Made by a program: the position numbers and the translations under genes
From: Oculina patagonica
Taxonomy: Eukaryota
Length of the DNA stretch: 64,000 nucleotides
NCBI RefSeq assembly: GCF_052425735.1
Contig: NC_135767.1
Coordinates: 15,562,001-15,626,000, forward strand
Reading direction: 5' to 3'
Notes under the pieces: model-generated
Told to the model about the DNA's origin: nothing
The model's database searches: none
What the model saw: the letters and a program-made list of their open reading frames with translations, nothing else
Shown here: positions 1-64,000 of the stretch, piece after piece
Layout: each line of letters begins with the position of its first letter
Numbering within the stretch: position 1 is the stretch's first letter

Positions 1-1080
1 ACAGTGCTTTCTGTTTTAATCTGTTGCGTGTTTATTGTATTTTTTTCTTAATACCCAAAGCAACCAGCACAACTTTTAATAGCTTATCTAAAAAGGAAAC
101 ACTACTCAGAAAATCTCTTACAAGGTACCTAAAATTTTGAAACAAATATTTGTCTACAGTTAAAAAGAAAAGGGAAAACTATTGGGATTAAGTTTATCGT
201 TCTCAGTCGCGATACGATATTGAAATTTTGTTGCTCTATTAGAAGTTGCTACATGAAGTGACTGCTTAAACAGTGTCCCGAAATATCTTAAATTATGTGC
301 ACATATACTTTAGTTTTTTTTTAGTTTTTTGCTTCTCGCAGCGCCTCCGTCACTTTCAAAAAGAACCACGAACAGATGCTTGGAAGAAAAAAAATGTTTA
401 TTATTCACATGATGCTCAAGTCGACGTTTACGTGCGTTTTCCCTTGCATTTATATGGTGAATTACGACACAATTACAAGACCATTCTCATCAACAATTAA
501 TAGGGTATAATGGTGAAGCTACTAGGCTGACGTGATGAGAGCGTATTTACAATTACTGAACTGTTCAACCGGTCACTCTTAATGACAATTATAGCCCACA
601 ATGAGCGTACTGAAATGTTATATTTGTAGCAAGAGGACATTTACTGTCCCGATAACTCGAACCTACAAGGAAAATCGGAAAAGGTTCGAGTTATCGCGGG
701 CAAAATTAATTCTAAAATCAATGATCTCTTCGAGATATCGACTTTTTTGCATGAAGTTAGTATGAGTAGAAGGTTTATCCTGGGCATTGTTGTTCGAACA
801 TATCATGGAAGAATTCAAACGTCTGTCAGTTCAAGCATTTTTTTTTTATTTTCGCGGAGTAAATGCTGTATTTGTCAGTCGCGACTTTAGGCCACTGCAC
901 CTCCTTATAAGATAAACAACAATAATAATAGTAGAAAAAAAAATGAACAAATAAAACAATTACATATAAAAGATGATGCATCCAAAAAATGAAGTTTCAT
1001 AGTGTAAATCTAACAGCCTCCGTTAATAAGTCTTCGTATATTTATGTTATCTTTTAATAGCATTATTATTTTATTTTCAG

Positions 1081-3704
1081 GCACGTGTGGACGACACGTT
1101 AAATTTACTACTGAAAAATATGGCTATGCTCTTCACGGTCACGTGATCAAAAACCTTTCTCTACAAGTGGGTCAGACACGTGATCCTTGCAGAGGTCAAT
1201 GTGTCATGGAGAGGCGCTGCGTGTCAATCAACACCGGTCCACCAATCAACGACAGAATAGTATGCGAACTGAGTGACTCGGATAACTCTTTACACCCTGA
1301 AGATCTTAAACCACGAGTAGGCTTTACCTACATTGGCACTGAGGTGATTTTATTTTCAAAGCTACATTAAAAAATAATCTTCAAAGAGATTGTTAAGGCC
1401 CGACCAAAAACTGGCAGTTTAGATAAACTTTTACTGCTCGGTACTTGACATCTATAAAATGGTAAAACCATAATCTTTAAAGTTAAATGTATACGGTTAA
1501 AATTTCTAGGGGCATTCTAATATATATATACAAATTCATTAAACAACATTTAAGAAAAAAAAAACATATGCCTTAGAAGGTCTATTGAGACCTTTAAAGG
1601 GGTGGGGGCTATTGGAGTGGATTGGAGTGATTTATTCCTTTTTTTTTTCTCTCATTACAGAATCTTTGTAGCAGCAGCCCATGTTTGAACAATGGAACCT
1701 GTCAAGCTGGATTCACTAGTAAAGGTTTTCGTTGTATCTGTCACGCTGGATTCAGTGGAACAAACTGCCATGAAGGTATTTTGAACTGGAAATTATTGTA
1801 TTTTGAACTGGTATTTTGATCAAGGAAAATCAATTTCCCTCATCTCCATTTTATAGCCGAATTTATAGCGAGGTGGCAATGACTACTCTGTTCTAAAGAA
1901 GCTAACATATATTTTTTGTTCTAGCTCTTCCAGCTGCAAAGTCTTGCAAGGAACTGTATGAAGAAAACAAGTAAGTCAAGAAACGTTGAGGTCATTGATA
2001 TCAGAAAGTTAGTTAAAATGTCGTTAATGAATTTGTTACTTAAAAATGACGAACATGTTTTTTCCACATCTAGCGTTGAAAAAGGTGTCAACAAATAGAA
2101 AAGAGCAAATCCGTGCTTCTTATAGCTGGGGTACTTGAGTGATTACCTTATTATAGGAAATTAACGCTTGTGTTAATTAAAAGGTATTTGAAATTAACGC
2201 GACTTAAATTAACGCGAATTGAAGAAAAAATTGCTTCCCAATTAAGGAAATTAACGCGAAAGAGGGGGTAACATTTCAAAATGAAGGAAATTAACGCGAC
2301 AACACAAAGGAGAAAAGAACTTGTTGAGACAACAGGAACAAGTTTACTTCAACACAAAGGAATCTGACCGCCTCGAGCGTACGTTCTTCACAGTTTTAGT
2401 GATCCGGCAGATTTCCACCCTGATGAAATTATGCCTTTTCCTAAGAGTCAAGACGTGTGGACTGTTTCGACAAAATTGGGGCCAAAATAATGGAAATTAA
2501 GGTCATGGAAATTAACGCTCCACTTAATTAACGGTGCGGAAATTAACGTTTACAAAAATTAACGCGACTTAAATTAACGCGAATTTTTGAAATTCGCGTT
2601 AATTTCATGAAGCGTTAATTTCCTATAATAAGGTAGTTTCAGTGTTGTAAAACATTGACATGAAGCAAGTTAGGAAACAGTTGATTCGAAAGCCGTCAAT
2701 AAAAACTAATCTCCGGAGTGATCGAAACGTTAGACCCTTAAAAAAATAAAGCATTTGAAACATGGACCATGGTCGAGGTTATTGGTTACTTTTTTGGTTC
2801 TTTTTTTGTCTACACTATCTCTTGGTAACAGATGTTTTTATATTCAACAGGTCGAGGGTGAGTGAGCTGGTTACGCTCCAATTTGACACAAAACCAACTT
2901 CCGTTTTCTGTCACTTTGGAGATTTCGGATGTGGAGATGGGGGATGGACGCCAGTCATGAAGACAGACGGCGACAAGGTATGGCATTTAAGAGAACATGT
3001 CAAATTTCTTCCTAAATGCGCTTTTTTCATGTAATTGCAATTTATGGAGCAAAAGCAACCTGAATCGAGCATAACTGCGCATGATTTAGGATTTTAGGTA
3101 TTTTAGCTTAATGGTCAGCCTTTCTAATGGCGCAGAATCCTGATTTCTGAAATAACATAATTATGAAGACTAAGGGGAATTTTCCTTTTTTCAGAGCACT
3201 TTTCATTATGGCTCGGAGTACTGGAGCGATAAAAATGAATACAATCTTCAAGGAGGGGAGACTGGGTTTGATACAAAAGAGACCAAGTTACCGATCTACT
3301 GGAACACATCCTTCTCCAAGATTTGTCTCGGAATGAAGATCGGCCAACAGATCAACTTCATTGTCATTAACAAGCAGGCCAACTCTCTGTACTTACTGAT
3401 CGCTGACGGGCAATACCGGGCCACCTCACTGGGTCGTAACACGTGGAAGACGCTGATTGGTTCAGAGGCCTCTTTGCAGTACAAATGTAACAAAGAAGGA
3501 TTCAATGCTAACGGCACATATTCCAAGGCAAGAATCGGTATTGTTGCAAACAAACAAAGCAATTGTGACAATTGCAACTCAAGGATCGGGTTTGGTACAG
3601 GAGGAAACCCTGATATTTACCTCACGTGTGGAAATGCAGCAAAATATGACCCAGATAATGGAGAAAAATACATCAAAGCCATGGGATACATTCTGGTGCA
3701 ATGA
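1081..3704 (+). CDS. Multi-exon secreted protein: PAN/apple-like + EGF + coral 'uncharacterized skeletal organic matrix protein 5'-like domain (5' exon not located)
   Basis: GT-AG exons 1081-1343, 1661-1775 (EGF: [34 protein letters not shown]), 1925-1970, 2851-2977 ([14 protein letters not shown]), 3195-3704 ([14 protein letters not shown]...[11 protein letters not shown]...KAMGYILVQ) join in phase; AATAAA ~3724/3737. Confidence 0.8.
2144..2635. mobile_element. TA-flanked MITE in intron
   Basis: TIRs taccttattataggaaattaacgc / gcgttaatttcctataataaggta; internal AAATTAACGC repeats. Confidence 0.75.
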
Positions 3705-4638
3705 GAAGCAAAATAATCAGGATAATAAAGGGGTCAATAAACATTTACAGACTGCTTTGAAGCATGCCAGATGTAAATTTTAAATACGTAATTAAAACCG
3801 TAAGACTAACAAATTCAAACCCATAGATTAAAGGGACTATGCCACGGATTGTAACAGATTTTTGAACGACTAAAATTTTTATTTGAAACTTAAAAATAAT
3901 TGCCCATTTTTATTAACAAATTCTATTTTCAGCGCTAAAACTGTTTAGAAAATAGCACAAAGTAAATACGTGCGCTGATTGGTTAAAAATTGTGTTTCTA
4001 TAACTCGATGGAGACACAGACAGTTGTCGTAGACACGGCAATCAATATTCACGGCGCTAAAATAAGCAATGCAAAAATAACAACTAATAATTGTGCCAAA
4101 TTTTAATGTCACAGCTGACAAAAACCAGGTTAAGACTAAACAAATATTTGCAAATTTTAAAACAAGCGAGTAAGATGTTTACAGAGCCCGCTACACATTC
4201 AAAAATAGTCTGTGAAAGAAATTATCGAAGCGGCTGACCTTTCAAAGAAGTATATGAATTGGCGCAACTTCACTCCATTCTAGGCTTTGCAGCACTTCAG
4301 AAGTATTCACAGCTCCTCAACTGGACAAGATATTCGTCCAGAATGCCGAGTCAAACTTCTTTTAACAGAAAAATAATTCACTTTCACCTCCAAGGTTCGA
4401 GTCGCTCGATCGTCGGTCGTCAAACCATTCGGTTAGTTCGATGAACCGAAATAAAACCACAATTCTTGACTCCTTCCAGTGCTGGACTTCAGTTAAACCA
4501 TCGACTTAGTTATTTCTCATAATTACGTTAACTTTGGGGCCTGTTTTCTTTGTTTGTTTGGCCAAACAACGGTGAATTTTAGCCTTGAAGCAAATGTTGA
4601 ACAGTTGATTTATTTCTGTTCATCGACTCCCGTACTAT

Positions 4639-5615
4639 AGTAGTAAGGCACAGCTGTTTAGCAGAATACCAATCACAGTGCAGGGATTATAGCAGATGAC
4701 CAATCACGTTACAGGGATCGGGTCACGTGACAAATAAGTAGTTCAAATTTTTGAGGCTGTGACGTCATCACTCGGACCACCAATCAGCGTTCAATGGCCG
4801 TTTATTACGTCATCATTGGCCGCGCGAGGCCTGGAACCGAGTTGACACGCGGGACGTCTGCGGGACCCGAGTAATCCCGCGCCCTATCTTAGCAAGACCA
4901 CCATCCTCGCAAACTGCCATGCTGTCCTTGTGGTATCTGAAACTAAATACTTGGCACTTAACGCATGCGCAGAGTAGTCTACGCGATTCACTCACAGAGT
5001 TAGCAAGCCGACCATCCTTTATATATGGTTCACAAACGGCCATGCTGCCCTTGTGGTATCTGAAACTAAATACTTGGCACTAAACGCATGCGCAGTTGAG
5101 TCTACGCGATTCACTCACAGAGTTAGCAAGCTGACCATCCTTTATATATGGTTCGCAAACGGCCATACTGTCCTTGTGGTATCTGAAACTCGATACTTGG
5201 CACTTAACGCATGCGCAGAGTAGTCTACGCGATTCACTCACAGAGTTAGCAAGCCGACCATCCTTTATATATGGTTCACAAACGGCCAGGCTATCCTTGT
5301 GGTATCTAAAACTAAATACTGTGCACTAAACGCATGCGCAGATTAGTCTATGCGATACACTTGCACTAAATAATGAGTTACCCCTCTTATGAAGACCCCA
5401 AAGGTATATAGGCTTTCCTTGTGGTATCTGAAACTAAACATTTTGCACTACACGCATGCGCAGTTGAGTCTATATTGCTTTTTCTAAGAATTTGGGTCGG
5501 CGATTCAGAGAAAACGCACGCTTGTAAAGCTATTTTTTAAAAAATCACGTGAGAGAGAGGGGGATGGGGGTATCCCCCTTTCTCGGGTGTACTGGGAACG
5601 AGTAAGAGAGTTTTG
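4639..5615 (+). repeat. Left terminal inverted repeat (977 bp)
   Basis: Reverse complement of 24433-25409; only one mismatch noticed (5335 vs 24713). Confidence 0.95.
4926..5470. repeat. ~4.5 tandem copies of a 123-bp unit within the left TIR (mirrored in the right TIR)
   Basis: CCTTGTGGTATCT recurs at 4926, 5049, 5172, 5295, 5417. Confidence 0.9.
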
Positions 5616-5703
5616 TTTGTTTGCTCAAGTCGGTGATCGAATGCACATACGACAACATGTAAACGTTCAACCTGTTCTTTATTGTGTTTAACGTTACACA
5701 ACA

Positions 5704-6069
5704 TTAAAGTTTCAACTTTTTCTTGGCTTGCATGATTCGTTTGACAATGCGTTCCGTCATGGTTTTACTTCCAGGTAATTTGTTGATGGCTTTAATCATT
5801 TTCTCGTCGGCTTTCCACTTGTCCCTTAGATTCTTGGCGTGACTGTAATCGATGTCGTGCTGTTTGGCGATCTTGTCTAATCGATTGATGCCCGGGTCCC
5901 CGCGTTTCAATCGCTTTGCCAATTTGGTTCCGGGACCCATGTACTGATAACCGGGCCAGTGAAATTCGATTCCAGTCTTCCCGAGCCACTTCTGAATGTC
6001 GATCCCACGTCCGCGTTGTCGTCGCCGTGTCGTCTTTTTTTCAGTCCTCTTCTTCTTGGTCTTCGTCAT
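5704..6069 (-). CDS. Parvovirus VP1u-type phospholipase A2 with basic N-terminal leader (PLA2X-like)
   Basis: Ca-binding loop PGYQYMGPG, catalytic LDKIAKQHDIDY and downstream AD; Arg-rich leader ending QRGRG. Confidence 0.88.
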   Translation of the reverse strand: MTKTKKKRTEKKTTRRRQRGRGIDIQKWLGKTGIEFHWPGYQYMGPGTKLAKRLKRGDPGINRLDKIAKQHDIDYSHAKNLRDKWKADEKMIKAINKLPGSKTMTERIVKRIMQAKKKLKL

Positions 6070-6643
6070 ACTCCAATTTTCGTCTCAACTTTTTGCCTTT
6101 GGCCCAATCTTCCCAACCGGGTAATGGTTTCAGTTTCTCGGCTTCCGTTTTTCGCACAGCTGGCTTTTTCCTCGTCTTTAGTTTCTCTTCTAAACTCTTG
6201 AATCTCTCTGCCAATGTCGGTTTGCCCGCAGGTGCCGATTTTGCTTTCTTTGTCGCCTTCGGGGTGACTGTGGGAGGTGATTTCTTGGCACTCCCTTTTA
6301 TGAGTTGTTTCAACATGGTCTCCACGGGTCCCGTCACCAAACCTACATTCTCCAACTCCTCCTCCTCCTCCTCCTCCGCTTCTTCGCCCGGCCGTCTGGC
6401 TGTTACTCCTCCCATGGGAAATTGACGTATCCGTTTGGTCAAACGAGCCCGTTCGCGAGCGAGAGGTTTCACTCGTGCCACGGCGATACCGTCGGGAACG
6501 GATTTATCTTTTAACAGCAAGTGACTTTCGGCTGCTATGCGAGCCGCTTTGTTCAACAATGCATTGTCCGTGATTTCGCCTTTGTAATATTGCACCAAAC
6601 GATTCAAGTCTTTAGCGGGAACCATCACGACTTCCTCGGTCAT
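6041..6643 (-). CDS. Polinton hypothetical protein (200 aa, Glu tract, Lys-rich C-terminus)
   Basis: ATG ORF tiling with neighbours in the minus-strand cluster. Confidence 0.7.
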   Translation of the reverse strand: MTEEVVMVPAKDLNRLVQYYKGEITDNALLNKAARIAAESHLLLKDKSVPDGIAVARVKPLARERARLTKRIRQFPMGGVTARRPGEEAEEEEEEELENVGLVTGPVETMLKQLIKGSAKKSPPTVTPKATKKAKSAPAGKPTLAERFKSLEEKLKTRKKPAVRKTEAEKLKPLPGWEDWAKGKKLRRKLEYDEDQEEED

Positions 6644-7004
6644 CTTTGAAGTATTCTTCCAACAAGCTTTCGTAACACCCTTGCCAGTAACGAACTTCCT
6701 CTTCTAACTTGTCTATGCGCCTTTTCAAGTCGCTTCTCGATGTACACTTGTCGCTACACTCCTTGCACAGTACTAGGGTCTTTCCTTCCGGAGTCTCTTG
6801 CCTCTCTCGAATGCAATCTTCGCACTCTGCGTCGTATTTTAAAGCCAAATAGTCATGATTGACGCGGGCGTAGGCTTCGTGCCAGTGGTCTGCTCTTTTT
6901 TCCCACTCTGCTTCTCTGTCCGCCGATTCGCGTAACATCTTCATCATTGTCTGGAGGGTGTTTTGCAGAGACATGCTTGGTAGATCTGTTGCAGTCCTTT
7001 CCAA
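6612..7004 (-). CDS. Polinton hypothetical coiled-coil protein with CxxC...CxxC
   Basis: CEDC and CKEC motifs; heptad-like LKRRIDKLEEEV; start uncertain. Confidence 0.6.
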   Translation of the reverse strand: MERTATDLPSMSLQNTLQTMMKMLRESADREAEWEKRADHWHEAYARVNHDYLALKYDAECEDCIRERQETPEGKTLVLCKECSDKCTSRSDLKRRIDKLEEEVRYWQGCYESLLEEYFKDDRGSRDGSR

Positions 7005-7279
7005 AACCCGCTACCCTTCTGTGACAGGAGACCTTCTCGCCTTCTCTTCAACGAGTTTCTGCGCTTACCCAGTTCGCGCAAGACCTTCTTATATCGTCGC
7101 AGCTTGGCGGTGATCGGTGGACTGAGCGGAATGCGGTTCTTGAGCAAATTCAATACCATCTCACTCACGGCGTTGATCTGATCGGCGTTGGCGTGCTGTA
7201 ACATCTCTTCTCGCTTGAACCGATTGGCTTCTCTCAGAATGCTCTCCAAGAACGGACGCTGTCGACGTAATCGATTCAT
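6944..7279 (-). CDS. Conserved small basic Polinton core-like protein (PW/gasderminX-like)
   Basis: NAVSEMVLNLLKNRIPL...KLRRYKKVLREL...QKGSGF pattern typical of Maverick small core ORFs; ATG 7279 overlaps upstream TGA (ATGA). Confidence 0.7.
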   Translation of the reverse strand: MNRLRRQRPFLESILREANRFKREEMLQHANADQINAVSEMVLNLLKNRIPLSPPITAKLRRYKKVLRELGKRRNSLKRRREGLLSQKGSGFWKGLQQIYQACLCKTPSRQ

Positions 7280-7479
7280 ACTTCCCACGGGGCTGGACGT
7301 CGGTTGTAACTACCGGTGACGCCCTTTGCCCCCATCCTCTTATAGCGTTTGTCCTTTCCCAATTTATAACCTAACTTGCCGGCAAACTTGAGTATGTCCA
7401 ATAAACCCTCTCCTCTCCACACGGGTCCTCTTTTAGGTTGTTTTCGTCTTCTCCTTATTATCTTTCTTCCTCGCACCAT
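7276..7479 (-). CDS. Small Arg-rich core-like protein with RGEG site and amphipathic helix
   Basis: RRRRKQPKRG...WRGEG/LLDILKFAGKLGYKLGK. Confidence 0.65.
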   Translation of the reverse strand: MVRGRKIIRRRRKQPKRGPVWRGEGLLDILKFAGKLGYKLGKDKRYKRMGAKGVTGSYNRRPAPWEV

Positions 7480-7547
7480 CTTGTCACAGAATGCAGTCTG
7501 TTGTAACTACCGGTGACGCCCAATGCCCCCATCCTCTTATAGTGTTT

Positions 7548-7754
7548 TTATCTCTTTTTCTTTCGAGTGGCTGCATCCAAGGCTTTCTTTGCACCCCAAC
7601 CTGCAGCACCCGATGCAGCACCCAAAGCGATTGCTTTTCCACCCGCGATCAAAGCTGGTATCAAGGCTGCTAAGGGTAAAATACCACCCTTCTGTCCTAT
7701 TCTTCTCCTGCCAGCACGTCTCCGCCTTTGCGTCACACGTTTCTTTCTCCTCAT
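7548..7754 (-). CDS. Adenovirus pX(mu)-like basic core precursor
   Basis: Arg tract, then QKGG/ILPLAALIPALIAGG, resembling adenovirus pX MRGG/ILPLLIPLIAAAIG. Confidence 0.7.
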   Translation of the reverse strand: MRRKKRVTQRRRRAGRRRIGQKGGILPLAALIPALIAGGKAIALGAASGAAGWGAKKALDAATRKKKR

Positions 7755-7758
7755 GGCC

Positions 7759-7980
7759 CTATCGTCGTCGCGGTCTACGTCTATAATGATTTACATTATC
7801 CATTATCCCTTTAAATCCTTGACTGGCCAATTTACCACCCAACGTGAAGAATGTGGGTGAAGGACCCGAGAGAAACATGCTGGCCCCCTCGGCTATCTTG
7901 TCCACCAAACGATGTTTACGTCTCGCGAGAGCCCCACCTCGCTGCCTCTTTCTTCTGGCCTTACGTTTCGTTCTTCCCAT
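7759..7980 (-). CDS. Small Arg-rich core-like protein
   Basis: RKRQRGG/AL motif, amphipathic middle segment, basic tail. Confidence 0.65.
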   Translation of the reverse strand: MGRTKRKARRKRQRGGALARRKHRLVDKIAEGASMFLSGPSPTFFTLGGKLASQGFKGIMDNVNHYRRRPRRR

Positions 7981-7998
7981 CCTACCATAACTGTCACT

Positions 7999-8493
7999 TC
8001 AGACGGGGGTACCTTCGGATTTATCGTGTTGTCGTTCGTACGCTTGCACGTACTTGTCGGCCACGGGCGGCGTGAAATCGGTGATCGTGTCATCTAGAGT
8101 TTGCATCTTGATCAAGAATCCTTCTAGTTCGTTCATCGGAAGACCGCGCGCGTACGTTCTCAATTCGATCAACGTCTTGTCGTAGCTGGTGTAGGCAAAA
8201 CGACATACGTCCACTTTGAACGAATATTTCTTGAAATCGTTCCAGCCCTTGACGACAGTCCCAGCTGAAGTTAGGCATGCCACAATAACACTATTTTCTG
8301 TAAGGGAACCCGCAATGACACCCGCTGCCACGATGAACAAAGCCAAAGCATTCAATGAAGCATGACACCACTTAAAATGGTAAAACATTTGACGATGACA
8401 CCACCACTTTTTGTGGTAAAAGTTATACAATCCGTCCAATCTGTGTAACAGGTCTGGATCCAAGTTCGTCTTCGAACCGTTTAGTAGGGACAT
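7999..8493 (-). CDS. Two-TM membrane protein, SLATT-like
   Basis: Hydrophobic hairpin LNALALFIVAAGVIAG...VIVACLTSAGTVV flanked by aromatic/basic helices (FKKYSFKVDVCRFAYTSYDKTL). Confidence 0.55.
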   Translation of the reverse strand: MSLLNGSKTNLDPDLLHRLDGLYNFYHKKWWCHRQMFYHFKWCHASLNALALFIVAAGVIAGSLTENSVIVACLTSAGTVVKGWNDFKKYSFKVDVCRFAYTSYDKTLIELRTYARGLPMNELEGFLIKMQTLDDTITDFTPPVADKYVQAYERQHDKSEGTPV

Positions 8494-8495
8494 CT

Positions 8496-8897
8496 TTAAT
8501 GGCTCACTCTCGTCGAGGTACGACGAACGGTCGGTCGTCCCCCGTCTTTATAGGTCGTAGTGATGGTGTTTGTCGTGGTGATGCCTGCGATGCGACGTCC
8601 AGCCGCCACTTGACGTTGATCATTTAACAGCATTTGCAATTGACGTTGCATGTCGTCTTGATTCAATTGGTGTGGACCACCCGTTAGCGTTCCTTGACCT
8701 GCAGGTACGTTAGACCTCGAGGAAGAAGGTCTCAAAGTCCCCGTACCCACTGCAGGAGACGGTAATTGATCCAAGTACCGTCTTAGGACTATGGGGTCGA
8801 TTCGATCCAATGTCTGTTCCAATCCCCCTCGGTTGACGTTGACGATCGGAATGGCACTAGGACTGGTTCCTACTCCTGCTGGCGAATGTCTTGACAT
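8496..8897 (-). CDS. Polinton hypothetical protein (133 aa, low complexity)
   Basis: ATG ORF abutting neighbours. Confidence 0.55.
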   Translation of the reverse strand: MSRHSPAGVGTSPSAIPIVNVNRGGLEQTLDRIDPIVLRRYLDQLPSPAVGTGTLRPSSSRSNVPAGQGTLTGGPHQLNQDDMQRQLQMLLNDQRQVAAGRRIAGITTTNTITTTYKDGGRPTVRRTSTRVSH

Positions 8898-9109
8898 GTT
8901 TTTCTAGCTCTCTCTTCTAGTGTCTGGATCAATTCGCTGAAGTAAGTCTCGTTATATTCTCTCACGAATTTCCACATCTGTCGCTTTTTGGCCAAATGTA
9001 GCACGGTTTGCATGGCGTCGTAGTCCATGTCCTCTTCTCTCATACGCTCGAAATGACGACTGCACAGGTCCAAGAACGCGAGCCACACGTGATCGTTACG
9101 TACGAACAT
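8870..9109 (-). CDS. Polinton hypothetical protein (79 aa)
   Basis: ATG ORF filling the gap downstream of the ATPase. Confidence 0.5.
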   Translation of the reverse strand: MFVRNDHVWLAFLDLCSRHFERMREEDMDYDAMQTVLHLAKKRQMWKFVREYNETYFSELIQTLEERARKTCQDIRQQE

Positions 9110-9761
9110 CTCGAACGAATCTGTAACATCTCATGCATCCCTCGCCTTTTAAGAGGTGGCTAAAAATCCGTCTGTCGTCGCCACTGGCAGGGTGTAGATC
9201 CAATACCATGTAACCAAAGGGTCTTTCCGTCGTCTTGGTGTAGACGTCCATCACATCTTGCCATCGGGAGGGAAACGCTTGTAACAGTAAATTCCTCATG
9301 CCCAATTGATCGCGAGGGTTCTTGAAAGCCACGATGTAATGCGCATTTCGAGAAATGCTCTTGGCGTATTTTCCCGGCGGAAACATGTCTTGACACAAGT
9401 ACAGGACGGTGATGTTCCTGTGGTGGGAAAGTTTGGTGAACAGATCCAATACTCTCTTGTCGTTTCCTCCTTCTTCCATCAGATCGTCCAATACCATCAC
9501 CCCTCCGCGGGGAAACCATTTGGTCAAATCTACTTCTTCGGGAATCCCTTCGTGAAATTTCACGCCTCGCTTTTTCATGTTCGCGAAACCGTCTTGCCAA
9601 GCCCCAAAACAGTAATGAATGGTCTCAGGGGGTGTACTAAACAACTCTTTTGAGTGATTCAAAAGTACCGACTCGGTAAAACAAGTCTTTCCGCAGCTAG
9701 AGGGGCCCACGATCAAAATGCTAGAGGGCATCCGAAAGCTAAAGGCTTCACCGCGCTCCAT
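9096..9761 (-). CDS. A32/FtsK-like genome packaging ATPase
   Basis: Walker A GPSSCGKT, Walker B MVLDDLM, SHHRN and ISRNAHY motifs; first ATG at 9761. Confidence 0.93.
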   Translation of the reverse strand: MERGEAFSFRMPSSILIVGPSSCGKTCFTESVLLNHSKELFSTPPETIHYCFGAWQDGFANMKKRGVKFHEGIPEEVDLTKWFPRGGVMVLDDLMEEGGNDKRVLDLFTKLSHHRNITVLYLCQDMFPPGKYAKSISRNAHYIVAFKNPRDQLGMRNLLLQAFPSRWQDVMDVYTKTTERPFGYMVLDLHPASGDDRRIFSHLLKGEGCMRCYRFVRDVRT

Positions 9762-9893
9762 GGCGAAATGACATTCGTCAAAAAACGAGCAATGATATAA
9801 GCATGTTGCAGAAAAAAAGTCTGCAACGAATCCCGATCTCCCGAGCGACAGACGACACACACCTTATTCATTTCAACGTTTTTATTTGTCATC

Positions 9894-10463
9894 TCACAAC
9901 AACAAGTGTCTTACACCGCAGAGAGACGGTTCACAATCCTGATGGTATTCCATCTTACAAATTTTGTGCCACGACCTTTCCTTCGAGATCAATTGCTTCA
10001 ACATTTGCCCAACTTTATGATCATTGTACACGTAATCGTGTTTCTTGAATCTCGCTTCGAATTGACTCATGCTACGTCCTTCGGCCCTATCGATGAGATA
10101 CATCAACGCGTAATCGCCGCAGCTCTGACTGTACAACGATTGTAGACTCTGTCCGTTGCGCTCCACGTACTTCCAATGAGCGTCCAACCAATCTTGCAAC
10201 GGTTGCGCCGTCTGGTACACCTCCAGGGGTAAGGCGTAACTGTCCAACACTTCGCACACGTTTCCATTCGTCCACAGAGCGATCCAATGCCGACCGCGCA
10301 TGTAGTGGGGATCGGTGTTGACGATGTACCCGCGGGCTTCCGTCTTGAATGGTTTTCGAGGTAATCGATCGCAGGCCACCGTCCCGTAAAAGTAAGGTTT
10401 CAACGAAGGGTGATGTCTGGCCAGCTGATCCAACTGCACGTTATTCAAAGTCACTTTTTCCAT
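9894..10463 (-). CDS. Adenain-like cysteine protease (PRO)
   Basis: IVNTD...GRHWIAL...LDSY...QSLYSQSCGDY (His/Asp/Gln/Cys); AATAAA downstream at ~9879-9884 (minus strand). Confidence 0.92.
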   Translation of the reverse strand: MEKVTLNNVQLDQLARHHPSLKPYFYGTVACDRLPRKPFKTEARGYIVNTDPHYMRGRHWIALWTNGNVCEVLDSYALPLEVYQTAQPLQDWLDAHWKYVERNGQSLQSLYSQSCGDYALMYLIDRAEGRSMSQFEARFKKHDYVYNDHKVGQMLKQLISKERSWHKICKMEYHQDCEPSLCGVRHLLL

Positions 10464-10465
10464 CA

Positions 10466-11869
10466 CTAACGCTGGTACACGTCGTACAACACGGCTTTGT
10501 TCTTGTCTATCTCCAAGAGATTCTCAAACTCTCCGTACACGATGATGGTCAAGTTCACAGCTGGGTTGGCTCCAAAGTTCAGCTCTATTAGTAGATTTCC
10601 GGCTTGCTTGGGGTTCATCCTGTAACTGTCCACGCATCCATTGGCCACGTTGTCGAACACGAACAACGTGCAATTCTTTCCTTGTCCCCAATCGTCACCT
10701 CTCACCATGTTTCCTTGCTGCTTGCACAGACATCCGGTGGCTTGCAAGAAACGGTGGTACCCTCTGAGATCTTTGGTGCCATCGTTGTGGACCAACTCTA
10801 GCGTCTCGTAAGGATACTCTTCTCCTCCCACGAGTTGTTTTATGCTGCTCATTCCAAACTTCTGAAAACAGAAGGGATCGTTGACCACGTTCCCGGTGAA
10901 GGCTGTGGACAGTACCATACCCACGATCACGCGGTTGGGAATTCTTCCTTGGAACAAGTTGGTGCATTCGTACCGTCGTTGATCTCCCTGCATGTTGAAG
11001 GTCCGAATCTCGCTTCTCACGGTCGGGTAACTCACCACTTGACTCTTGGTGGTCATCTCATCCATCAGTCTCCTGTACGTCGTGGGATTGAGACGCACTT
11101 GACACAGGTACATTCGAACTTTGACTTCCTCGGCCGTCAACTTTCCTGCCAGACCCACTCCGTTCAAGAACACGTCGGGAGAATTGAAGTACATCTGTAT
11201 TCCTATCTGCACTCTGGGTACCAACAACTTGCTCAGATGAAACACTTCGATGAGGGGTTTGAAACGCAACACGTGTCGCTTGCCTTCCGTGTAATTGGCT
11301 TGTTCTGCTTTAGAGTTCTTGAGAGCCTCCTTGTGATTGGCGGTCAGGGCTACATAGTCTGCGTGTCCAGCTCCAGCGTTGGCTGCAGTGTTCGTGTTAT
11401 TGTCCGTCCACGTGGCTGGGAAATCGATATGATTGTACCATCCTTGAGGTTTCAAGATGGTTTCTCCATCACGTCTGTCGTAATTCAGCAACGTTTCCAA
11501 GAAGGCTCTGTAATGGTACGTGTCCGTCTGGGGACTGATGAGAGTACCGTTGAGACGCACGCTGATTTGCTTGAACAGAGAATGGGCTAGATTGTTGACG
11601 GGCCACAGCTTGTCGGCAGCTGCCACGTTCTCATCGTTGTCTTTCTTCAGTTGCAATTCTACCTCGAAAAAGCTACGGCTGAGATCGATGTAATCTTCTT
11701 GGGGGTCGATCTGAAACTCCACCGGATTGATGCCTGTGGTGTAGGTCTGAACGGGGACCATCCGATACGACGAGACGCTGACGTCTGTCGGTGGTACGGC
11801 GAATAGATCCAATCGAGGATTGGCCTCGCGTCTCGACTGCGGGTAGGCGCTCGAGATGGTTTCGGTCAT
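10466..11869 (-). CDS. Major capsid protein (double jelly-roll, hexon-like), 467 aa
   Basis: LDLFAVPPT, YIDLSRS, PVNNLAHSLFKQI, YHYRAFLETLLNY motifs of Polinton MCP; located between mCP and protease; ATG 11869 overlaps upstream TGA. Confidence 0.85.
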   Translation of the reverse strand: MTETISSAYPQSRREANPRLDLFAVPPTDVSVSSYRMVPVQTYTTGINPVEFQIDPQEDYIDLSRSFFEVELQLKKDNDENVAAADKLWPVNNLAHSLFKQISVRLNGTLISPQTDTYHYRAFLETLLNYDRRDGETILKPQGWYNHIDFPATWTDNNTNTAANAGAGHADYVALTANHKEALKNSKAEQANYTEGKRHVLRFKPLIEVFHLSKLLVPRVQIGIQMYFNSPDVFLNGVGLAGKLTAEEVKVRMYLCQVRLNPTTYRRLMDEMTTKSQVVSYPTVRSEIRTFNMQGDQRRYECTNLFQGRIPNRVIVGMVLSTAFTGNVVNDPFCFQKFGMSSIKQLVGGEEYPYETLELVHNDGTKDLRGYHRFLQATGCLCKQQGNMVRGDDWGQGKNCTLFVFDNVANGCVDSYRMNPKQAGNLLIELNFGANPAVNLTIIVYGEFENLLEIDKNKAVLYDVYQR

Positions 11870-12102
11870 CGTCTTCTCTTCCTTCTTCCACGGCGCTTCC
11901 GTAAGGTCTGTATCCAGTCGTAGCCAGGAGGCTTTCTGACCTCGGGACCTATCCACCCGCCCTTTTGTACTTTTCGTCGTCGCCTCTTTTGTCCCAACAA
12001 GGCCTGGTTCAAAAGTGCCAGTGAGAATCCTTCTCCCCGCTGTCTGACGGGGGCGCGTTTGGATCGGACCAGTCTGGACGATCGCGAGTAAACGGGATTC
12101 AT
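11866..12102 (-). CDS. Small basic core-like protein with two protease-type sites
   Basis: QRGEG/F and QKGG/W motifs, Arg tracts; ATGA overlaps at both ends. Confidence 0.65.
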   Translation of the reverse strand: MNPVYSRSSRLVRSKRAPVRQRGEGFSLALLNQALLGQKRRRRKVQKGGWIGPEVRKPPGYDWIQTLRKRRGRRKRRR

Positions 12103-12356
12103 TTTTCGGCAAAGATGTCGTTCAGTTTTCTCTTGACGTTTCGTTCTATGACGTTTTTCAGTTTGCGTTTCACGACTCGTTTAGGACCACTCTTGGCTCC
12201 TTGACCCGCTTTACGAATGCGGTCCGCGACGCCGCGCCCACTCTTAAATCCTCTCACGGCTCCACCCAGAGACTCTCTCACGATGTCGGCCAAAAATCCG
12301 TTCCCCTCTTGAGGTGGAGGATCCGGTGTGAAACGCGTCAGGGCACCGCCTCTCAT
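12099..12356 (-). CDS. Basic amphipathic protein, adenovirus pVI-like/cupiennin-like membrane-active candidate
   Basis: MRGG/A and QEGNG/FLADIVRESLGGAVRGFK; located between mCP and MCP. Confidence 0.6.
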   Translation of the reverse strand: MRGGALTRFTPDPPPQEGNGFLADIVRESLGGAVRGFKSGRGVADRIRKAGQGAKSGPKRVVKRKLKNVIERNVKRKLNDIFAEK

Positions 12357-13384
12357 GTTCGCTTGATATGTAAGGTCACGATCGTGTTGCCTTCGCCAAA
12401 ATCCACCAGTTTACCTGTAGTCTCGCTCACTTGCGTTTCAATAATGTCCACAATCTGGTTGCGGAGTGGAATATATTGTATGTGGAGAGGTTCAAAGTAC
12501 TTGATACCTTTTCCTTCACGTTGAAAGTGAATTTCCCGCAACAGATCCGTGACTTGATTTCCCACTACGGAACTACCACCCACATCTGAGTAAACGAAAA
12601 GCGTACGCGATGCGTCTCCAATCACTTTTTGGAAGGCTCTGTTGAGTTTCACAAAGCGCCAGTTACAATAGCAACTCAAGAAAAGCTGTCCATTCTCAAC
12701 AACCCAGAAATTTTTCTTGCCCTCTCCAAAATCATCCACGTCTATGGGATCGGGTATCGTAGCGTGGTGGCATTCCGGCTTCAGGTTCGGCCCGAGAAAC
12801 ACGTTTTCTTTCTCGTCCTTTTTTACCCATCCCATGTCAAAGGCCAAATCCTCGTTGAAAGACATGTAATATGGGACGCCTTCAGTTTTCACTTCCGAGA
12901 CGTCCAAGTTCGAGTTGTCGAGGACTAGTTCTTCACCTTCCCACTTGAACGTATATTCCCACTGCTTTCCATTATCGGGCGACTTGGTCAAGTCTCCCAC
13001 GATACGCTTGTATTCTTTGACTTGATCGAACTTGAAGACCAGGGCTTTCATGAAACTGAGGCCATCCACGATGTTGTCGTCATATAGAATGTCCTGGAAC
13101 GTCAGATCGGTGGTCACCGACTTGCTTTGCACGCGACCCTCCTGGTCTTTGCGCTTGAGCATCCACTGGGCACTCAAGAGAGGAAACTTGAACGACTTAA
13201 AGCGAGTTAAGTCGATGCTGGCATCTGGCACGGAAATGCTACTCAATCCCACTTTCCAACCGGTTCCTTGCAATCGTAGCGGGTGAGGTAATCGCACCTT
13301 GAAAGAGTTTGCTCTATTCTCTGGAAACTCGGTTCCGCTGCTGTGACTGGGTAACGTGACGTAAAATCCTTCCTCGTGGCTCAT
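12353..13384 (-). CDS. Minor capsid protein (penton, single jelly-roll with insertion)
   Basis: FYVTLPSHSS...FPENRANSFKVRLP...WKVGLSSI; LFVYSDV...VGNQ..LLREI...YIPL...VTLHIKR. Confidence 0.88.
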   Translation of the reverse strand: MSHEEGFYVTLPSHSSGTEFPENRANSFKVRLPHPLRLQGTGWKVGLSSISVPDASIDLTRFKSFKFPLLSAQWMLKRKDQEGRVQSKSVTTDLTFQDILYDDNIVDGLSFMKALVFKFDQVKEYKRIVGDLTKSPDNGKQWEYTFKWEGEELVLDNSNLDVSEVKTEGVPYYMSFNEDLAFDMGWVKKDEKENVFLGPNLKPECHHATIPDPIDVDDFGEGKKNFWVVENGQLFLSCYCNWRFVKLNRAFQKVIGDASRTLFVYSDVGGSSVVGNQVTDLLREIHFQREGKGIKYFEPLHIQYIPLRNQIVDIIETQVSETTGKLVDFGEGNTIVTLHIKRT

Positions 13385-14469
13385 GATTTTTTTAGAGCCG
13401 TCTTCTCGATCCAGCTGTCGTACTTGTCTGGCCAGCCTTTCCAGTGCACCAAGACTTTATTTCCTTTTCGTTTGACGATCTTGTCCACCCTGAAGACATC
13501 GTCGTCGGACACTGCGACTTTTTGTAGATCTTCCTTGTAAAACGTACCGCGAAGGGGGGTGTCGTCCAACTCTTGGATCTTGTAAGTCGTGACGGGTGGT
13601 CCCCGACGCACCTCTCGTATCACAAACACTTCTTCGGTCCAGCCGGGTAAATACCCTTTCTCGAACGTGCGAAATTTCTTGTTCAATCTCACGCGTTCTC
13701 CTACTTTTAGCGGGGTTTTTCGTTCTCTTTTACCCGACGACAATCTCTTCGCGTACAGACGTTCCCACACTTTTCCTTCGTTGCTCGCATCCACTTTCTC
13801 GGGGTTGGTGCCGATGCTACGATGGTGGGATCCGTTGTACCCTTTCACCAAGGCCTGGAGTACGGGTAGGTAGCTCAGCGTGTTCTTGGCGGTAAAGTAT
13901 CGGTACATGCGTTCCTTGAGAGTGCGGTTGAAGCGTTCCACGATGCTGGCTTTGGTATCTCCGGCCGTGGAAAAGTGGTGGATGCCTTCCCGTTTCATCA
14001 ACGCGGCAAACGTCTTGTTGTAAAATTCTTTCCCGTCGTCGGTCTGTAGGTTCTGAGGTTTGCGTCCATCGGCTCGTTTCAAAATCTTGGCAAAGGCGCC
14101 CGACACCGTTTTTCCCGTCTTGTCTTTTAGGGGTTCCACCCAAGCATATTTAGACAAGACGTCGATCACGTTGAGTAGATATCTGTGACCCTTGTTGTAT
14201 TTGGACAACGGTTGCGTTTCCACTAAATCGGCTACCCACTGTTGGTCGACATTAAACACCAGGACCGGTAACGTGGCAAAACGACGTCTGCGCGGTTTGT
14301 GAAGGGTATAACCCAAATCGCGCTCCAATACTTTTTTGGCTGTGTCGACGGATATCTTGTGCGATTTGGCGAATCTTGCTATCCCACCCAAGCTACCCGG
14401 TTGACTGGGATCGTGGTAGTCCGAAAGTATCTTCTCATCCTTTTTCTTTTTCTTCATCTTCTTTGGCAT
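13381..14469 (-). CDS. Retroviral-type (rve) integrase with C-terminal chromodomain
   Basis: DDE core WVADLV / QTDDGKEF / IVERFNRTLK; chromodomain VHWKGWPDKYDSWI. Confidence 0.95.
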   Translation of the reverse strand: MPKKMKKKKKDEKILSDYHDPSQPGSLGGIARFAKSHKISVDTAKKVLERDLGYTLHKPRRRRFATLPVLVFNVDQQWVADLVETQPLSKYNKGHRYLLNVIDVLSKYAWVEPLKDKTGKTVSGAFAKILKRADGRKPQNLQTDDGKEFYNKTFAALMKREGIHHFSTAGDTKASIVERFNRTLKERMYRYFTAKNTLSYLPVLQALVKGYNGSHHRSIGTNPEKVDASNEGKVWERLYAKRLSSGKRERKTPLKVGERVRLNKKFRTFEKGYLPGWTEEVFVIREVRRGPPVTTYKIQELDDTPLRGTFYKEDLQKVAVSDDDVFRVDKIVKRKGNKVLVHWKGWPDKYDSWIEKTALKKS

Positions 14470-14765
14470 GTCGACGATGCTCTGACCACCCTCATGTAAG
14501 TGTCGTGTAATTTATGAGCTGCCTCTTCGATCGCGGTCGGATGAAGTTTGTAAATGGAGGCAAACAGCTCGTCGGGATCTTTGAAATGTCTCAACCATAA
14601 TATAAACGGTATCAATCTGAAATAGTTTTGTTCTATGTGGGTGGCTTCGAACACTCTCAATGGGGAGTCATTCGTATCTTCCGGTATATCTATACCCCTC
14701 CCAAATTCAGCATACGCTTTCTCGCACAATCTTTTCAACCACTCCCACTTTCCATACAGATCCAT
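14454..14765 (-). CDS. Polinton hypothetical protein (103 aa)
   Basis: ATG ORF overlapping the integrase start. Confidence 0.55.
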   Translation of the reverse strand: MDLYGKWEWLKRLCEKAYAEFGRGIDIPEDTNDSPLRVFEATHIEQNYFRLIPFILWLRHFKDPDELFASIYKLHPTAIEEAAHKLHDTYMRVVRASSTCQRR

Positions 14766-14792
14766 GACAAATGAACTTTTATTTATACAACG

Positions 14793-15563
14793 TCAATTTA
14801 AATAGCCTGCATCAATAAATATGTTATCAAAAGATTTTGTACATGTTTCGCAACTTCTAGGTCTCCACAGTTTGGCTTTTTGGTAGTCGTCGCCCAGGTA
14901 AGCTTCGTCTTTATCCATGGCGCAACGGTTGCAGAGATCTCTGTCTAACAATCTATCCGCTATTTCTTGCCAGCGATTGCTTTCTAGGCGTTGCAATTTT
15001 ACTTGAGTTGCCAGTTGGTTGCACAGTTCTTCGTACGTGTTTGCGTCGACCGTGATGGGTTGTTTCAAGTAAGCAGACAATGTCTGGCTTAGGGCTACAC
15101 TCGCTCTCAACGGGGCGATGAGATCTTCTAAACCACTCCGGTCGTCAAAGTCGCAGACGTTCGCGTTCAGCCAGAACGAGACGCCGTTGCCAATGGGCGG
15201 CGGTTTGCGAGACGTCACGAAGAAAAAGGCTCGCTGCAATGGCACGTAGACAAATTCATTCCAATGTCTATCCCAGAGATAACCGTGCCCAATGTCTTTG
15301 AGGGTCGTTAGGACGGCTCCCTTCCAGTGAGGGTTCTCTTTGAGCCATTCACTTTCGGTGACGCGGTTTTTGGCACACCCGCGCTCTTTCACCATGTCCT
15401 CGAAGACATAGACTCTCCTTGGAATGTTTTCGGGTATGGTGGTGGGATAGTCTAACGACAACGTACTCATTCCCGTGTCGGTCTGGATCTTTTTTTCTAG
15501 CTTTGTACAATTGGTGTAGAAGAGTCGTTGTTCCAGGTCCATCCAGTTTTTTCTCGTACCCAT
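14793..15563 (-). CDS. Polinton hypothetical protein (256 aa) with C-terminal CxxC...CxxC
   Basis: ATG 15563 lies 1 nt after the upstream TGA; CNRC and CETC; AATAAA at ~14778 (minus strand). Confidence 0.65.
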   Translation of the reverse strand: MGTRKNWMDLEQRLFYTNCTKLEKKIQTDTGMSTLSLDYPTTIPENIPRRVYVFEDMVKERGCAKNRVTESEWLKENPHWKGAVLTTLKDIGHGYLWDRHWNEFVYVPLQRAFFFVTSRKPPPIGNGVSFWLNANVCDFDDRSGLEDLIAPLRASVALSQTLSAYLKQPITVDANTYEELCNQLATQVKLQRLESNRWQEIADRLLDRDLCNRCAMDKDEAYLGDDYQKAKLWRPRSCETCTKSFDNIFIDAGYLN

Positions 15564-15564
15564 G

Positions 15565-15840
15565 TCACTGCTCTTGGCTTGCTTCGGCCGAACCTTTGTG
15601 TAATGCACTCTCCAGATCACAAAACCAATGCTCTTGACACTGCATAAACGTGTAGCCGGCTTCCATGCCACGTTTCGCGCGCTCCAATAGGTAATCTTCG
15701 TCCGATTGATAATCGCCCCTTTTTAGATCCCTATAGTAAGGCAATGGTTCCCAGTCCTTGGGATCTCCTTGTACAAAGACACCGTTGACTTGTGGGGTTT
15801 GAGGTTGAGTTTGGCTGAAATCGCTCTCTGTGCTTTCCAT
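15565..15840 (-). CDS. Polinton hypothetical protein (91 aa, acidic)
   Basis: First ATG after a TATA/Inr promoter on the minus strand. Confidence 0.6.
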   Translation of the reverse strand: MESTESDFSQTQPQTPQVNGVFVQGDPKDWEPLPYYRDLKRGDYQSDEDYLLERAKRGMEAGYTFMQCQEHWFCDLESALHKGSAEASQEQ

Positions 15841-15844
15841 CGCT

Positions 15845-16025
15845 ACAACTGAGTCGACAAATGGACGCGCAGCTCTTTTTATACGTTGGATGACGTCACC
15901 TGGGTCATTGCCGGTTGGTCGGAAGAGGTCACGTGTTACCTCTCTGGTTGGTTCGTGCGTATTGACGTCATCCGAGAGTAAAGTATAAAAGCACCGTGTT
16001 GTCTCCTGTTAGTCCTCAGTTGGAG
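15845..16025. promoter_or_regulatory. Symmetric bidirectional Pol II promoter
   Basis: TATAAAA at 15877-15883 (-) and 15984-15990 (+); TCAGTT Inr at 15847-15852 (-) and 16016-16021 (+); CRE TGACGTCA at 15891 and 15963; E-box GTCACGTG at 15928. Confidence 0.75.
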
Positions 16026-16038
16026 CATCGAGAGCACC

Positions 16039-16947
16039 ATGGACGTAGCAGAACCCCAAAAAAAGCGACAGAGGAGAGGGACTGGAAACCCCAAGAAACC
16101 CAAAGTCCCCCGTAAAAAGAGACATCCTACAAAGAAGAAGATGGAGTTGAAAGAGGAAGTGTTGGAGGAGGGTGAAATTTTCGACCCCGACCAGTTCCTG
16201 CAACAGACCTTTGTCGACACGGAGCGCGACCCGGTTTGCCCCGTCCACAAAGAACCGCTGACCAAGAGAATGACGGACGGGGGATGGGAGTTCTACTTTT
16301 GCCCCCACACGAGCGAAGGCACCATCTGTTTCATTTGCACCGGTAGCGCCCACATTGACCAGTACGTGGTGGCGGTCAATCAACAGTTACCGGCTTACTA
16401 TTATTGGAACACGGATAAGATGAAATGTTACTGCAACGAGAGTCTCATTCTGAGCATGTCGAAATCAGAGAGCAACCCGGACAGGATCTACCTCAAGTGC
16501 AGAAAGGGTAAATGCCGGTTCTTCCAATGGGCAGACAGTCTTCCGTTTGGCAAGATCAAAGCCTGGCTGGAAGGAAAGGAATATGTGGGAAACGAGGATC
16601 CCCTCTACTCGAGAAGGTCTGGACTGGACTCTAGGGACGAATTTGGATACCCCAGAAGAGGACAAGACGTGGTGGATAGACCGCAACGAATTCTGGATGG
16701 GAGACCCGCCTTCAAAGTACAACACTACCCACCCCCGGTCAAGGATTGGATTGGTGATCTTCCCTTGGACGAGTCATTGGTCAAACAGTGTCAAGAGCAA
16801 AAGTTTTGGGTGGATGGAGAAGGGAAAATTATTCTTCCCCCGGAATTGGCTGGCGTGAAGTACGACTCGGATGAAGAGAAAATGCTGAGAAATCAACTGT
16901 ATCTGAGATGCATTTCCCAGAAACAATATCCTAATTTGGATCATTGA
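16039..16947 (+). CDS. GRF-type zinc-finger protein with N-terminal NLS
   Basis: CYCNESLILSMSKSESNPDRIYLKCRKGKCRFFQWAD = zf-GRF; a second related Cys/His cluster CPVH...FYFCP...CFIC; KKRQRR/PRKKRH NLS. Confidence 0.8.
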   Translation: MDVAEPQKKRQRRGTGNPKKPKVPRKKRHPTKKKMELKEEVLEEGEIFDPDQFLQQTFVDTERDPVCPVHKEPLTKRMTDGGWEFYFCPHTSEGTICFICTGSAHIDQYVVAVNQQLPAYYYWNTDKMKCYCNESLILSMSKSESNPDRIYLKCRKGKCRFFQWADSLPFGKIKAWLEGKEYVGNEDPLYSRRSGLDSRDEFGYPRRGQDVVDRPQRILDGRPAFKVQHYPPPVKDWIGDLPLDESLVKQCQEQKFWVDGEGKIILPPELAGVKYDSDEEKMLRNQLYLRCISQKQYPNLDH

Positions 16948-17012
16948 GATTTACAGTTTAAACATTTTCATATATTTTCTACGTCAAGCATCAGAGTGCA
17001 GTTGGCTCTGGC

Positions 17013-17534
17013 ATGACTCCGGAAAACGTGTGCATGATCTTGGACTTGGAAGGTTACTTTGTGGAGAAGACGTTTCGAGTACGCGAGTTGGGTTATTACA
17101 CTTGGCAAGAAAAGTTCGGACGCCATGCTTTCTACATGAGAATGTCGTGGTGCAACTTATCTTCCAGAGACAGAAAAACCGTGTCTTACGTCAAATACAA
17201 CGTGCACGGACTGACGTATCAACCCAGAAAGGAAGAAAAGGCCTACGAGTATGACAGGGTGGAGGAGGTGATGTGGGATTTGTACGAGGAGACCAAAACC
17301 CCCGAGAGAACCGTGGTGGCTTACAAGGGAGGACACGTAGAAAGAGACTTGTTGAACAAACTGAACATTCCTAGCGTGAATTTAGAACTGTACGGATGTC
17401 CGAAATACGACGTGTTGAAAGAGACAATTGTAGAACCTTTACCTAGTTGCGGTTTTCATCTATACGAAGGACATTGTCCAATGACCGAATGTCATGCTTT
17501 CTGGTTATGGTACCAGACTTTTGTTGTTAAATAA
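17013..17534 (+). CDS. DnaQ/DEDDh-fold nuclease, Maelstrom-like
   Basis: ExoI ILDLEG, VRELG, VHGL, ERDLL, C-terminal CGFH...HCPMTEC; stop overlaps AATAAA. Confidence 0.68.
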   Translation: MTPENVCMILDLEGYFVEKTFRVRELGYYTWQEKFGRHAFYMRMSWCNLSSRDRKTVSYVKYNVHGLTYQPRKEEKAYEYDRVEEVMWDLYEETKTPERTVVAYKGGHVERDLLNKLNIPSVNLELYGCPKYDVLKETIVEPLPSCGFHLYEGHCPMTECHAFWLWYQTFVVK

Positions 17535-17589
17535 ATTTAAAAATTGCTCCATGCCGAAACTGAATTACGAGAGTATGGGATTCAATCGC

Positions 17590-18760
17590 TTAAACAACAA
17601 CAACAAATACCGCACGCTAAATTATATTTTTTCGCGAACGGTGAAAATCACAACAAAGTCGATGACACTTGTGCTTAGAGTCCAAAAATATGAAATTTTC
17701 GGCTCAATAACATTCATCGAAATAATATCTTTTATGGTTGGACGTCTTTTTGATTTAAGGGCCGAAAAAAATATTTTTTCTTCGAGAAAAAACATTTGAA
17801 CAACGGCCGAATGAACCACCTACAACGATTATATTTTTAGCGGCCGGTGAAAAAATCACAACAAACTCGTTGACACACTTGTTTAGGGTGTAAAAATGTG
17901 AAGATCCGGCTCAATGACTTGCTTTGAGATTCACTAAAATAATATCATTCATGGTTGGACGTCCCTTTCATTTCAGGGCCGCAAAAACAAACAAACAAAC
18001 AAACGCATTTAAACAACAACAAATACCGTACGCTAAATTATATTTTTTCACGAACGGTGAAAATCACAACAAAGTCGATGACACACTTGTTTAGAGTCTA
18101 AAAATGTAAAAAAGTCGGCTCAATGACTTGCTTTGCGTTTTACTAAATTAATACCATTCATGGTTGGACATCTCTTTGATTTAAGGGCCGCAAAAACATT
18201 TTTTCCTCGAGAAAAATGCATTTGATCAACGGTCAAATGAACTGCACGCTAAAATTATATTTTTTCGCGACCGGTGAAAATCACAACAAAGTCGATGACA
18301 CTTGTGCTTAGAGTCCAAAAATATGAAATTTTCGGCTCAATAACATTCATCGAAATAATATCATTCATGGTTAGACGCCCCTTTGATATAAGGGTCGCAA
18401 AAAAAAAAATTTTTTTCTTCGAGAAAAATGCATTTGAACAACGGCCAAACGAACCTCACGCTAAAATTATATTTTTTCGCGAACGGTAAAAATCACAACA
18501 AAGTCGTTCACACACTTGTTTAGAGTCTAAAAATGTGAAAGGTTCGGCTCAATAACTTGCTTTGAGTTTCAGTGAAATGATATCATTCATGGTTGGACGT
18601 CCCTTTTGATTTAAGGGCCGCGAAAAAATTTTTTCTTCGAGAACAAACATTTGAACAACGGACAAATGAACCGCACACTAAAATTATATTTTCTCATCAA
18701 ACGGTATATAGAATCACAACAGAGCGGTTGACACATTTGTTTAGGATTTACAACGTTTAA
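17590..18760. repeat. Internal tandem array, ~6 diverged ~210-bp units
   Basis: AATCACAACA recurs at ~17645, 17854, 18062, 18279, 18490, 18712 with similar flanks. Confidence 0.88.
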
Positions 18761-19253
18761 GCTTCACTTCTAGTGGCTAGTTTTTAATTTTTTCTGAATC
18801 CTAGTTGAAGGTTCCTTCGATATTTTTAGGACCGCGAAAAGAAAAAGATGAAAGCGTTTGTTTACGAAAGACAACGACAACTGCGCGAGCAATTTCGCTA
18901 AAAAGAATAACTCAGTCCACCAAAAACGACTTGTTTATTCGTAAAGTTCTGTTTCTTCTTTTTTTTTTTTGACCATAAACACAACTAGACCAAAAAACCT
19001 TGAACGAAATGAACGGGTCTAAAACCTTTTTCTTCTTTACTATGCACGGTTCATGATGGCCGCACGAACAAAAACAAACCACTCGTCAAAATTTACAACG
19101 TAACCAAATTTATTTTTCGCAGTAAATACAATTTATCAAACGCTCTTCGTCTTGTACAGTAGAGTATGGAGACATTAGCTCACCTTAAAGCTTATATCCT
19201 TCTTGAAAAGAGCTGTAATCCGACAAGAAAACTTTGTCCGTTTTACTGTACTT

Positions 19254-19535
19254 TTCCGAGAATGAACACACGCGGGTTCCTAGAATTCCGAGAATTCCGA
19301 GAAAGATTCTCCACGCGCGTGCGTCGGGATTTTTCCCTTGGGGAAAATCCCGTCAGCTTGGGATTTTACCCTTGTGGGGAAAATCCCGTCACCTTGGGTG
19401 ACATTGATCATGAGATCTCATTGGTTCATTCTGTATCAGGTCACCTCGATTGACCAATGGGAATATTAGAGCCCAGTTCTTCTGGGATAGGAAAGTTGTA
19501 TAAAACGCGCTGCACTGCTAGAAAACTTCAGTTTT
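19254..19535 (+). promoter_or_regulatory. pPolB promoter with GAS-like and kB-like motif clusters, CCAAT, TATA and Inr
   Basis: TTCN3GAA at 19254, 19277, 19286, 19295; GGG(A/T-rich)CCC at 19326, 19340, 19360, 19376; CCAAT ~19454; TATAAAA 19499; TCAGTT with A at 19530. Confidence 0.65.
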
Positions 19536-19824
19536 GCCGGCCCATGGGGGCCGAACAGGAAGAAGCCAGAAGAAGCAAGCAAGAAAGAAGACAAGCAAGA
19601 AAAAAGCAAGCAAGAAAGAAGACAAGCAAGAAGAGGACATCGTGGTAAGAGAACCTTTCAGTCCTGAATTTTATTTTTATTTTTTGGAGCAATGAGTGTC
19701 TTGGGTTTTCGGATTTGAAAATTGGATTTTTTGTCGTTCGTCATAAAATTAATTGTGTGACTGATAAATGCCTTTGACATATTAATGTGTAATGTTTTCG
19801 TTTTTGTAGTTGGACCCGTCTAAC

Positions 19825-22800
19825 ATGGGAGAAAATGATTCAATTAAAGACATTGCGGTAAGTAAATTTTAAGTGATTGTCTGTGCAAGTAGTCGATTAC
19901 TGATCGACAAGGTCGTAGTCATTTCATGGTTTAGGCGCCGACTACGTTCCTCCCTCCCTGCTTGCTGTGCACATGCGTTTATGAAGATGCTTGATTACAA
20001 CAAACAACCCATCCTTCATATCTGGCAATCCACAAGCCAATCAGAAGACCTGCTGTCAATTAAAATATGTCAAACCTGTGAAATAGCTAGCATCTCGAGC
20101 CGGTATGTAATAGCCCGAATATAAACGTTGTGATCGGTTAGGTCGATAACATGTAATCTCGTTGTTTGAATAAATTAAAAAAGAAGCGTGTTGTTTTTCA
20201 TTCTTCAAAATGTTTGAATCGTAGGAGTGGAGCAACGAGTGGAACGATGATGGTGACGAACTTTTGGCGGACTCCGTTGATCAATCAGTGCAAGACGAGC
20301 CAGGATTCGATTTCCAACTTTTCCCCCACGTGGATAGACGGGTCAGGAGATTCGGGCTGAGACACAGGAACTACACGGCGCGATTGGTCCAACGTGGAGG
20401 CGGGGTCGACCTTTCCGTACCCCTAGGACCCAGACCCGTGCTGGCGGGCGAGATCGAGGAGGCCCTGCAGCGAGCCATCAACAGACAAGTGCTGACGGAC
20501 GACGCCGTCCGATTGGACGATCACTTGCTGATCAACATCAACTCCAACAGACTAAGGAACGCGTACCACTCGCGTCGATTGAGGGTCAGAGATTGGAGAG
20601 ACAACACTCTCCCTGCCAGACAAGTGTTGGACCAACTTAGCAACATGCTAAATTCTGATCAGCAGTTTAGAATAGACGACAGTTTTAACCTGAACATCAG
20701 CCACATACAGGACCCCGGAAGAGGAGGTAGACCACCCAAAGTGGGACTGGACGCCATAGAAAAGATTTTGGACGAGAAAAAATCGGTGATTAAAATTACA
20801 AACACAGACTCACTGTGCTGCGCCCGAGCCCTGGTGACCATGAAGGCTCATAGAGACCTTGGCGCCAGTGACAATAGATACAAGAATATACGACAAGGAA
20901 GTCGAGTCCAAGAACGTTTGGCCAAAGAGTTGCACCGCTCGGCCGGTGTAGCAGAAGGACCTTGCGGCCTAGACGAACTGCAAAAATTCCAAGTGTCATT
21001 GGCAGAGTACCAGATCGTGGTAATATCCGTCCAGCACGGCTACCAAATCATATACAAGGGACCGCAAAGACCGGAAGCCAAGCGTCTGATCCTAATAAAG
21101 AACGGCGACCATTACCACGGTTGCAACTCTTTGAAAGGCTTCTTCGATAAAAACTTCTATTGTATAGAATGTGAAAAAGGTTACGACCACAATAACGCCA
21201 AAGACCACCGCTGTCTGGGTAGAAAGTGCTTCGCCTGTCACCAGAGCGATTGCCGCGACTACAAGCGAGCAGAAGGAGAGACGGCGCAGGTGCGATGCAA
21301 CGACTGCGGGCGCTGCTTCTTCGGGGACCGCTGTTTCAAGAATCACAAGCAAAGGCAGAGCGACGACGGGAAAAAGGCCGACGGACGAAAAAAGAACAGC
21401 GTCTGTCACACGAGAAAGAAGTGCGAACGGTGCCGAAAGACCTACGAAGGGTACGAATTGACCAACGGTCACCGATGCGGCCACGCCGAATGCCCGTCGT
21501 GTCGAAAGTACGTGGACCTCAACGCCCACAAGTGCACGATCCAAAATCCAGAAAAGTTGGAAGAAGACAGAGAGAAGAGGCGGGCTAGAAAGAGGAGGAA
21601 CGACGGCACCCGAATCGTCCCGCAAGAACCCGAACCGCCCGTGTTCGTCTCGTGGGACGCGGAGGCCAGACAGGAAGAGGGCATACACGTTCCAAACCTC
21701 ATATGCGCCATGACAACGAACAGCGAGGAAGAGTACCAGTTCGAGGGGGAGACGTGCGTGAAGGACTTTTTGGATTGGTTGAGAGAGATCGCGGAGGACT
21801 CCAAGGTGATCGCCGTGGCCCATAATTTCCAGGGCTATGACGCCTACTTTGTGTTGGACGAACTGTACCGACAAGGCATCTGTCCCGACCAGGTGGTCAA
21901 CGGGGCCAAGATCTTATCCATGAGCATACCCAACATCACGTTCAAGGATTCGATGTGCTTCCTGCAAATGCCCCTGTCCTCGTTCCCCAAATCCTTCGGA
22001 CTGACGGAAGAAAAGAAGGGGTTTTTCCCGCACTTTTTTAATACCGTGAACAATCAGAACTATGTGGGACGGATCCCTGCCCGTGACTATTATGATCCCC
22101 AGGGCATGTCGAAAGAGAGAAAAGAGGAGTTTGATCAGTGGTACGCTGAACGATTGGCCGAGAACTATCACTTCGACTTTCAAAAGGAACTGATAGCTTA
22201 CTGTAAATCCGACGTGAGGCTGTTGCACGAGGGATGTCGAGTCTTTAGAGAAGAATTTCGCGACGTGGCGGGGTTCGACCCCATGGAGAAGTGTCTGACG
22301 ATAGCCACAGCCTGCAATCTCTATTTTCGCACCAAGTGCATGAGAAAGGACACCCTGGGCTCAGAACCCGTCAGAGGATGGCACGGAAAAGGGAAACCTC
22401 ACTCCAGAGCTTCGATGGAATGGCTGTTGTACGTGGGGAACGTGACGCACGCCAGAAACGGTGGCGAAGCAGTCATTCCCGTGGCCGGCAAACGCGTTCA
22501 CGTGGACGGCCTGTCGACGGACGAGAAGACGGTCTATGAGTTCCACGGCTGTTTCTACCACGGTTGTCCGACGTGTTTTCCCCAGCGCGACAAGAAGCAT
22601 TCCAAATTGGACGGTAGGAGCATGAGAGACGCATACGAATCGACGCTCGACAAGACCGCGTCGCTGAGAGAAGCCGGGTATGAAGTTATAGAGATGTGGG
22701 AGTGCGAATGGAACGAGAAGAAGAGGACGGATGCTGACGTGGGCGCCTACGTGAAATCGCTGCGACTGACCGAGAGACTGGAACCGAGAGACGCGTTTTT

Positions 22801-24256
22801 TGGCGGGCGAACCAACGCCATAAAATTATACCACAAAGTCCAAGAGGGTGAAAAAATCCAGTACGTGGACTTCACTTCCCTCTACCCCTTTATCAACAAG
22901 AATTGCGAGTACCCCGTGGGACATCCCGAGATCATCGTGGAACCGGGCACCACGGACCTCTCTGGATACTTCGGGTTGGCCAAATGCACAGTGTCTCCAC
23001 CGCACGGACTGTACCACCCTGTACTGCCCTACAGGCACGGCGGAAAACTGACGTTTCCATTGTGTCGGACATGCGTAGAGACCGAACAGGGGAAACCGCT
23101 GACCGAAAGATCGTGCAAGTGTAAGCACAGTCCCGAGGAGCGGCAATTGACTGGGACCTGGTGCACACCAGAGATCGAGGAGGCCGTGAAACGCGGGTAC
23201 GTCATAGAACACGTCCACGAAGTGTGGCATTTTGAGAAGAAAGACGACACGCTGTTCAGAGAATTCGTAAACACATTTCTAAAAATGAAGCAAGAAGCCA
23301 GTGGTTGGCCATCGTGGGTGGGTGACGACGTGGACAAACGCGTCCAGTACATCACTCAATACGAGCAGAAAGAAGGCATCAAATTAGACGCCGACAAGAT
23401 CGAGAAGAACCCCGGAAGGAGAAGCTTGGCAAAAATGATGCTAAACTCCTTCTGGGGAAAATACGGGCAGCAGTCCAACAAGAGTCAAGTAGAGGCGTAT
23501 ACATCTCCGGCAGAGTTCCACGACCTACTCAGAAACGACGAGAAAGTCATCGAAGACCTGCGCGTGGTAAATCCTGAAATGATCGAGGTCGTGCACAAGA
23601 ACAAAGAAGCCTGCGACCCCGTTCAAGTGAATATCAACATCTTCGTGGCCTGCTTCACCACGTGTTGGGCCAGACTGAAACTGTATCGGGACGGGCTCTC
23701 CAAACTGCAAGACGAGCAGGTCCTGTATTTCGACACCGACTCCATCATCTACAAACGGGGCGAAGGAGAAGACGAACTACCCCTGGGCGACTATCTGGGA
23801 GAGTTTACCAACGAACTAGACGACGAGGATTTTATCGTCGAGTTCGCCTCGGCAGGGCCGAAAAATTATGGATATAAAACAAAAAACGGGAAAACTACCT
23901 GCAAAGTGCGAGGATTCTCGCTCAACGCGCGAGGATCCGAACAATTGAATTACGAGATCTTGAAGCAGAACGTGTGCGACGAAGTGGAGCGACCCTTGGA
24001 CAAGCCCCGACACATACCCGTATTCAACCCGCACAAAATTACGCGAGACAAGAAGACAAAACAACTCCACACGCAGACAGAAATAAAACAATACAGAGTC
24101 GTATTTGATAAAAGGGTCGTGGACCCTGACAGTTTCTTCTCTTACCCTTATGGGTATTTGAAGAGCAGACTTGAGGTGGAAGCTGAAGAGCTTATGGATT
24201 TGGCCGAATTGAACGAGCAAGACAAAAGGAACATTGAAGTATTAATGGACCTTTGA
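19825..24256 (+). CDS. pPolB: Protein-primed family B DNA polymerase (TP region, vOTU, Zn fingers, 3'-5' exo, VSR-like insert, polymerase); predicted spliced, 1354 aa
   Basis: WDAE, AHNFQGYD, FKDS, KGFFPH, YCKSDV, DFTSLYP, KMMLNSFWGK, YFDTDS, GPKNY; exon 19825-19857 (GTAAGT donor) joins in frame to 20225-24256. Confidence 0.95.
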
Positions 24257-24432
24257 CTTTTTTTATTTCATTATAAAACCATGACCACTATTTTCAATTG
24301 TTTATTTGCATCATGGTCAGGCGAACGAAAACGATGTAACGTTCCTTTATTGTGAGCACATTAAAGAACAGGTTGAACGTGTTCATGGTGTCTATTGCAT
24401 TCGATCACAGACTTGAGCAACACAAATATAGT

Positions 24433-25409
24433 CAAAACTCTCTTACTCGTTCCCAGTACACCCGAGAAAGGGGGATACCCCCATCCCCCTCTCTCTCACG
24501 TGATTTTTTAAAAAATAGCTTTACAAGCGTGCGTTTTCTCTGAATCGCCGACCCAAATTCTTAGAAAAAGCAATATAGACTCAACTGCGCATGCGTGTAG
24601 TGCAAAATGTTTAGTTTCAGATACCACAAGGAAAGCCTATATACCTTTGGGGTCTTCATAAGAGGGGTAACTCATTATTTAGTGCAAGTGTATCGCATAG
24701 ACTAATCTGCGCCTGCGTTTAGTGCACAGTATTTAGTTTTAGATACCACAAGGATAGCCTGGCCGTTTGTGAACCATATATAAAGGATGGTCGGCTTGCT
24801 AACTCTGTGAGTGAATCGCGTAGACTACTCTGCGCATGCGTTAAGTGCCAAGTATCGAGTTTCAGATACCACAAGGACAGTATGGCCGTTTGCGAACCAT
24901 ATATAAAGGATGGTCAGCTTGCTAACTCTGTGAGTGAATCGCGTAGACTCAACTGCGCATGCGTTTAGTGCCAAGTATTTAGTTTCAGATACCACAAGGG
25001 CAGCATGGCCGTTTGTGAACCATATATAAAGGATGGTCGGCTTGCTAACTCTGTGAGTGAATCGCGTAGACTACTCTGCGCATGCGTTAAGTGCCAAGTA
25101 TTTAGTTTCAGATACCACAAGGACAGCATGGCAGTTTGCGAGGATGGTGGTCTTGCTAAGATAGGGCGCGGGATTACTCGGGTCCCGCAGACGTCCCGCG
25201 TGTCAACTCGGTTCCAGGCCTCGCGCGGCCAATGATGACGTAATAAACGGCCATTGAACGCTGATTGGTGGTCCGAGTGATGACGTCACAGCCTCAAAAA
25301 TTTGAACTACTTATTTGTCACGTGACCCGATCCCTGTAACGTGATTGGTCATCTGCTATAATCCCTGCACTGTGATTGGTATTCTGCTAAACAGCTGTGC
25401 CTTACTACT
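24433..25409 (-). repeat. Right terminal inverted repeat (977 bp)
   Basis: Reverse complement of 4639-5615. Confidence 0.95.
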
Positions 25410-25534
25410 TACTATGATTGGTTGATTACTGTTGATGACGTAAAACCGCGAGGTGAAGAGAATCTACGTTTTAATGTTAAATAAAGCGCTAAATATTACT
25501 TTGTTGTGCGTTATTTTCTTTGTGCTGTTTTCTA

Positions 25535-25557
25535 AAAGAAATAGAAAACATGTTTTC

Positions 25558-25591
<34 letters not shown>

Positions 25592-25639
25592 AGTTTGGGA
25601 GAACTCGAAAAAGCTGTGGAAACACTCGTCTATCGACTC

Positions 25640-25670
<31 letters not shown>

Positions 25671-25689
25671 CTTCCACTCGTGTTTCTAT

Positions 25690-25721
<32 letters not shown>

Positions 25722-25728
25722 TGAGCAA

Positions 25729-25764
<36 letters not shown>

Positions 25765-25765
25765 T

Positions 25766-25801
<36 letters not shown>

Positions 25802-26022
25802 GAAACTCTAAAGGATTGCAGTCCAAAACCTACAATATTGTGCTCTTTGAAGACAAAAATCAAGAAAATTTACCGCTTAAAGAGCTACGCGCGCGCGACT
25901 GTTTTCTATCGGCGAATAGAAAACAGTGGGAGAACCAATCAGATTCGCGGATTTCCAATAGAACACAGCTGAGTTTCTACTAAAACTCGATAGAAACACG
26001 GAACATGTTTTCTATTTCTTAA
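25535..26022. repeat. Palindromic interspersed repeat with a second palindromic element nested at ~25691-25985
   Basis: aagaaatagaaaacatgtt...aacatgttttctatttctt arms; inner hairpin acaattagactacg...gtagtctaattgt. Confidence 0.65.
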
Positions 26023-28199
26023 TTAAAAGCGCGTTTGGCTAGCTGCGGATGGCTCGGATGGAAATGGCTTCCAATTTGAAAACGTTAGCCAACGTTTTCA
26101 AGTTGTTTCCGCGTGCCTTCAAATCAATTGATTATTTATAGTCGAAGTGTGGTTTCTATTTCCAAATAAATTTTATATCTTCTACTAAAATTTACTGTTC
26201 AAAGATAATTGTTTTTTATGGTTAAAGTTGCCTACCACTTATATCAGAACAGTTAAGGCTAAAAATCTGCGAAATTCCCGCGACATAGTCCCTTTAAATT
26301 TTATATAAATGTTCGATTTTAACCCAGCATATTTGCGCATTAGCGCGTGAGAGGACCTAAGGTCAAGAGGAAAAAGGCAAGCATCGGATAAGGCAGAGAT
26401 GTAACCTAAAGGTGCACTTCTGAGTTTAAGTATTGGGGCGATTTATCAGCCATCAGTAAATTTGGCAGATTTTACATTTCAGCTATTAGTAAGAAACGCG
26501 CGTGTCTTTTTACAGTTTACAACATTACAGCATGAAAATTTGTATCTTAGTGAAGAAGTTAAAGGGGGTGTAATCTGGTTTTAAGTTTGTTATCCAACTT
26601 TACACCATCTATTAAATGTTGTTAAAGGTGGTTAAACCAATCTTTAGGCTACCATGTGTAAGTGTGATTTAAAGCGGTTGGTGTACTGAAAGAAGTCCCA
26701 TTACTCTGCCTTTACTTGAGTGTAATGCTGGCATAAAGGTCAGCTTTAAAAATGTAAAGTAAGCGTGAAGCTGATTAAATTCCGAATTTACGCCAGCTTT
26801 ATTTGAGCTTTACGCCATAGTAAAATTATGTTTTTATTCTGTTTAACAGTTTTGTCTAACTCAGCTATCGGCTGTCAAGCCCAATTAAAATGAGCAATTT
26901 CTTATATTCAAGGTATACTTATACAGCATGTAAGTCATTATAACTTGGAAATGTAGGATTTGTCGCAGTCACAGTCACAGTCACATATGTGAGGATTTTG
27001 GCAAAGAAAAAGAGTTGAAGTTATAAACTTTTTTCTTGGATCTGTACTCTTCCCTGGGACCCTTCTAAGAGCAGTTCTATTTCAAGGGAATTTCATAACA
27101 TAGTGTCATGACCAAGAATGTCTATTGCCCTAGCTAAATAAAATATAATAATTAAGCGGTAGGCTAATGCAAGAAGAAGGGCTTTAGACAGGAAGACAAG
27201 CATAAGGGAAACAACGGTGGAGTCCGGGTTGAGGGACTGGAGGAGATTGCAAAAGAACGGAACACCGGCTATAAAGACCCCTCTGTTGAATTTTGTGCAC
27301 CAATTTTAGCAATTGGACTGATGACAGCAAGTGTCTATGCCGGTCTACCATATACAATTACCGTTCAGTGCACATACTGGTCTGAAAGCCGGCAGGTAAT
27401 AGACTTCTACACTCCAAGCTTAAGGTCGCGCAGGACCCTTGCTCATTAATAAAGTCATTAGCCAAATTTCTTGACGGGGTGCTATCTTGTAAAGCTTTAA
27501 TTCGCTACATTTTGAAATTTATCAAGGATATTAAGGGATGATGGAGAGAGACGACCGTTTACTGTAATGCTACAGGCTCTTCAAAGTTTAACTGCAGATA
27601 ATGCGATTTTGTGTACAAGTTTTCGGCTACAACAGGGCACCGAACTAAATGATTATATAATCTAGTGATGAATCAAAACCTCTTTTGTGTTATGACAAGA
27701 ACGAAATTTTCGATTTCAAAAACTGCTAGAAGTTATCTGCTTCTAAGAGAGTAAAAATGTGAAGTGTAAACTTTGAAACGTGCTATCTTCGTTTTGAGAA
27801 CGAAATTTCAAAATTCGCTTTTGTCATAACACAATAGAGTGCACCAAGGTCATGTTCCTCGCGAATCAACTCCTGAAATTCTATATCGGCGAAGAAAATT
27901 TGGACACAAAATTGCAGGATTTTCCGCTTCCGAAGACCTTCCGAGTCAATGTTTACAACCCTTCTCGGAGACCCAGGGGCAGTTAGTGGGGGCGACGTGC
28001 AGCTTATCGGGACAACAGGAATTTCGGGCGAAAGTTTACAACATAGAGCGTAACAGCCCCTGGGCACTTTGTCTTACCGAACCAGTTCCAGAAGCGTTTG
28101 AACTCCTTCCTCCTGATTGGCCACAAAAATATTTTTGTGGCCAATCAGCAACGAAGACCGGCCAGGAGACTCTGATGTCTTCTTACACGAAGTTGTTTA

Positions 28200-30940
28200 G
28201 AATGTATACTTTAGGCCTTTAAGGGAAAATGCCATCACGTGGATTCCGCGTAATTTCCCCCTCAGGCCCACAGAAATCAAATAAGAAAGTGGCACTTTGT
28301 TCGCACTCAAAATGGCGATTTTTGGCACTTGCGTTTGAAGCGACGATGTAGATCAAGCGTCATTTTTACTCCAGACGCAGCAAAAACTGTGGTTTTGACA
28401 CTTAAAATGTACATTTTTGGCCTTTTAGGGAAAATGCCATCACGTGGATTCGGCGTAATGTTCCGTTAAGACCCACAAAAATGAAATAAGAAAGTAGCAC
28501 TTTGTCGATCAAAATGGCGATTTTTGGATCTTGTGTTTTAAAGCGAATACGTAAATCAAGCGTAATTTTCATCTCAGATTGATCAAAAACTGCCGATTTA
28601 ACACTTAAAATGTTTATTTCAGGTCTTTTAGAAAACATGCCTTCACGTGGATTCGGCGTAATGTTCCGTTAAGACCCACAAAAATCAAATAAGAAAGTGG
28701 CGCTTTGTCACTCAAAATGGCGATTTTTGGATCTTGTGTTTCAAAGCGAATACGTCAATCAAGCGTAATTTTCACTTCAGATCCATTAAAAACTGCCGGC
28801 TTGACACTTCAAATGTACATTTTAGGTTTTTTAGGTAAAATGCCATCACATGGATTCGGCGTAATTTTCCGTGAAGACTCAAAGAAAGCAAATAAGATAG
28901 TGGCACTTTGTCGATCAAAATGGCGATTTTTGGAATTTTGTCTTTTAAAGCGAATTCGTAAATCAAGCGTAATTTTCACTTCAGATCGATCAAAAACTGC
29001 CGATTTAACACTTAAAATGTTTATTTAAGGTCTTTTAGGAAACATGCCATCACGTGGATTCGGCGTAATGTTCCGTAAAGACCCACAGAAATCAAATAAG
29101 AAAGTGGCACTTTGGCACTCAAAATGGCGATTTTTGGGGTCTTGTGTTTAAAAGCGACCAGATAAAAAAAGCGTAATTTTCACTCCAGATCCATTAATAA
29201 CTGCGGGTTTGACACTTAAAATGTACATTTGTGGTCTTGTAGAGAAAGTGCCATCACGTGGATTCGGCGTAATCTTCCCTCCAGACCCACGGAAATCAAA
29301 TAAAAAAGTGGCATTTTGTCACTCAAAATGGCGATGTTTGGCTCTTCCTGTTTAAAAGAAACCACGTAGATCAAAGGTAAATTTCACTCCAGATACAGCA
29401 AAAACTGTCGGTTTGAAACTTAAAATGTATATTTCAGGCCTTTTAGGGAAAACGCCATCACGTGGATCCGGCGTAATGTTCCCTCCAGACCCACAGAAAT
29501 CAAATAAAAAAGTGGCATTTTGTCACTCAAAATGGCGATTTTTGGCTCTTGTGTTTAAAAGCGACCAGATAAATCAAGCGTAATTTTCACTCCAGATCGA
29601 TCAAAAATTGCAGGGTTGACAGCAGTTAAAATGTACCTTTTAGGCCTTTTAAGGAACATGCCATCACGCAGATTCGGCGTAATGTTCCCTCCAGACCCAC
29701 AAAAATCAAAAAAGGAAGTAAAACTTTGTCATTCAAAATGGCGACTTTTGGCTCTTGTGTTTAAAATCGACCACGTAGATCAAGCGTACATTTTACTCCA
29801 GATGCAGCAAAAACTGTCAGTTTAACACTTAAAATATACAATTTAGGCCTTTTAGGGAAAATGCCATCACGTGCATTCGGTGTAATCTTCAGTCAAGACC
29901 CACAGAAATCAAATAAGAGAGTGTCACTTTGTCACTCAAAAATAATGGCGATTTTTGGCTCTTTCATTTTAAAGCCGTAAAGTAAATCAAGCGTAATTTC
30001 CACTCCAAATGCAGAAAAAACTGTCGGTTTGTCAATTAAAATGTACATTTTAGGCCTTTTAGGGAAAATGCCATCACGTAGATTCGGCGTAAATGTTCCG
30101 GCAAAACCCACAGAAATCAAATAAGAAAGTGGCACTTTGTCACTCAAAATGGCGATTTTTGGCTGTTGTGTTTAAAAGCGACCACGTAGATCAAACGTCA
30201 TTTTCACTCCAGATGCAGCAAAAACTTTCGGTTTGACACTTACAAATGTTAATTGAAGGCCATTTAGGGAAAATGCCGTCACGTGCATTCGGTGTAATCA
30301 TCTGTCAAGACCCACAGAAAAACTGAATAAGAAAGTGACACTTCGTCACTCAAAATGGCGATTTTTAGCCCTTGTGTTGAAGCAAAAACGTAAATCAAGC
30401 GTAATTTTTTCTCCAGATCCATTAGTAACTGCCGGTTTGACAGTAAAAATGTATATTTTTGATCTTTTAGGGAAAATGCCATCACGTGGATTCGGCGTTA
30501 GGGTAATGTTCCCTCCAGACCCACAGAAATGAAGTAAGAAAGTGGCACATTGTCACTCAAAATGGCTTAAAAAAACTCTTCTGTTTAAAATCGACCACGT
30601 AGATCAAGCGTAATTTTTACTCCAGATGCAGCACAAACTGTCAGTTTAACACTTAAAATGTACAGTTTAGGCCATCGCGTGGATTCGGCGTTATCGTCCG
30701 TCAAGACTCACAGAAATCAAATAAGGAAAGGGCACTTTGTCACTCAAATGGCGATTTTTGGATCTTGCGTTTTAAAGCGAATACGTAAATCAAGCGTAAT
30801 TTTCAATCCACATCCATCAAAAACTGGCGATTTGACACTTAAAATGTACATTTTAGGTCTTTTAGGGAAAATGCCATCACGTGGTTTCGGCGTAATGTTC
30901 CCTCCAGACCCACAGAAATCAAATAAGAAAATGTCACTTC
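28200..30940. repeat. Satellite-like tandem array, ~13-14 copies of ~204 bp
   Basis: ATGCCATCACGTGGATTCGGCGTAAT and CAAAATGGCGATTTTTGG recur about every 204 bp. Confidence 0.93.
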
Positions 30941-31126
30941 CCCTTTACCTAAGTGGTGTCCTCCTCTTTTCCTTATCTGTTTTTCAAAATATAGCGTAAT
31001 ATTGCGATTTTTTTTGTTATTATTATTTTTTATTTATCCTAGTTGCCGGCATCTTGGGAATCCCGCTTCCCGCTTTCCGCCAAGGTACATTTATTCTCAC
31101 AAAATGATCTTTACATCTTATTCAGG

Positions 31127-31287
31127 NNNNNNNNNNNNNNNNNNNNNNNNNNNNNNNNNNNNNNNNNNNNNNNNNNNNNNNNNNNNNNNNNNNNNNNNNN
31201 NNNNNNNNNNNNNNNNNNNNNNNNNNNNNNNNNNNNNNNNNNNNNNNNNNNNNNNNNNNNNNNNNNNNNNNNNNNNNNNNNNNNNNN
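31127..31287. other. Assembly gap
   Basis: Run of N. Confidence 1.
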
Positions 31288-31604
31288 CAATCTACGAGTG
31301 TCTTTCCTGTTGTGACTGTATATTGAACTTTTTACAAGAACTGAACCGATTGCGAAAACTCCTCTTCGACTCAACAACTTAATACTGCTTCTGAAGAGTC
31401 AGGTGTAGCTATTAATCAAGATCATAAAAATGTATGCACTCACAAAGCCAAGTACAACTCAGCTCACACCAATTCCAAGTTTATTGTACGATTAGCGGAG
31501 GGTAGCAAGAAACGAAGCGATGACATTAACAACAATATTCGCGTGTGATTGTAGTTCGAACTCAAAGGCATTTAAGAAATTAAATATTGTGTAAAACCAA
31601 CTAA

Positions 31605-31839
31605 CAGGGTCGTAACCAGGTATATTTTTTCATCGCTGATCCCAAATTTTAGCTCTAAATTTTGATTCCTGATCCCCCAAATGTGCCAACATTTGTTCTC
31701 TGATTCCATTCTGATCCCATCTGATTGGCCGGTCCGGATCCCATGACATGCTATGACTTGTGACCCGGGATCCCGGGTCCATGATCCCGATCCCAAAGCT
31801 GTGATCAGGCCTGATCCCATATACCTGGTTACGACCCTG
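31605..31839. mobile_element. MITE with 6-bp TSD
   Basis: TIR CAGGGTCGTAACCAGGTATAT / ATATACCTGGTTACGACCCTG; AACTAA on both sides. Confidence 0.75.
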
Positions 31840-45452: not shown

Positions 45453-47973
45453 TCGAATGTCAGACATGCATTAAAAAAAGCCGCACTGCCTGCTGTTTAA
45501 TATGGACAGCAAAGAGCCAGAGTTGTGTGTCGGTATTATGGAGATTTTAGATTATAGAAGTAGAGATTGTATGAATTTTGGTTTCTCTGGGACAAAGTGA
45601 GCTTTTTATAATATAGAGATGTTTGTATTATCAAGGTGTATGAAAGAAGAGGCTCAACTGTACCATAACAGGGTTCCAGTTAAGTTTTTAAGAAAAGCAC
45701 CAAACTATTCACCCTGCGAGCAGAGCCTCTTTTAACTTCCCTGCGGTTGAGATTTGGGAAGTAGAAAGAGGCTCTGCATAAATCGTGTCATTCCTTTGAA
45801 GTCACCACAGCCCCAAAGTTTGGGCTACTCAGCCCGTATAAAACTGGTCTTTGCTGCACGGGCATTGATTTTTTTGGAAAAACTGACAGTCGAGATGGAG
45901 CCCACAGTACGCTCTCGGCTCTCGTATGTGCAAGCCTCGCGTAAGCTTCGGCATGCTATACAAAATTTTGCCGCAATTCTTGCAGAGCCCTTCCTTGTCA
46001 AGTATAAGGTATCAGTGGAAAAGAAAGAGCTCTGCTCACAGGGTGCGAACTATTAGAACGTTGTGTTTTAATTTGCTGGGTCGGGTAGCTGCTATTGCTG
46101 GGTCTTTGAACTCCCCCCCCCCCCCAAAAAAAAAAAAAAAAAAAATTCTGGAACACTGCATCAATATTGTATATTTCTTACATTAGTATTACGATAGTTC
46201 TCTATCTCTAACATAAATTATTTATTGTGGTTTTGCATGCATTACTGTCAAATATACGTCTACAGTATGTGATCATATTCAGTAGTTTGTAATGCATTTC
46301 TCCTTATGATGTGGTTCCAGACCAAAATGGAACGTTTTATTTCGATTCGTTTCTTTCTTCAATTTTTTTAACGTTTTCTAACTCTTCATTTTTAGCCGGT
46401 TCATTTAGTGGCCAAATGAGTGTCATTCGATCAGTGCCTGTCCCTCCACCCACACTACCTGAGACATCACCGTCTGTCCAAAGACAGCCACCCAGTGAAG
46501 TCATAAGGAAGTGGAAGCCTTTTGGATATAGTAGGTCTTTCTGTTTTTCTAAACGTCAATGATCCATGTCATTTCCATCTGTGATACATACACCTTATTC
46601 AATGATTTGACAAATCATACGCGTGGACGTTTTTCTAGTTGCGTAGTATTTCTCGAGCAATGAGCAAAATGTTCGCTCGTATTTTAATTTATGTTAAAGT
46701 ATCGAATAAGGGATTTATTATTCCACTTTTTTCCCCACTAAGTTGGAGTACGTAAATATCCGTAAGTTTGTCTGTCCGTATTTTTGGCCTGTTCTACTGT
46801 GTAACAACGTGGCATATTTTGCGCGTTCTTTTGCCCTAATATGGAAAAATGGCGCAATAGTGTGATAATAAATACATGTTAATGTAATTTCCATTGGTTT
46901 GATTTCCGAATCCAGAGTTTTCTTTTCGCGTCATTGGTCAAAATAGGTCACATGTGTCGTCATGTGATTATTCCCCATCCCTTTGTAGAGAAACGAGTGC
47001 GTTGCCTTTTCTTTTCACGTGCTGCAGACCAATGAAAATGAACCAAAAATTGGCATGACCAATCAGTAACTGGAATTTTTAAGTCCTCAGCATCAAAATC
47101 TCCTCAAAATGTTAAATTTACTTCAAAACTTCAACCTGCGACAAACTATACACTTTTGAAGAGAAGCTTTATAGCCAAAAACTGACAACTATCAATAACA
47201 CACCTTTTATTATTTCAGCAGCTGCATGATGACCAAAAAGCCTGCAAATAAGGCTTAGAAACTAAATCGTATGACTTAACAACGTTATTTGCACTTCTGT
47301 ATATAAAATTGTAACAAAAATGCTTTTCTGTCAAACAGAGAAACCTGGACGAAAGTCGAAGCGCGAGGCAAACAAGACGAGAGACGATTTATCTGTAAAA
47401 GAAAAGAAAACTAAAGAACCAAACGAGAGTCCTAAAAATGGATCGCGAAAGCATAGCAAAGAACGGAAGGCAACGGATTTGGAAGAGACCATGAACAGTA
47501 ACGCGAGTCCAAAAAAGAAGGGTGACTCTCCGAAGAGGAAAAAGAAAAAAGACGAAGCAAAACATGAAGTTGATTTAACACGGGTAAAAATTGAACCTGA
47601 TGCAGATGGTAATTCGCACATCACGTCAAGAAATGGAGAACAGAGTTCACATTCTCCAAGGAAAAGGAAGGCGGAGAAGAACGAATCACAGCAAAGTAAC
47701 GCAGATCTTACGCTTACAACTAGCAAAAAAAAGAAGAAACTCAATAATTCTGATAGCGTGGACACAGTAGTAAAACAAGAGCCTGTTACGCCAGACAAAA
47801 ATTCATCACGTGATTCCAAGAGGCACCAAAATGCTGTTGCGGATAAGGGCGAGCCGATTCCTGTGAAACAAAAGAAGATTATAAGTAAAGAAGACTCTGA
47901 CTTATTGCGGGTTAAAATTGAACCCATAGAATCACATAAAAAGAAAAAACATTCAAAAACGAAAACATGCTAA
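41232..47973 (+). CDS. POLR1G: RNA polymerase I subunit RPA34/PAF49, 7 exons
   Basis: Exons 41232-41254, 42130-42253 (CPVGFEAV...LWLIKVPHD), 43181-43255 (FDVSSLSG), 44040-44090, 44850-44904, 46396-46530 (RKWKPFGY), 47339-47973 (Lys-rich tail); phases consistent. Confidence 0.75.
44412..44758 (-). mobile_element. tRNA-head-containing interspersed repeat with a direct-repeated segment; rearranged relative at ~56380-56680
   Basis: Minus-strand TAGCTCAGTTGG...GGTTTGATTCCC; ~80-bp direct repeat at 44412 and 44674. Confidence 0.6.
45161..45366 (+). mobile_element. tRNA-derived SINE
   Basis: A box TGGCGCAGTGG, B box GGTTCGATTCC; close copy at 63403-63600. Confidence 0.8.
45711..46045. mobile_element. 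MITE
   Basis: TIR ACCCTGCGAGCAGAGC / GCTCTGCTCACAGGGT. Confidence 0.6.
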
Positions 47974-48412
47974 TAAGCAATTGTAGCACTGAGCCCTTGT
48001 TAAATCTAGATAGCGTTATGTTTTTCTTTTTAAATTCTTTATTGCAACCCCTGTTTTGTTGTTTATTTTTCATTTGTCATTACAGCTGTGTTTCTTTGTT
48101 GATTTACTACATGTAAGTGTTATATTTGGGGCGTGCTGCAGTCAACAGTTTCCGCGAAACTTGCAATAATAAGCCAAGTTTGTTCCCGTTGTTTTTTGTT
48201 TTGTTTGTGTTTGTTGTTGATTGAAAAGGCGCTTTTGGTGGAGGCCAATGGGACTTGTTTATCGGATGGCCTCTATTTTGTTGCTTCTGAGCTTGGGGCT
48301 ACATTCTCACTTTCTTTTGGGTTTTTGCTTTTGTTTTGTTTTCTTTGTTTTTTTTTTTGTCTGTTTGTTAGTGATACGGCCCTGTTTCCATGAGACAGTT
48401 AACTGGAGACAG

Positions 48413-49347
48413 TTAACAACTCATCAACTGCTTAATCGAGTCCTTCGCGGCTTGTCTGACTTCTCTCATCCTCCAACAGTACAGAAATGGATTCAGGCAC
48501 GAATTTAGCAGAATAAGAGTTGCTGCTGCATCCCAAGCGAGGTTCAAGGAAGGCGTGCTTTCTCCAGTAACAACATATATAGCAATGACTATACCAAATG
48601 GAAGATAACAACCCAGAAGCGTCCTCTGCATGCACCCACATTGCAGTTGACACTGTCTTTCGGTATCGTCCTATATTCAGTGGAATTCCTCCTCCGTTCG
48701 GTTGCCCTTGGTGAACAACTGGTTGTACTTGAATTTGGTTACGAGTAAATTTTCGAGTAACAGAAGGCTGAAGTTGCAGTAGCCATTGACACTGACACGA
48801 AGATGATGCTAAAACTGATACGAAAGCTTTAAAAGAATAACATTGCCAGTGCAGTGCAAAAAAAAAAAAAAAAAAAAACACACAAAGTGCCAACAACAAT
48901 CCGCACTCTCTTCAGTGTTACCACCTCTCTGTACCTCAGCCCCAACAGCAAGGCGAGAAGTCTGTCTACACTTATTGCAGTGAGTGTGAACAGAGATACT
49001 CCACACAAAATTGAAGCTAGGGTATGAGAAATAATTTCTAAGTAATGACAATACTGCTTGGCTTGTTCTTTAGGCATCAAATAGGTACTGGCATAAACGG
49101 GCTCCGAAATAAGACCAACACAGAGATCGGTGCTTGCAAGACAACCAAACAAAAGTTTCGATGACGGATGAAGGGTTGACACCTTTCGGAGAGCAACAAT
49201 GATCAAAACATTCCCCAGAAATGCAGTGATGGCAAGAGGAATATTGAACGCTGGAATAATGATCTTCTGACGTGCATCGATAATATCATACCAGCAAACA
49301 AACTGTTGGATTGTTGTGTGATTTCCATCTTCAGTTGCGTTCACCAT
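48413..49347 (-). pseudogene. Intronless class A (rhodopsin-like) GPCR, frameshifted
   Basis: GNVLII, LASTD, ISVDRL, NSCLNPFLY distributed over three frames; shifts at the poly-T tract (~48860) and near 48630. Confidence 0.8.
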
Positions 49348-50675
49348 TTTTTTCGTGACTATTGCCGAGTTCGTACTGCTTGTGACAAGAGTGAATGCTC
49401 GGTTGTTGTTGTAAAAATTCTTTTGTTCAACACTTTTCCATTGTTTCGTCCAGTGGGTCCAACAGCACTGCTCTACTTATATTTCTTTCCTAATGAGTAA
49501 AATCGAGCGTTTCAGTGCAAAAAATAGTAAAACAAATTGCTATCCAAAGGAAGTCTTCTGATCTGAAAGTCACCCTTGAGTACAAGCGGGTTTCTTTGTC
49601 TAGCTATATAGGACGATCACTGAAGGATGCGTTTTACTGGTGTCATAACAACTACACACGACTGAAGTATAAACTAGTGAGTAGAGACACAAATACATTA
49701 ACCTTTCTCCCTTGCCTTGATTTACTGATCAGCCACTTTAATCTGAGACGCCTGTGCAACAAAAACAAGAAAAATCAGTGTACTGCGGTTATGTAAAAGG
49801 AATTTATTATGACCACAACACTTCTCCTCCGTTACACCCATGGAACCCGATAATGTTCCAACATGGTGTTTTGCATTCGAAATTTGTCAACTGCTGTGTT
49901 TTTGCGAATGCATAGTAACTAATTAACGACCTTTTTACATGATTCCGGAATGACATTCATTGAGGAACGAAACTCGTTCCGGAATGAAGTTCGTTCTGCA
50001 TTCACATAACAGCGTCGACGGGCTCAACCAAAGTTGAGCCGGTCGTCAAGTTTATAACTTGATTCGGTTTTCGTCTCCAACAAATTACCCTTCATTTAAT
50101 GATTTCATTTCGCAACACCAGAGACGACGTTTGTAGTTTTTTAGTTTTTATTTTTTGTTTAATTTTTTGAAAAAAGAAAAAGTGCAGTTCTGCTCTCAGA
50201 CGCGATGTCTAGTCGTGTCTGCTCGATTCGACATATCTTCAGTAAAATAACGTTCATATAAATTCTTGGCATTATGTACAAGTTTTGAGATTGAAACAAA
50301 GACAATTTCAGTATTTAATAACGATAAAATTGAGAATTTATCGTGGAAGAAAAAGCCAAATCGTTATTTTGTGACTAATCTAAACCTTTTAGCTAATAAC
50401 TATGGCGGTTTGTTATGGTTACGTTTTGCAGTTTCATGTCGCACCTGATTGGTCGCGAAACGGTAATCATTCCAGGCGTTTACCTCCGGGTTTTACTGTG
50501 AAACTTTAATTTTACTGGCTAAACAGGTGCTTCAAATCTTAAGTTAGCGATCAGAAAGCCACAGAACCTTCAGAAAAAGCAAGTTAAACTTCTTACCGCG
50601 ACTGACGTTTTTTTTCAATTTAACTTAACACACTCGAAATTTTCGTTGATCTTGCTTGTGGGAGTTTTGATTAAA

Positions 50676-50830
50676 GGTGGATTTCCACTGACGTGTAATT
50701 TTTTACTAGCGTTTACGTACGTGAAAAAAAATTAAAGAAAATGTATGCACGACTTGCGTACACGTTAACGCAAGTCGTTCATACATTGTCTCTATTTTTT
50801 TCACGCACGCAACTGCACGTAAAAAATTAC
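50676..50830. mobile_element. Short palindromic MITE
   Basis: GGATTTCCACTGACGTGTAATTTTTT / AAAAAATTACGTGTCAGTGGAAAACC. Confidence 0.6.
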
Positions 50831-51222
50831 GTGTCAGTGGAAAACCAGCATAATTGTCAAGTTTACTTTCCTTTCCGTTAAATTTTTACAACAAACCACT
50901 CTTCGATAAACTTTGCTGCTTAGCGTTTCGTAATGTTGAAGCTTGATATGATTTAAAATGGCATGTTTCATTTGTCAGAAAATCGTAAGAGACCCTTCTA
51001 GTGTAGACGGCCACGGTCCGGGTGATCTATACCTACGTGAAAATTATGTTTTAGGTAAAGACCCTCGAAAATTATTTCTGCGACAAATTCCACTCATTTA
51101 ATGTGTATTTGACAACACCTCAATTTCAACTATTCATGAGAGAGAATTGCACGATTTTTTTCCTCACTGCTAACTAAACGCACTTGTATTTAAACCCACT
51201 TTCTTGGTGATAATAGAAAGTA

Positions 51223-51714
51223 CAGTCGAAGCTCTCTTAACGGACACTCTCGTAAGCGGACAGCTCTACTTACGGCCGCCTTGTTTGAAACCCCGTTTTT
51301 AACTCCCATACAAACTCTGTATTTTTACATTCTCGTAAACGGACATTCCCGTAAGCGGCCGCGGACACTTTCAGAGATTACGACTTGGACTTTTTCTTTG
51401 TTTTTAAGCTCCCGTAAGCGGACGCCCCATTGAAAATGCTGTTACCAAACTCTATATCTTGTTTTTAACAGTCAACTTCACATCGCCGTTGAACACAATG
51501 ATTTTACAGTAATTACAGTACCATACTTCAGTGCTTGTTTTGTCGTCATCCACGTCCGTCAGGTTATTGTTAGCTGGGCAAGCTCCCGTAGGCGGCCATA
51601 TATCCCTTACACCTCAAGTGGCCGCTTACGAGAACCATTCTTGTAAGCGGCCAGCTCCAGTTACGGACACTTTTTTCGCGTCCCGAGGGTGTCCGCTTAC
51701 GAGAGCTTCGACTG
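51223..51714. mobile_element. Tc1/pogo-type MITE
   Basis: TA|CAGTCGAAGCTCTC...GAGAGCTTCGACTG|TA; internal CGTAAGCGG repeats. Confidence 0.8.
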
Positions 51715-53056
51715 TACTAGATTTTTAATGCGGAAATAACAGTCTCTGTTTTGAGGATGATTTTGCAAACATGCGAGCAAATGCAAATGAGAATTTTTGT
51801 GTGTGTGTTTAGAGCGTCTAATAACCGAGATAATCTGCCGCTCCGACCCGGGCGCTCCGATAACGAAACTAATAACTCTGGTATCCTTACTAGCATCTCA
51901 CATTTCTCACCGAGTGCATGCTTGTGGTTTAAACACATTGAGAAGGTTAAGCCAAGTTTCTACTTTGGCTATACTTTAATGATAGCCTTATCCTAAAATC
52001 GCGATTAGAAGAAGGAGCAGCGGCTCTTAGAATCAGACAATGCAGGTTTAGTTAAACTCTTAGCTACTCTGAGCCATTCGCTTTCTTTTGCATCTTTTTA
52101 TCCCCAAATCTTTGCTTGCATAATTGGAATGTTGGCAAATTAGTAACAAATGTTTTTCTGTTTAAAAATGCACTCACCTTTCTGAAGATTCCGTTTTCTT
52201 CTTTTAAAGTTGTCTCCTATAAGACAGGGTTACCCAAATTCGTGAGTGCGAGCTGGTCTTGTATTAAGTGTAGTATAGTGAGCAGTCGCTCAATGTTATG
52301 AAGTAGACATTTAAGAGCTCGCGCCAGCTGCAGTAAGCAATGGAGGATGCAGTAGGATGTTTAACAATAACGTCGATCTACCTGGTGCGTTTTTGACAGG
52401 TTTATAGAATTCGTCACATGTTCTATTCACTTTCGTGATCTTTCGTTTTTCCTGAAACGCCAAATGACTTATCGGAGAGTTCTTATGGGTTGGGGAATAA
52501 TGGCAAATTTTAATTTTTAATTGTCTATGCAAAATCACCAGCAGCGATCAAAACCAGCATGTATATTTTATTTACCCAATCATAATAAACTTCTATCAGT
52601 TTGTTCGTCAATTTCGTGAGGGACTCAAAATCACCATCAAATATTGTCTTTCCCTACCTATGTTGGAGGCGGTTCATTACCGCTTTCGTGTGATCACGAA
52701 ATAAAAACTATATTAAGCAAAGCTTGAGGCAATGTTTATAAAACACAACTAGCTTTGTGGACAGTCCACGGAAGTCAATATTCGCTTTTGGAAGATTAAA
52801 TAAATGCAAACGAGATAAAAATGCTGTTTTTGCTTAAAATTCTCTCACCAACGAAAAAAATAATAATCAGAAATTAAGTAACTTTTCTTTACTGATACCG
52901 TAGCACCTGTTCCAAGCAACTTTTAATATCAAACTTGTAATAAGTCACTGAATTTTCTTGTGTTTCAGTTTTGTTTAATAAAACAAACCAAAATGATTTC
53001 CAAACAATTTGCAGTTGCATGAGACGTAATACACCGCTCCAGGAAAATACTAAATT

Positions 53057-53691
53057 GGACGTTTTCACACTAGAAGACGCACAAATCGTCTAGACGGACA
53101 AGTCTTCTGACAATTTGTTCGTCTAGTGTGAGTTTAAGACGGCTTTTAGACGACTTGTCTGTCTAGACGACCAAGTCGTCTTCGAAACAATAACTTCCTA
53201 GATGGCCAAATCGACGGACAAATTCAGACGACGTGTACATCCAAAATCATGTTCCTCTTTCTTTCACACTAAGGCCATCCCCTTTTTTTTTTTTTTCGTT
53301 TATCGTCGTATGTGTTTTCTGATTTTGGGTCGGTCGGTCGGAATTAAAAAAAAAAAATTCAAAAAAAAAGTTGATAAGGAGTCTGGAACTAGGAGGCCCG
53401 GTACCTCAGCATAATGTCCGTGGAGCCTGGAAACAAGAAGACATGGTTACAAAGTCAACATGGCGGCAATGGAGGAAGGAAAAATCGACGTCGTGGTTAA
53501 ACTCAAACAAGAACAGCGTAAAAAGGATGAAACATTATTTAAAATAATGTGTCATTGCCTTCTATACCTTCTGTATAAATTTTTTTTTTTTTTGAAAACG
53601 CGAAAATCTGGGTCGGTCGGACGACGCTAAACAGAGAAAAAAAAGGGGATGGCCTAAGACGATTTGTCCGTCTCTAGTGTGAAAACGGCCA
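53057..53691. mobile_element. Harbinger-like MITE with nested MITE (~53272-53654)
   Basis: Outer CGTTTTCACACTAGA/TCTAGTGTGAAAACG; inner AGGCCATCCC/GGGATGGCCT with TAA flanks. Confidence 0.7.
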
Positions 53692-55352
53692 TTAATTCGA
53701 TCTTGCAGAACTCTGACGCGTTGACAAGTAGTTAAGGTTATTATCGACTGAATATTTTAATCTCGCATGTTTATATTGTCCTTTCTTGGTGAGCAGCAAT
53801 ATTAATTCTGGAGAGCACAACTTCTTTGTGTTTTTTCGTATCACTGATTTCGCACGGTAGGAGGTCAGTACGCGGGGTCCGCTTGGGGAAAGCCGGACCG
53901 CTGGAGCGCATGCAATTAGCCAATCAGAATCAAGGATTAAGGATTTTCCGGATCTCTGAGGTGCTTGAAAAATAATAATAATAACTAGTGGTAACCACAG
54001 GTTAGAAAGTGCGGGCCTAGATGCACTTAAAGATCCTTCACTGTCACCTTCACCTTACATGTGACAGAAGCGTCGATCTCATTAGACAAACTTTTGTGAT
54101 TTACACTTCGCATTTCTTCGCATTCTAATCGTTCTTTGTGGAGGAAAAAATTCTCAACTTTCGGATCCTTTTGCATTGTAGCCGTTCATGGTGGAAGAAC
54201 AAATAACTTAAGTCACCTCAGTTCACAGCAATAATTCCAACAGGTCGCGAAAATTTCTCAGACGGTGTCGATAAAATCACTGGACAAGAGACAGTTATTC
54301 CGAGTAGCGCGTCACGCAAGGAATGCATGATTTTATCGAACATGCGGTGTAATTGAGACGCGATTTTCCTCGGTTGGTGAACTTGCTATGTTGTCAGTGT
54401 TGTAAGGGATTTCTCGAGATCAATCGTTGTTTGAATCATTCGTTTTGCCGTGGTTTATCTGTAATGCAATCACAGTAAATCTTCTCAAAACCAACGCCGA
54501 AACAACGCCTGCAAAACGTAATGTTTTCAATCTTCCATGTGGCAGAAGCCTCGATCTTATGTGACACACTGTTGAGATTGACACATTGTTCGTGAAGAAC
54601 AGATTTTTTTAACTTCCGGTGTTTCGACAATCTGTTGTGATTGACACATTTTTCGCATTCTGATCGTTCTTAGTGGAAGAACAAAATTTTCAACTTCCGC
54701 TTTGCAGCTGGTCTTTATAAACGTGGCGCGCACGCGTAATACGCAATCCGCTGGTCACTGTCAAGATTAGGGTTGCGGGCCTCTCTTGGGCCCGCAATAA
54801 TAAACTTTATGAGGCTTTAAGAAAACTGAAAGAAAGCCGGCTATATCGAGAAATTGAAAACATGTTTTTGAAAACAATTCATAAATAAACTATTCTAATG
54901 AAAGGTCATATAAATCTATGACTTATTCCAAATACTCCAAAGCCTCGGCCAAAAACACCGCTGCGGACAATTATTTTTCCAAAGTTAGAAAATAAGCAAT
55001 TTATATTTGAAACGTCCCTGTAAGGCCTGATGTCCTCCAGTAAACAAAAGAAATATCTTGAGCAATCGAGAATTTCTCTCCAATTGCAAACATAAAACTC
55101 CAGGTGTTAAAAGGCATTGTTTGGTTTCCATTATTGTCACAATGAAGACAAAATATCCTGTTGAAACACCCATATTTCAATTTAAGGGGGCCAGCTTATA
55201 ACTATAATTTGCTCATTAATTGCAACTGCCTATAAAATTATTTGCGTTGAGTTTATCAACGATTGTTCTTAAAATAATTTAGCCGATCAAGCTAGGGTTT
55301 TTCTCTTTTATGTGATCAAAAAAGAAGAAGAAGACTTTTCGCTCACACATAC

Positions 55353-55720
55353 AGGCTCCGTCTACACTAACCCGGATAAATTTGAAAACGCATCTTTTTT
55401 TCTTTAGTTTGGTAAACAGTCCATACTAATCCAGACAAATTGTTCACCTAAAACGGAACTTTTCGATAACGCTCTTCAAAGTGGATTAATTTGAAAATGC
55501 CGGCTTTGCGTTTTTGTGTGGACGAAAAACATTTCGAAACGGCCGGAACTTTTCGAAAACGCTCCTCAAAGTAGGTATTTGAAAACGCATTTTATCCGTT
55601 TTTGACCAAAATAGATGCGTTTCCAAATTTCTCCGGACGAGTGTGGACCGAAAATATTTTATACGGCGTTTTCAAATTTCTCCGTTTTCTAATTTATTGG
55701 GGTTAATGTGGACGGGGCCT
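55353..55720. mobile_element. Harbinger-like MITE
   Basis: AGGCTCCGTCTACACTAACCC / GGGGTTAATGTGGACGGGGCCT; TTTGAAAACGC subrepeats. Confidence 0.6.
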
Positions 55721-57303
55721 CAGACGACTATCCGAGTTACATTTTTGTTTTTTAGAGATTCTATTTTTGTTAAAATTCCCCTGTATAGAATTGTAATATC
55801 AAGATTATACTTATAAGTACCTTTAAGAACCGTTGTCTCAGATCCTATGGTTGTCTTGTCCTTGGAAGTCTGAAGTAACTCAGTATTATGGGCATTTTAA
55901 TAGCTGGTTTTCATTTTCACGACACGAAAAAGTATTTAACCAAAATCATTGACCATGAATGTTTTTCTGTTGTATGATAGACGTGCTATACCTCTCTGGC
56001 AAAATACTGCACTAGACAGCATTCAATTACTTCTTGCAGAAAGTTAACGCCGTCGATAAGTATTTATCGAATTATCAGCTAAATAACATTCATATTTAAA
56101 CTCGTTGCAGGGGTATTTAATTTCTTTCCCATGCACTCCTAATTGACTGAGGCGAGAGGGACTTATCCTGGAAGATTAACGGGGGGGGGGGGGGGGGGAT
56201 TTAAATAAACGAACTAGACGAACCATTCCACCGTTTTACTGAATTGCAATACTGGTGATATGTCATGGAGGGGATATTAATATTGCGGCTAGCTGATTTT
56301 ATAAGTTCCTGTGATTACGTTATGTTAATCTCAATTCTCAATTCAAAACATATCGTCGACCATGAAAAGCGTTTTAAATAAAGATGGTAAATGTTAAGCT
56401 CGGTAATTAATAATGAAGATGAAGTATTCAACATGACAAGAGCATGGGACAAAGAAAAAATCTGAGTCGTCCCCGACGGGAATCGAACCCATGGCCTCCC
56501 AGATACCGTAGCTCAGTTGGTGTCATGTTAAATACTTCATCTTCATTAGTTATTACCGATCGAGCTTAAAATTTACCATCTTTATTATTTACTACAAACT
56601 TGATGATTTCGACATTGCTGATCGTGATCGTAGCAGTATGCAGGACGCGTGTCACTTATCAACCTAGTAAATGGCCCAGCTTCCGCCAGGACTGCCTTGA
56701 GAAGGATGTTTTTTTCCTGATGAATAGAATTTCAGTGCAAAAGATATAAAATCAAATCTTTATCCAAAGAGATAGCCATGTACAGTCAGTCGACACTCTT
56801 TCGATGAGGGTTTTGCATACGGGGGAGTACAACTTAAAAGGGTTCGATCGAGATACCCAGAGTTAGAAACTGGCACTCGTTTAGGTCGAACTGTGCACAG
56901 TTGGTCGGACTGTGTCGAATCACGTGACTCGGTCGCACATGGTTTGTCTTTGAAAGAGTTTCGTGTCGGGCGGATTGCGCTCGCCGTGTTGTTTTTTGCT
57001 ACAATTTTGTACTTTTCCCGTCGAAACCGCACAGAACATGTAAGTACGTATACAAATTTAGGTTTCACAGTTTCAATTTTTTCGAATGTGTTGTTAATTT
57101 AGGTTTTTTCTTGTTCAGTTTTTCACCGTATACGCGTAGGCGTAGATCGAGTTGATAAGCCGTGGAGATGTCTGTATTTGAAAGTTGTACACATTACGTC
57201 AAGCACCGCGATTTAAACGTTGAGTTTTACGACTACTCGTTGAAAAATATTGTCCCAAACAGTATCAATTTCTTAATGTTTTCTATGTAATAAAATAACG
57301 AGT

Positions 57304-57881
57304 AACGTAATGATTCGATTTAGCACCCTTCTTCCAATAAGCGCCTCCTTCCGAAGAAGCGCCCCCCCCCCTTTCGAATGTGTTTTTTGTCAATAAGCGC
57401 CACTATTCCAATAAGCGCCCCCATTCTAATTATCATCCCCATTCTTATAAGCGCCCCCATTCTTATAACCGCCCATATTTCTATAAGCGCCCCTATTGAG
57501 GATAACTTCCCCTACTAAAGTCACTGACGTCGAATAGGTAAACTCATGGACATTCACCGTACCTTACAGGTATATATTTCCTGCTAAAATGAACAATTCT
57601 TTTAAAAATAACTGAGCTTTCAAAAATCTGTTACTGTTACAGTTTCTGTTATTGTAAGTTATTTTAATATTTATTTAATAACAACAACAACAACAACAAC
57701 GACTTTATTCGCACTCATTAATTAAATTAAATTTACAATACAGATAAGAACAAGTTTTGTTTTGAACATTTGGTTGTTTCTCAAAAAAAAATTAAATAAG
57801 CGCCCTGTCCCGAATAAACGCTCTCCCTTGAGGTGCCAAAAGTAAATAAGCGCCCGGGCGCTAAATTGCATCATTACGGTA
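57304..57881. mobile_element. MITE with ATAAGCGCC subterminal repeats
   Basis: CGTAATGATTCGATTTAGCACCC / GGGCGCTAAATTGCATCATTACG. Confidence 0.6.
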
Positions 57882-58562
57882 TTTTAATGGATTTCTGCGG
57901 TTTTCTGTATATTTTTTACCGTTTTGCTGTTACTGAATTTTCAATGTTCCTTACTGATCACATTTTCTGAAAAAAAAAAAAAAATGTTTTCAGTTGTGCT
58001 CTTTTTTTCATTTAATCGAGTTTCGTTTAAATACAAATATATAAAAAGGTATATAGATATAAATGAAGATAAATTTCAACTCATCTGAGCTGGTATGAAT
58101 ATCATTCAAATACAGGAGGAGCAATGCATGGGGGACTTAAGATGGTTTCCGCCGAACATTCGAGCAATACAGGCAGAAATAAAGTTACCACAGAAATCTC
58201 ATAGCATGGTAACAGTTTGGGTATAGCTAATAAAAACCTACCAAAACTTTAGCTCTCAAGCTGGCCCCGCAGGAGAAAAATAGATTTAAAATGATCTACA
58301 TTTCAGTTGAAACGGACGTTTCACGCCAGTTTGAAACAAAATAGCGCGAGTTTTAAACATTTTAAAGACGTTTGACTATAATTTTCTCGAGAATGCTTAA
58401 GGGTTTAATCACGGGGTCGTCAAGACAAATAAATTTCAGTAAGATGTGTCAAATAGCATGTTAAATATCGTAAAAAATGTTGTTGTTAATCATCGTGGTA
58501 GAGTACAATAATAATAAAGTATTTTTCGTTTGTCTCACGACGTAGTGTCACTTGTGATGTAG

Positions 58563-58606
58563 ATCGCGACGTTTCGACTGCACACTGCTAGTCTTCATCA
58601 GGCGAT
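58563..58606 (-). ncRNA. Second copy of the hammerhead ribozyme
   Basis: Reverse complement of 61155-61198. Confidence 0.8.
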
Positions 58607-59330
58607 AAGGTCGACTGGTTGTGCGTGAACTTATAAAGCACGCTGCTGCGCTGTGATTGGTTGGTTTTCAACAGCTGTGATTGGTGCATTTCGATCCTCG
58701 CTGTTTCTGTGTCCTGTTGTTCCCTCAGCGGTCCGCTGTCGTACAGTTCTCCTGTTGTTGTGTTTTTTGATCGTGGGCATCCATGCTTCAGGAATTTCAA
58801 TTCCACTATCCATGTTGATATTATTAGGGTGAAGTCTTATGTGAATTGCCTCTTTGACCCTGCGTGTGTATGTACCAGTGTGGTTCACGATCAATAAACT
58901 TTACCTCATTCCAAAGCGGGTAGGGTCCGGTGTTGTGGGTGTGCTCTGAAACGGCGGAGGTCTGGATACGGGCGAGTCGGATGTCCCGGTCGTGTTCTTT
59001 GATTCTGTCTTGCATAGGTCTTCCAGTCTCGCCGATGTAAACTTTGCCGCACTCACAGAGAATTCTGTAAACAACGCCATCTTGTTTAGTCGGATCAACG
59101 GCGTCTTTCGGCCGTACTAGGTGTGATCTTAATGTAGTTTCCGACTTGAAAACAGCGCGTACGCCTTGTTGTTGTAGGCAGCGTCTAAGTTGTTCGGAAA
59201 GACCTTTGACATAGGGTAGAACCGCAGTAGATTTAAACTCGGTCGTAGGCTCAGCACTGGTGCTCGGCTTTCTGGTCTTGGTGATCTTCTGCAAGAAAGA
59301 AAAAGGATAACCATTAGAAACAAGAACAGA

Positions 59331-61130
59331 AAGGAGGATGATTCCATCATGATTCTCCCAGCTGACAAAGGGCGTGCTAGCGTAGTCCTGGACACTGAGA
59401 CGTACCGCACTAAGATGTCTACCTTGATCGAGAACGGACCGTACCAGCTCCTGAACAAAGACCCGACAGACCGTCTAACCAGAAAGCTGACCGAGAAGCC
59501 GAAAGCTGCTAACCCTGAAACGAAGCGGAGATCTATCAGAGGCTGTTTACAACAAGATCAGACCTCGACACAAACAGCCACCAAGAATCTACGGTTTACC
59601 AAAAATCCACAAGGCCGACGTACCTTTAAGACCTATTGTATCATGAGTTAACACCTTTGCGTATGATTTGTCAGCCTACCTAGCTAACATCTTGTCTCCT
59701 TTAACAGGTAACTCGGATTTCGCAGTGACCAATTCAGCCCACTTCGTATCCACCATCAACAGTGAGACGATCCTAGACAACGAGATCATGGTGTCTTTTG
59801 ACGTGGAGTCGCTGTTTACAAACGTTCCAATCGACGGCGCTGTACAAGCCGCGCTACGGAAACTAGAGAACGATCCCAGCCTTGCCGATCGCACAACGCT
59901 TACACCTGCTCAGATCGCTGACCTCCTGAATTTCGTATTGAGATCCACATACTTCCAGTATAACGGATCAATTTACGAACAACAGGAAGGCGCAGCCATG
60001 GGAAGTCCGGTTTCCGCTGTTGTTGCTAATCTCTACATGGAGAGCTTTGAGGAGCAGGCAATAACTTCATCATCCTACAAGCCTAAGATATGGAAACGCT
60101 ACGTGGACGATACCTTCACCATCTTGGATCGCGGAACAGTCGACAGCTTCTTACAACATCTCAACAACCAGCAGCCTTCCATCCGCTTCGCCATGGAAAC
60201 AGAGAACGACTGCAAAATCGCCTTCCTCGACACCACAGTTTCGAGAGAACCAGACGGCCGGCTCACCACCAGCGTATATAGAAAACCAACACACACTGAT
60301 CAATACTTAGCGTATGATTCACACCACCCTCAATCTGTAAAACGCGGTATTGTTAAGTGTCTTTACGATCGTGCTAAACGCCTCGTAACAAAACCATCTG
60401 TTATATCCAAGGAGAAAAAAAAATCTGTCATCTGTTCTTGTTTCTAATGGTTATCCTTTTTCTTTCTTGCAGAAGATCACCAAGACCAGAAAGCCGAGCA
60501 CCAGTGCTGAGCCTACGACCGAGTTTAAATCTACTGCGGTTCTACCCTATGTCAAAGGTCTTTCCGAACAACTTAGACGCTGCCTACAACAACAAGGCGT
60601 ACGCGCTGTTTTCAAGTCGGAAACTACATTAAGATCACACCTAGTACGGCCGAAAGACGCCGTTGATCCGACTAAACAAGATGGCGTTGTTTACAGAATT
60701 CCCTGTGAGTGCGGCAAAGTTTACATCGGCGAGACTGGAAGACCTATGCAAGACAGAATCAAAGAACACGACCGGGACATCCGACTCGCCCGTATCCAGA
60801 CCTCCGCCGTTTCAGAGCACACCCACAACACCGGACACTACCCGCTTTGGAATGAGGTAAAGTTTATTGATCGTGAACCACACTGGTACATACACACGCA
60901 GGGGCAACGAGGCAATTCACATAAGACTTCACCCTAATAATATCAACAGGGATAGTGGAATTGAAATTCCTGAAGCATGGATGCCCACGATCAAAAAACA
61001 CAACAACAGGAGAACTGTACGACAGCGGACCGCTGAGGGAACAACAGGACACAGAAACAGCGAGGATCGAAATGCACCAATCACAGCTGTTGAAAACCAA
61101 CCAATCACAGCGCAGCAGCGTGCTTTATAA
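59331..61130 (+). pseudogene. Disrupted Penelope RT/GIY-YIG ORF
   Basis: Frameshifts near 59500, 60420 and 60890, and an in-frame TGA near 59644. Confidence 0.85.
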
Positions 61131-61154
61131 GTTCACGCACAACCAGTCGACCTT

Positions 61155-61198
61155 ATCGCCTGATGAAGACTAGCAGTGTGCAGTCGAAACGTCGCGAT
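61155..61198 (+). ncRNA. Type I hammerhead ribozyme (minimal stem III)
   Basis: Stem I ATCGC/GCGAT, core CTGATGA, stem II GACT...AGTC, GAAAC, cleavage triplet GTC (61191-61193). Confidence 0.8.
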
Positions 61199-63402
61199 CT
61201 ACATCACAAGTGACACTACGTCGTGAGACAAACGAAAAATACTTTATTATTATAGCATGTTAAATGTTACCGTGCTATGAGTACGTTTTTGGTAATTAAT
61301 TTTTGCACTCATTGCTCGAACTTTCAGCGGAATCCGTCTTAATATTGATCATTGAGACACGTGCGGATGTTCTATGAACCTTAAAGGAAATCTACCTCCA
61401 GAACCATTAGCTACTCTACTTCCTTGATGAGAACCAAATCGAATTTATTCGTTCATATTTACGACACAATTTTTTATCTTTTATTTTAATTTACTTTTTT
61501 TGGGGGGTAGAGGGGGACTTCATGAGTTATATGCGTTCGCCAAATTTTGCGAAATACAACACGTTACGGAGAACCGGCTCCTGAATAAAAAGTAATGTAT
61601 GAAAACAAACATAACCTACTTATGCAAGTTTAAAAATTATCGTTGACAAATTGTTGACGACTGTCAATTACAAATAATTAATTAAAGGAAGCGTTTTCCA
61701 CTTCTATCGGTTATTTTCTAAAAGTTTCTGTAAAAGTTCTGTTCGCGTGAAGTTTTTCGTGGAGATGCAAGGTCTTGACATGTTCTAATTTTACAAAAAA
61801 TAGCCAATATTAGGGTTAAGTGAAACCGTAAAAGATTAATTCTACTGTGATGAAATCTGTTTCGTGATAGGTATAATGTCCGGATAAAGTATCTACATAT
61901 AATAAAAGGCAGGATAAAGATTTAATACCGGTGCCACCTGCACTATGCACATAGAATTTGCAATGTAAACGGGAGGAAGAGAGCGCTATTTCAAGAACGA
62001 AAAAAATCGCTGATAAAAGGAGAACAGCGTCGTAAAGACATAACAGTTTTCTGTGGAAAGGTGGGAAACTTAATTAACTTATTGAATTTTATTGCAGATG
62101 TGGGTGAATGAAACGCAAAAACACTTTTAACCATATAATTAGGTGCTATTCATCGTGACGAGTAGTCATAAATAATTTCAGCAAGTTGTATTCGGGAATT
62201 GTCGTTCAATTTTGCATGTCATACAATCATATACAAGGGTATAGATATATAAGACTGAGCATTTCCGACCATGTCGGCATCAACTCAAATGTTGTATATA
62301 TACACCATTTTATCTTGTTGACGGATGTTATTTCAAAATAAGGTTGCTTCTTTAAAATTCAGATGACGAATGTGTAAAGCTCATTTATTTATGTGTGATG
62401 GTTTGTACGTTTTTCGATGTATTATCGCGGGGAGAAATAATTATGAGAGAAGATGAAATGAAGATTGAGCTTGATAATAGGAGATAAGTGACAACTCGTG
62501 TTATATCTTTTATCATTCGTTAATGTATATTAGCCTTTCTTCTCATTTGTGAGTCAGGGCTCCTTCAATATTTAACAATGGAACTTGACAAAGCTGTCAT
62601 GAGGACGGTGTGTTTTTCTCTTTTATAACATTTAAAATAATTTGCATATCCTAAAAGACGCGAATTTAGATAACCTTGTAGAGCTTTCCAGTGACGAATC
62701 GTGGCTATTACCGATACTAATTATTGTATTTCGAATGACAATAGTTAATTTTAATTTTCGATGCACTACCTTATAGTAAAATGTTTAAAATGTTAATTTT
62801 TGGCCACGCAGCTGTTGTTTAATGCAAATAAGTCACATTCGGTGACAGTAGTACAACTATTCGGGCTTGGAAATGAGCTATTAAAATTCAATAGCGGGAG
62901 AAGTTCGGCTCACGCTCAAAAGCTGGCAAAACATGTCAAAGCTAGAAAACTTGTGTTGTCAATTCCGTAGTTGCTAGAATTCCTCTTTTTCCTTTATCAC
63001 AGGGGGCCCGCACAAATGGGGCCACTGTTGATGTTTCAAAATTATAAGGGAATGTATGGGAACCTTTCCATCGTTCCCATAAGCATGAACTATAGCGAGT
63101 ATTAGTATATACTCAAACAGTGGATAACGTTTTGGCGCGCGCTGATTGGCTACTCAAACTCCGAATATCCTTTCACCTCCGAGCAACTCGCGCGCGAAAA
63201 CTGTACACGTTAACGGTCGCTTCGCGGTTCGGTAAATATCCACCACTACCGACCTCCACTTCGGTGAATAGTAGTTAAATATTCACATTTATGTTCAAAA
63301 TAAACATAAAGGTATCTCACCTATTGTGCCTTGTAGTCCTTATACCTCAAAACGGCGAATTTTAACCTTTTGTGGGTTTTGCGATGCAGTCTTCTGTACG
63401 TA

Positions 63403-63665
63403 AGGGATGTAGCAGTGAGGAGAGCGCTCGCCTCCCACCAATGTAGCCCGGGTTCGATTCCCAGACCCGGCGTCATATGTGGGTTGAGTTTGTTGTTGGT
63501 TCTCGTCCTTGCTCAAAGGGTTTTTCTCCGGGTTCTCCGGTTTTTCTCCCTCCACAAAAACCAACACTTCCAAATTCCAATTAGATCTGGAATACACTGC
63601 CCCACAAGCTTATAGCTTTAATCCCCTCACCGTGTCTAAATAAAGGTAATTTATTTATTTTATTT
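63403..63665 (+). mobile_element. tRNA-derived SINE (same family as 45161) with TTTA tail
   Basis: B box GGTTCGATTCC and shared body; (TTTA)n end. Confidence 0.8.
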
Positions 63666-63676
63666 TATAGACGAAA

Positions 63677-64000
63677 ATGGCGAACTTAACACAAGATCAA
63701 AAAGACACGACAACTCAAGATTTATTCTGCGATACAAGTGTTCTCGGGGTACATCAACAGATCGTCATTTCGGCGTTTAACATTCCTCTTGCCGTCACTG
63801 CATTTCTAGGGAACGTTCTTATCATTGTTGCTCTTCAAAAGCCGTCGCCTCTTCATCCGCCATCTAAACTTTTGTTAGGTTCTCTTGCGATCACCGATCT
63901 CTGTGTGGGCCTCATTTCACATCCTCTTCGCGTTACCTATTTGATGTCTCCAGAAGACTGCAAACGCCGTTGTTGCTATACTATAATTTTTTGTAACAGC
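63677..64000 (+). CDS. Class A GPCR, 5' part (runs off the window); paralog of 48413-49347
   Basis: AFNIPLAVTAFLGNVLIIVALQK...SKLLLGSLAITDLCVGLI. Confidence 0.8.
   Translation, partial: MANLTQDQKDTTTQDLFCDTSVLGVHQQIVISAFNIPLAVTAFLGNVLIIVALQKPSPLHPPSKLLLGSLAITDLCVGLISHPLRVTYLMSPEDCKRRCCYTIIFCNS

Follow-up and report, generated by a model that had tools for sequence, protein, structure and literature searches.

The window, a 64,000-bp stretch of Oculina patagonica DNA (NC_135767.1, positions 15,562,001 to 15,626,000), contains a Polinton whose core genes are shared genome-wide and whose polymerase and outermost ends are rare.

Structure and age of the element

The Polinton spans 4639..25409 (20,771 bp). 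It is flanked by exact copies of the 6-bp target site duplication (TSD) TACTAT (+ strand) at 4633-4638 and 25410-25415, as an earlier sequence-only reading had reported. The 977-bp terminal inverted repeats (TIRs; 4639..5615, + strand, and 24433..25409, - strand) both begin with AGTAGT. The single mismatch noticed in that reading is indeed the only one, at TIR position 697, and left/right similarity ends at 978. Polintons/Mavericks are 13-25 kb long with TIRs of 100-1500 bp and TSDs of 5-8 bp (PMC10748475), and all three values of this element lie within these ranges. The Polinton terminal motif (AGT)2 (PMC8097293) is also present. The outer ~270 bp of the TIR (4639..4906, + strand, and about 25142-25409) constitute the type-A tip, a putative origin for the protein-primed polymerase B (pPolB) and its terminal protein. 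This tip is full-length only in the window copy and one sister. Next to it in the TIR is a 123-bp x 3.7 tandem array (4910..5361, + strand), 85-95% similar to the arrays of other polymerase types.

The coding region had been described as more GC-rich than the host. This is correct for 5616-17550 (0.488) and 20001-24432 (0.506) against the left (0.367) and right (0.397) flanks, but not for 17551-20000 (0.375), which contains a promoter and a 217-bp x 5.4 tandem array (17596..18744, + strand) found between the core and the polymerase in most copies. That the insertion is recent is supported by the sister, which differs by 21 mismatches and one gap over about 20.7 kb. Assembly collapse, suspected as a source of the TIR identity, is not indicated, because the flanks are unlike each other and the sister carries these TIRs on a different contig, next to the TSD TATTAA.

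The core extends from the PLA2-like gene to the last accessory gene (5704..17534). Gene by gene, identity to the 27 other copies is mostly 93-100%, and its right accessory block is replaced in three copies. The following genes are on the - strand. The phospholipase A2-like virion protein (PLA2X; 5704..6069) matches PF08398 (E 6.3e-12) and has the YMGPG and DxxAxxHD motifs. Three overlapping ORFs (200, 120, and 111 aa; 6041..7279; piN/piS 0.14, 0.31, and 0.13) match no Pfam family above the cut-off. A 164-aa two-helix membrane-type protein (7999..8493; SLATT_1 E 1.4e-4, 22.3 bits, below the 26.3 cut-off) is followed by a 133-aa ORF (8496..8897). The putative A32/FtsK-type packaging ATPase (9096..9761) has Walker A and B motifs, and the putative adenain-like maturation protease (9894..10463) has the His/Asp/Cys motifs; their positions agree with the expected gene order, and their matches to Pox_A32 (E 0.09) and Peptidase_C5 (E 0.012) are weak and below cut-off. 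The sequence of the major capsid protein (MCP; 10466..11869) has no match in PDB (best E 0.39), and the fold search was decisive. Its model (pLDDT 94.4) matches iridovirus, PBCV-1, and mavirus capsids in Foldseek (E 1.9e-16 to 1.8e-14), and by this predicted fold the MCP is a double jelly roll. Two small Arg/Lys-rich ORFs (78 and 85 aa; 11866..12356) possibly encode core proteins. The candidate minor capsid (penton-like) protein (mCP; 12353..13384) is based on position, gene order, and a feature-level Atlas lead, a score of 0.97 to the Sputnik V18/19 cluster, 26% of whose members carry PF21507. The rve integrase with a chromodomain (13381..14469) matches PF00665 (E 1.3e-12) and has the D-D-E motifs. 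Three accessory ORFs (103, 256, and 91 aa; 14454..15840) follow; all Atlas leads for the 256-aa ORF are below 0.9. On the + strand are a GRF zinc-finger protein (16039..16947; PF06839 E 3.2e-7) and a 173-aa protein with a DxE motif and no family match (17013..17534), which we take to be DEDD-exonuclease-like. None of the virion genes matched PHROGs.

The ATPase, protease, MCP, mCP, and integrase frames are all open, as had been claimed, and the catalytic motifs and the double jelly roll MCP support an intact capsid-encoding Polinton of the alpha-adintovirus/group-2 kind. The piN/piS of 0.08 for MCP (25 copies) indirectly supports that the family needs its capsid; the value for mCP is 0.09.

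The type-A pPolB frame (20225..24256, + strand; 1343 aa; PF03175 E 6.9e-46) consists of a putative terminal-protein region, vOTU Cys/His, an exonuclease, a VSR-like insert (about aa 730-850), and polymerase motifs A-C. Exo I, Exo II, and Pol A-C motifs are present. Terminal-protein and vOTU domains are known at the N-terminus of Polinton pPolB (PMC11161782), and the vOTU Cys and His motifs are kept in all seven pPolB types described below. The frame is uninterrupted, as had been stated, but its first Met is residue 141 (ATG 20645), well within the stretch, beginning near residue 28, that every type conserves. The start more probably lies further upstream in a short exon, which would make this a spliced gene: an 11-codon first coding exon (19825-19857; ATG 19825, donor 19858) and a phase-0 intron (19858-20224; acceptor 20223-20224) are predicted on the + strand, and this region is shared with type-G copies only. 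No paper on such an intron was found by title. A TATA-like box for the polymerase transcript is at 19499..19505 (+ strand), and the sequence upstream of it (19000-19400) recurs at 89-100% identity in B, E, and G copies.

One core and seven polymerases

The MCP gene has 41 matches in the genome, 28 of which are full-length at 99-100% (98.3-100% in nucleotides). The 3' part of pPolB is found at 43 places, two at 100% and the others at 64-80%. The tip is full-length at four of nine places, which are both ends of two copies. The 28 copies carry seven pPolB types. Among the 21 long frames, all with catalytic motifs, identity is 93-99.8% within types and 46-86% between types. The integrase remains with the capsid core across every polymerase type. 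The window element is a mosaic of recent origin: its core is shared across the genome, and its polymerase-and-tip set is rare. The reciprocal case exists as well: an element with an MCP of 51% aa identity, two minor capsids, and the TSD AATAAA at both ends has a D polymerase (95% aa) and D tips. The C-type (C2:29.55M) and G-type (C13:35.5M) polymerases, with no core gene within about 18 kb upstream, and that at C13:31.58M, with none within 9.6 kb, were rejected as parents.

The TSD is exact in 23 of the 25 copies with both outer ends found and matches at five of six positions in the other two, indicating that the arms are not misjoined. No target-site preference is evident among 22 distinct TSDs. 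That arms were misjoined through a collapsed 12-kb repeat is hardly credible: the core is a 97-99% identical repeat, but at each locus the left tip and TSD agree with those on the right, most differences between cores are synonymous, and 20 runs from 9 studies contain 78-86% of core words. Four of these runs, all from a single study, carry the label coral metagenome, and none of the runs listed is an RNA run.

Association of tips with polymerase types

The outer 100-270 bp of the TIRs track the pPolB type, and the core genes, including the integrase, do not. In the first 100 nt, tips of the same type are on average 85% identical (minimum 77, 51 pairs) and those of different types 57% (maximum 79, 120 pairs). 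This comparison used 19 copies, excluding two sisters and one copy, C13c, with a mis-set end. Similarity does not fully separate B tips from C tips (79% vs 77%), although C is sister to B in a quick polymerase tree. The Mantel correlation of pPolB with the first 250 nt is 0.59 (p 0.0005, 21 copies), and nine core genes show no such correlation (p 0.12-0.86); these p-values overstate the significance, as types A, C, D, and F have one or two copies among 28 and independent events are few. In the Mantel set, the right end of C13c was placed at a duplicated outer terminus; it was reset for the profiles.

The near-identical capsid and integrase genes, combined with divergent polymerases with matching ends, suggest that each polymerase copies only genomes with its own ends. 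The best reading is a recombining virus population in which each polymerase moves together with the origins that fit it. Consistent with recombination, 40-86% of the informative pairs of sites in core genes fail the four-gamete test, although gene conversion or assembly polishing could have raised these counts. We give a probability of roughly two-thirds to the window element being a recently integrated, coding-complete group 2/alpha-adintovirus-like Polinton from a recombining population with two freely assorting units. One would be the virion-plus-integrase core, and the other a replicon that unites the polymerase body with the outermost 100-270 bp at either end. Within one nucleus, free copies belonging to different types would replicate, and crossovers would occur in shared tracts, such as the promoter/leader, the 217-bp array, the inner TIR, and the 123-bp repeats. 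Strand-displacement replication would transfer the sequence of one end to the other; panhandle end-repair occurs in adenovirus. Further copying would be limited to recombinants whose outermost tips suit their own terminal-protein-polymerase. One integrase would insert all types, as it presumably needs little beyond AGTAGT, and the capsid would be retained by selection for particles. The window copy would be a young type-A recombinant, inserted at least twice.

The tips could instead hitch-hike with the polymerase, the whole arm moving in one crossover and being copied to the other end with no specificity. The polymerase is 0.9-2.3 kb from the right tip. Five stub copies show one end copied back onto the other; they have a common junction and may represent a single event or two. 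The inner segments of the TIR are likewise biased by type (90-94% within, 71-81% between, with few copies anchored), and plain linkage accounts for part of the pattern. The fixed-anchor comparison of these segments reached 8-14 of 19 copies, and profiles were used instead. Hitch-hiking is nevertheless unlikely, because the intervening DNA, from polymerase to tip, has undergone exchange while the tips stay true to type. In the G copy C3b, the TIR middle resembles type B (80-100%), but the ~190-nt tip has no match in B and is 96-100% similar to other G tips. Types A and G share the polymerase tail and 3' UTR at 93-96%. Furthermore, a G or E tip is nested within a B outer tip in six of 28 copies, and all six carry a B polymerase or B stub; the polymerase-matching tip is always outermost.

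Homing-like drive, in which the VSR-type nuclease inside pPolB would cleave competing genomes and the polymerase body would copy itself into them, appears improbable as the sole explanation. Homing endonucleases have been proposed as replicase movers (bioRxiv 10.64898/2026.10.13.758929). Crossovers between A and G lie close to either end of the polymerase body, the first ~22 and last ~25 codons being common to both types. Inside the polymerase, divergence peaks in the VSR-like insert (aa 801-850, 36-50%; flanks, 66-78%), which retains its D, E, and H residues in all seven types and matches a PHROG endonuclease (E 1.1e-6). However, its sequence resembles known nucleases weakly (Vsr chains, E 1.3), and homing would not bring along tips a kilobase off or at the far end. 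It may act on top of the assortment of core and replicon.

It is very improbable that ectopic gene conversion made alike, in situ, the cores of Polintons that belong to several families and integrated long ago. In favour of this, four-gamete counts are high even within 100 bp. Against it, TIR pairs are mostly 94-100% identical with intact TSDs, the core is under strong purifying selection, and the type-A sister pair is 99.9% identical through the polymerase with different TSDs. The nested outer tips are flanked by the TSD and thus predate insertion.

Relation to known systems and implications

Intact endogenous polintoviruses in stony corals were published by Stephens et al. 2024 (PMC11131425). 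Like the copies here, they encode capsids, have TIRs, and show paralogous expansion, and hallmark genes are expressed in one coral species. The main text of that paper does not contain "mosaic", "chimer", or "target site"; "recombinase" is the sole related term, and no copy-level module analysis was found in it. In nematode Polintons, as here, distant pPolBs stand beside close non-polymerase genes in one genome, and a VSR insert is known in marine pPolB2 (Jeong et al. 2023, PMC10748475). Those Polintons form two classes with a median MCP identity of 92% aa, and TIRs stayed highly conserved in the pPolB1/pPolB2 swap, whereas the coral family has seven types and its tips change with the polymerase. 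Strict polymerase-tip matching is therefore not general.

In Polisuviricotina, replicase and morphogenesis modules reassociate, and a single contig was described in which the morphogenic genes are identical but the replicases differ (Barth, Ha, Aylward 2026, bioRxiv 10.64898/2026.10.13.758929). In that study, recent turnover is rare and pPolB and the DDE integrase are linked via shared ends. In contrast, turnover in the coral family is dense within one genome, the integrase goes with the capsid, and the tips go with pPolB. Alpha adintoviruses have an OTU-PF03175 polymerase, adenain, hexon, penton, FtsK, rve integrase, and PLA2X (Starrett et al. 2021, PMC8502044), a set like the one predicted here. 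The window element has their defining PF03175-class PolB and PLA2X, a placement by gene content, not by a tree. Their virion-module transfer is between ancient lineages. For phi29 and GA-1, polymerase, terminal protein, and origin must be homologous (PMC2175359). This is a works-like model for the coral tips and no family relation is claimed; these phages have a separate terminal protein, a 6-bp ITR, and no integration. No report of polinton TIRs co-segregating with the polymerase was found among openly available main texts. Coral Polintons and polymerase swaps were already known, and what is new here is the family mosaic of a shared core with seven polymerase-tip sets.

There is an even chance, judged from sequence, that animal Polintons form replicon specificity groups. 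The terminal-protein-polymerase would read its own tip only, with capsid and integrase as an interchangeable chassis. The genome would then record a switch in progress, an old tip inside and a matching new tip outside, and defective copy-back genomes using the matching polymerase in trans. Polinton replication is modelled, not shown, and particles from endogenous copies are unseen in the accounts cited here (PMC11131425; PMC8097293). Because the rest of the genome is nearly constant, the seven natural polymerase-tip pairs confine the putative origin to 100-270 bp, distinguish the sequence read by the polymerase from that read by the integrase, and supply matched and mismatched sets for a direct priming assay. 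Capsid-based and polymerase-based classifications conflict even among 99%-identical genomes. If replicon specificity is true, the Polinton replication origin would be located, and co-infection and recombination in the coral germ line would be shown. The pattern also implies that coral germ lines are being entered by a recombining virus population.

The window element and its family

The Polinton at 4639-25409 is 20,771 bp long, is bounded by two copies of TACTAT, and has terminal inverted repeats (TIRs) that start with AGTAGT and extend 977 nt with one mismatch. The target-site duplication (TSD), TIRs and uninterrupted hallmark frames described in the sequence-only reading were all recovered, every hallmark frame being open. 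Pfam matches were obtained for integrase with chromodomain, polymerase (PF03175), a PLA2-like gene and a GRF zinc finger; those for ATPase and protease are below the cut-off, and the motifs of both are present. The major capsid protein (MCP) has no match in Pfam or among PDB sequences. Its structure model, built on 73 sequences (pLDDT 94.4), resembles the double jelly-roll capsids of iridovirus, PBCV-1 and mavirus (E 1.9e-16 to 1.8e-14). Size, TIR, TSD, termini, polymerase, integrase and capsid fold are those of a Polinton.

A 52-bp direct repeat (92%, spacing 197) lies among several tiny basic frames at 7299-7547. The right flank contains a satellite of 13.5 units of 204 bp (28197-30939), host-like frames resembling, by eye, threonine synthase (36916-37710) and a rhodopsin-type receptor (48829-49476), and an 823-bp inverted repeat (58508-61253). 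The repeat encloses a broken reverse-transcriptase/GIY-YIG-like frame, presumably Penelope-type.

Against its own genome, MCP DNA gave 28 full-length matches at 99-100% among 41, window included, and the polymerase 3' half gave two at 100% among 43, the others being 64-80% identical. The outer 262 bp of the TIR were full-length in four of nine matches, namely the two ends of the window copy and the two ends of a single sister, on C13. This sister differs from the window copy by 21 mismatches and one gap across ~20.7 kb compared, and their TSDs differ. They are two independent, very young insertions, in agreement with the recent insertion proposed earlier.

The other 27 copies were retrieved as genome stretches and each compared with the window copy. 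In the core (PLA2-like gene to 17534), gene-by-gene identity is mostly 93-100%; the right accessory block is different in three copies. The MCP frame is open in all copies but one (27 of 28), and 21 copies keep ATPase, protease, MCP, minor capsid protein (mCP) and integrase open together. In 21 copies the polymerase frame exceeds 900 aa. In a quick tree, these frames group into seven types, with 11 copies of B, three of G, two each of A and E, and one each of C, D and F; members of a type share 93-99.8% identity, and different types 46-86%. The remaining seven copies have a broken G polymerase (one), a B stub (five) or a C stub (one). An eighth type, 59-62% identical to A-F in amino acids, lies at C13:31.58M (L103, L116) amid a cluster of several AGTAGT-starting ends.

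The type-A polymerase frame has 1343 aa, with its first Met at residue 141. The start would come from a predicted 11-codon exon (ATG 19825, donor 19858, acceptor 20223-20224, phase 0), whose signals recur in the three type-G copies that have a long frame. Frames of types B, C, E and F, by contrast, include an early Met. An Arg/Lys-rich frame read by eye from ATG 19544 (19544-20370) may run across the polymerase leader in a different reading frame.

Polymerase types and terminal tips

The first 100 nt of the tips, the outermost part of the TIR, are on average 85% identical (minimum 77) within a polymerase type and 57% (maximum 79) between types, against an alignment background of ~50% (19 copies). 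Polymerase distance correlates with the first 250 nt of the tip (Mantel r 0.59, p 0.0005, 21 copies) and with none of the nine core genes compared, among them integrase (p 0.12-0.86, 21 copies); these p-values are descriptive only, because the copies are related. At other loci, C- and G-type polymerases adjoin C- and G-type tips, respectively. Weighing against the association, inner TIR segments also lean to polymerase type, the similarity values of B and C tips overlap, and four of the types have only one or two copies among the 28.

Pure hitch-hiking, in which polymerase and tips are merely linked, is the foremost alternative but improbable, as three observations go beyond linkage. First, in the G copy C3b, the TIR middle is 80-100% like type B, the polymerase tail and 3' UTR are 95-96% like type A, and ~190 nt of tip are matched by G only. 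Exchange has affected the stretch that separates polymerase from tip. Second, six copies, which may derive from few events, have a B tip outermost and a nested G or E tip 1-2 kb farther in; all six have a B polymerase or B stub. In C10b, which has a long B frame, the nested end is on the left side only. Third, a reciprocal element carries D polymerase (95% aa), D tips and a matching TSD around a virion module of another kind, with two minor capsids and an MCP at 51% aa; in a second D element, MCP is 96.6% and minor capsid 53% identical.

Nuclease-driven homing via the VSR-like insert is less probable still: the insert is the most divergent internal polymerase stretch, but sequence support for Vsr is weak. 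The vOTU-like Cys/His, exonuclease, VSR-like and polymerase motifs are kept in all seven types.

In L053 (the left end of C10b), L014, L038 and L074, the DNA that separates the outer B tip from the nested one includes a second PLA2-like gene piece. It shares 76-77% identity with the core gene, and its donor family was not found among the retrieved loci.

Stub copies, other mosaics and selection

The five B-stub copies (C14, seen in L014/L016, C3a, C1a, C13b, C2c) share one junction, followed by an inverted left-end copy. Their TIRs are at least 2.1 kb, at five different target sites. They look copy-back-like and polymerase-less, implying help in trans.

The second D element, on contig C1176 (L096, L114, L115), has MCP at 96.6%, minor capsid at 53% and a SLATT-like gene at 54% aa identity to those of the window, the polymerase in opposite orientation, and TSD AATATC at both ends. 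Single virion genes are swapped as well. At C8:8.03M (L107), 125 kb from the D-type core copy, an element with D-type ends carries minor-capsid genes in tandem, two in number, with 38% and 28% aa identity to that of the window.

Most differences within the core are synonymous, with piN/piS of 0.08 for MCP (25 copies), 0.09 for mCP, 0.14 for protease, and 0.29 for both ATPase and integrase. Within the core, all four gametes appear in 40-86% of informative site pairs (25 copies), the sign of free recombination; conversion or polishing could raise this figure. Conversion in place, as the source of the whole pattern, appears very unlikely. An assembly mix-up is hardly credible, judged from the assembled sequence: both outer ends were located in 25 of 28 copies, and the 6-bp TSD is exact in 23 and matches at 5/6 positions in two.

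The mainly synonymous core differences and the sister copy with its own TSD also count against a mix-up, as does the presence of 78-86% of the core's words in twenty sequencing runs that come from nine studies. The runs are filed under three coded organism labels or as coral metagenome, and the same core may cross species labels.

A proposed recombining population with matched polymerase-tip sets

We favor, at a probability of about 0.68, a recombining population in which the core and matched polymerase-tip sets assort. Free copies of several types would replicate together and cross over where they share sequence, in the promoter and leader, the 217-bp array, the inner TIR and the 123-bp repeats. 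Strand-displacement replication could copy one end onto the other, as in the adenovirus panhandle, and the five stub copies would be such products. A single integrase probably serves all polymerase types, because AGTAGT is common to all ends. Recombinants would persist only when their outermost tips suit their own terminal-protein-polymerase; in phi29 versus GA-1, polymerase, terminal protein and origin must likewise match one another (PMC2175359). Particles are likely because the capsid genes are under purifying selection, an argument used for vertebrate Mavericks (PMC8097293).

Coral Polintons, their expansion and their expression (PMC11131425), polymerase replacement in nematodes, with TIRs described as conserved (PMC10748475), and virion-module transfer in adintoviruses (PMC8502044) have been published. 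Likewise, a 2026 preprint (10.64898/2026.10.13.758929) describes general replicase mosaicism, considers recent turnover rare, and ties pPolB to integrase via shared ends. Searches of the open-access literature turned up no description of tips that track polymerase type, of an integrase separated from its polymerase, or of tips nested within others. Taken alone, the window element is a Polinton like those known; the novelty lies in its genome context, where seven matched sets of polymerase and tips are combined with a capsid-integrase chassis that is nearly constant. These seven sets on one chassis make origin recognition in Polintons directly testable.

Follow-up and report, generated by a model that had tools for sequence, protein, structure and literature searches.

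The window analysed here, a 64,000-nucleotide stretch of the Oculina patagonica genome, contains a complete Polinton at positions 4639-25409, and within it lies the small nuclease gene with which we are concerned. The element is built as follows:

4639-5615, no strand: left terminal inverted repeat of 977 nt, 100% complementary to the right one, with the target duplication TACTAT outside
5704-6069, minus strand: parvovirus-type PLA2 gene (PF08398, E 6e-12)
9096-13384, minus strand: virion module with packaging ATPase, protease and putative major (467 aa) and minor (343 aa) capsid proteins
13381-14469, minus strand: integrase with chromodomain (PF00665, PF00385)
15841-16038, no strand: divergent promoter-like region, seen in the sequence, with two TGACGTCA sites and a TATAAAA on each strand
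16039-16947, plus strand: GRF zinc-finger protein, 65 nt upstream of the nuclease (PF06839, E 3e-7)
17013-17534, plus strand: stand-alone 173-aa protein with ECHC residues, its fold predicted as that of a DEDDh 3'-5' exonuclease (ORF, AF2 models, fold searches)
20645-24256, plus strand: protein-primed DNA polymerase B (pPolB) with exonuclease motifs (PF03175, E 4.5e-46)
24433-25409, no strand: right terminal inverted repeat, pairing with the left one

The pPolB, the integrase with its chromodomain and the PLA2 all match above the Pfam cut-off. The ATPase and the protease gave weak Pox_A32 and Peptidase_C5 matches below it, and the two capsid proteins, which have no Pfam match, are putatively identified from size and synteny. 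With its long terminal inverted repeats, 6-bp target duplication, pPolB, integrase, ATPase and protease, the element is a Polinton/Maverick of the Alpha adintovirus type, and PLA2X is indeed described as a gene of Alpha adintoviruses (PMC8502044, section 3.2). We found 44 nuclease matches in the coral's own genome, 25 of them full-length at ≥95% identity; the Polinton is complete, young and multicopy. A preliminary description of this DNA had assumed a germline-integrating element, and the terminal repeats, target duplication, pPolB and integrase support that context. Its early-type promoter needs a qualification: the CRE/TATA region exists, but it lies upstream of the GRF gene and not directly before the nuclease ORF. 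The window holds four TGACGTCA (CRE) sites versus 1.09 expected, two of them in the promoter-like region and two in the terminal repeats. No RNA dataset is listed among those that carry the nuclease region. Four sequencing runs presumed to be RNA covered genes and intergenic DNA alike and are thus uninformative on expression; they probably contain DNA.

Several further features of the region were recorded. Both terminal repeats contain 123-nt tandem repeats (4907-5473 and 24576-25141), with one TGACGTCA site in each terminal repeat. Positions 7999-8493 encode a SLATT-like two-helix membrane protein (E 1.4e-4, below the cut-off), and cnidarian adintovirus maps carry SLATT labels as well (PMC8502044, Supplementary Fig. 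S2). Between the nuclease and pPolB, an imperfect repeat array with a unit of ~210 nt occupies 17600-18760, its copy number differing in other samples. Because the pPolB frame is open for ~120 codons 5' of the first ATG (19400-20644) and the NCBI gene model adds short upstream exons, the N-terminus of pPolB is probably spliced. A 204-nt host tandem repeat lies outside the Polinton at 28197-29999. The segment 15900-17600 is present in at least 20 sequencing runs (four organism codes, seven studies), 18 of which have at least half of its words, and in the four of these runs that were examined most of the Polinton is covered.

The nuclease gene is a real ORF from ATG to TAA that encodes 173 aa, and an NCBI gene model for Oculina patagonica matches 83% of the protein at 100% identity. 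The protein is slightly acidic (pI 6.1). Its motifs, in protein numbering, are:

17043-17054, plus strand: Exo I motif D11-L-E13-G14, by conservation, with G14 at the position of Lassa NP G392 (PMC3429428)
17085-17087, plus strand: E25 in strand 2, the first ECHC residue (Glu in 122/137)
17340-17342, plus strand: E110, the likely Exo II acid (Glu for Asp, 136/147), near the start of the helix after strand 4
17448-17489, plus strand: C146-x-x-H149 ... H154-C155-x3-E159, by column conservation
17530-17535, plus strand: AATAAA over the stop codon, a likely polyadenylation signal

All motifs that had been named beforehand (DLE, RELG, VHGL, ERD, CxxH, HC and HxxxxE) occur in the ORF, with the first acids at D11 and E13 and not, as numbered earlier, at D10 and E12; the other residues of interest are E25, H65, E110, D112, C146, H149, H154, C155 and E159. 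Conservation was counted over the best 150 of 1,611 family representatives, taking for each column the sequences that have a residue there. The Exo I columns gave D11 in 114/128, D or E at 13 in 117/131 and G14 in 114/131; for Exo II we found E110 in 136/147 and D112 in 79/147, and for Exo III H154 in 104/119 and E159 in 96/124. The ECHC columns are E25 (122/137), C146 (123/133), H149 (126/133) and C155 (114/119). Because E110 is better conserved than D112, it is most likely the second Exo acid, and the family reads D-[DE]-E-H-E; the ERD motif is present as described, but D112 is not its conserved acid. H154 is likely the general-base histidine, E159 the last acid (Glu for Asp), and C146, H149 and C155 the three remaining ECHC residues. 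D[DE]EHE together with ECHC is found in 73 of 101 representatives from the best 150, and the exact ECHC in 89 of the 101. The earlier reading of a catalytically complete DEDDh set therefore holds by residues (D11, E13, E110, H154 and E159), with roles assigned from alignment and secondary structure and two positions carrying Glu for Asp. Its placing of the VHGL histidine in the ECHC-type set does not: H65 is conserved (119/148), yet it lies outside the E, C, H, C zinc ligands given for Bombyx MAEL (PMC4408791). Between CxxH and C, a spacing of 7 is seen most often (28 of 97 scored).

The ORF evolves under purifying selection. Against a 72%-identical copy (G000:C4), dN is 0.188 and dS 1.129, and two nuclease copies of another element family differ by dN 0.014 and dS 0.113. 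Among the 20 best-scoring of the 25 near-identical copies pN/pS is 0.28, a value biased by this choice of copies.

The family is large. A word search returned 108 relatives, and a profile search gave 1,611 representatives (clusters at 50% identity) at E ≤ 0.001. The first search covered lengths of 95-303 aa and the longer search 521-2000 aa, with 304-520 aa covered by the representative search alone. The best 150 of the 1,611 have a median length of 180 aa, the longest reaching 342, and among them we saw no fusion of the nuclease to a GRF domain. Two long matches considered as fusions look like gene-model artefacts and were rejected: one loses the last 29 residues and enters pPolB, the other enters a Pao retrotransposon. 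By sequence, the 173-aa protein matched no known family or structure. Pfam gave no match, PHROGs at best E 0.043, and PDB sequences, arenavirus NP included, nothing at E ≤ 10; no relative was found in phage records, and 85 pattern matches in IMG/VR contained none.

The nuclease is an optional, dispensable accessory gene. In two elements of the same genome (G000:C8:8.18 Mb and C10:14.11 Mb), most virion-module proteins match those in the window at 94-100% identity, and GRF and a full pPolB are present, but neither tblastn nor a six-frame profile search found the nuclease. Another Polinton family has the nuclease without GRF, so that the adjacency of the two genes, direct as it is here, is separable: each occurs without the other. 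The distribution across Polintons, a check proposed at the outset, thus shows a gene that recurs in these elements yet is missing from sister copies. All six regions fetched around divergent copies in the coral's own genome have Polinton genes within 10 kb, two of them a single one (ATPase or GRF). In metagenomes, where many loci are redundant and short, a Polinton core gene accompanies the nuclease in 21 of 79 loci and a GRF gene in 25 of 79; among the 28 loci of at least 4 kb, 15 have a core gene, 24 any gene of this element and 17 GRF. Module swapping is seen at G000:C8:8.18 Mb, C10:14.11 Mb and C1187:352-363 kb: virion modules that are nearly the same come with different GRF and pPolB modules, and one copy has a 71%-identical ATPase among 95-99% neighbours.

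Two AlphaFold models (AF2), built from 52 and 90 sequences, reached pLDDT 95.1 and 97.0 and have DnaQ topology. The DEDDh fold proposed beforehand is predicted in both, and DEDD nucleases fill the top VIA-align rows (Z about 10-12, rmsd 3.0-3.8, 137-157 residues aligned). For the two models the best row is the DinG exonuclease (Z 11.8 and 12.2, rmsd 3.1 and 3.0, 143 aligned), with Plex9.1 at 11.3 and 11.8 and Pol III epsilon at 10.8 and 11.4; ISG20, ERI1 and PAN2 score 10.5-11.3, MAEL at best 10.9 and 10.5 (range 9.4-10.9), and arenavirus NP 10.2-10.4, with Lassa NP at 10.4. Foldseek placed the arenavirus NP ExoN first with both models (E about 5e-4, TM about 0.5), followed by RNase AS (E 1.8e-3), a ranking with weak E-values in which arenavirus NP is represented by many PDB entries. 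MAEL is not among the Foldseek matches listed, which excludes nothing. When VIA-align was restricted to Foldseek's list, the Lassa NP-dsRNA complex came first (Z 11.7, rmsd 3.5, 143 aligned, several ties). Over all VIA-align lists, structural identity was highest for arenavirus NP, at 16-18% versus 5-14% in the other rows. On these predicted models, the fold alone does not select a nuclease subfamily. The preliminary description had named an ordinary DnaQ DNA exonuclease as the best match that would speak against it; this is what VIA-align returned and Foldseek did not.

The VIA-align ranking bears on one alternative, namely that the protein is a 3'-5' DNA exonuclease, which would trim replication or integration intermediates or clear cytosolic viral DNA as TREX1 does, avoiding cGAS-STING. 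The element itself is a DNA virus, DNA exonucleases head the VIA-align lists, and Nematostella responds to cGAMP (PMC8713801). The GRF neighbour fits as well: GRF fingers are nucleic-acid binders, and the module binds ssDNA. Against these points stand the conserved glycine of D-x-E-G, the otherwise near-identical elements that lack the gene, the proofreading motifs of pPolB itself (three, at residues 337, 393 and 519), and the literature surveyed, which in the parts covered reports no ECHC nuclease acting on DNA. We consider a DNA exonuclease unlikely. A proofreading role in particular was rejected, given the absence of the gene from near-identical elements and the exonuclease motifs that pPolB has of its own.

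The ECHC residues had been read as the signature of the MAEL domain of Maelstrom. They are conserved and follow the MAEL order, in agreement with coral, Bombyx and Drosophila MAEL, but they are not specific to it, being common to the arenavirus ExoN (PMC7968707). The E and H also occur in some ordinary DnaQ-H domains (Zhang 2008, PMC2628886, Fig. 3 legend), so that the C-terminal CxxH...C bears most of the distinguishing weight. At the sequence level we found no link to MAEL: none of 52 members matched PF13017 at E ≤ 1, PF13017 is not among the 25 of 41 families listed for 90 members, and a PF13017 search of the coral's own genome hit none of the nuclease copies and two host exons. The beginning of the Maelstrom profile hits two host loci, at G000:C8:30.18 Mb and C8:16.58 Mb. 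An hhalign comparison with coral MAEL, whose profile is shallow (3-6 sequences), gave E 0.24-0.44, which is not significant and no better than shuffles; in this forced alignment E25 (on the ELG glutamate), C146 and H149 fall on their coral MAEL equivalents. The proposed structural check against MAEL yields a similar fold: with one model MAEL ties with the top row (Z 10.9 versus 11.8), with the other it scores lower (10.5 versus 12.2), and it is not a significant profile match. A single 173-aa domain without Pfam match and with DEDD kept also differs from animal Maelstrom, which is defined by an HMG box and DEDD loss. Judged by its residues, the family would work like ECHC nucleases without belonging to PF13017 by sequence.

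A language-model search, in which scores below 0.9 are leads only, returned unnamed, mostly arthropod clusters at 0.90-0.97, then Maelstrom at 0.88, Rv2179c-like at 0.82, DEDDh_C at 0.80 and arenavirus NP at 0.79. Among viral models the matches (E 5e-14 to 7e-5) were two unnamed proteins, four ichnovirus ORFs and a Drosophila adintovirus 2 protein, the ichnovirus and adintovirus proteins reaching TM 0.6-0.77 by the shorter chain.

Could the gene be a recently captured fragment of host Maelstrom with no function of its own? The host does have MAEL loci, but coral MAEL lacks the D-x-E that the nuclease family keeps, the two show no sequence similarity, dN/dS is 0.11-0.17 and the family comprises 1,611 diverse clusters. 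Retention of D-x-E, purifying selection and family diversity refute recent capture, which we regard as extremely improbable.

The active site has been lost repeatedly within the family. We scored 103 domains (99 of the best 150 representatives after a coverage filter, the window's copy, two copies from the coral's own genome and a second tandem domain): 78 have both sites, 17 only ECHC, one only the catalytic set and seven neither. The imbalance of 17 versus 1 gives p = 4e-4 in a rough binomial test, and the losses are spread over the tree (20 changes versus a shuffled mean of 21.8). Some of the ECHC-only domains may stem from copies in decay, and a structural zinc site may simply be harder to lose. 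One variant lies in a Polinton with a full gene set (G000:C8:8.05 Mb): the copy is intact and has Lys at the H154 and E159 positions with ECHC unchanged. Two frameshifted relatives share these Lys residues, and dN 0.071 versus dS 0.671 over 141 codons indicates that this degenerate variant was under selection. Two homologues of the putative minor capsid gene stand in tandem in the same element (G000:C8:8.037-8.038 Mb). In protein P0120, a tandem duplicate, one domain is complete and the other keeps ECHC without the catalytic set.

By analogy, the retention of ECHC with loss of catalytic residues echoes animal Maelstrom. A second alternative is a Maelstrom mimic which would enter or block the PIWI-piRNA silencing complex, with the degenerate variants as decoys. 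A basic residue in place of the last acid is reminiscent of Bombyx R306 (PMC4408791), the CxxH-to-C spacing of 7 is that of coral MAEL, the element is germline-integrated in 25 near-identical copies, and in the language-model search no family-bearing Atlas cluster scores above Maelstrom. The protein nevertheless lacks an HMG box, has 173 aa versus about 237-253 residues in MAEL chains, shows no significant sequence match, and keeps both sites in most of the domains scored. We hold a mimic to be quite improbable. A third alternative is a general RNase with no specific link to defence, which would serve expression of the element itself or shut off the host (3'-end trimming, deadenylation or general ssRNA decay). 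Entamoeba MAEL cuts ssRNA (PMC4408791), ISG20, ERI1 and PAN2 score well in VIA-align, and the early-type promoter region precedes the gene. Against it, the gene is dispensable, and a protein that did nothing but cut would hardly be expected to lose catalysis repeatedly while keeping ECHC. This alternative, too, strikes us as distinctly unlikely.

We tentatively favour a fourth reading, to which we give a little less than an even chance: the nuclease may be a 3'-5' exoribonuclease that counters RNA-triggered defence. D11, E13, E110 and E159 would carry out two-metal catalysis with H154 as base, and E25, C146, H149 and C155 would bind one zinc that stabilises the nuclease. On the model of the arenavirus nucleoprotein ExoN, the enzyme would be expressed early and remove viral or element RNA (dsRNA or silencing precursors) before host RNA sensors and the small-RNA machinery act. 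Variants with ECHC but without catalytic residues could be RNA-binding shields, as animal Maelstrom binds RNA uncut. Two points speak for an RNA substrate: those ECHC proteins that have been characterised act on RNA, and G14 corresponds to Lassa G392, which is proposed to confer RNA specificity (PMC3429428, Discussion). A defence role is favoured because the gene is dispensable and has structural matches in ichnovirus segments; packaged polydnavirus DNA is described as having no replication genes (PMC2646287), and in cnidarians long dsRNA triggers an RLR response, with RNAi genes among those involved (PMC8476169). The counter-defence role suggested earlier fits accessory status as a sign of host interaction, but nothing favours piRNA over dsRNA sensing. 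Several points weigh against an exoribonuclease of this kind: DNA exonucleases come first in VIA-align, the pI is 6.1, no equivalents of the Lassa basic loop and Y429 were identified at the level of the alignment, and the gene blocks of the Polinton diverge, leaving no obvious source of dsRNA. Positions 59 and 69 of the nuclease hold conserved aromatics, and basic residues stand at 52-55, 105 and 131.

The gene bears on how Polintons persist against RNA sensing and piRNA silencing, and a small single-domain protein makes the counter-defence hypothesis directly testable. The family offers hundreds of catalytically complete ECHC nucleases with scattered natural catalytic-loss variants, and it bears on the origin of Maelstrom and the arenavirus ExoN; their origin is discussed with just these two lineages in PMC7968707, in the parts covered. 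In the broadest case, which is possible but rather unlikely, animal Polintons would carry a third, very large ECHC-DEDDh lineage beside them, a DNA-virus suppressor of RNA-based defence that was taken up by polydnaviruses, switched many times from enzyme to binder, and may link MAEL and ExoN as a mobile reservoir. In the literature, with supplements covered in part, we found nothing on how large the family is, on its intact active site and arenavirus likeness, or on its dispensability and degenerate variants. Nor did we find a main-text description of a Polinton ECHC nuclease; supplements may say more on "MAEL". The idea of an undescribed system survives in so far as we found no report of these properties; the "MAEL" label on adintovirus maps is already published.

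Among known systems, the ordinary DnaQ-type exonucleases (DinG, Pol III epsilon, TREX1-like Plex9.1, ISG20, ERI1) share the fold and give the highest Z, but cellular ExoNs are described as having no ECHC finger (PMC7968707). Animal Maelstrom (PF13017; 4YBG, 5AF0, 9NHC) aligns at Z 9.4-10.9 and rmsd 3.4-3.6 over 150-157 residues and agrees in ECHC order and spacing, whereas it has an HMG box, a larger domain, no DEDD and 8-9% structural identity. Bombyx MAEL, in which Arg replaces an acid, binds ssRNA without cutting it (PMC4408791). The protist MAEL nuclease of Entamoeba (EHI_192630) unites DEDD and ECHC and is an active exoribonuclease (PMC4408791), a likeness by description; it is cellular, and the coral nuclease has no sequence match to PF13017. 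Four genes on Alpha-PolB adintovirus maps, insect elements by their layout, are labelled "MAEL" (Starrett et al. 2021, PMC8502044, Supplementary Fig. S2), so the resemblance to MAEL had already been noticed. It is a label alone, the main text covered there having neither "MAEL" nor "piRNA"; these genes probably belong to the coral nuclease family, as the match of the Drosophila adintovirus protein to our model (TM 0.73-0.76) suggests. The arenavirus NP ExoN differs in being part of an RNA-virus nucleoprotein and in having Asp at Exo II and III where the coral family has Glu; the nuclease stands alone among the best 150 of 1,611, with no fusion to an NP core and no sequence match to NP. The Lassa zinc site also has a longer loop between His and the last Cys. 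Yet the arenavirus ExoN of Lassa and LCMV is likewise a viral DEDDh fold with D-x-E-G and an ECHC finger (PMC7968707), it is the top Foldseek match, and it is an immune-evasion exonuclease, Lassa NP cutting dsRNA (PMC3429428).

Follow-up and report, generated by a model that had tools for sequence, protein, structure and literature searches.

The window, that is, the whole stretch of 64,000 nucleotides of Oculina patagonica DNA analysed here, contains an integrated Maverick/Polinton element, whose features are listed in Table 1. The element carries a protein-primed type B polymerase (pPolB, matching PF03175 with E 4.5e-46), a retroviral-type integrase and long TIRs bordered by a 6-bp duplication, and a Pfam profile search also places a PLA2-like gene and a GRF zinc ribbon inside it. 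The ORFs of 9096-13384 have no Pfam match, and we take them to be a capsid, a packaging ATPase and a protease from motifs, size and order only. Another ORF of 173 aa (17013-17534), likewise with no Pfam match but with 108 homologues, has a conserved D-x-E near its N-terminus and a C-terminus rich in Cys/His, presumably resembling a DEDD-type exonuclease. Among these 108 homologues only 2 are named to species, both from a scleractinian, and no relative of the element was found among the IMG/VR viral contigs. Because the 977-bp TIRs are identical, the element appears to have been inserted recently, and because a second copy, whose polymerase is 99.8% identical to that of the window, lies on another contig, its family has probably moved recently as well.

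Several further features of the element should be recorded. Within each TIR there is a 123-bp repeat of 3.7 copies (4910-5361 and 24687-25138), every unit of which bears a TATA-like and a GCGCATGCG motif. At the inner TIR ends, two TTCN3GAA strings and a p50-type 11-mer occur in the same order as in the block described below, and another Maverick copy has three GAS sites at its inner TIR end (C2:42670249). The region 15840-16039 separates the leftward genes from that of the GRF zinc ribbon and looks like a promoter for both directions: TATA boxes occur on either strand, together with two TGACGTCA sites, and neither a kB nor a GAS site was found in it.

Table 1. Features of the Maverick element and of the region upstream of its polymerase gene (window coordinates).
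Feature	Position	Strand	Remarks
Maverick/Polinton, 20.8 kb, integrated	4639-25409		TIRs, target-site duplication, gene set
Target-site duplication, 6 bp	left 4633..4638, right 25410-25415		from sequence
Left TIR, 977 bp	4639..5615		100% complementary to 24433-25409
Right TIR	24433..25409
Inner TIR end	5482..5576; mirrored 24471-24566		TTCN3GAA twice (5482, 5504) and one p50-type 11-mer (5566)
Integrase, retroviral-type, with chromodomain	13381..14469	-	PF00665, PF00385
217-bp tandem array upstream of the putative enhancer	17596..18744		common to divergent copies
GAS-type site 1	19254..19262		TTCN3GAA; intact in 31/32 copies
GAS-type sites 2-4	19277..19303 (19277, 19286, 19295)		9-bp unit three times, abutting, no spacer
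kB-like site 1	19326..19337		12-mer; array binding moderate in two registers, none in the third
kB site 2	19340..19351		contains p50-type 11-mer; array-bound in all three 10-mer registers
kB-like site 3	19360..19371		12-mer; array binding weak
kB site 4	19376..19387		identical to site 2
Two CCAAT boxes	19420..19458		19420 reverse, 19454 forward
Core promoter	19499..19533	+	TATAAAA 19499 and initiator-like TCAGTT 19528; start predicted near 19530
Non-coding leader exon, predicted	19530..19644	+	donor GTAAG 19645, acceptor ending 19809; sequence only
Exon with pPolB start codon	19810..19857	+	ATG 19825, 11 codons; splice joint
Main pPolB exon, 1343 codons	20225..24256	+	PF03175

Four public runs (X1, X2, X5 and X22), whose treatments are unrecorded, were compared with 19700-24430. 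Two contigs of run X1 join 19857 to 20225 across a GT..AG intron, and because of this joint they must derive from RNA, although none of the listed runs is recorded as such; the joint also puts the ATG at 19825 in frame, and therefore pPolB has 1354 aa. Run X2 has a loose end that matches the upstream exon of the X1 joint, run X5 gave no pPolB joint over 19700-24430, and the poly(A) raw-read run X22 placed only 8 reads on the 4.7 kb. Contigs of X1 also extend without a splice across 19728-19858, which may mean that the first intron is retained or that transcription begins elsewhere than predicted.

The block upstream of this gene consists of eight motifs, which sit 112-245 bp before the TATA box with the two CCAAT boxes in between. 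All four GAS-type sites fit TTCN3GAA and also the STAT5-type TTCYNRGAA. The consensus of p50-type NF-kB sites is GGGRNWNYCCC, which is fitted by kB sites 2 and 4 and not by sites 1 and 3; the whole window holds only four such 11-mers, namely these two and one in each TIR. A CGTCA, which we take to be a half-CRE, follows directly after kB sites 2 and 4 (19351 and 19387). The first-pass annotation had described four GAS and four kB-like strings about 110-250 bp before the TATA/Inr of a viral polymerase. All eight strings are indeed there, the distance agrees, and the gene behind them is the spliced pPolB. However, its reading of the 11-12-mers as p50-type sites holds for sites 2 and 4, which fit the 11-mer and are bound on arrays (see below), but not for sites 1 and 3, which are 12-mers off the consensus.

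The count of eight should also be discounted. GAS sites 2-4 arose as a 9-bp tandem unit and the kB sites as a 36-bp unit present in 2.1 tandem copies, and consequently the eight motifs are not independent; probably the abutting GAS sites could not all be filled simultaneously. Chance was therefore assessed with 400 simulated 64-kb windows from a 3rd-order Markov model. Four GAS sites within 60 bp occurred 0 times and three 4 times, and two kB-like sites within 40 bp occurred 0 times. Two GAS sites within 60 bp were found in 187 simulations; taken by itself and reduced to two sites, the GAS part is thus within chance. When the duplications are collapsed in both parts, the composite of two GAS sites and one kB site within 200 bp appeared in 1 simulation, and it thus exceeds chance. 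That is, the cluster of the first-pass annotation beats chance, but its 4 + 4 count is inflated by tandem duplication.

Could these sites be recognized by the host? The host genome encodes an NF-kB (PF00554, E 6e-31) with the DNA-recognition loop RFRYPCEG. Cnidarians have a single p50-like protein (PMC5700166), which binds DNA like human p50 (PMC5700166; PMC13042239). The rows searched in supplementary file 2 of PMC5700166 give array z-scores for the Nematostella Cys, Nematostella Ser and Aiptasia proteins, in this order below, on 10-mers in a fixed foreign flank, each listed on one strand; the proteins are thus of anemones, not of a coral. For kB sites 2 and 4 the three registers score 8.8/11.0/8.0, 8.0/7.3/5.7 and 7.7/4.7/5.6, compared with 12.7/11.4/12.0 for the reference palindrome on the array. 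Site 1 scores 6.8/5.1/5.4, 5.4/6.3/3.3 and -0.2/0.4/-0.9, and site 3 scores 4.0/3.0/4.0 and 2.0/3.7/0.7 in two registers, those other than GATTTTACCC.

A DNA search of the host genome gave 54 matches, and 32 distinct loci bearing the block were read, 27 from this search (the window's own included) and 5 more fetched. Intact GAS sites number two in 7 of these copies, three in 11 and four in 14, while the right arm holds no kB site in 2 copies, one in 3, two in 7, three in 11 and four in 9. The block is followed by no fewer than five core promoters and four classes of polymerase, and the left-arm proteins of most copies are 84-100% identical. Because the left arms are so similar where promoters and polymerases differ, the common block reflects largely recent descent and cassette exchange; its occurrence before polymerases only 46% identical was accordingly rejected as proof of age. 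The exchange can be followed in three sets of loci (L001-L027, L091-L095 and L097-L110) with near-identical left arms and polymerases that are 99.8%, 67% and 46% identical; over a short segment the polymerases of L091-L095 are about 34% identical, and one exchange junction lies directly after the TATA box. The copies L091-L095 are 76-79% identical upstream, with rewritten spacers and different promoters, and still keep three GAS sites. Of the nine GAS variants of the 32 copies, six differ in the three central bases and the other three in the core, compared with a neutral expectation of two thirds in the core (p 0.04, or 0.09 before L095 was added, in a test that counts alleles and not events on a tree).

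Another 60 pPolB loci, of which 47 belong to a single distant family, were taken as a sample of 148 matches. Over 6 kb upstream, none of them has two strict sites (GAS or kB) within 90 bp of each other; five of these cluster-free loci have polymerase segments 67-77% identical to that of the window. Conservation of the GAS cluster across Maverick families was consequently rejected, the sampled loci being without clusters. In addition, TGACTCA stands beside GGGAAATCCCC or GGGAGATCCCC in 4 of the 47 sampled copies of the distant (about 40% identical) family (L055, L069, L085 and L090), at a distance of 2.7-3.1 kb before the pPolB segment that was matched, where a separate gain of AP-1 and kB sites is possible. 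In another Maverick family the integrase is followed downstream by a 13-bp tandem that contains CCAAT and GAS-like motifs (L212:5019; G000:C7:13904219).

More distant relatives were then considered. The pPolB N-terminus has 454 related loci in metagenomes (36-63% identity, hosts unstated); 80 of them were picked regardless of motifs, and 56 of these had at least 700 bp upstream of pPolB. A p50-type 11-mer occurs within 1.5 kb upstream in 20/56 loci and downstream in 1/56, while three control patterns occur upstream in 1/56, 0/56 and 3/56; the other 36/56 loci have no 11-mer within 1.5 kb. Counted by DNA-similarity cluster the figure is 6/12, and for cluster representatives it is 5/12, against a shuffle mean of 0.29. 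The host-genome background of 1 p50-type site per 38 kb predicts about 0.5, which gives P about 5e-5 for 5/12 if the clusters, which share ancestry, are treated as independent. A TATA-like box follows 24-117 bp after the 11-mer in 17 of the 20 loci (by loose patterns chosen post hoc), a CRE-like half-site lies within 60 bp of it in 13, and the 11-mer keeps its position before the TATA-like box in lineages whose flanks cannot be aligned. Most relatives with a kB site have a single one, and the G and C runs of the relatives are often longer than NF-kB needs. In some loci, however, the site has been amplified in tandem, in unrelated units (four times in L184, three times in L148/L162, twice in L172), and the 10-mers of these amplified sites are also array-bound (z 4.1-11.2 for Nematostella Cys, 5.7-8.9 for Aiptasia). 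On a tree of 53 rows, from which 4 rows had been dropped for stops, the site label falls on 13/23 rows on the window's side, where several unlabelled rows have a site further upstream, versus 4/30 elsewhere, and 5-9 changes are needed. We infer that the kB site is old in the pPolB clade of the window and was amplified several times separately. GAS sites, on the other hand, occur upstream of pPolB in 7/12 representatives versus 5.97 in shuffles, that is, without enrichment. The GAS block is therefore this one family's own, and it looks like a later gain. A reading of the block as heat-shock elements was also rejected, since on inspection the TTC/GAA spacing does not fit, and no HSE was found in the representatives.

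Some side observations belong to these searches. Of the 56 loci scanned, 11 have a gene for tRNA-His(GTG) before pPolB, on the + strand in L124, L126, L129, L130, L135, L137, L139, L140 and L162 and on the - strand in L117 and L179, and in several of them directly between the TATA-like box and the pPolB start. Extra tRNA genes are tRNA-Ala in L135, tRNA-Met in L179 and tRNA-Asp in L102. One may speculate that the tRNA-His is a VA-RNA-like or translation-tuning cargo. Among the matches listed for the host genome (G000), no p50-type 11-mer comes near GGGAGTACCCC in frequency; it probably forms the end of a host repeat present in many copies. Of 119 matches for kB pairs in the host, six were examined, one 5' of a gene for a ubiquitin-like and IBR E3 protein and the other five without assignment.

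As for STAT, the host gene was recognized by a STAT_linker profile match, and its N-domain, PVVVTVHGNQ and SH2 exons were read directly; a STAT_bind profile search of the host genome gave no match, although the gene is present. Four TTCYNRGAA sites lie within 730 bp upstream of its ATG (L196:116-632, G000:C7), a distance chosen post hoc, where the genome background is 1 per 6.1 kb, which suggests that the STAT gene may be autoregulated. A genome-wide search for triple GAS sites gave 69 matches, 50 of them listed, many from the Maverick family of the window. Among the matches listed, 16 places lie outside this family, and 14 were examined after two near-duplicates had been omitted. In 4/14 loci the triple lies 5' of, respectively, MOV10, a TUTase-like nucleotidyltransferase, a ricin-B/ApoL gene and an exon with a sacsin domain, and 2/14 precede HIT or HIT-like ORFs. 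Of the remaining loci, 1/14 is another Maverick, 4/14 lie by TMEM121, BTB, Ig and DUF6589 ORFs, and 3/14 are without assignment. The clusters of MOV10 and the TUTase-like gene use the same two 9-mers as the Maverick element. We take the MOV10, TUTase-like, ApoL and sacsin genes to be defence genes. With this labelling, 14 control loci with the reversed pattern gave housekeeping or no matches, 4/14 versus 0/14 (Fisher p 0.049), where it should be noted that the controls are mostly simple repeats with 10 ORFs searched per locus instead of 14, and that the test matches are all in the top 7. MOV10, sacsin and apolipoprotein have 0 mentions in the main text of PMC8713801 and PMC8476169.

Clusters of 3-5 GAS sites, in some cases with a TATAAAA after them, are found in host promoters at L206:4500-5350, L209:4950-5300, L205:4970-5170 and L203:4975-5040 and in L201 and L207. 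Among them, L206 has tandem promoter units of four GAS sites and a TATA each before a HIT-like ORF without Pfam match, and the cluster of L201 precedes a HIT exon; HIT proteins may thus be unrecognised STAT targets. The gene in L205 is TUTase/poly(A) polymerase-like, and its identification as OAS was rejected.

The GAS clusters before the STAT gene and before defence-type genes are suggestive sequence evidence for a cnidarian STAT regulon, for which knockdown had been inconclusive. STAT and NF-kB motifs are enriched in the promoters induced by poly(I:C) in Nematostella (PMC8476169), and a STAT5A-like gene is up in its activated immune cells (PMC13319465); a literature search for DNA binding by a cnidarian STAT found nothing. 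In PMC8713801, STAT knockdown did not reduce the cGAMP-induced genes of Nematostella, NF-kB knockdown cut its antibacterial genes, and cnidarian NF-kB entered nuclei after cGAMP. As the first-pass annotation held, cnidarians, and this host among them, have both factors. Its claim of NF-kB and STAT sites in the promoter is supported by the array binding of the kB sites, the recurrence of the p50-type site and the GAS 9-mers shared with host genes, but the GAS clusters are confined to one family. The conservation it had proposed as a check gives the same answer: the p50-type site recurs in related elements, and the GAS clusters do not. Its further idea of an induction switch for replication, relevant to bleaching, is more speculative, given the unchanged cGAMP response after STAT knockdown and the Stylophora expression data described below.

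Taken together, the block is likely a genuine enhancer for host NF-kB and STAT, which would raise pPolB transcription when these pathways are active; we give this reading a probability of roughly 0.6. NF-kB homodimers would occupy kB sites 2 and 4 and perhaps 1, while STAT dimers would occupy GAS site 1 and one or two of the abutting sites 2-4. Together with the factors of the CCAAT boxes and half-CREs, they would activate RNA polymerase II at the TATA box, and pPolB transcription would rise with the host pathways. The number of sites would be tuned by tandem duplication, and the block would be retained while the core promoter and the polymerase are exchanged by recombination. A wider proposal is more tentative: coral Mavericks may repeatedly have wired their polymerase to host NF-kB, and this family also to STAT, in which case dozens of integrated copies might be woken, in a prophage-like manner, by an infection, by antiviral signalling or by the NF-kB increase that comes after bleaching. 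The bleaching link has just two sources, namely the DNA-binding activity of NF-kB in bleached Aiptasia, up about sixfold following symbiont loss, and the activation by heat of other viruses in Nematostella, as reported in PMC12530282.

The same host factors could bind and yet produce no immune switch, the block setting a steady cell-type expression or even dampening the polymerase. Mammalian p50 homodimers often repress, NF-kB staining in Aiptasia is nuclear in symbiotic and bleached animals alike, and the spliced pPolB contigs come from runs with no treatment record. In Stylophora, according to PMC11131425, polintovirus genes are expressed in control and heated corals alike, with expression grouped by colony and not by heat treatment. 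However, cnidarian NF-kB activates kB reporters, and the repeated gain of sites in several lineages makes more sense if the element profits from additional ones, so we regard steady expression or dampening as unlikely, if still worth weighing beside an inducible enhancer.

It is less likely still that the motifs have a role in the replication, packaging or autoregulation of the element, either as hairpins in the DNA or as targets of a binding protein which it encodes, their likeness to kB and GAS sites being incidental. The same class of 11-mer does occur at the inner end of both TIRs, the kB pairs do fold into hairpins (-24 kcal/mol for 19320-19400), and the long G and C runs of the relatives would suit such a role. 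But the commonest arm pair has a fixed mismatch and no pair has a compensating change, L094 and L095 have direct repeats without a partner arm, and the relatives are mostly single-site. Furthermore, a scan of 17 element ORFs for known site-specific DNA-binding domains found none, only the GRF zinc ribbon and the chromodomain, and the observed variants are bound by cnidarian NF-kB on the array. Finally, neutral slippage may have multiplied one or two chance motifs in a repeat-prone spacer, which then spread with the family without function, as might be thought from the tandem repeats of both parts adjoining the 217-bp array, the frequency of paired GAS sites in simulations, the abundance in the host genome of G-rich palindromes such as GGGAGTACCCC and the absence of a cluster from most other pPolB promoters; but this is improbable in view of the rarity of the collapsed composite, the three GAS sites surviving among the rewritten spacers of L091-L095 and the constant position of the 11-mer where flanks do not align, and slippage accounts for the copy number, not for the recurrence.

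An enhancer run by host NF-kB and STAT would bear on how Mavericks/Polintons of animals are activated and on whether they ever escape from the genome, a question that becomes testable with a 135-bp block containing sites to which cnidarian NF-kB binds in vitro. If the reading is true, the immune state and the bleaching of corals would be tied to what a large family of endogenous viruses does; on the wider proposal, innate immune factors would bring about in an animal something akin to prophage induction, with the number of tandem copies setting its strength. That host NF-kB and STAT can drive viral promoters is well established, with WSSV ie1 for both and HIV and CMV for NF-kB; no such promoter was found in print for Mavericks. 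In the literature searched, which lay outside subscription journals and bioRxiv supplements, there was no report of cis-regulation, NF-kB or promoters for Mavericks/Polintons.

The closest parallel is the ie1 (WSSV069) promoter of the shrimp virus WSSV, which is driven by host NF-kB (PMC3171479) and by host STAT (PMC6941876). Both cases concern a DNA virus promoter in a marine invertebrate with sites for the two host factors, here known from sequence. However, WSSV is a large lytic virus and ie1 an immediate-early regulator, whereas the sites described here stand before the polymerase gene of an integrated element of 20.8 kb. The kB enhancers of the HIV-1 LTR, CMV and herpesviruses (PMC3171479) likewise have tandem kB sites upstream of a TATA box and couple viral transcription to host activation, but they use vertebrate p50/RelA instead of the single p50-like protein of cnidarians and belong to other classes of virus. 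The coral polintoviruses of PMC11131425 are of the same element class with the same gene set, and their hallmark genes including PolB are expressed; the main text of that paper contains promoter, NF-kB, intron and regulat- 0 times and describes no cis-regulation. The mavirus-type endogenous virophages of Cafeteria are integrated, related to Mavericks and reportedly reactivated upon infection, but mavirus is switched on by a giant virus, whereas for the Maverick of the window host RNA polymerase II and host immune factors are proposed. Endogenous retroviral LTRs with GAS or kB sites, for example MER41, are also multicopy mobile elements that spread immune-responsive sites. They are, however, mammalian LTR retroelements, while the present sites lie inside a DNA element and are directed at the polymerase gene which it carries itself.
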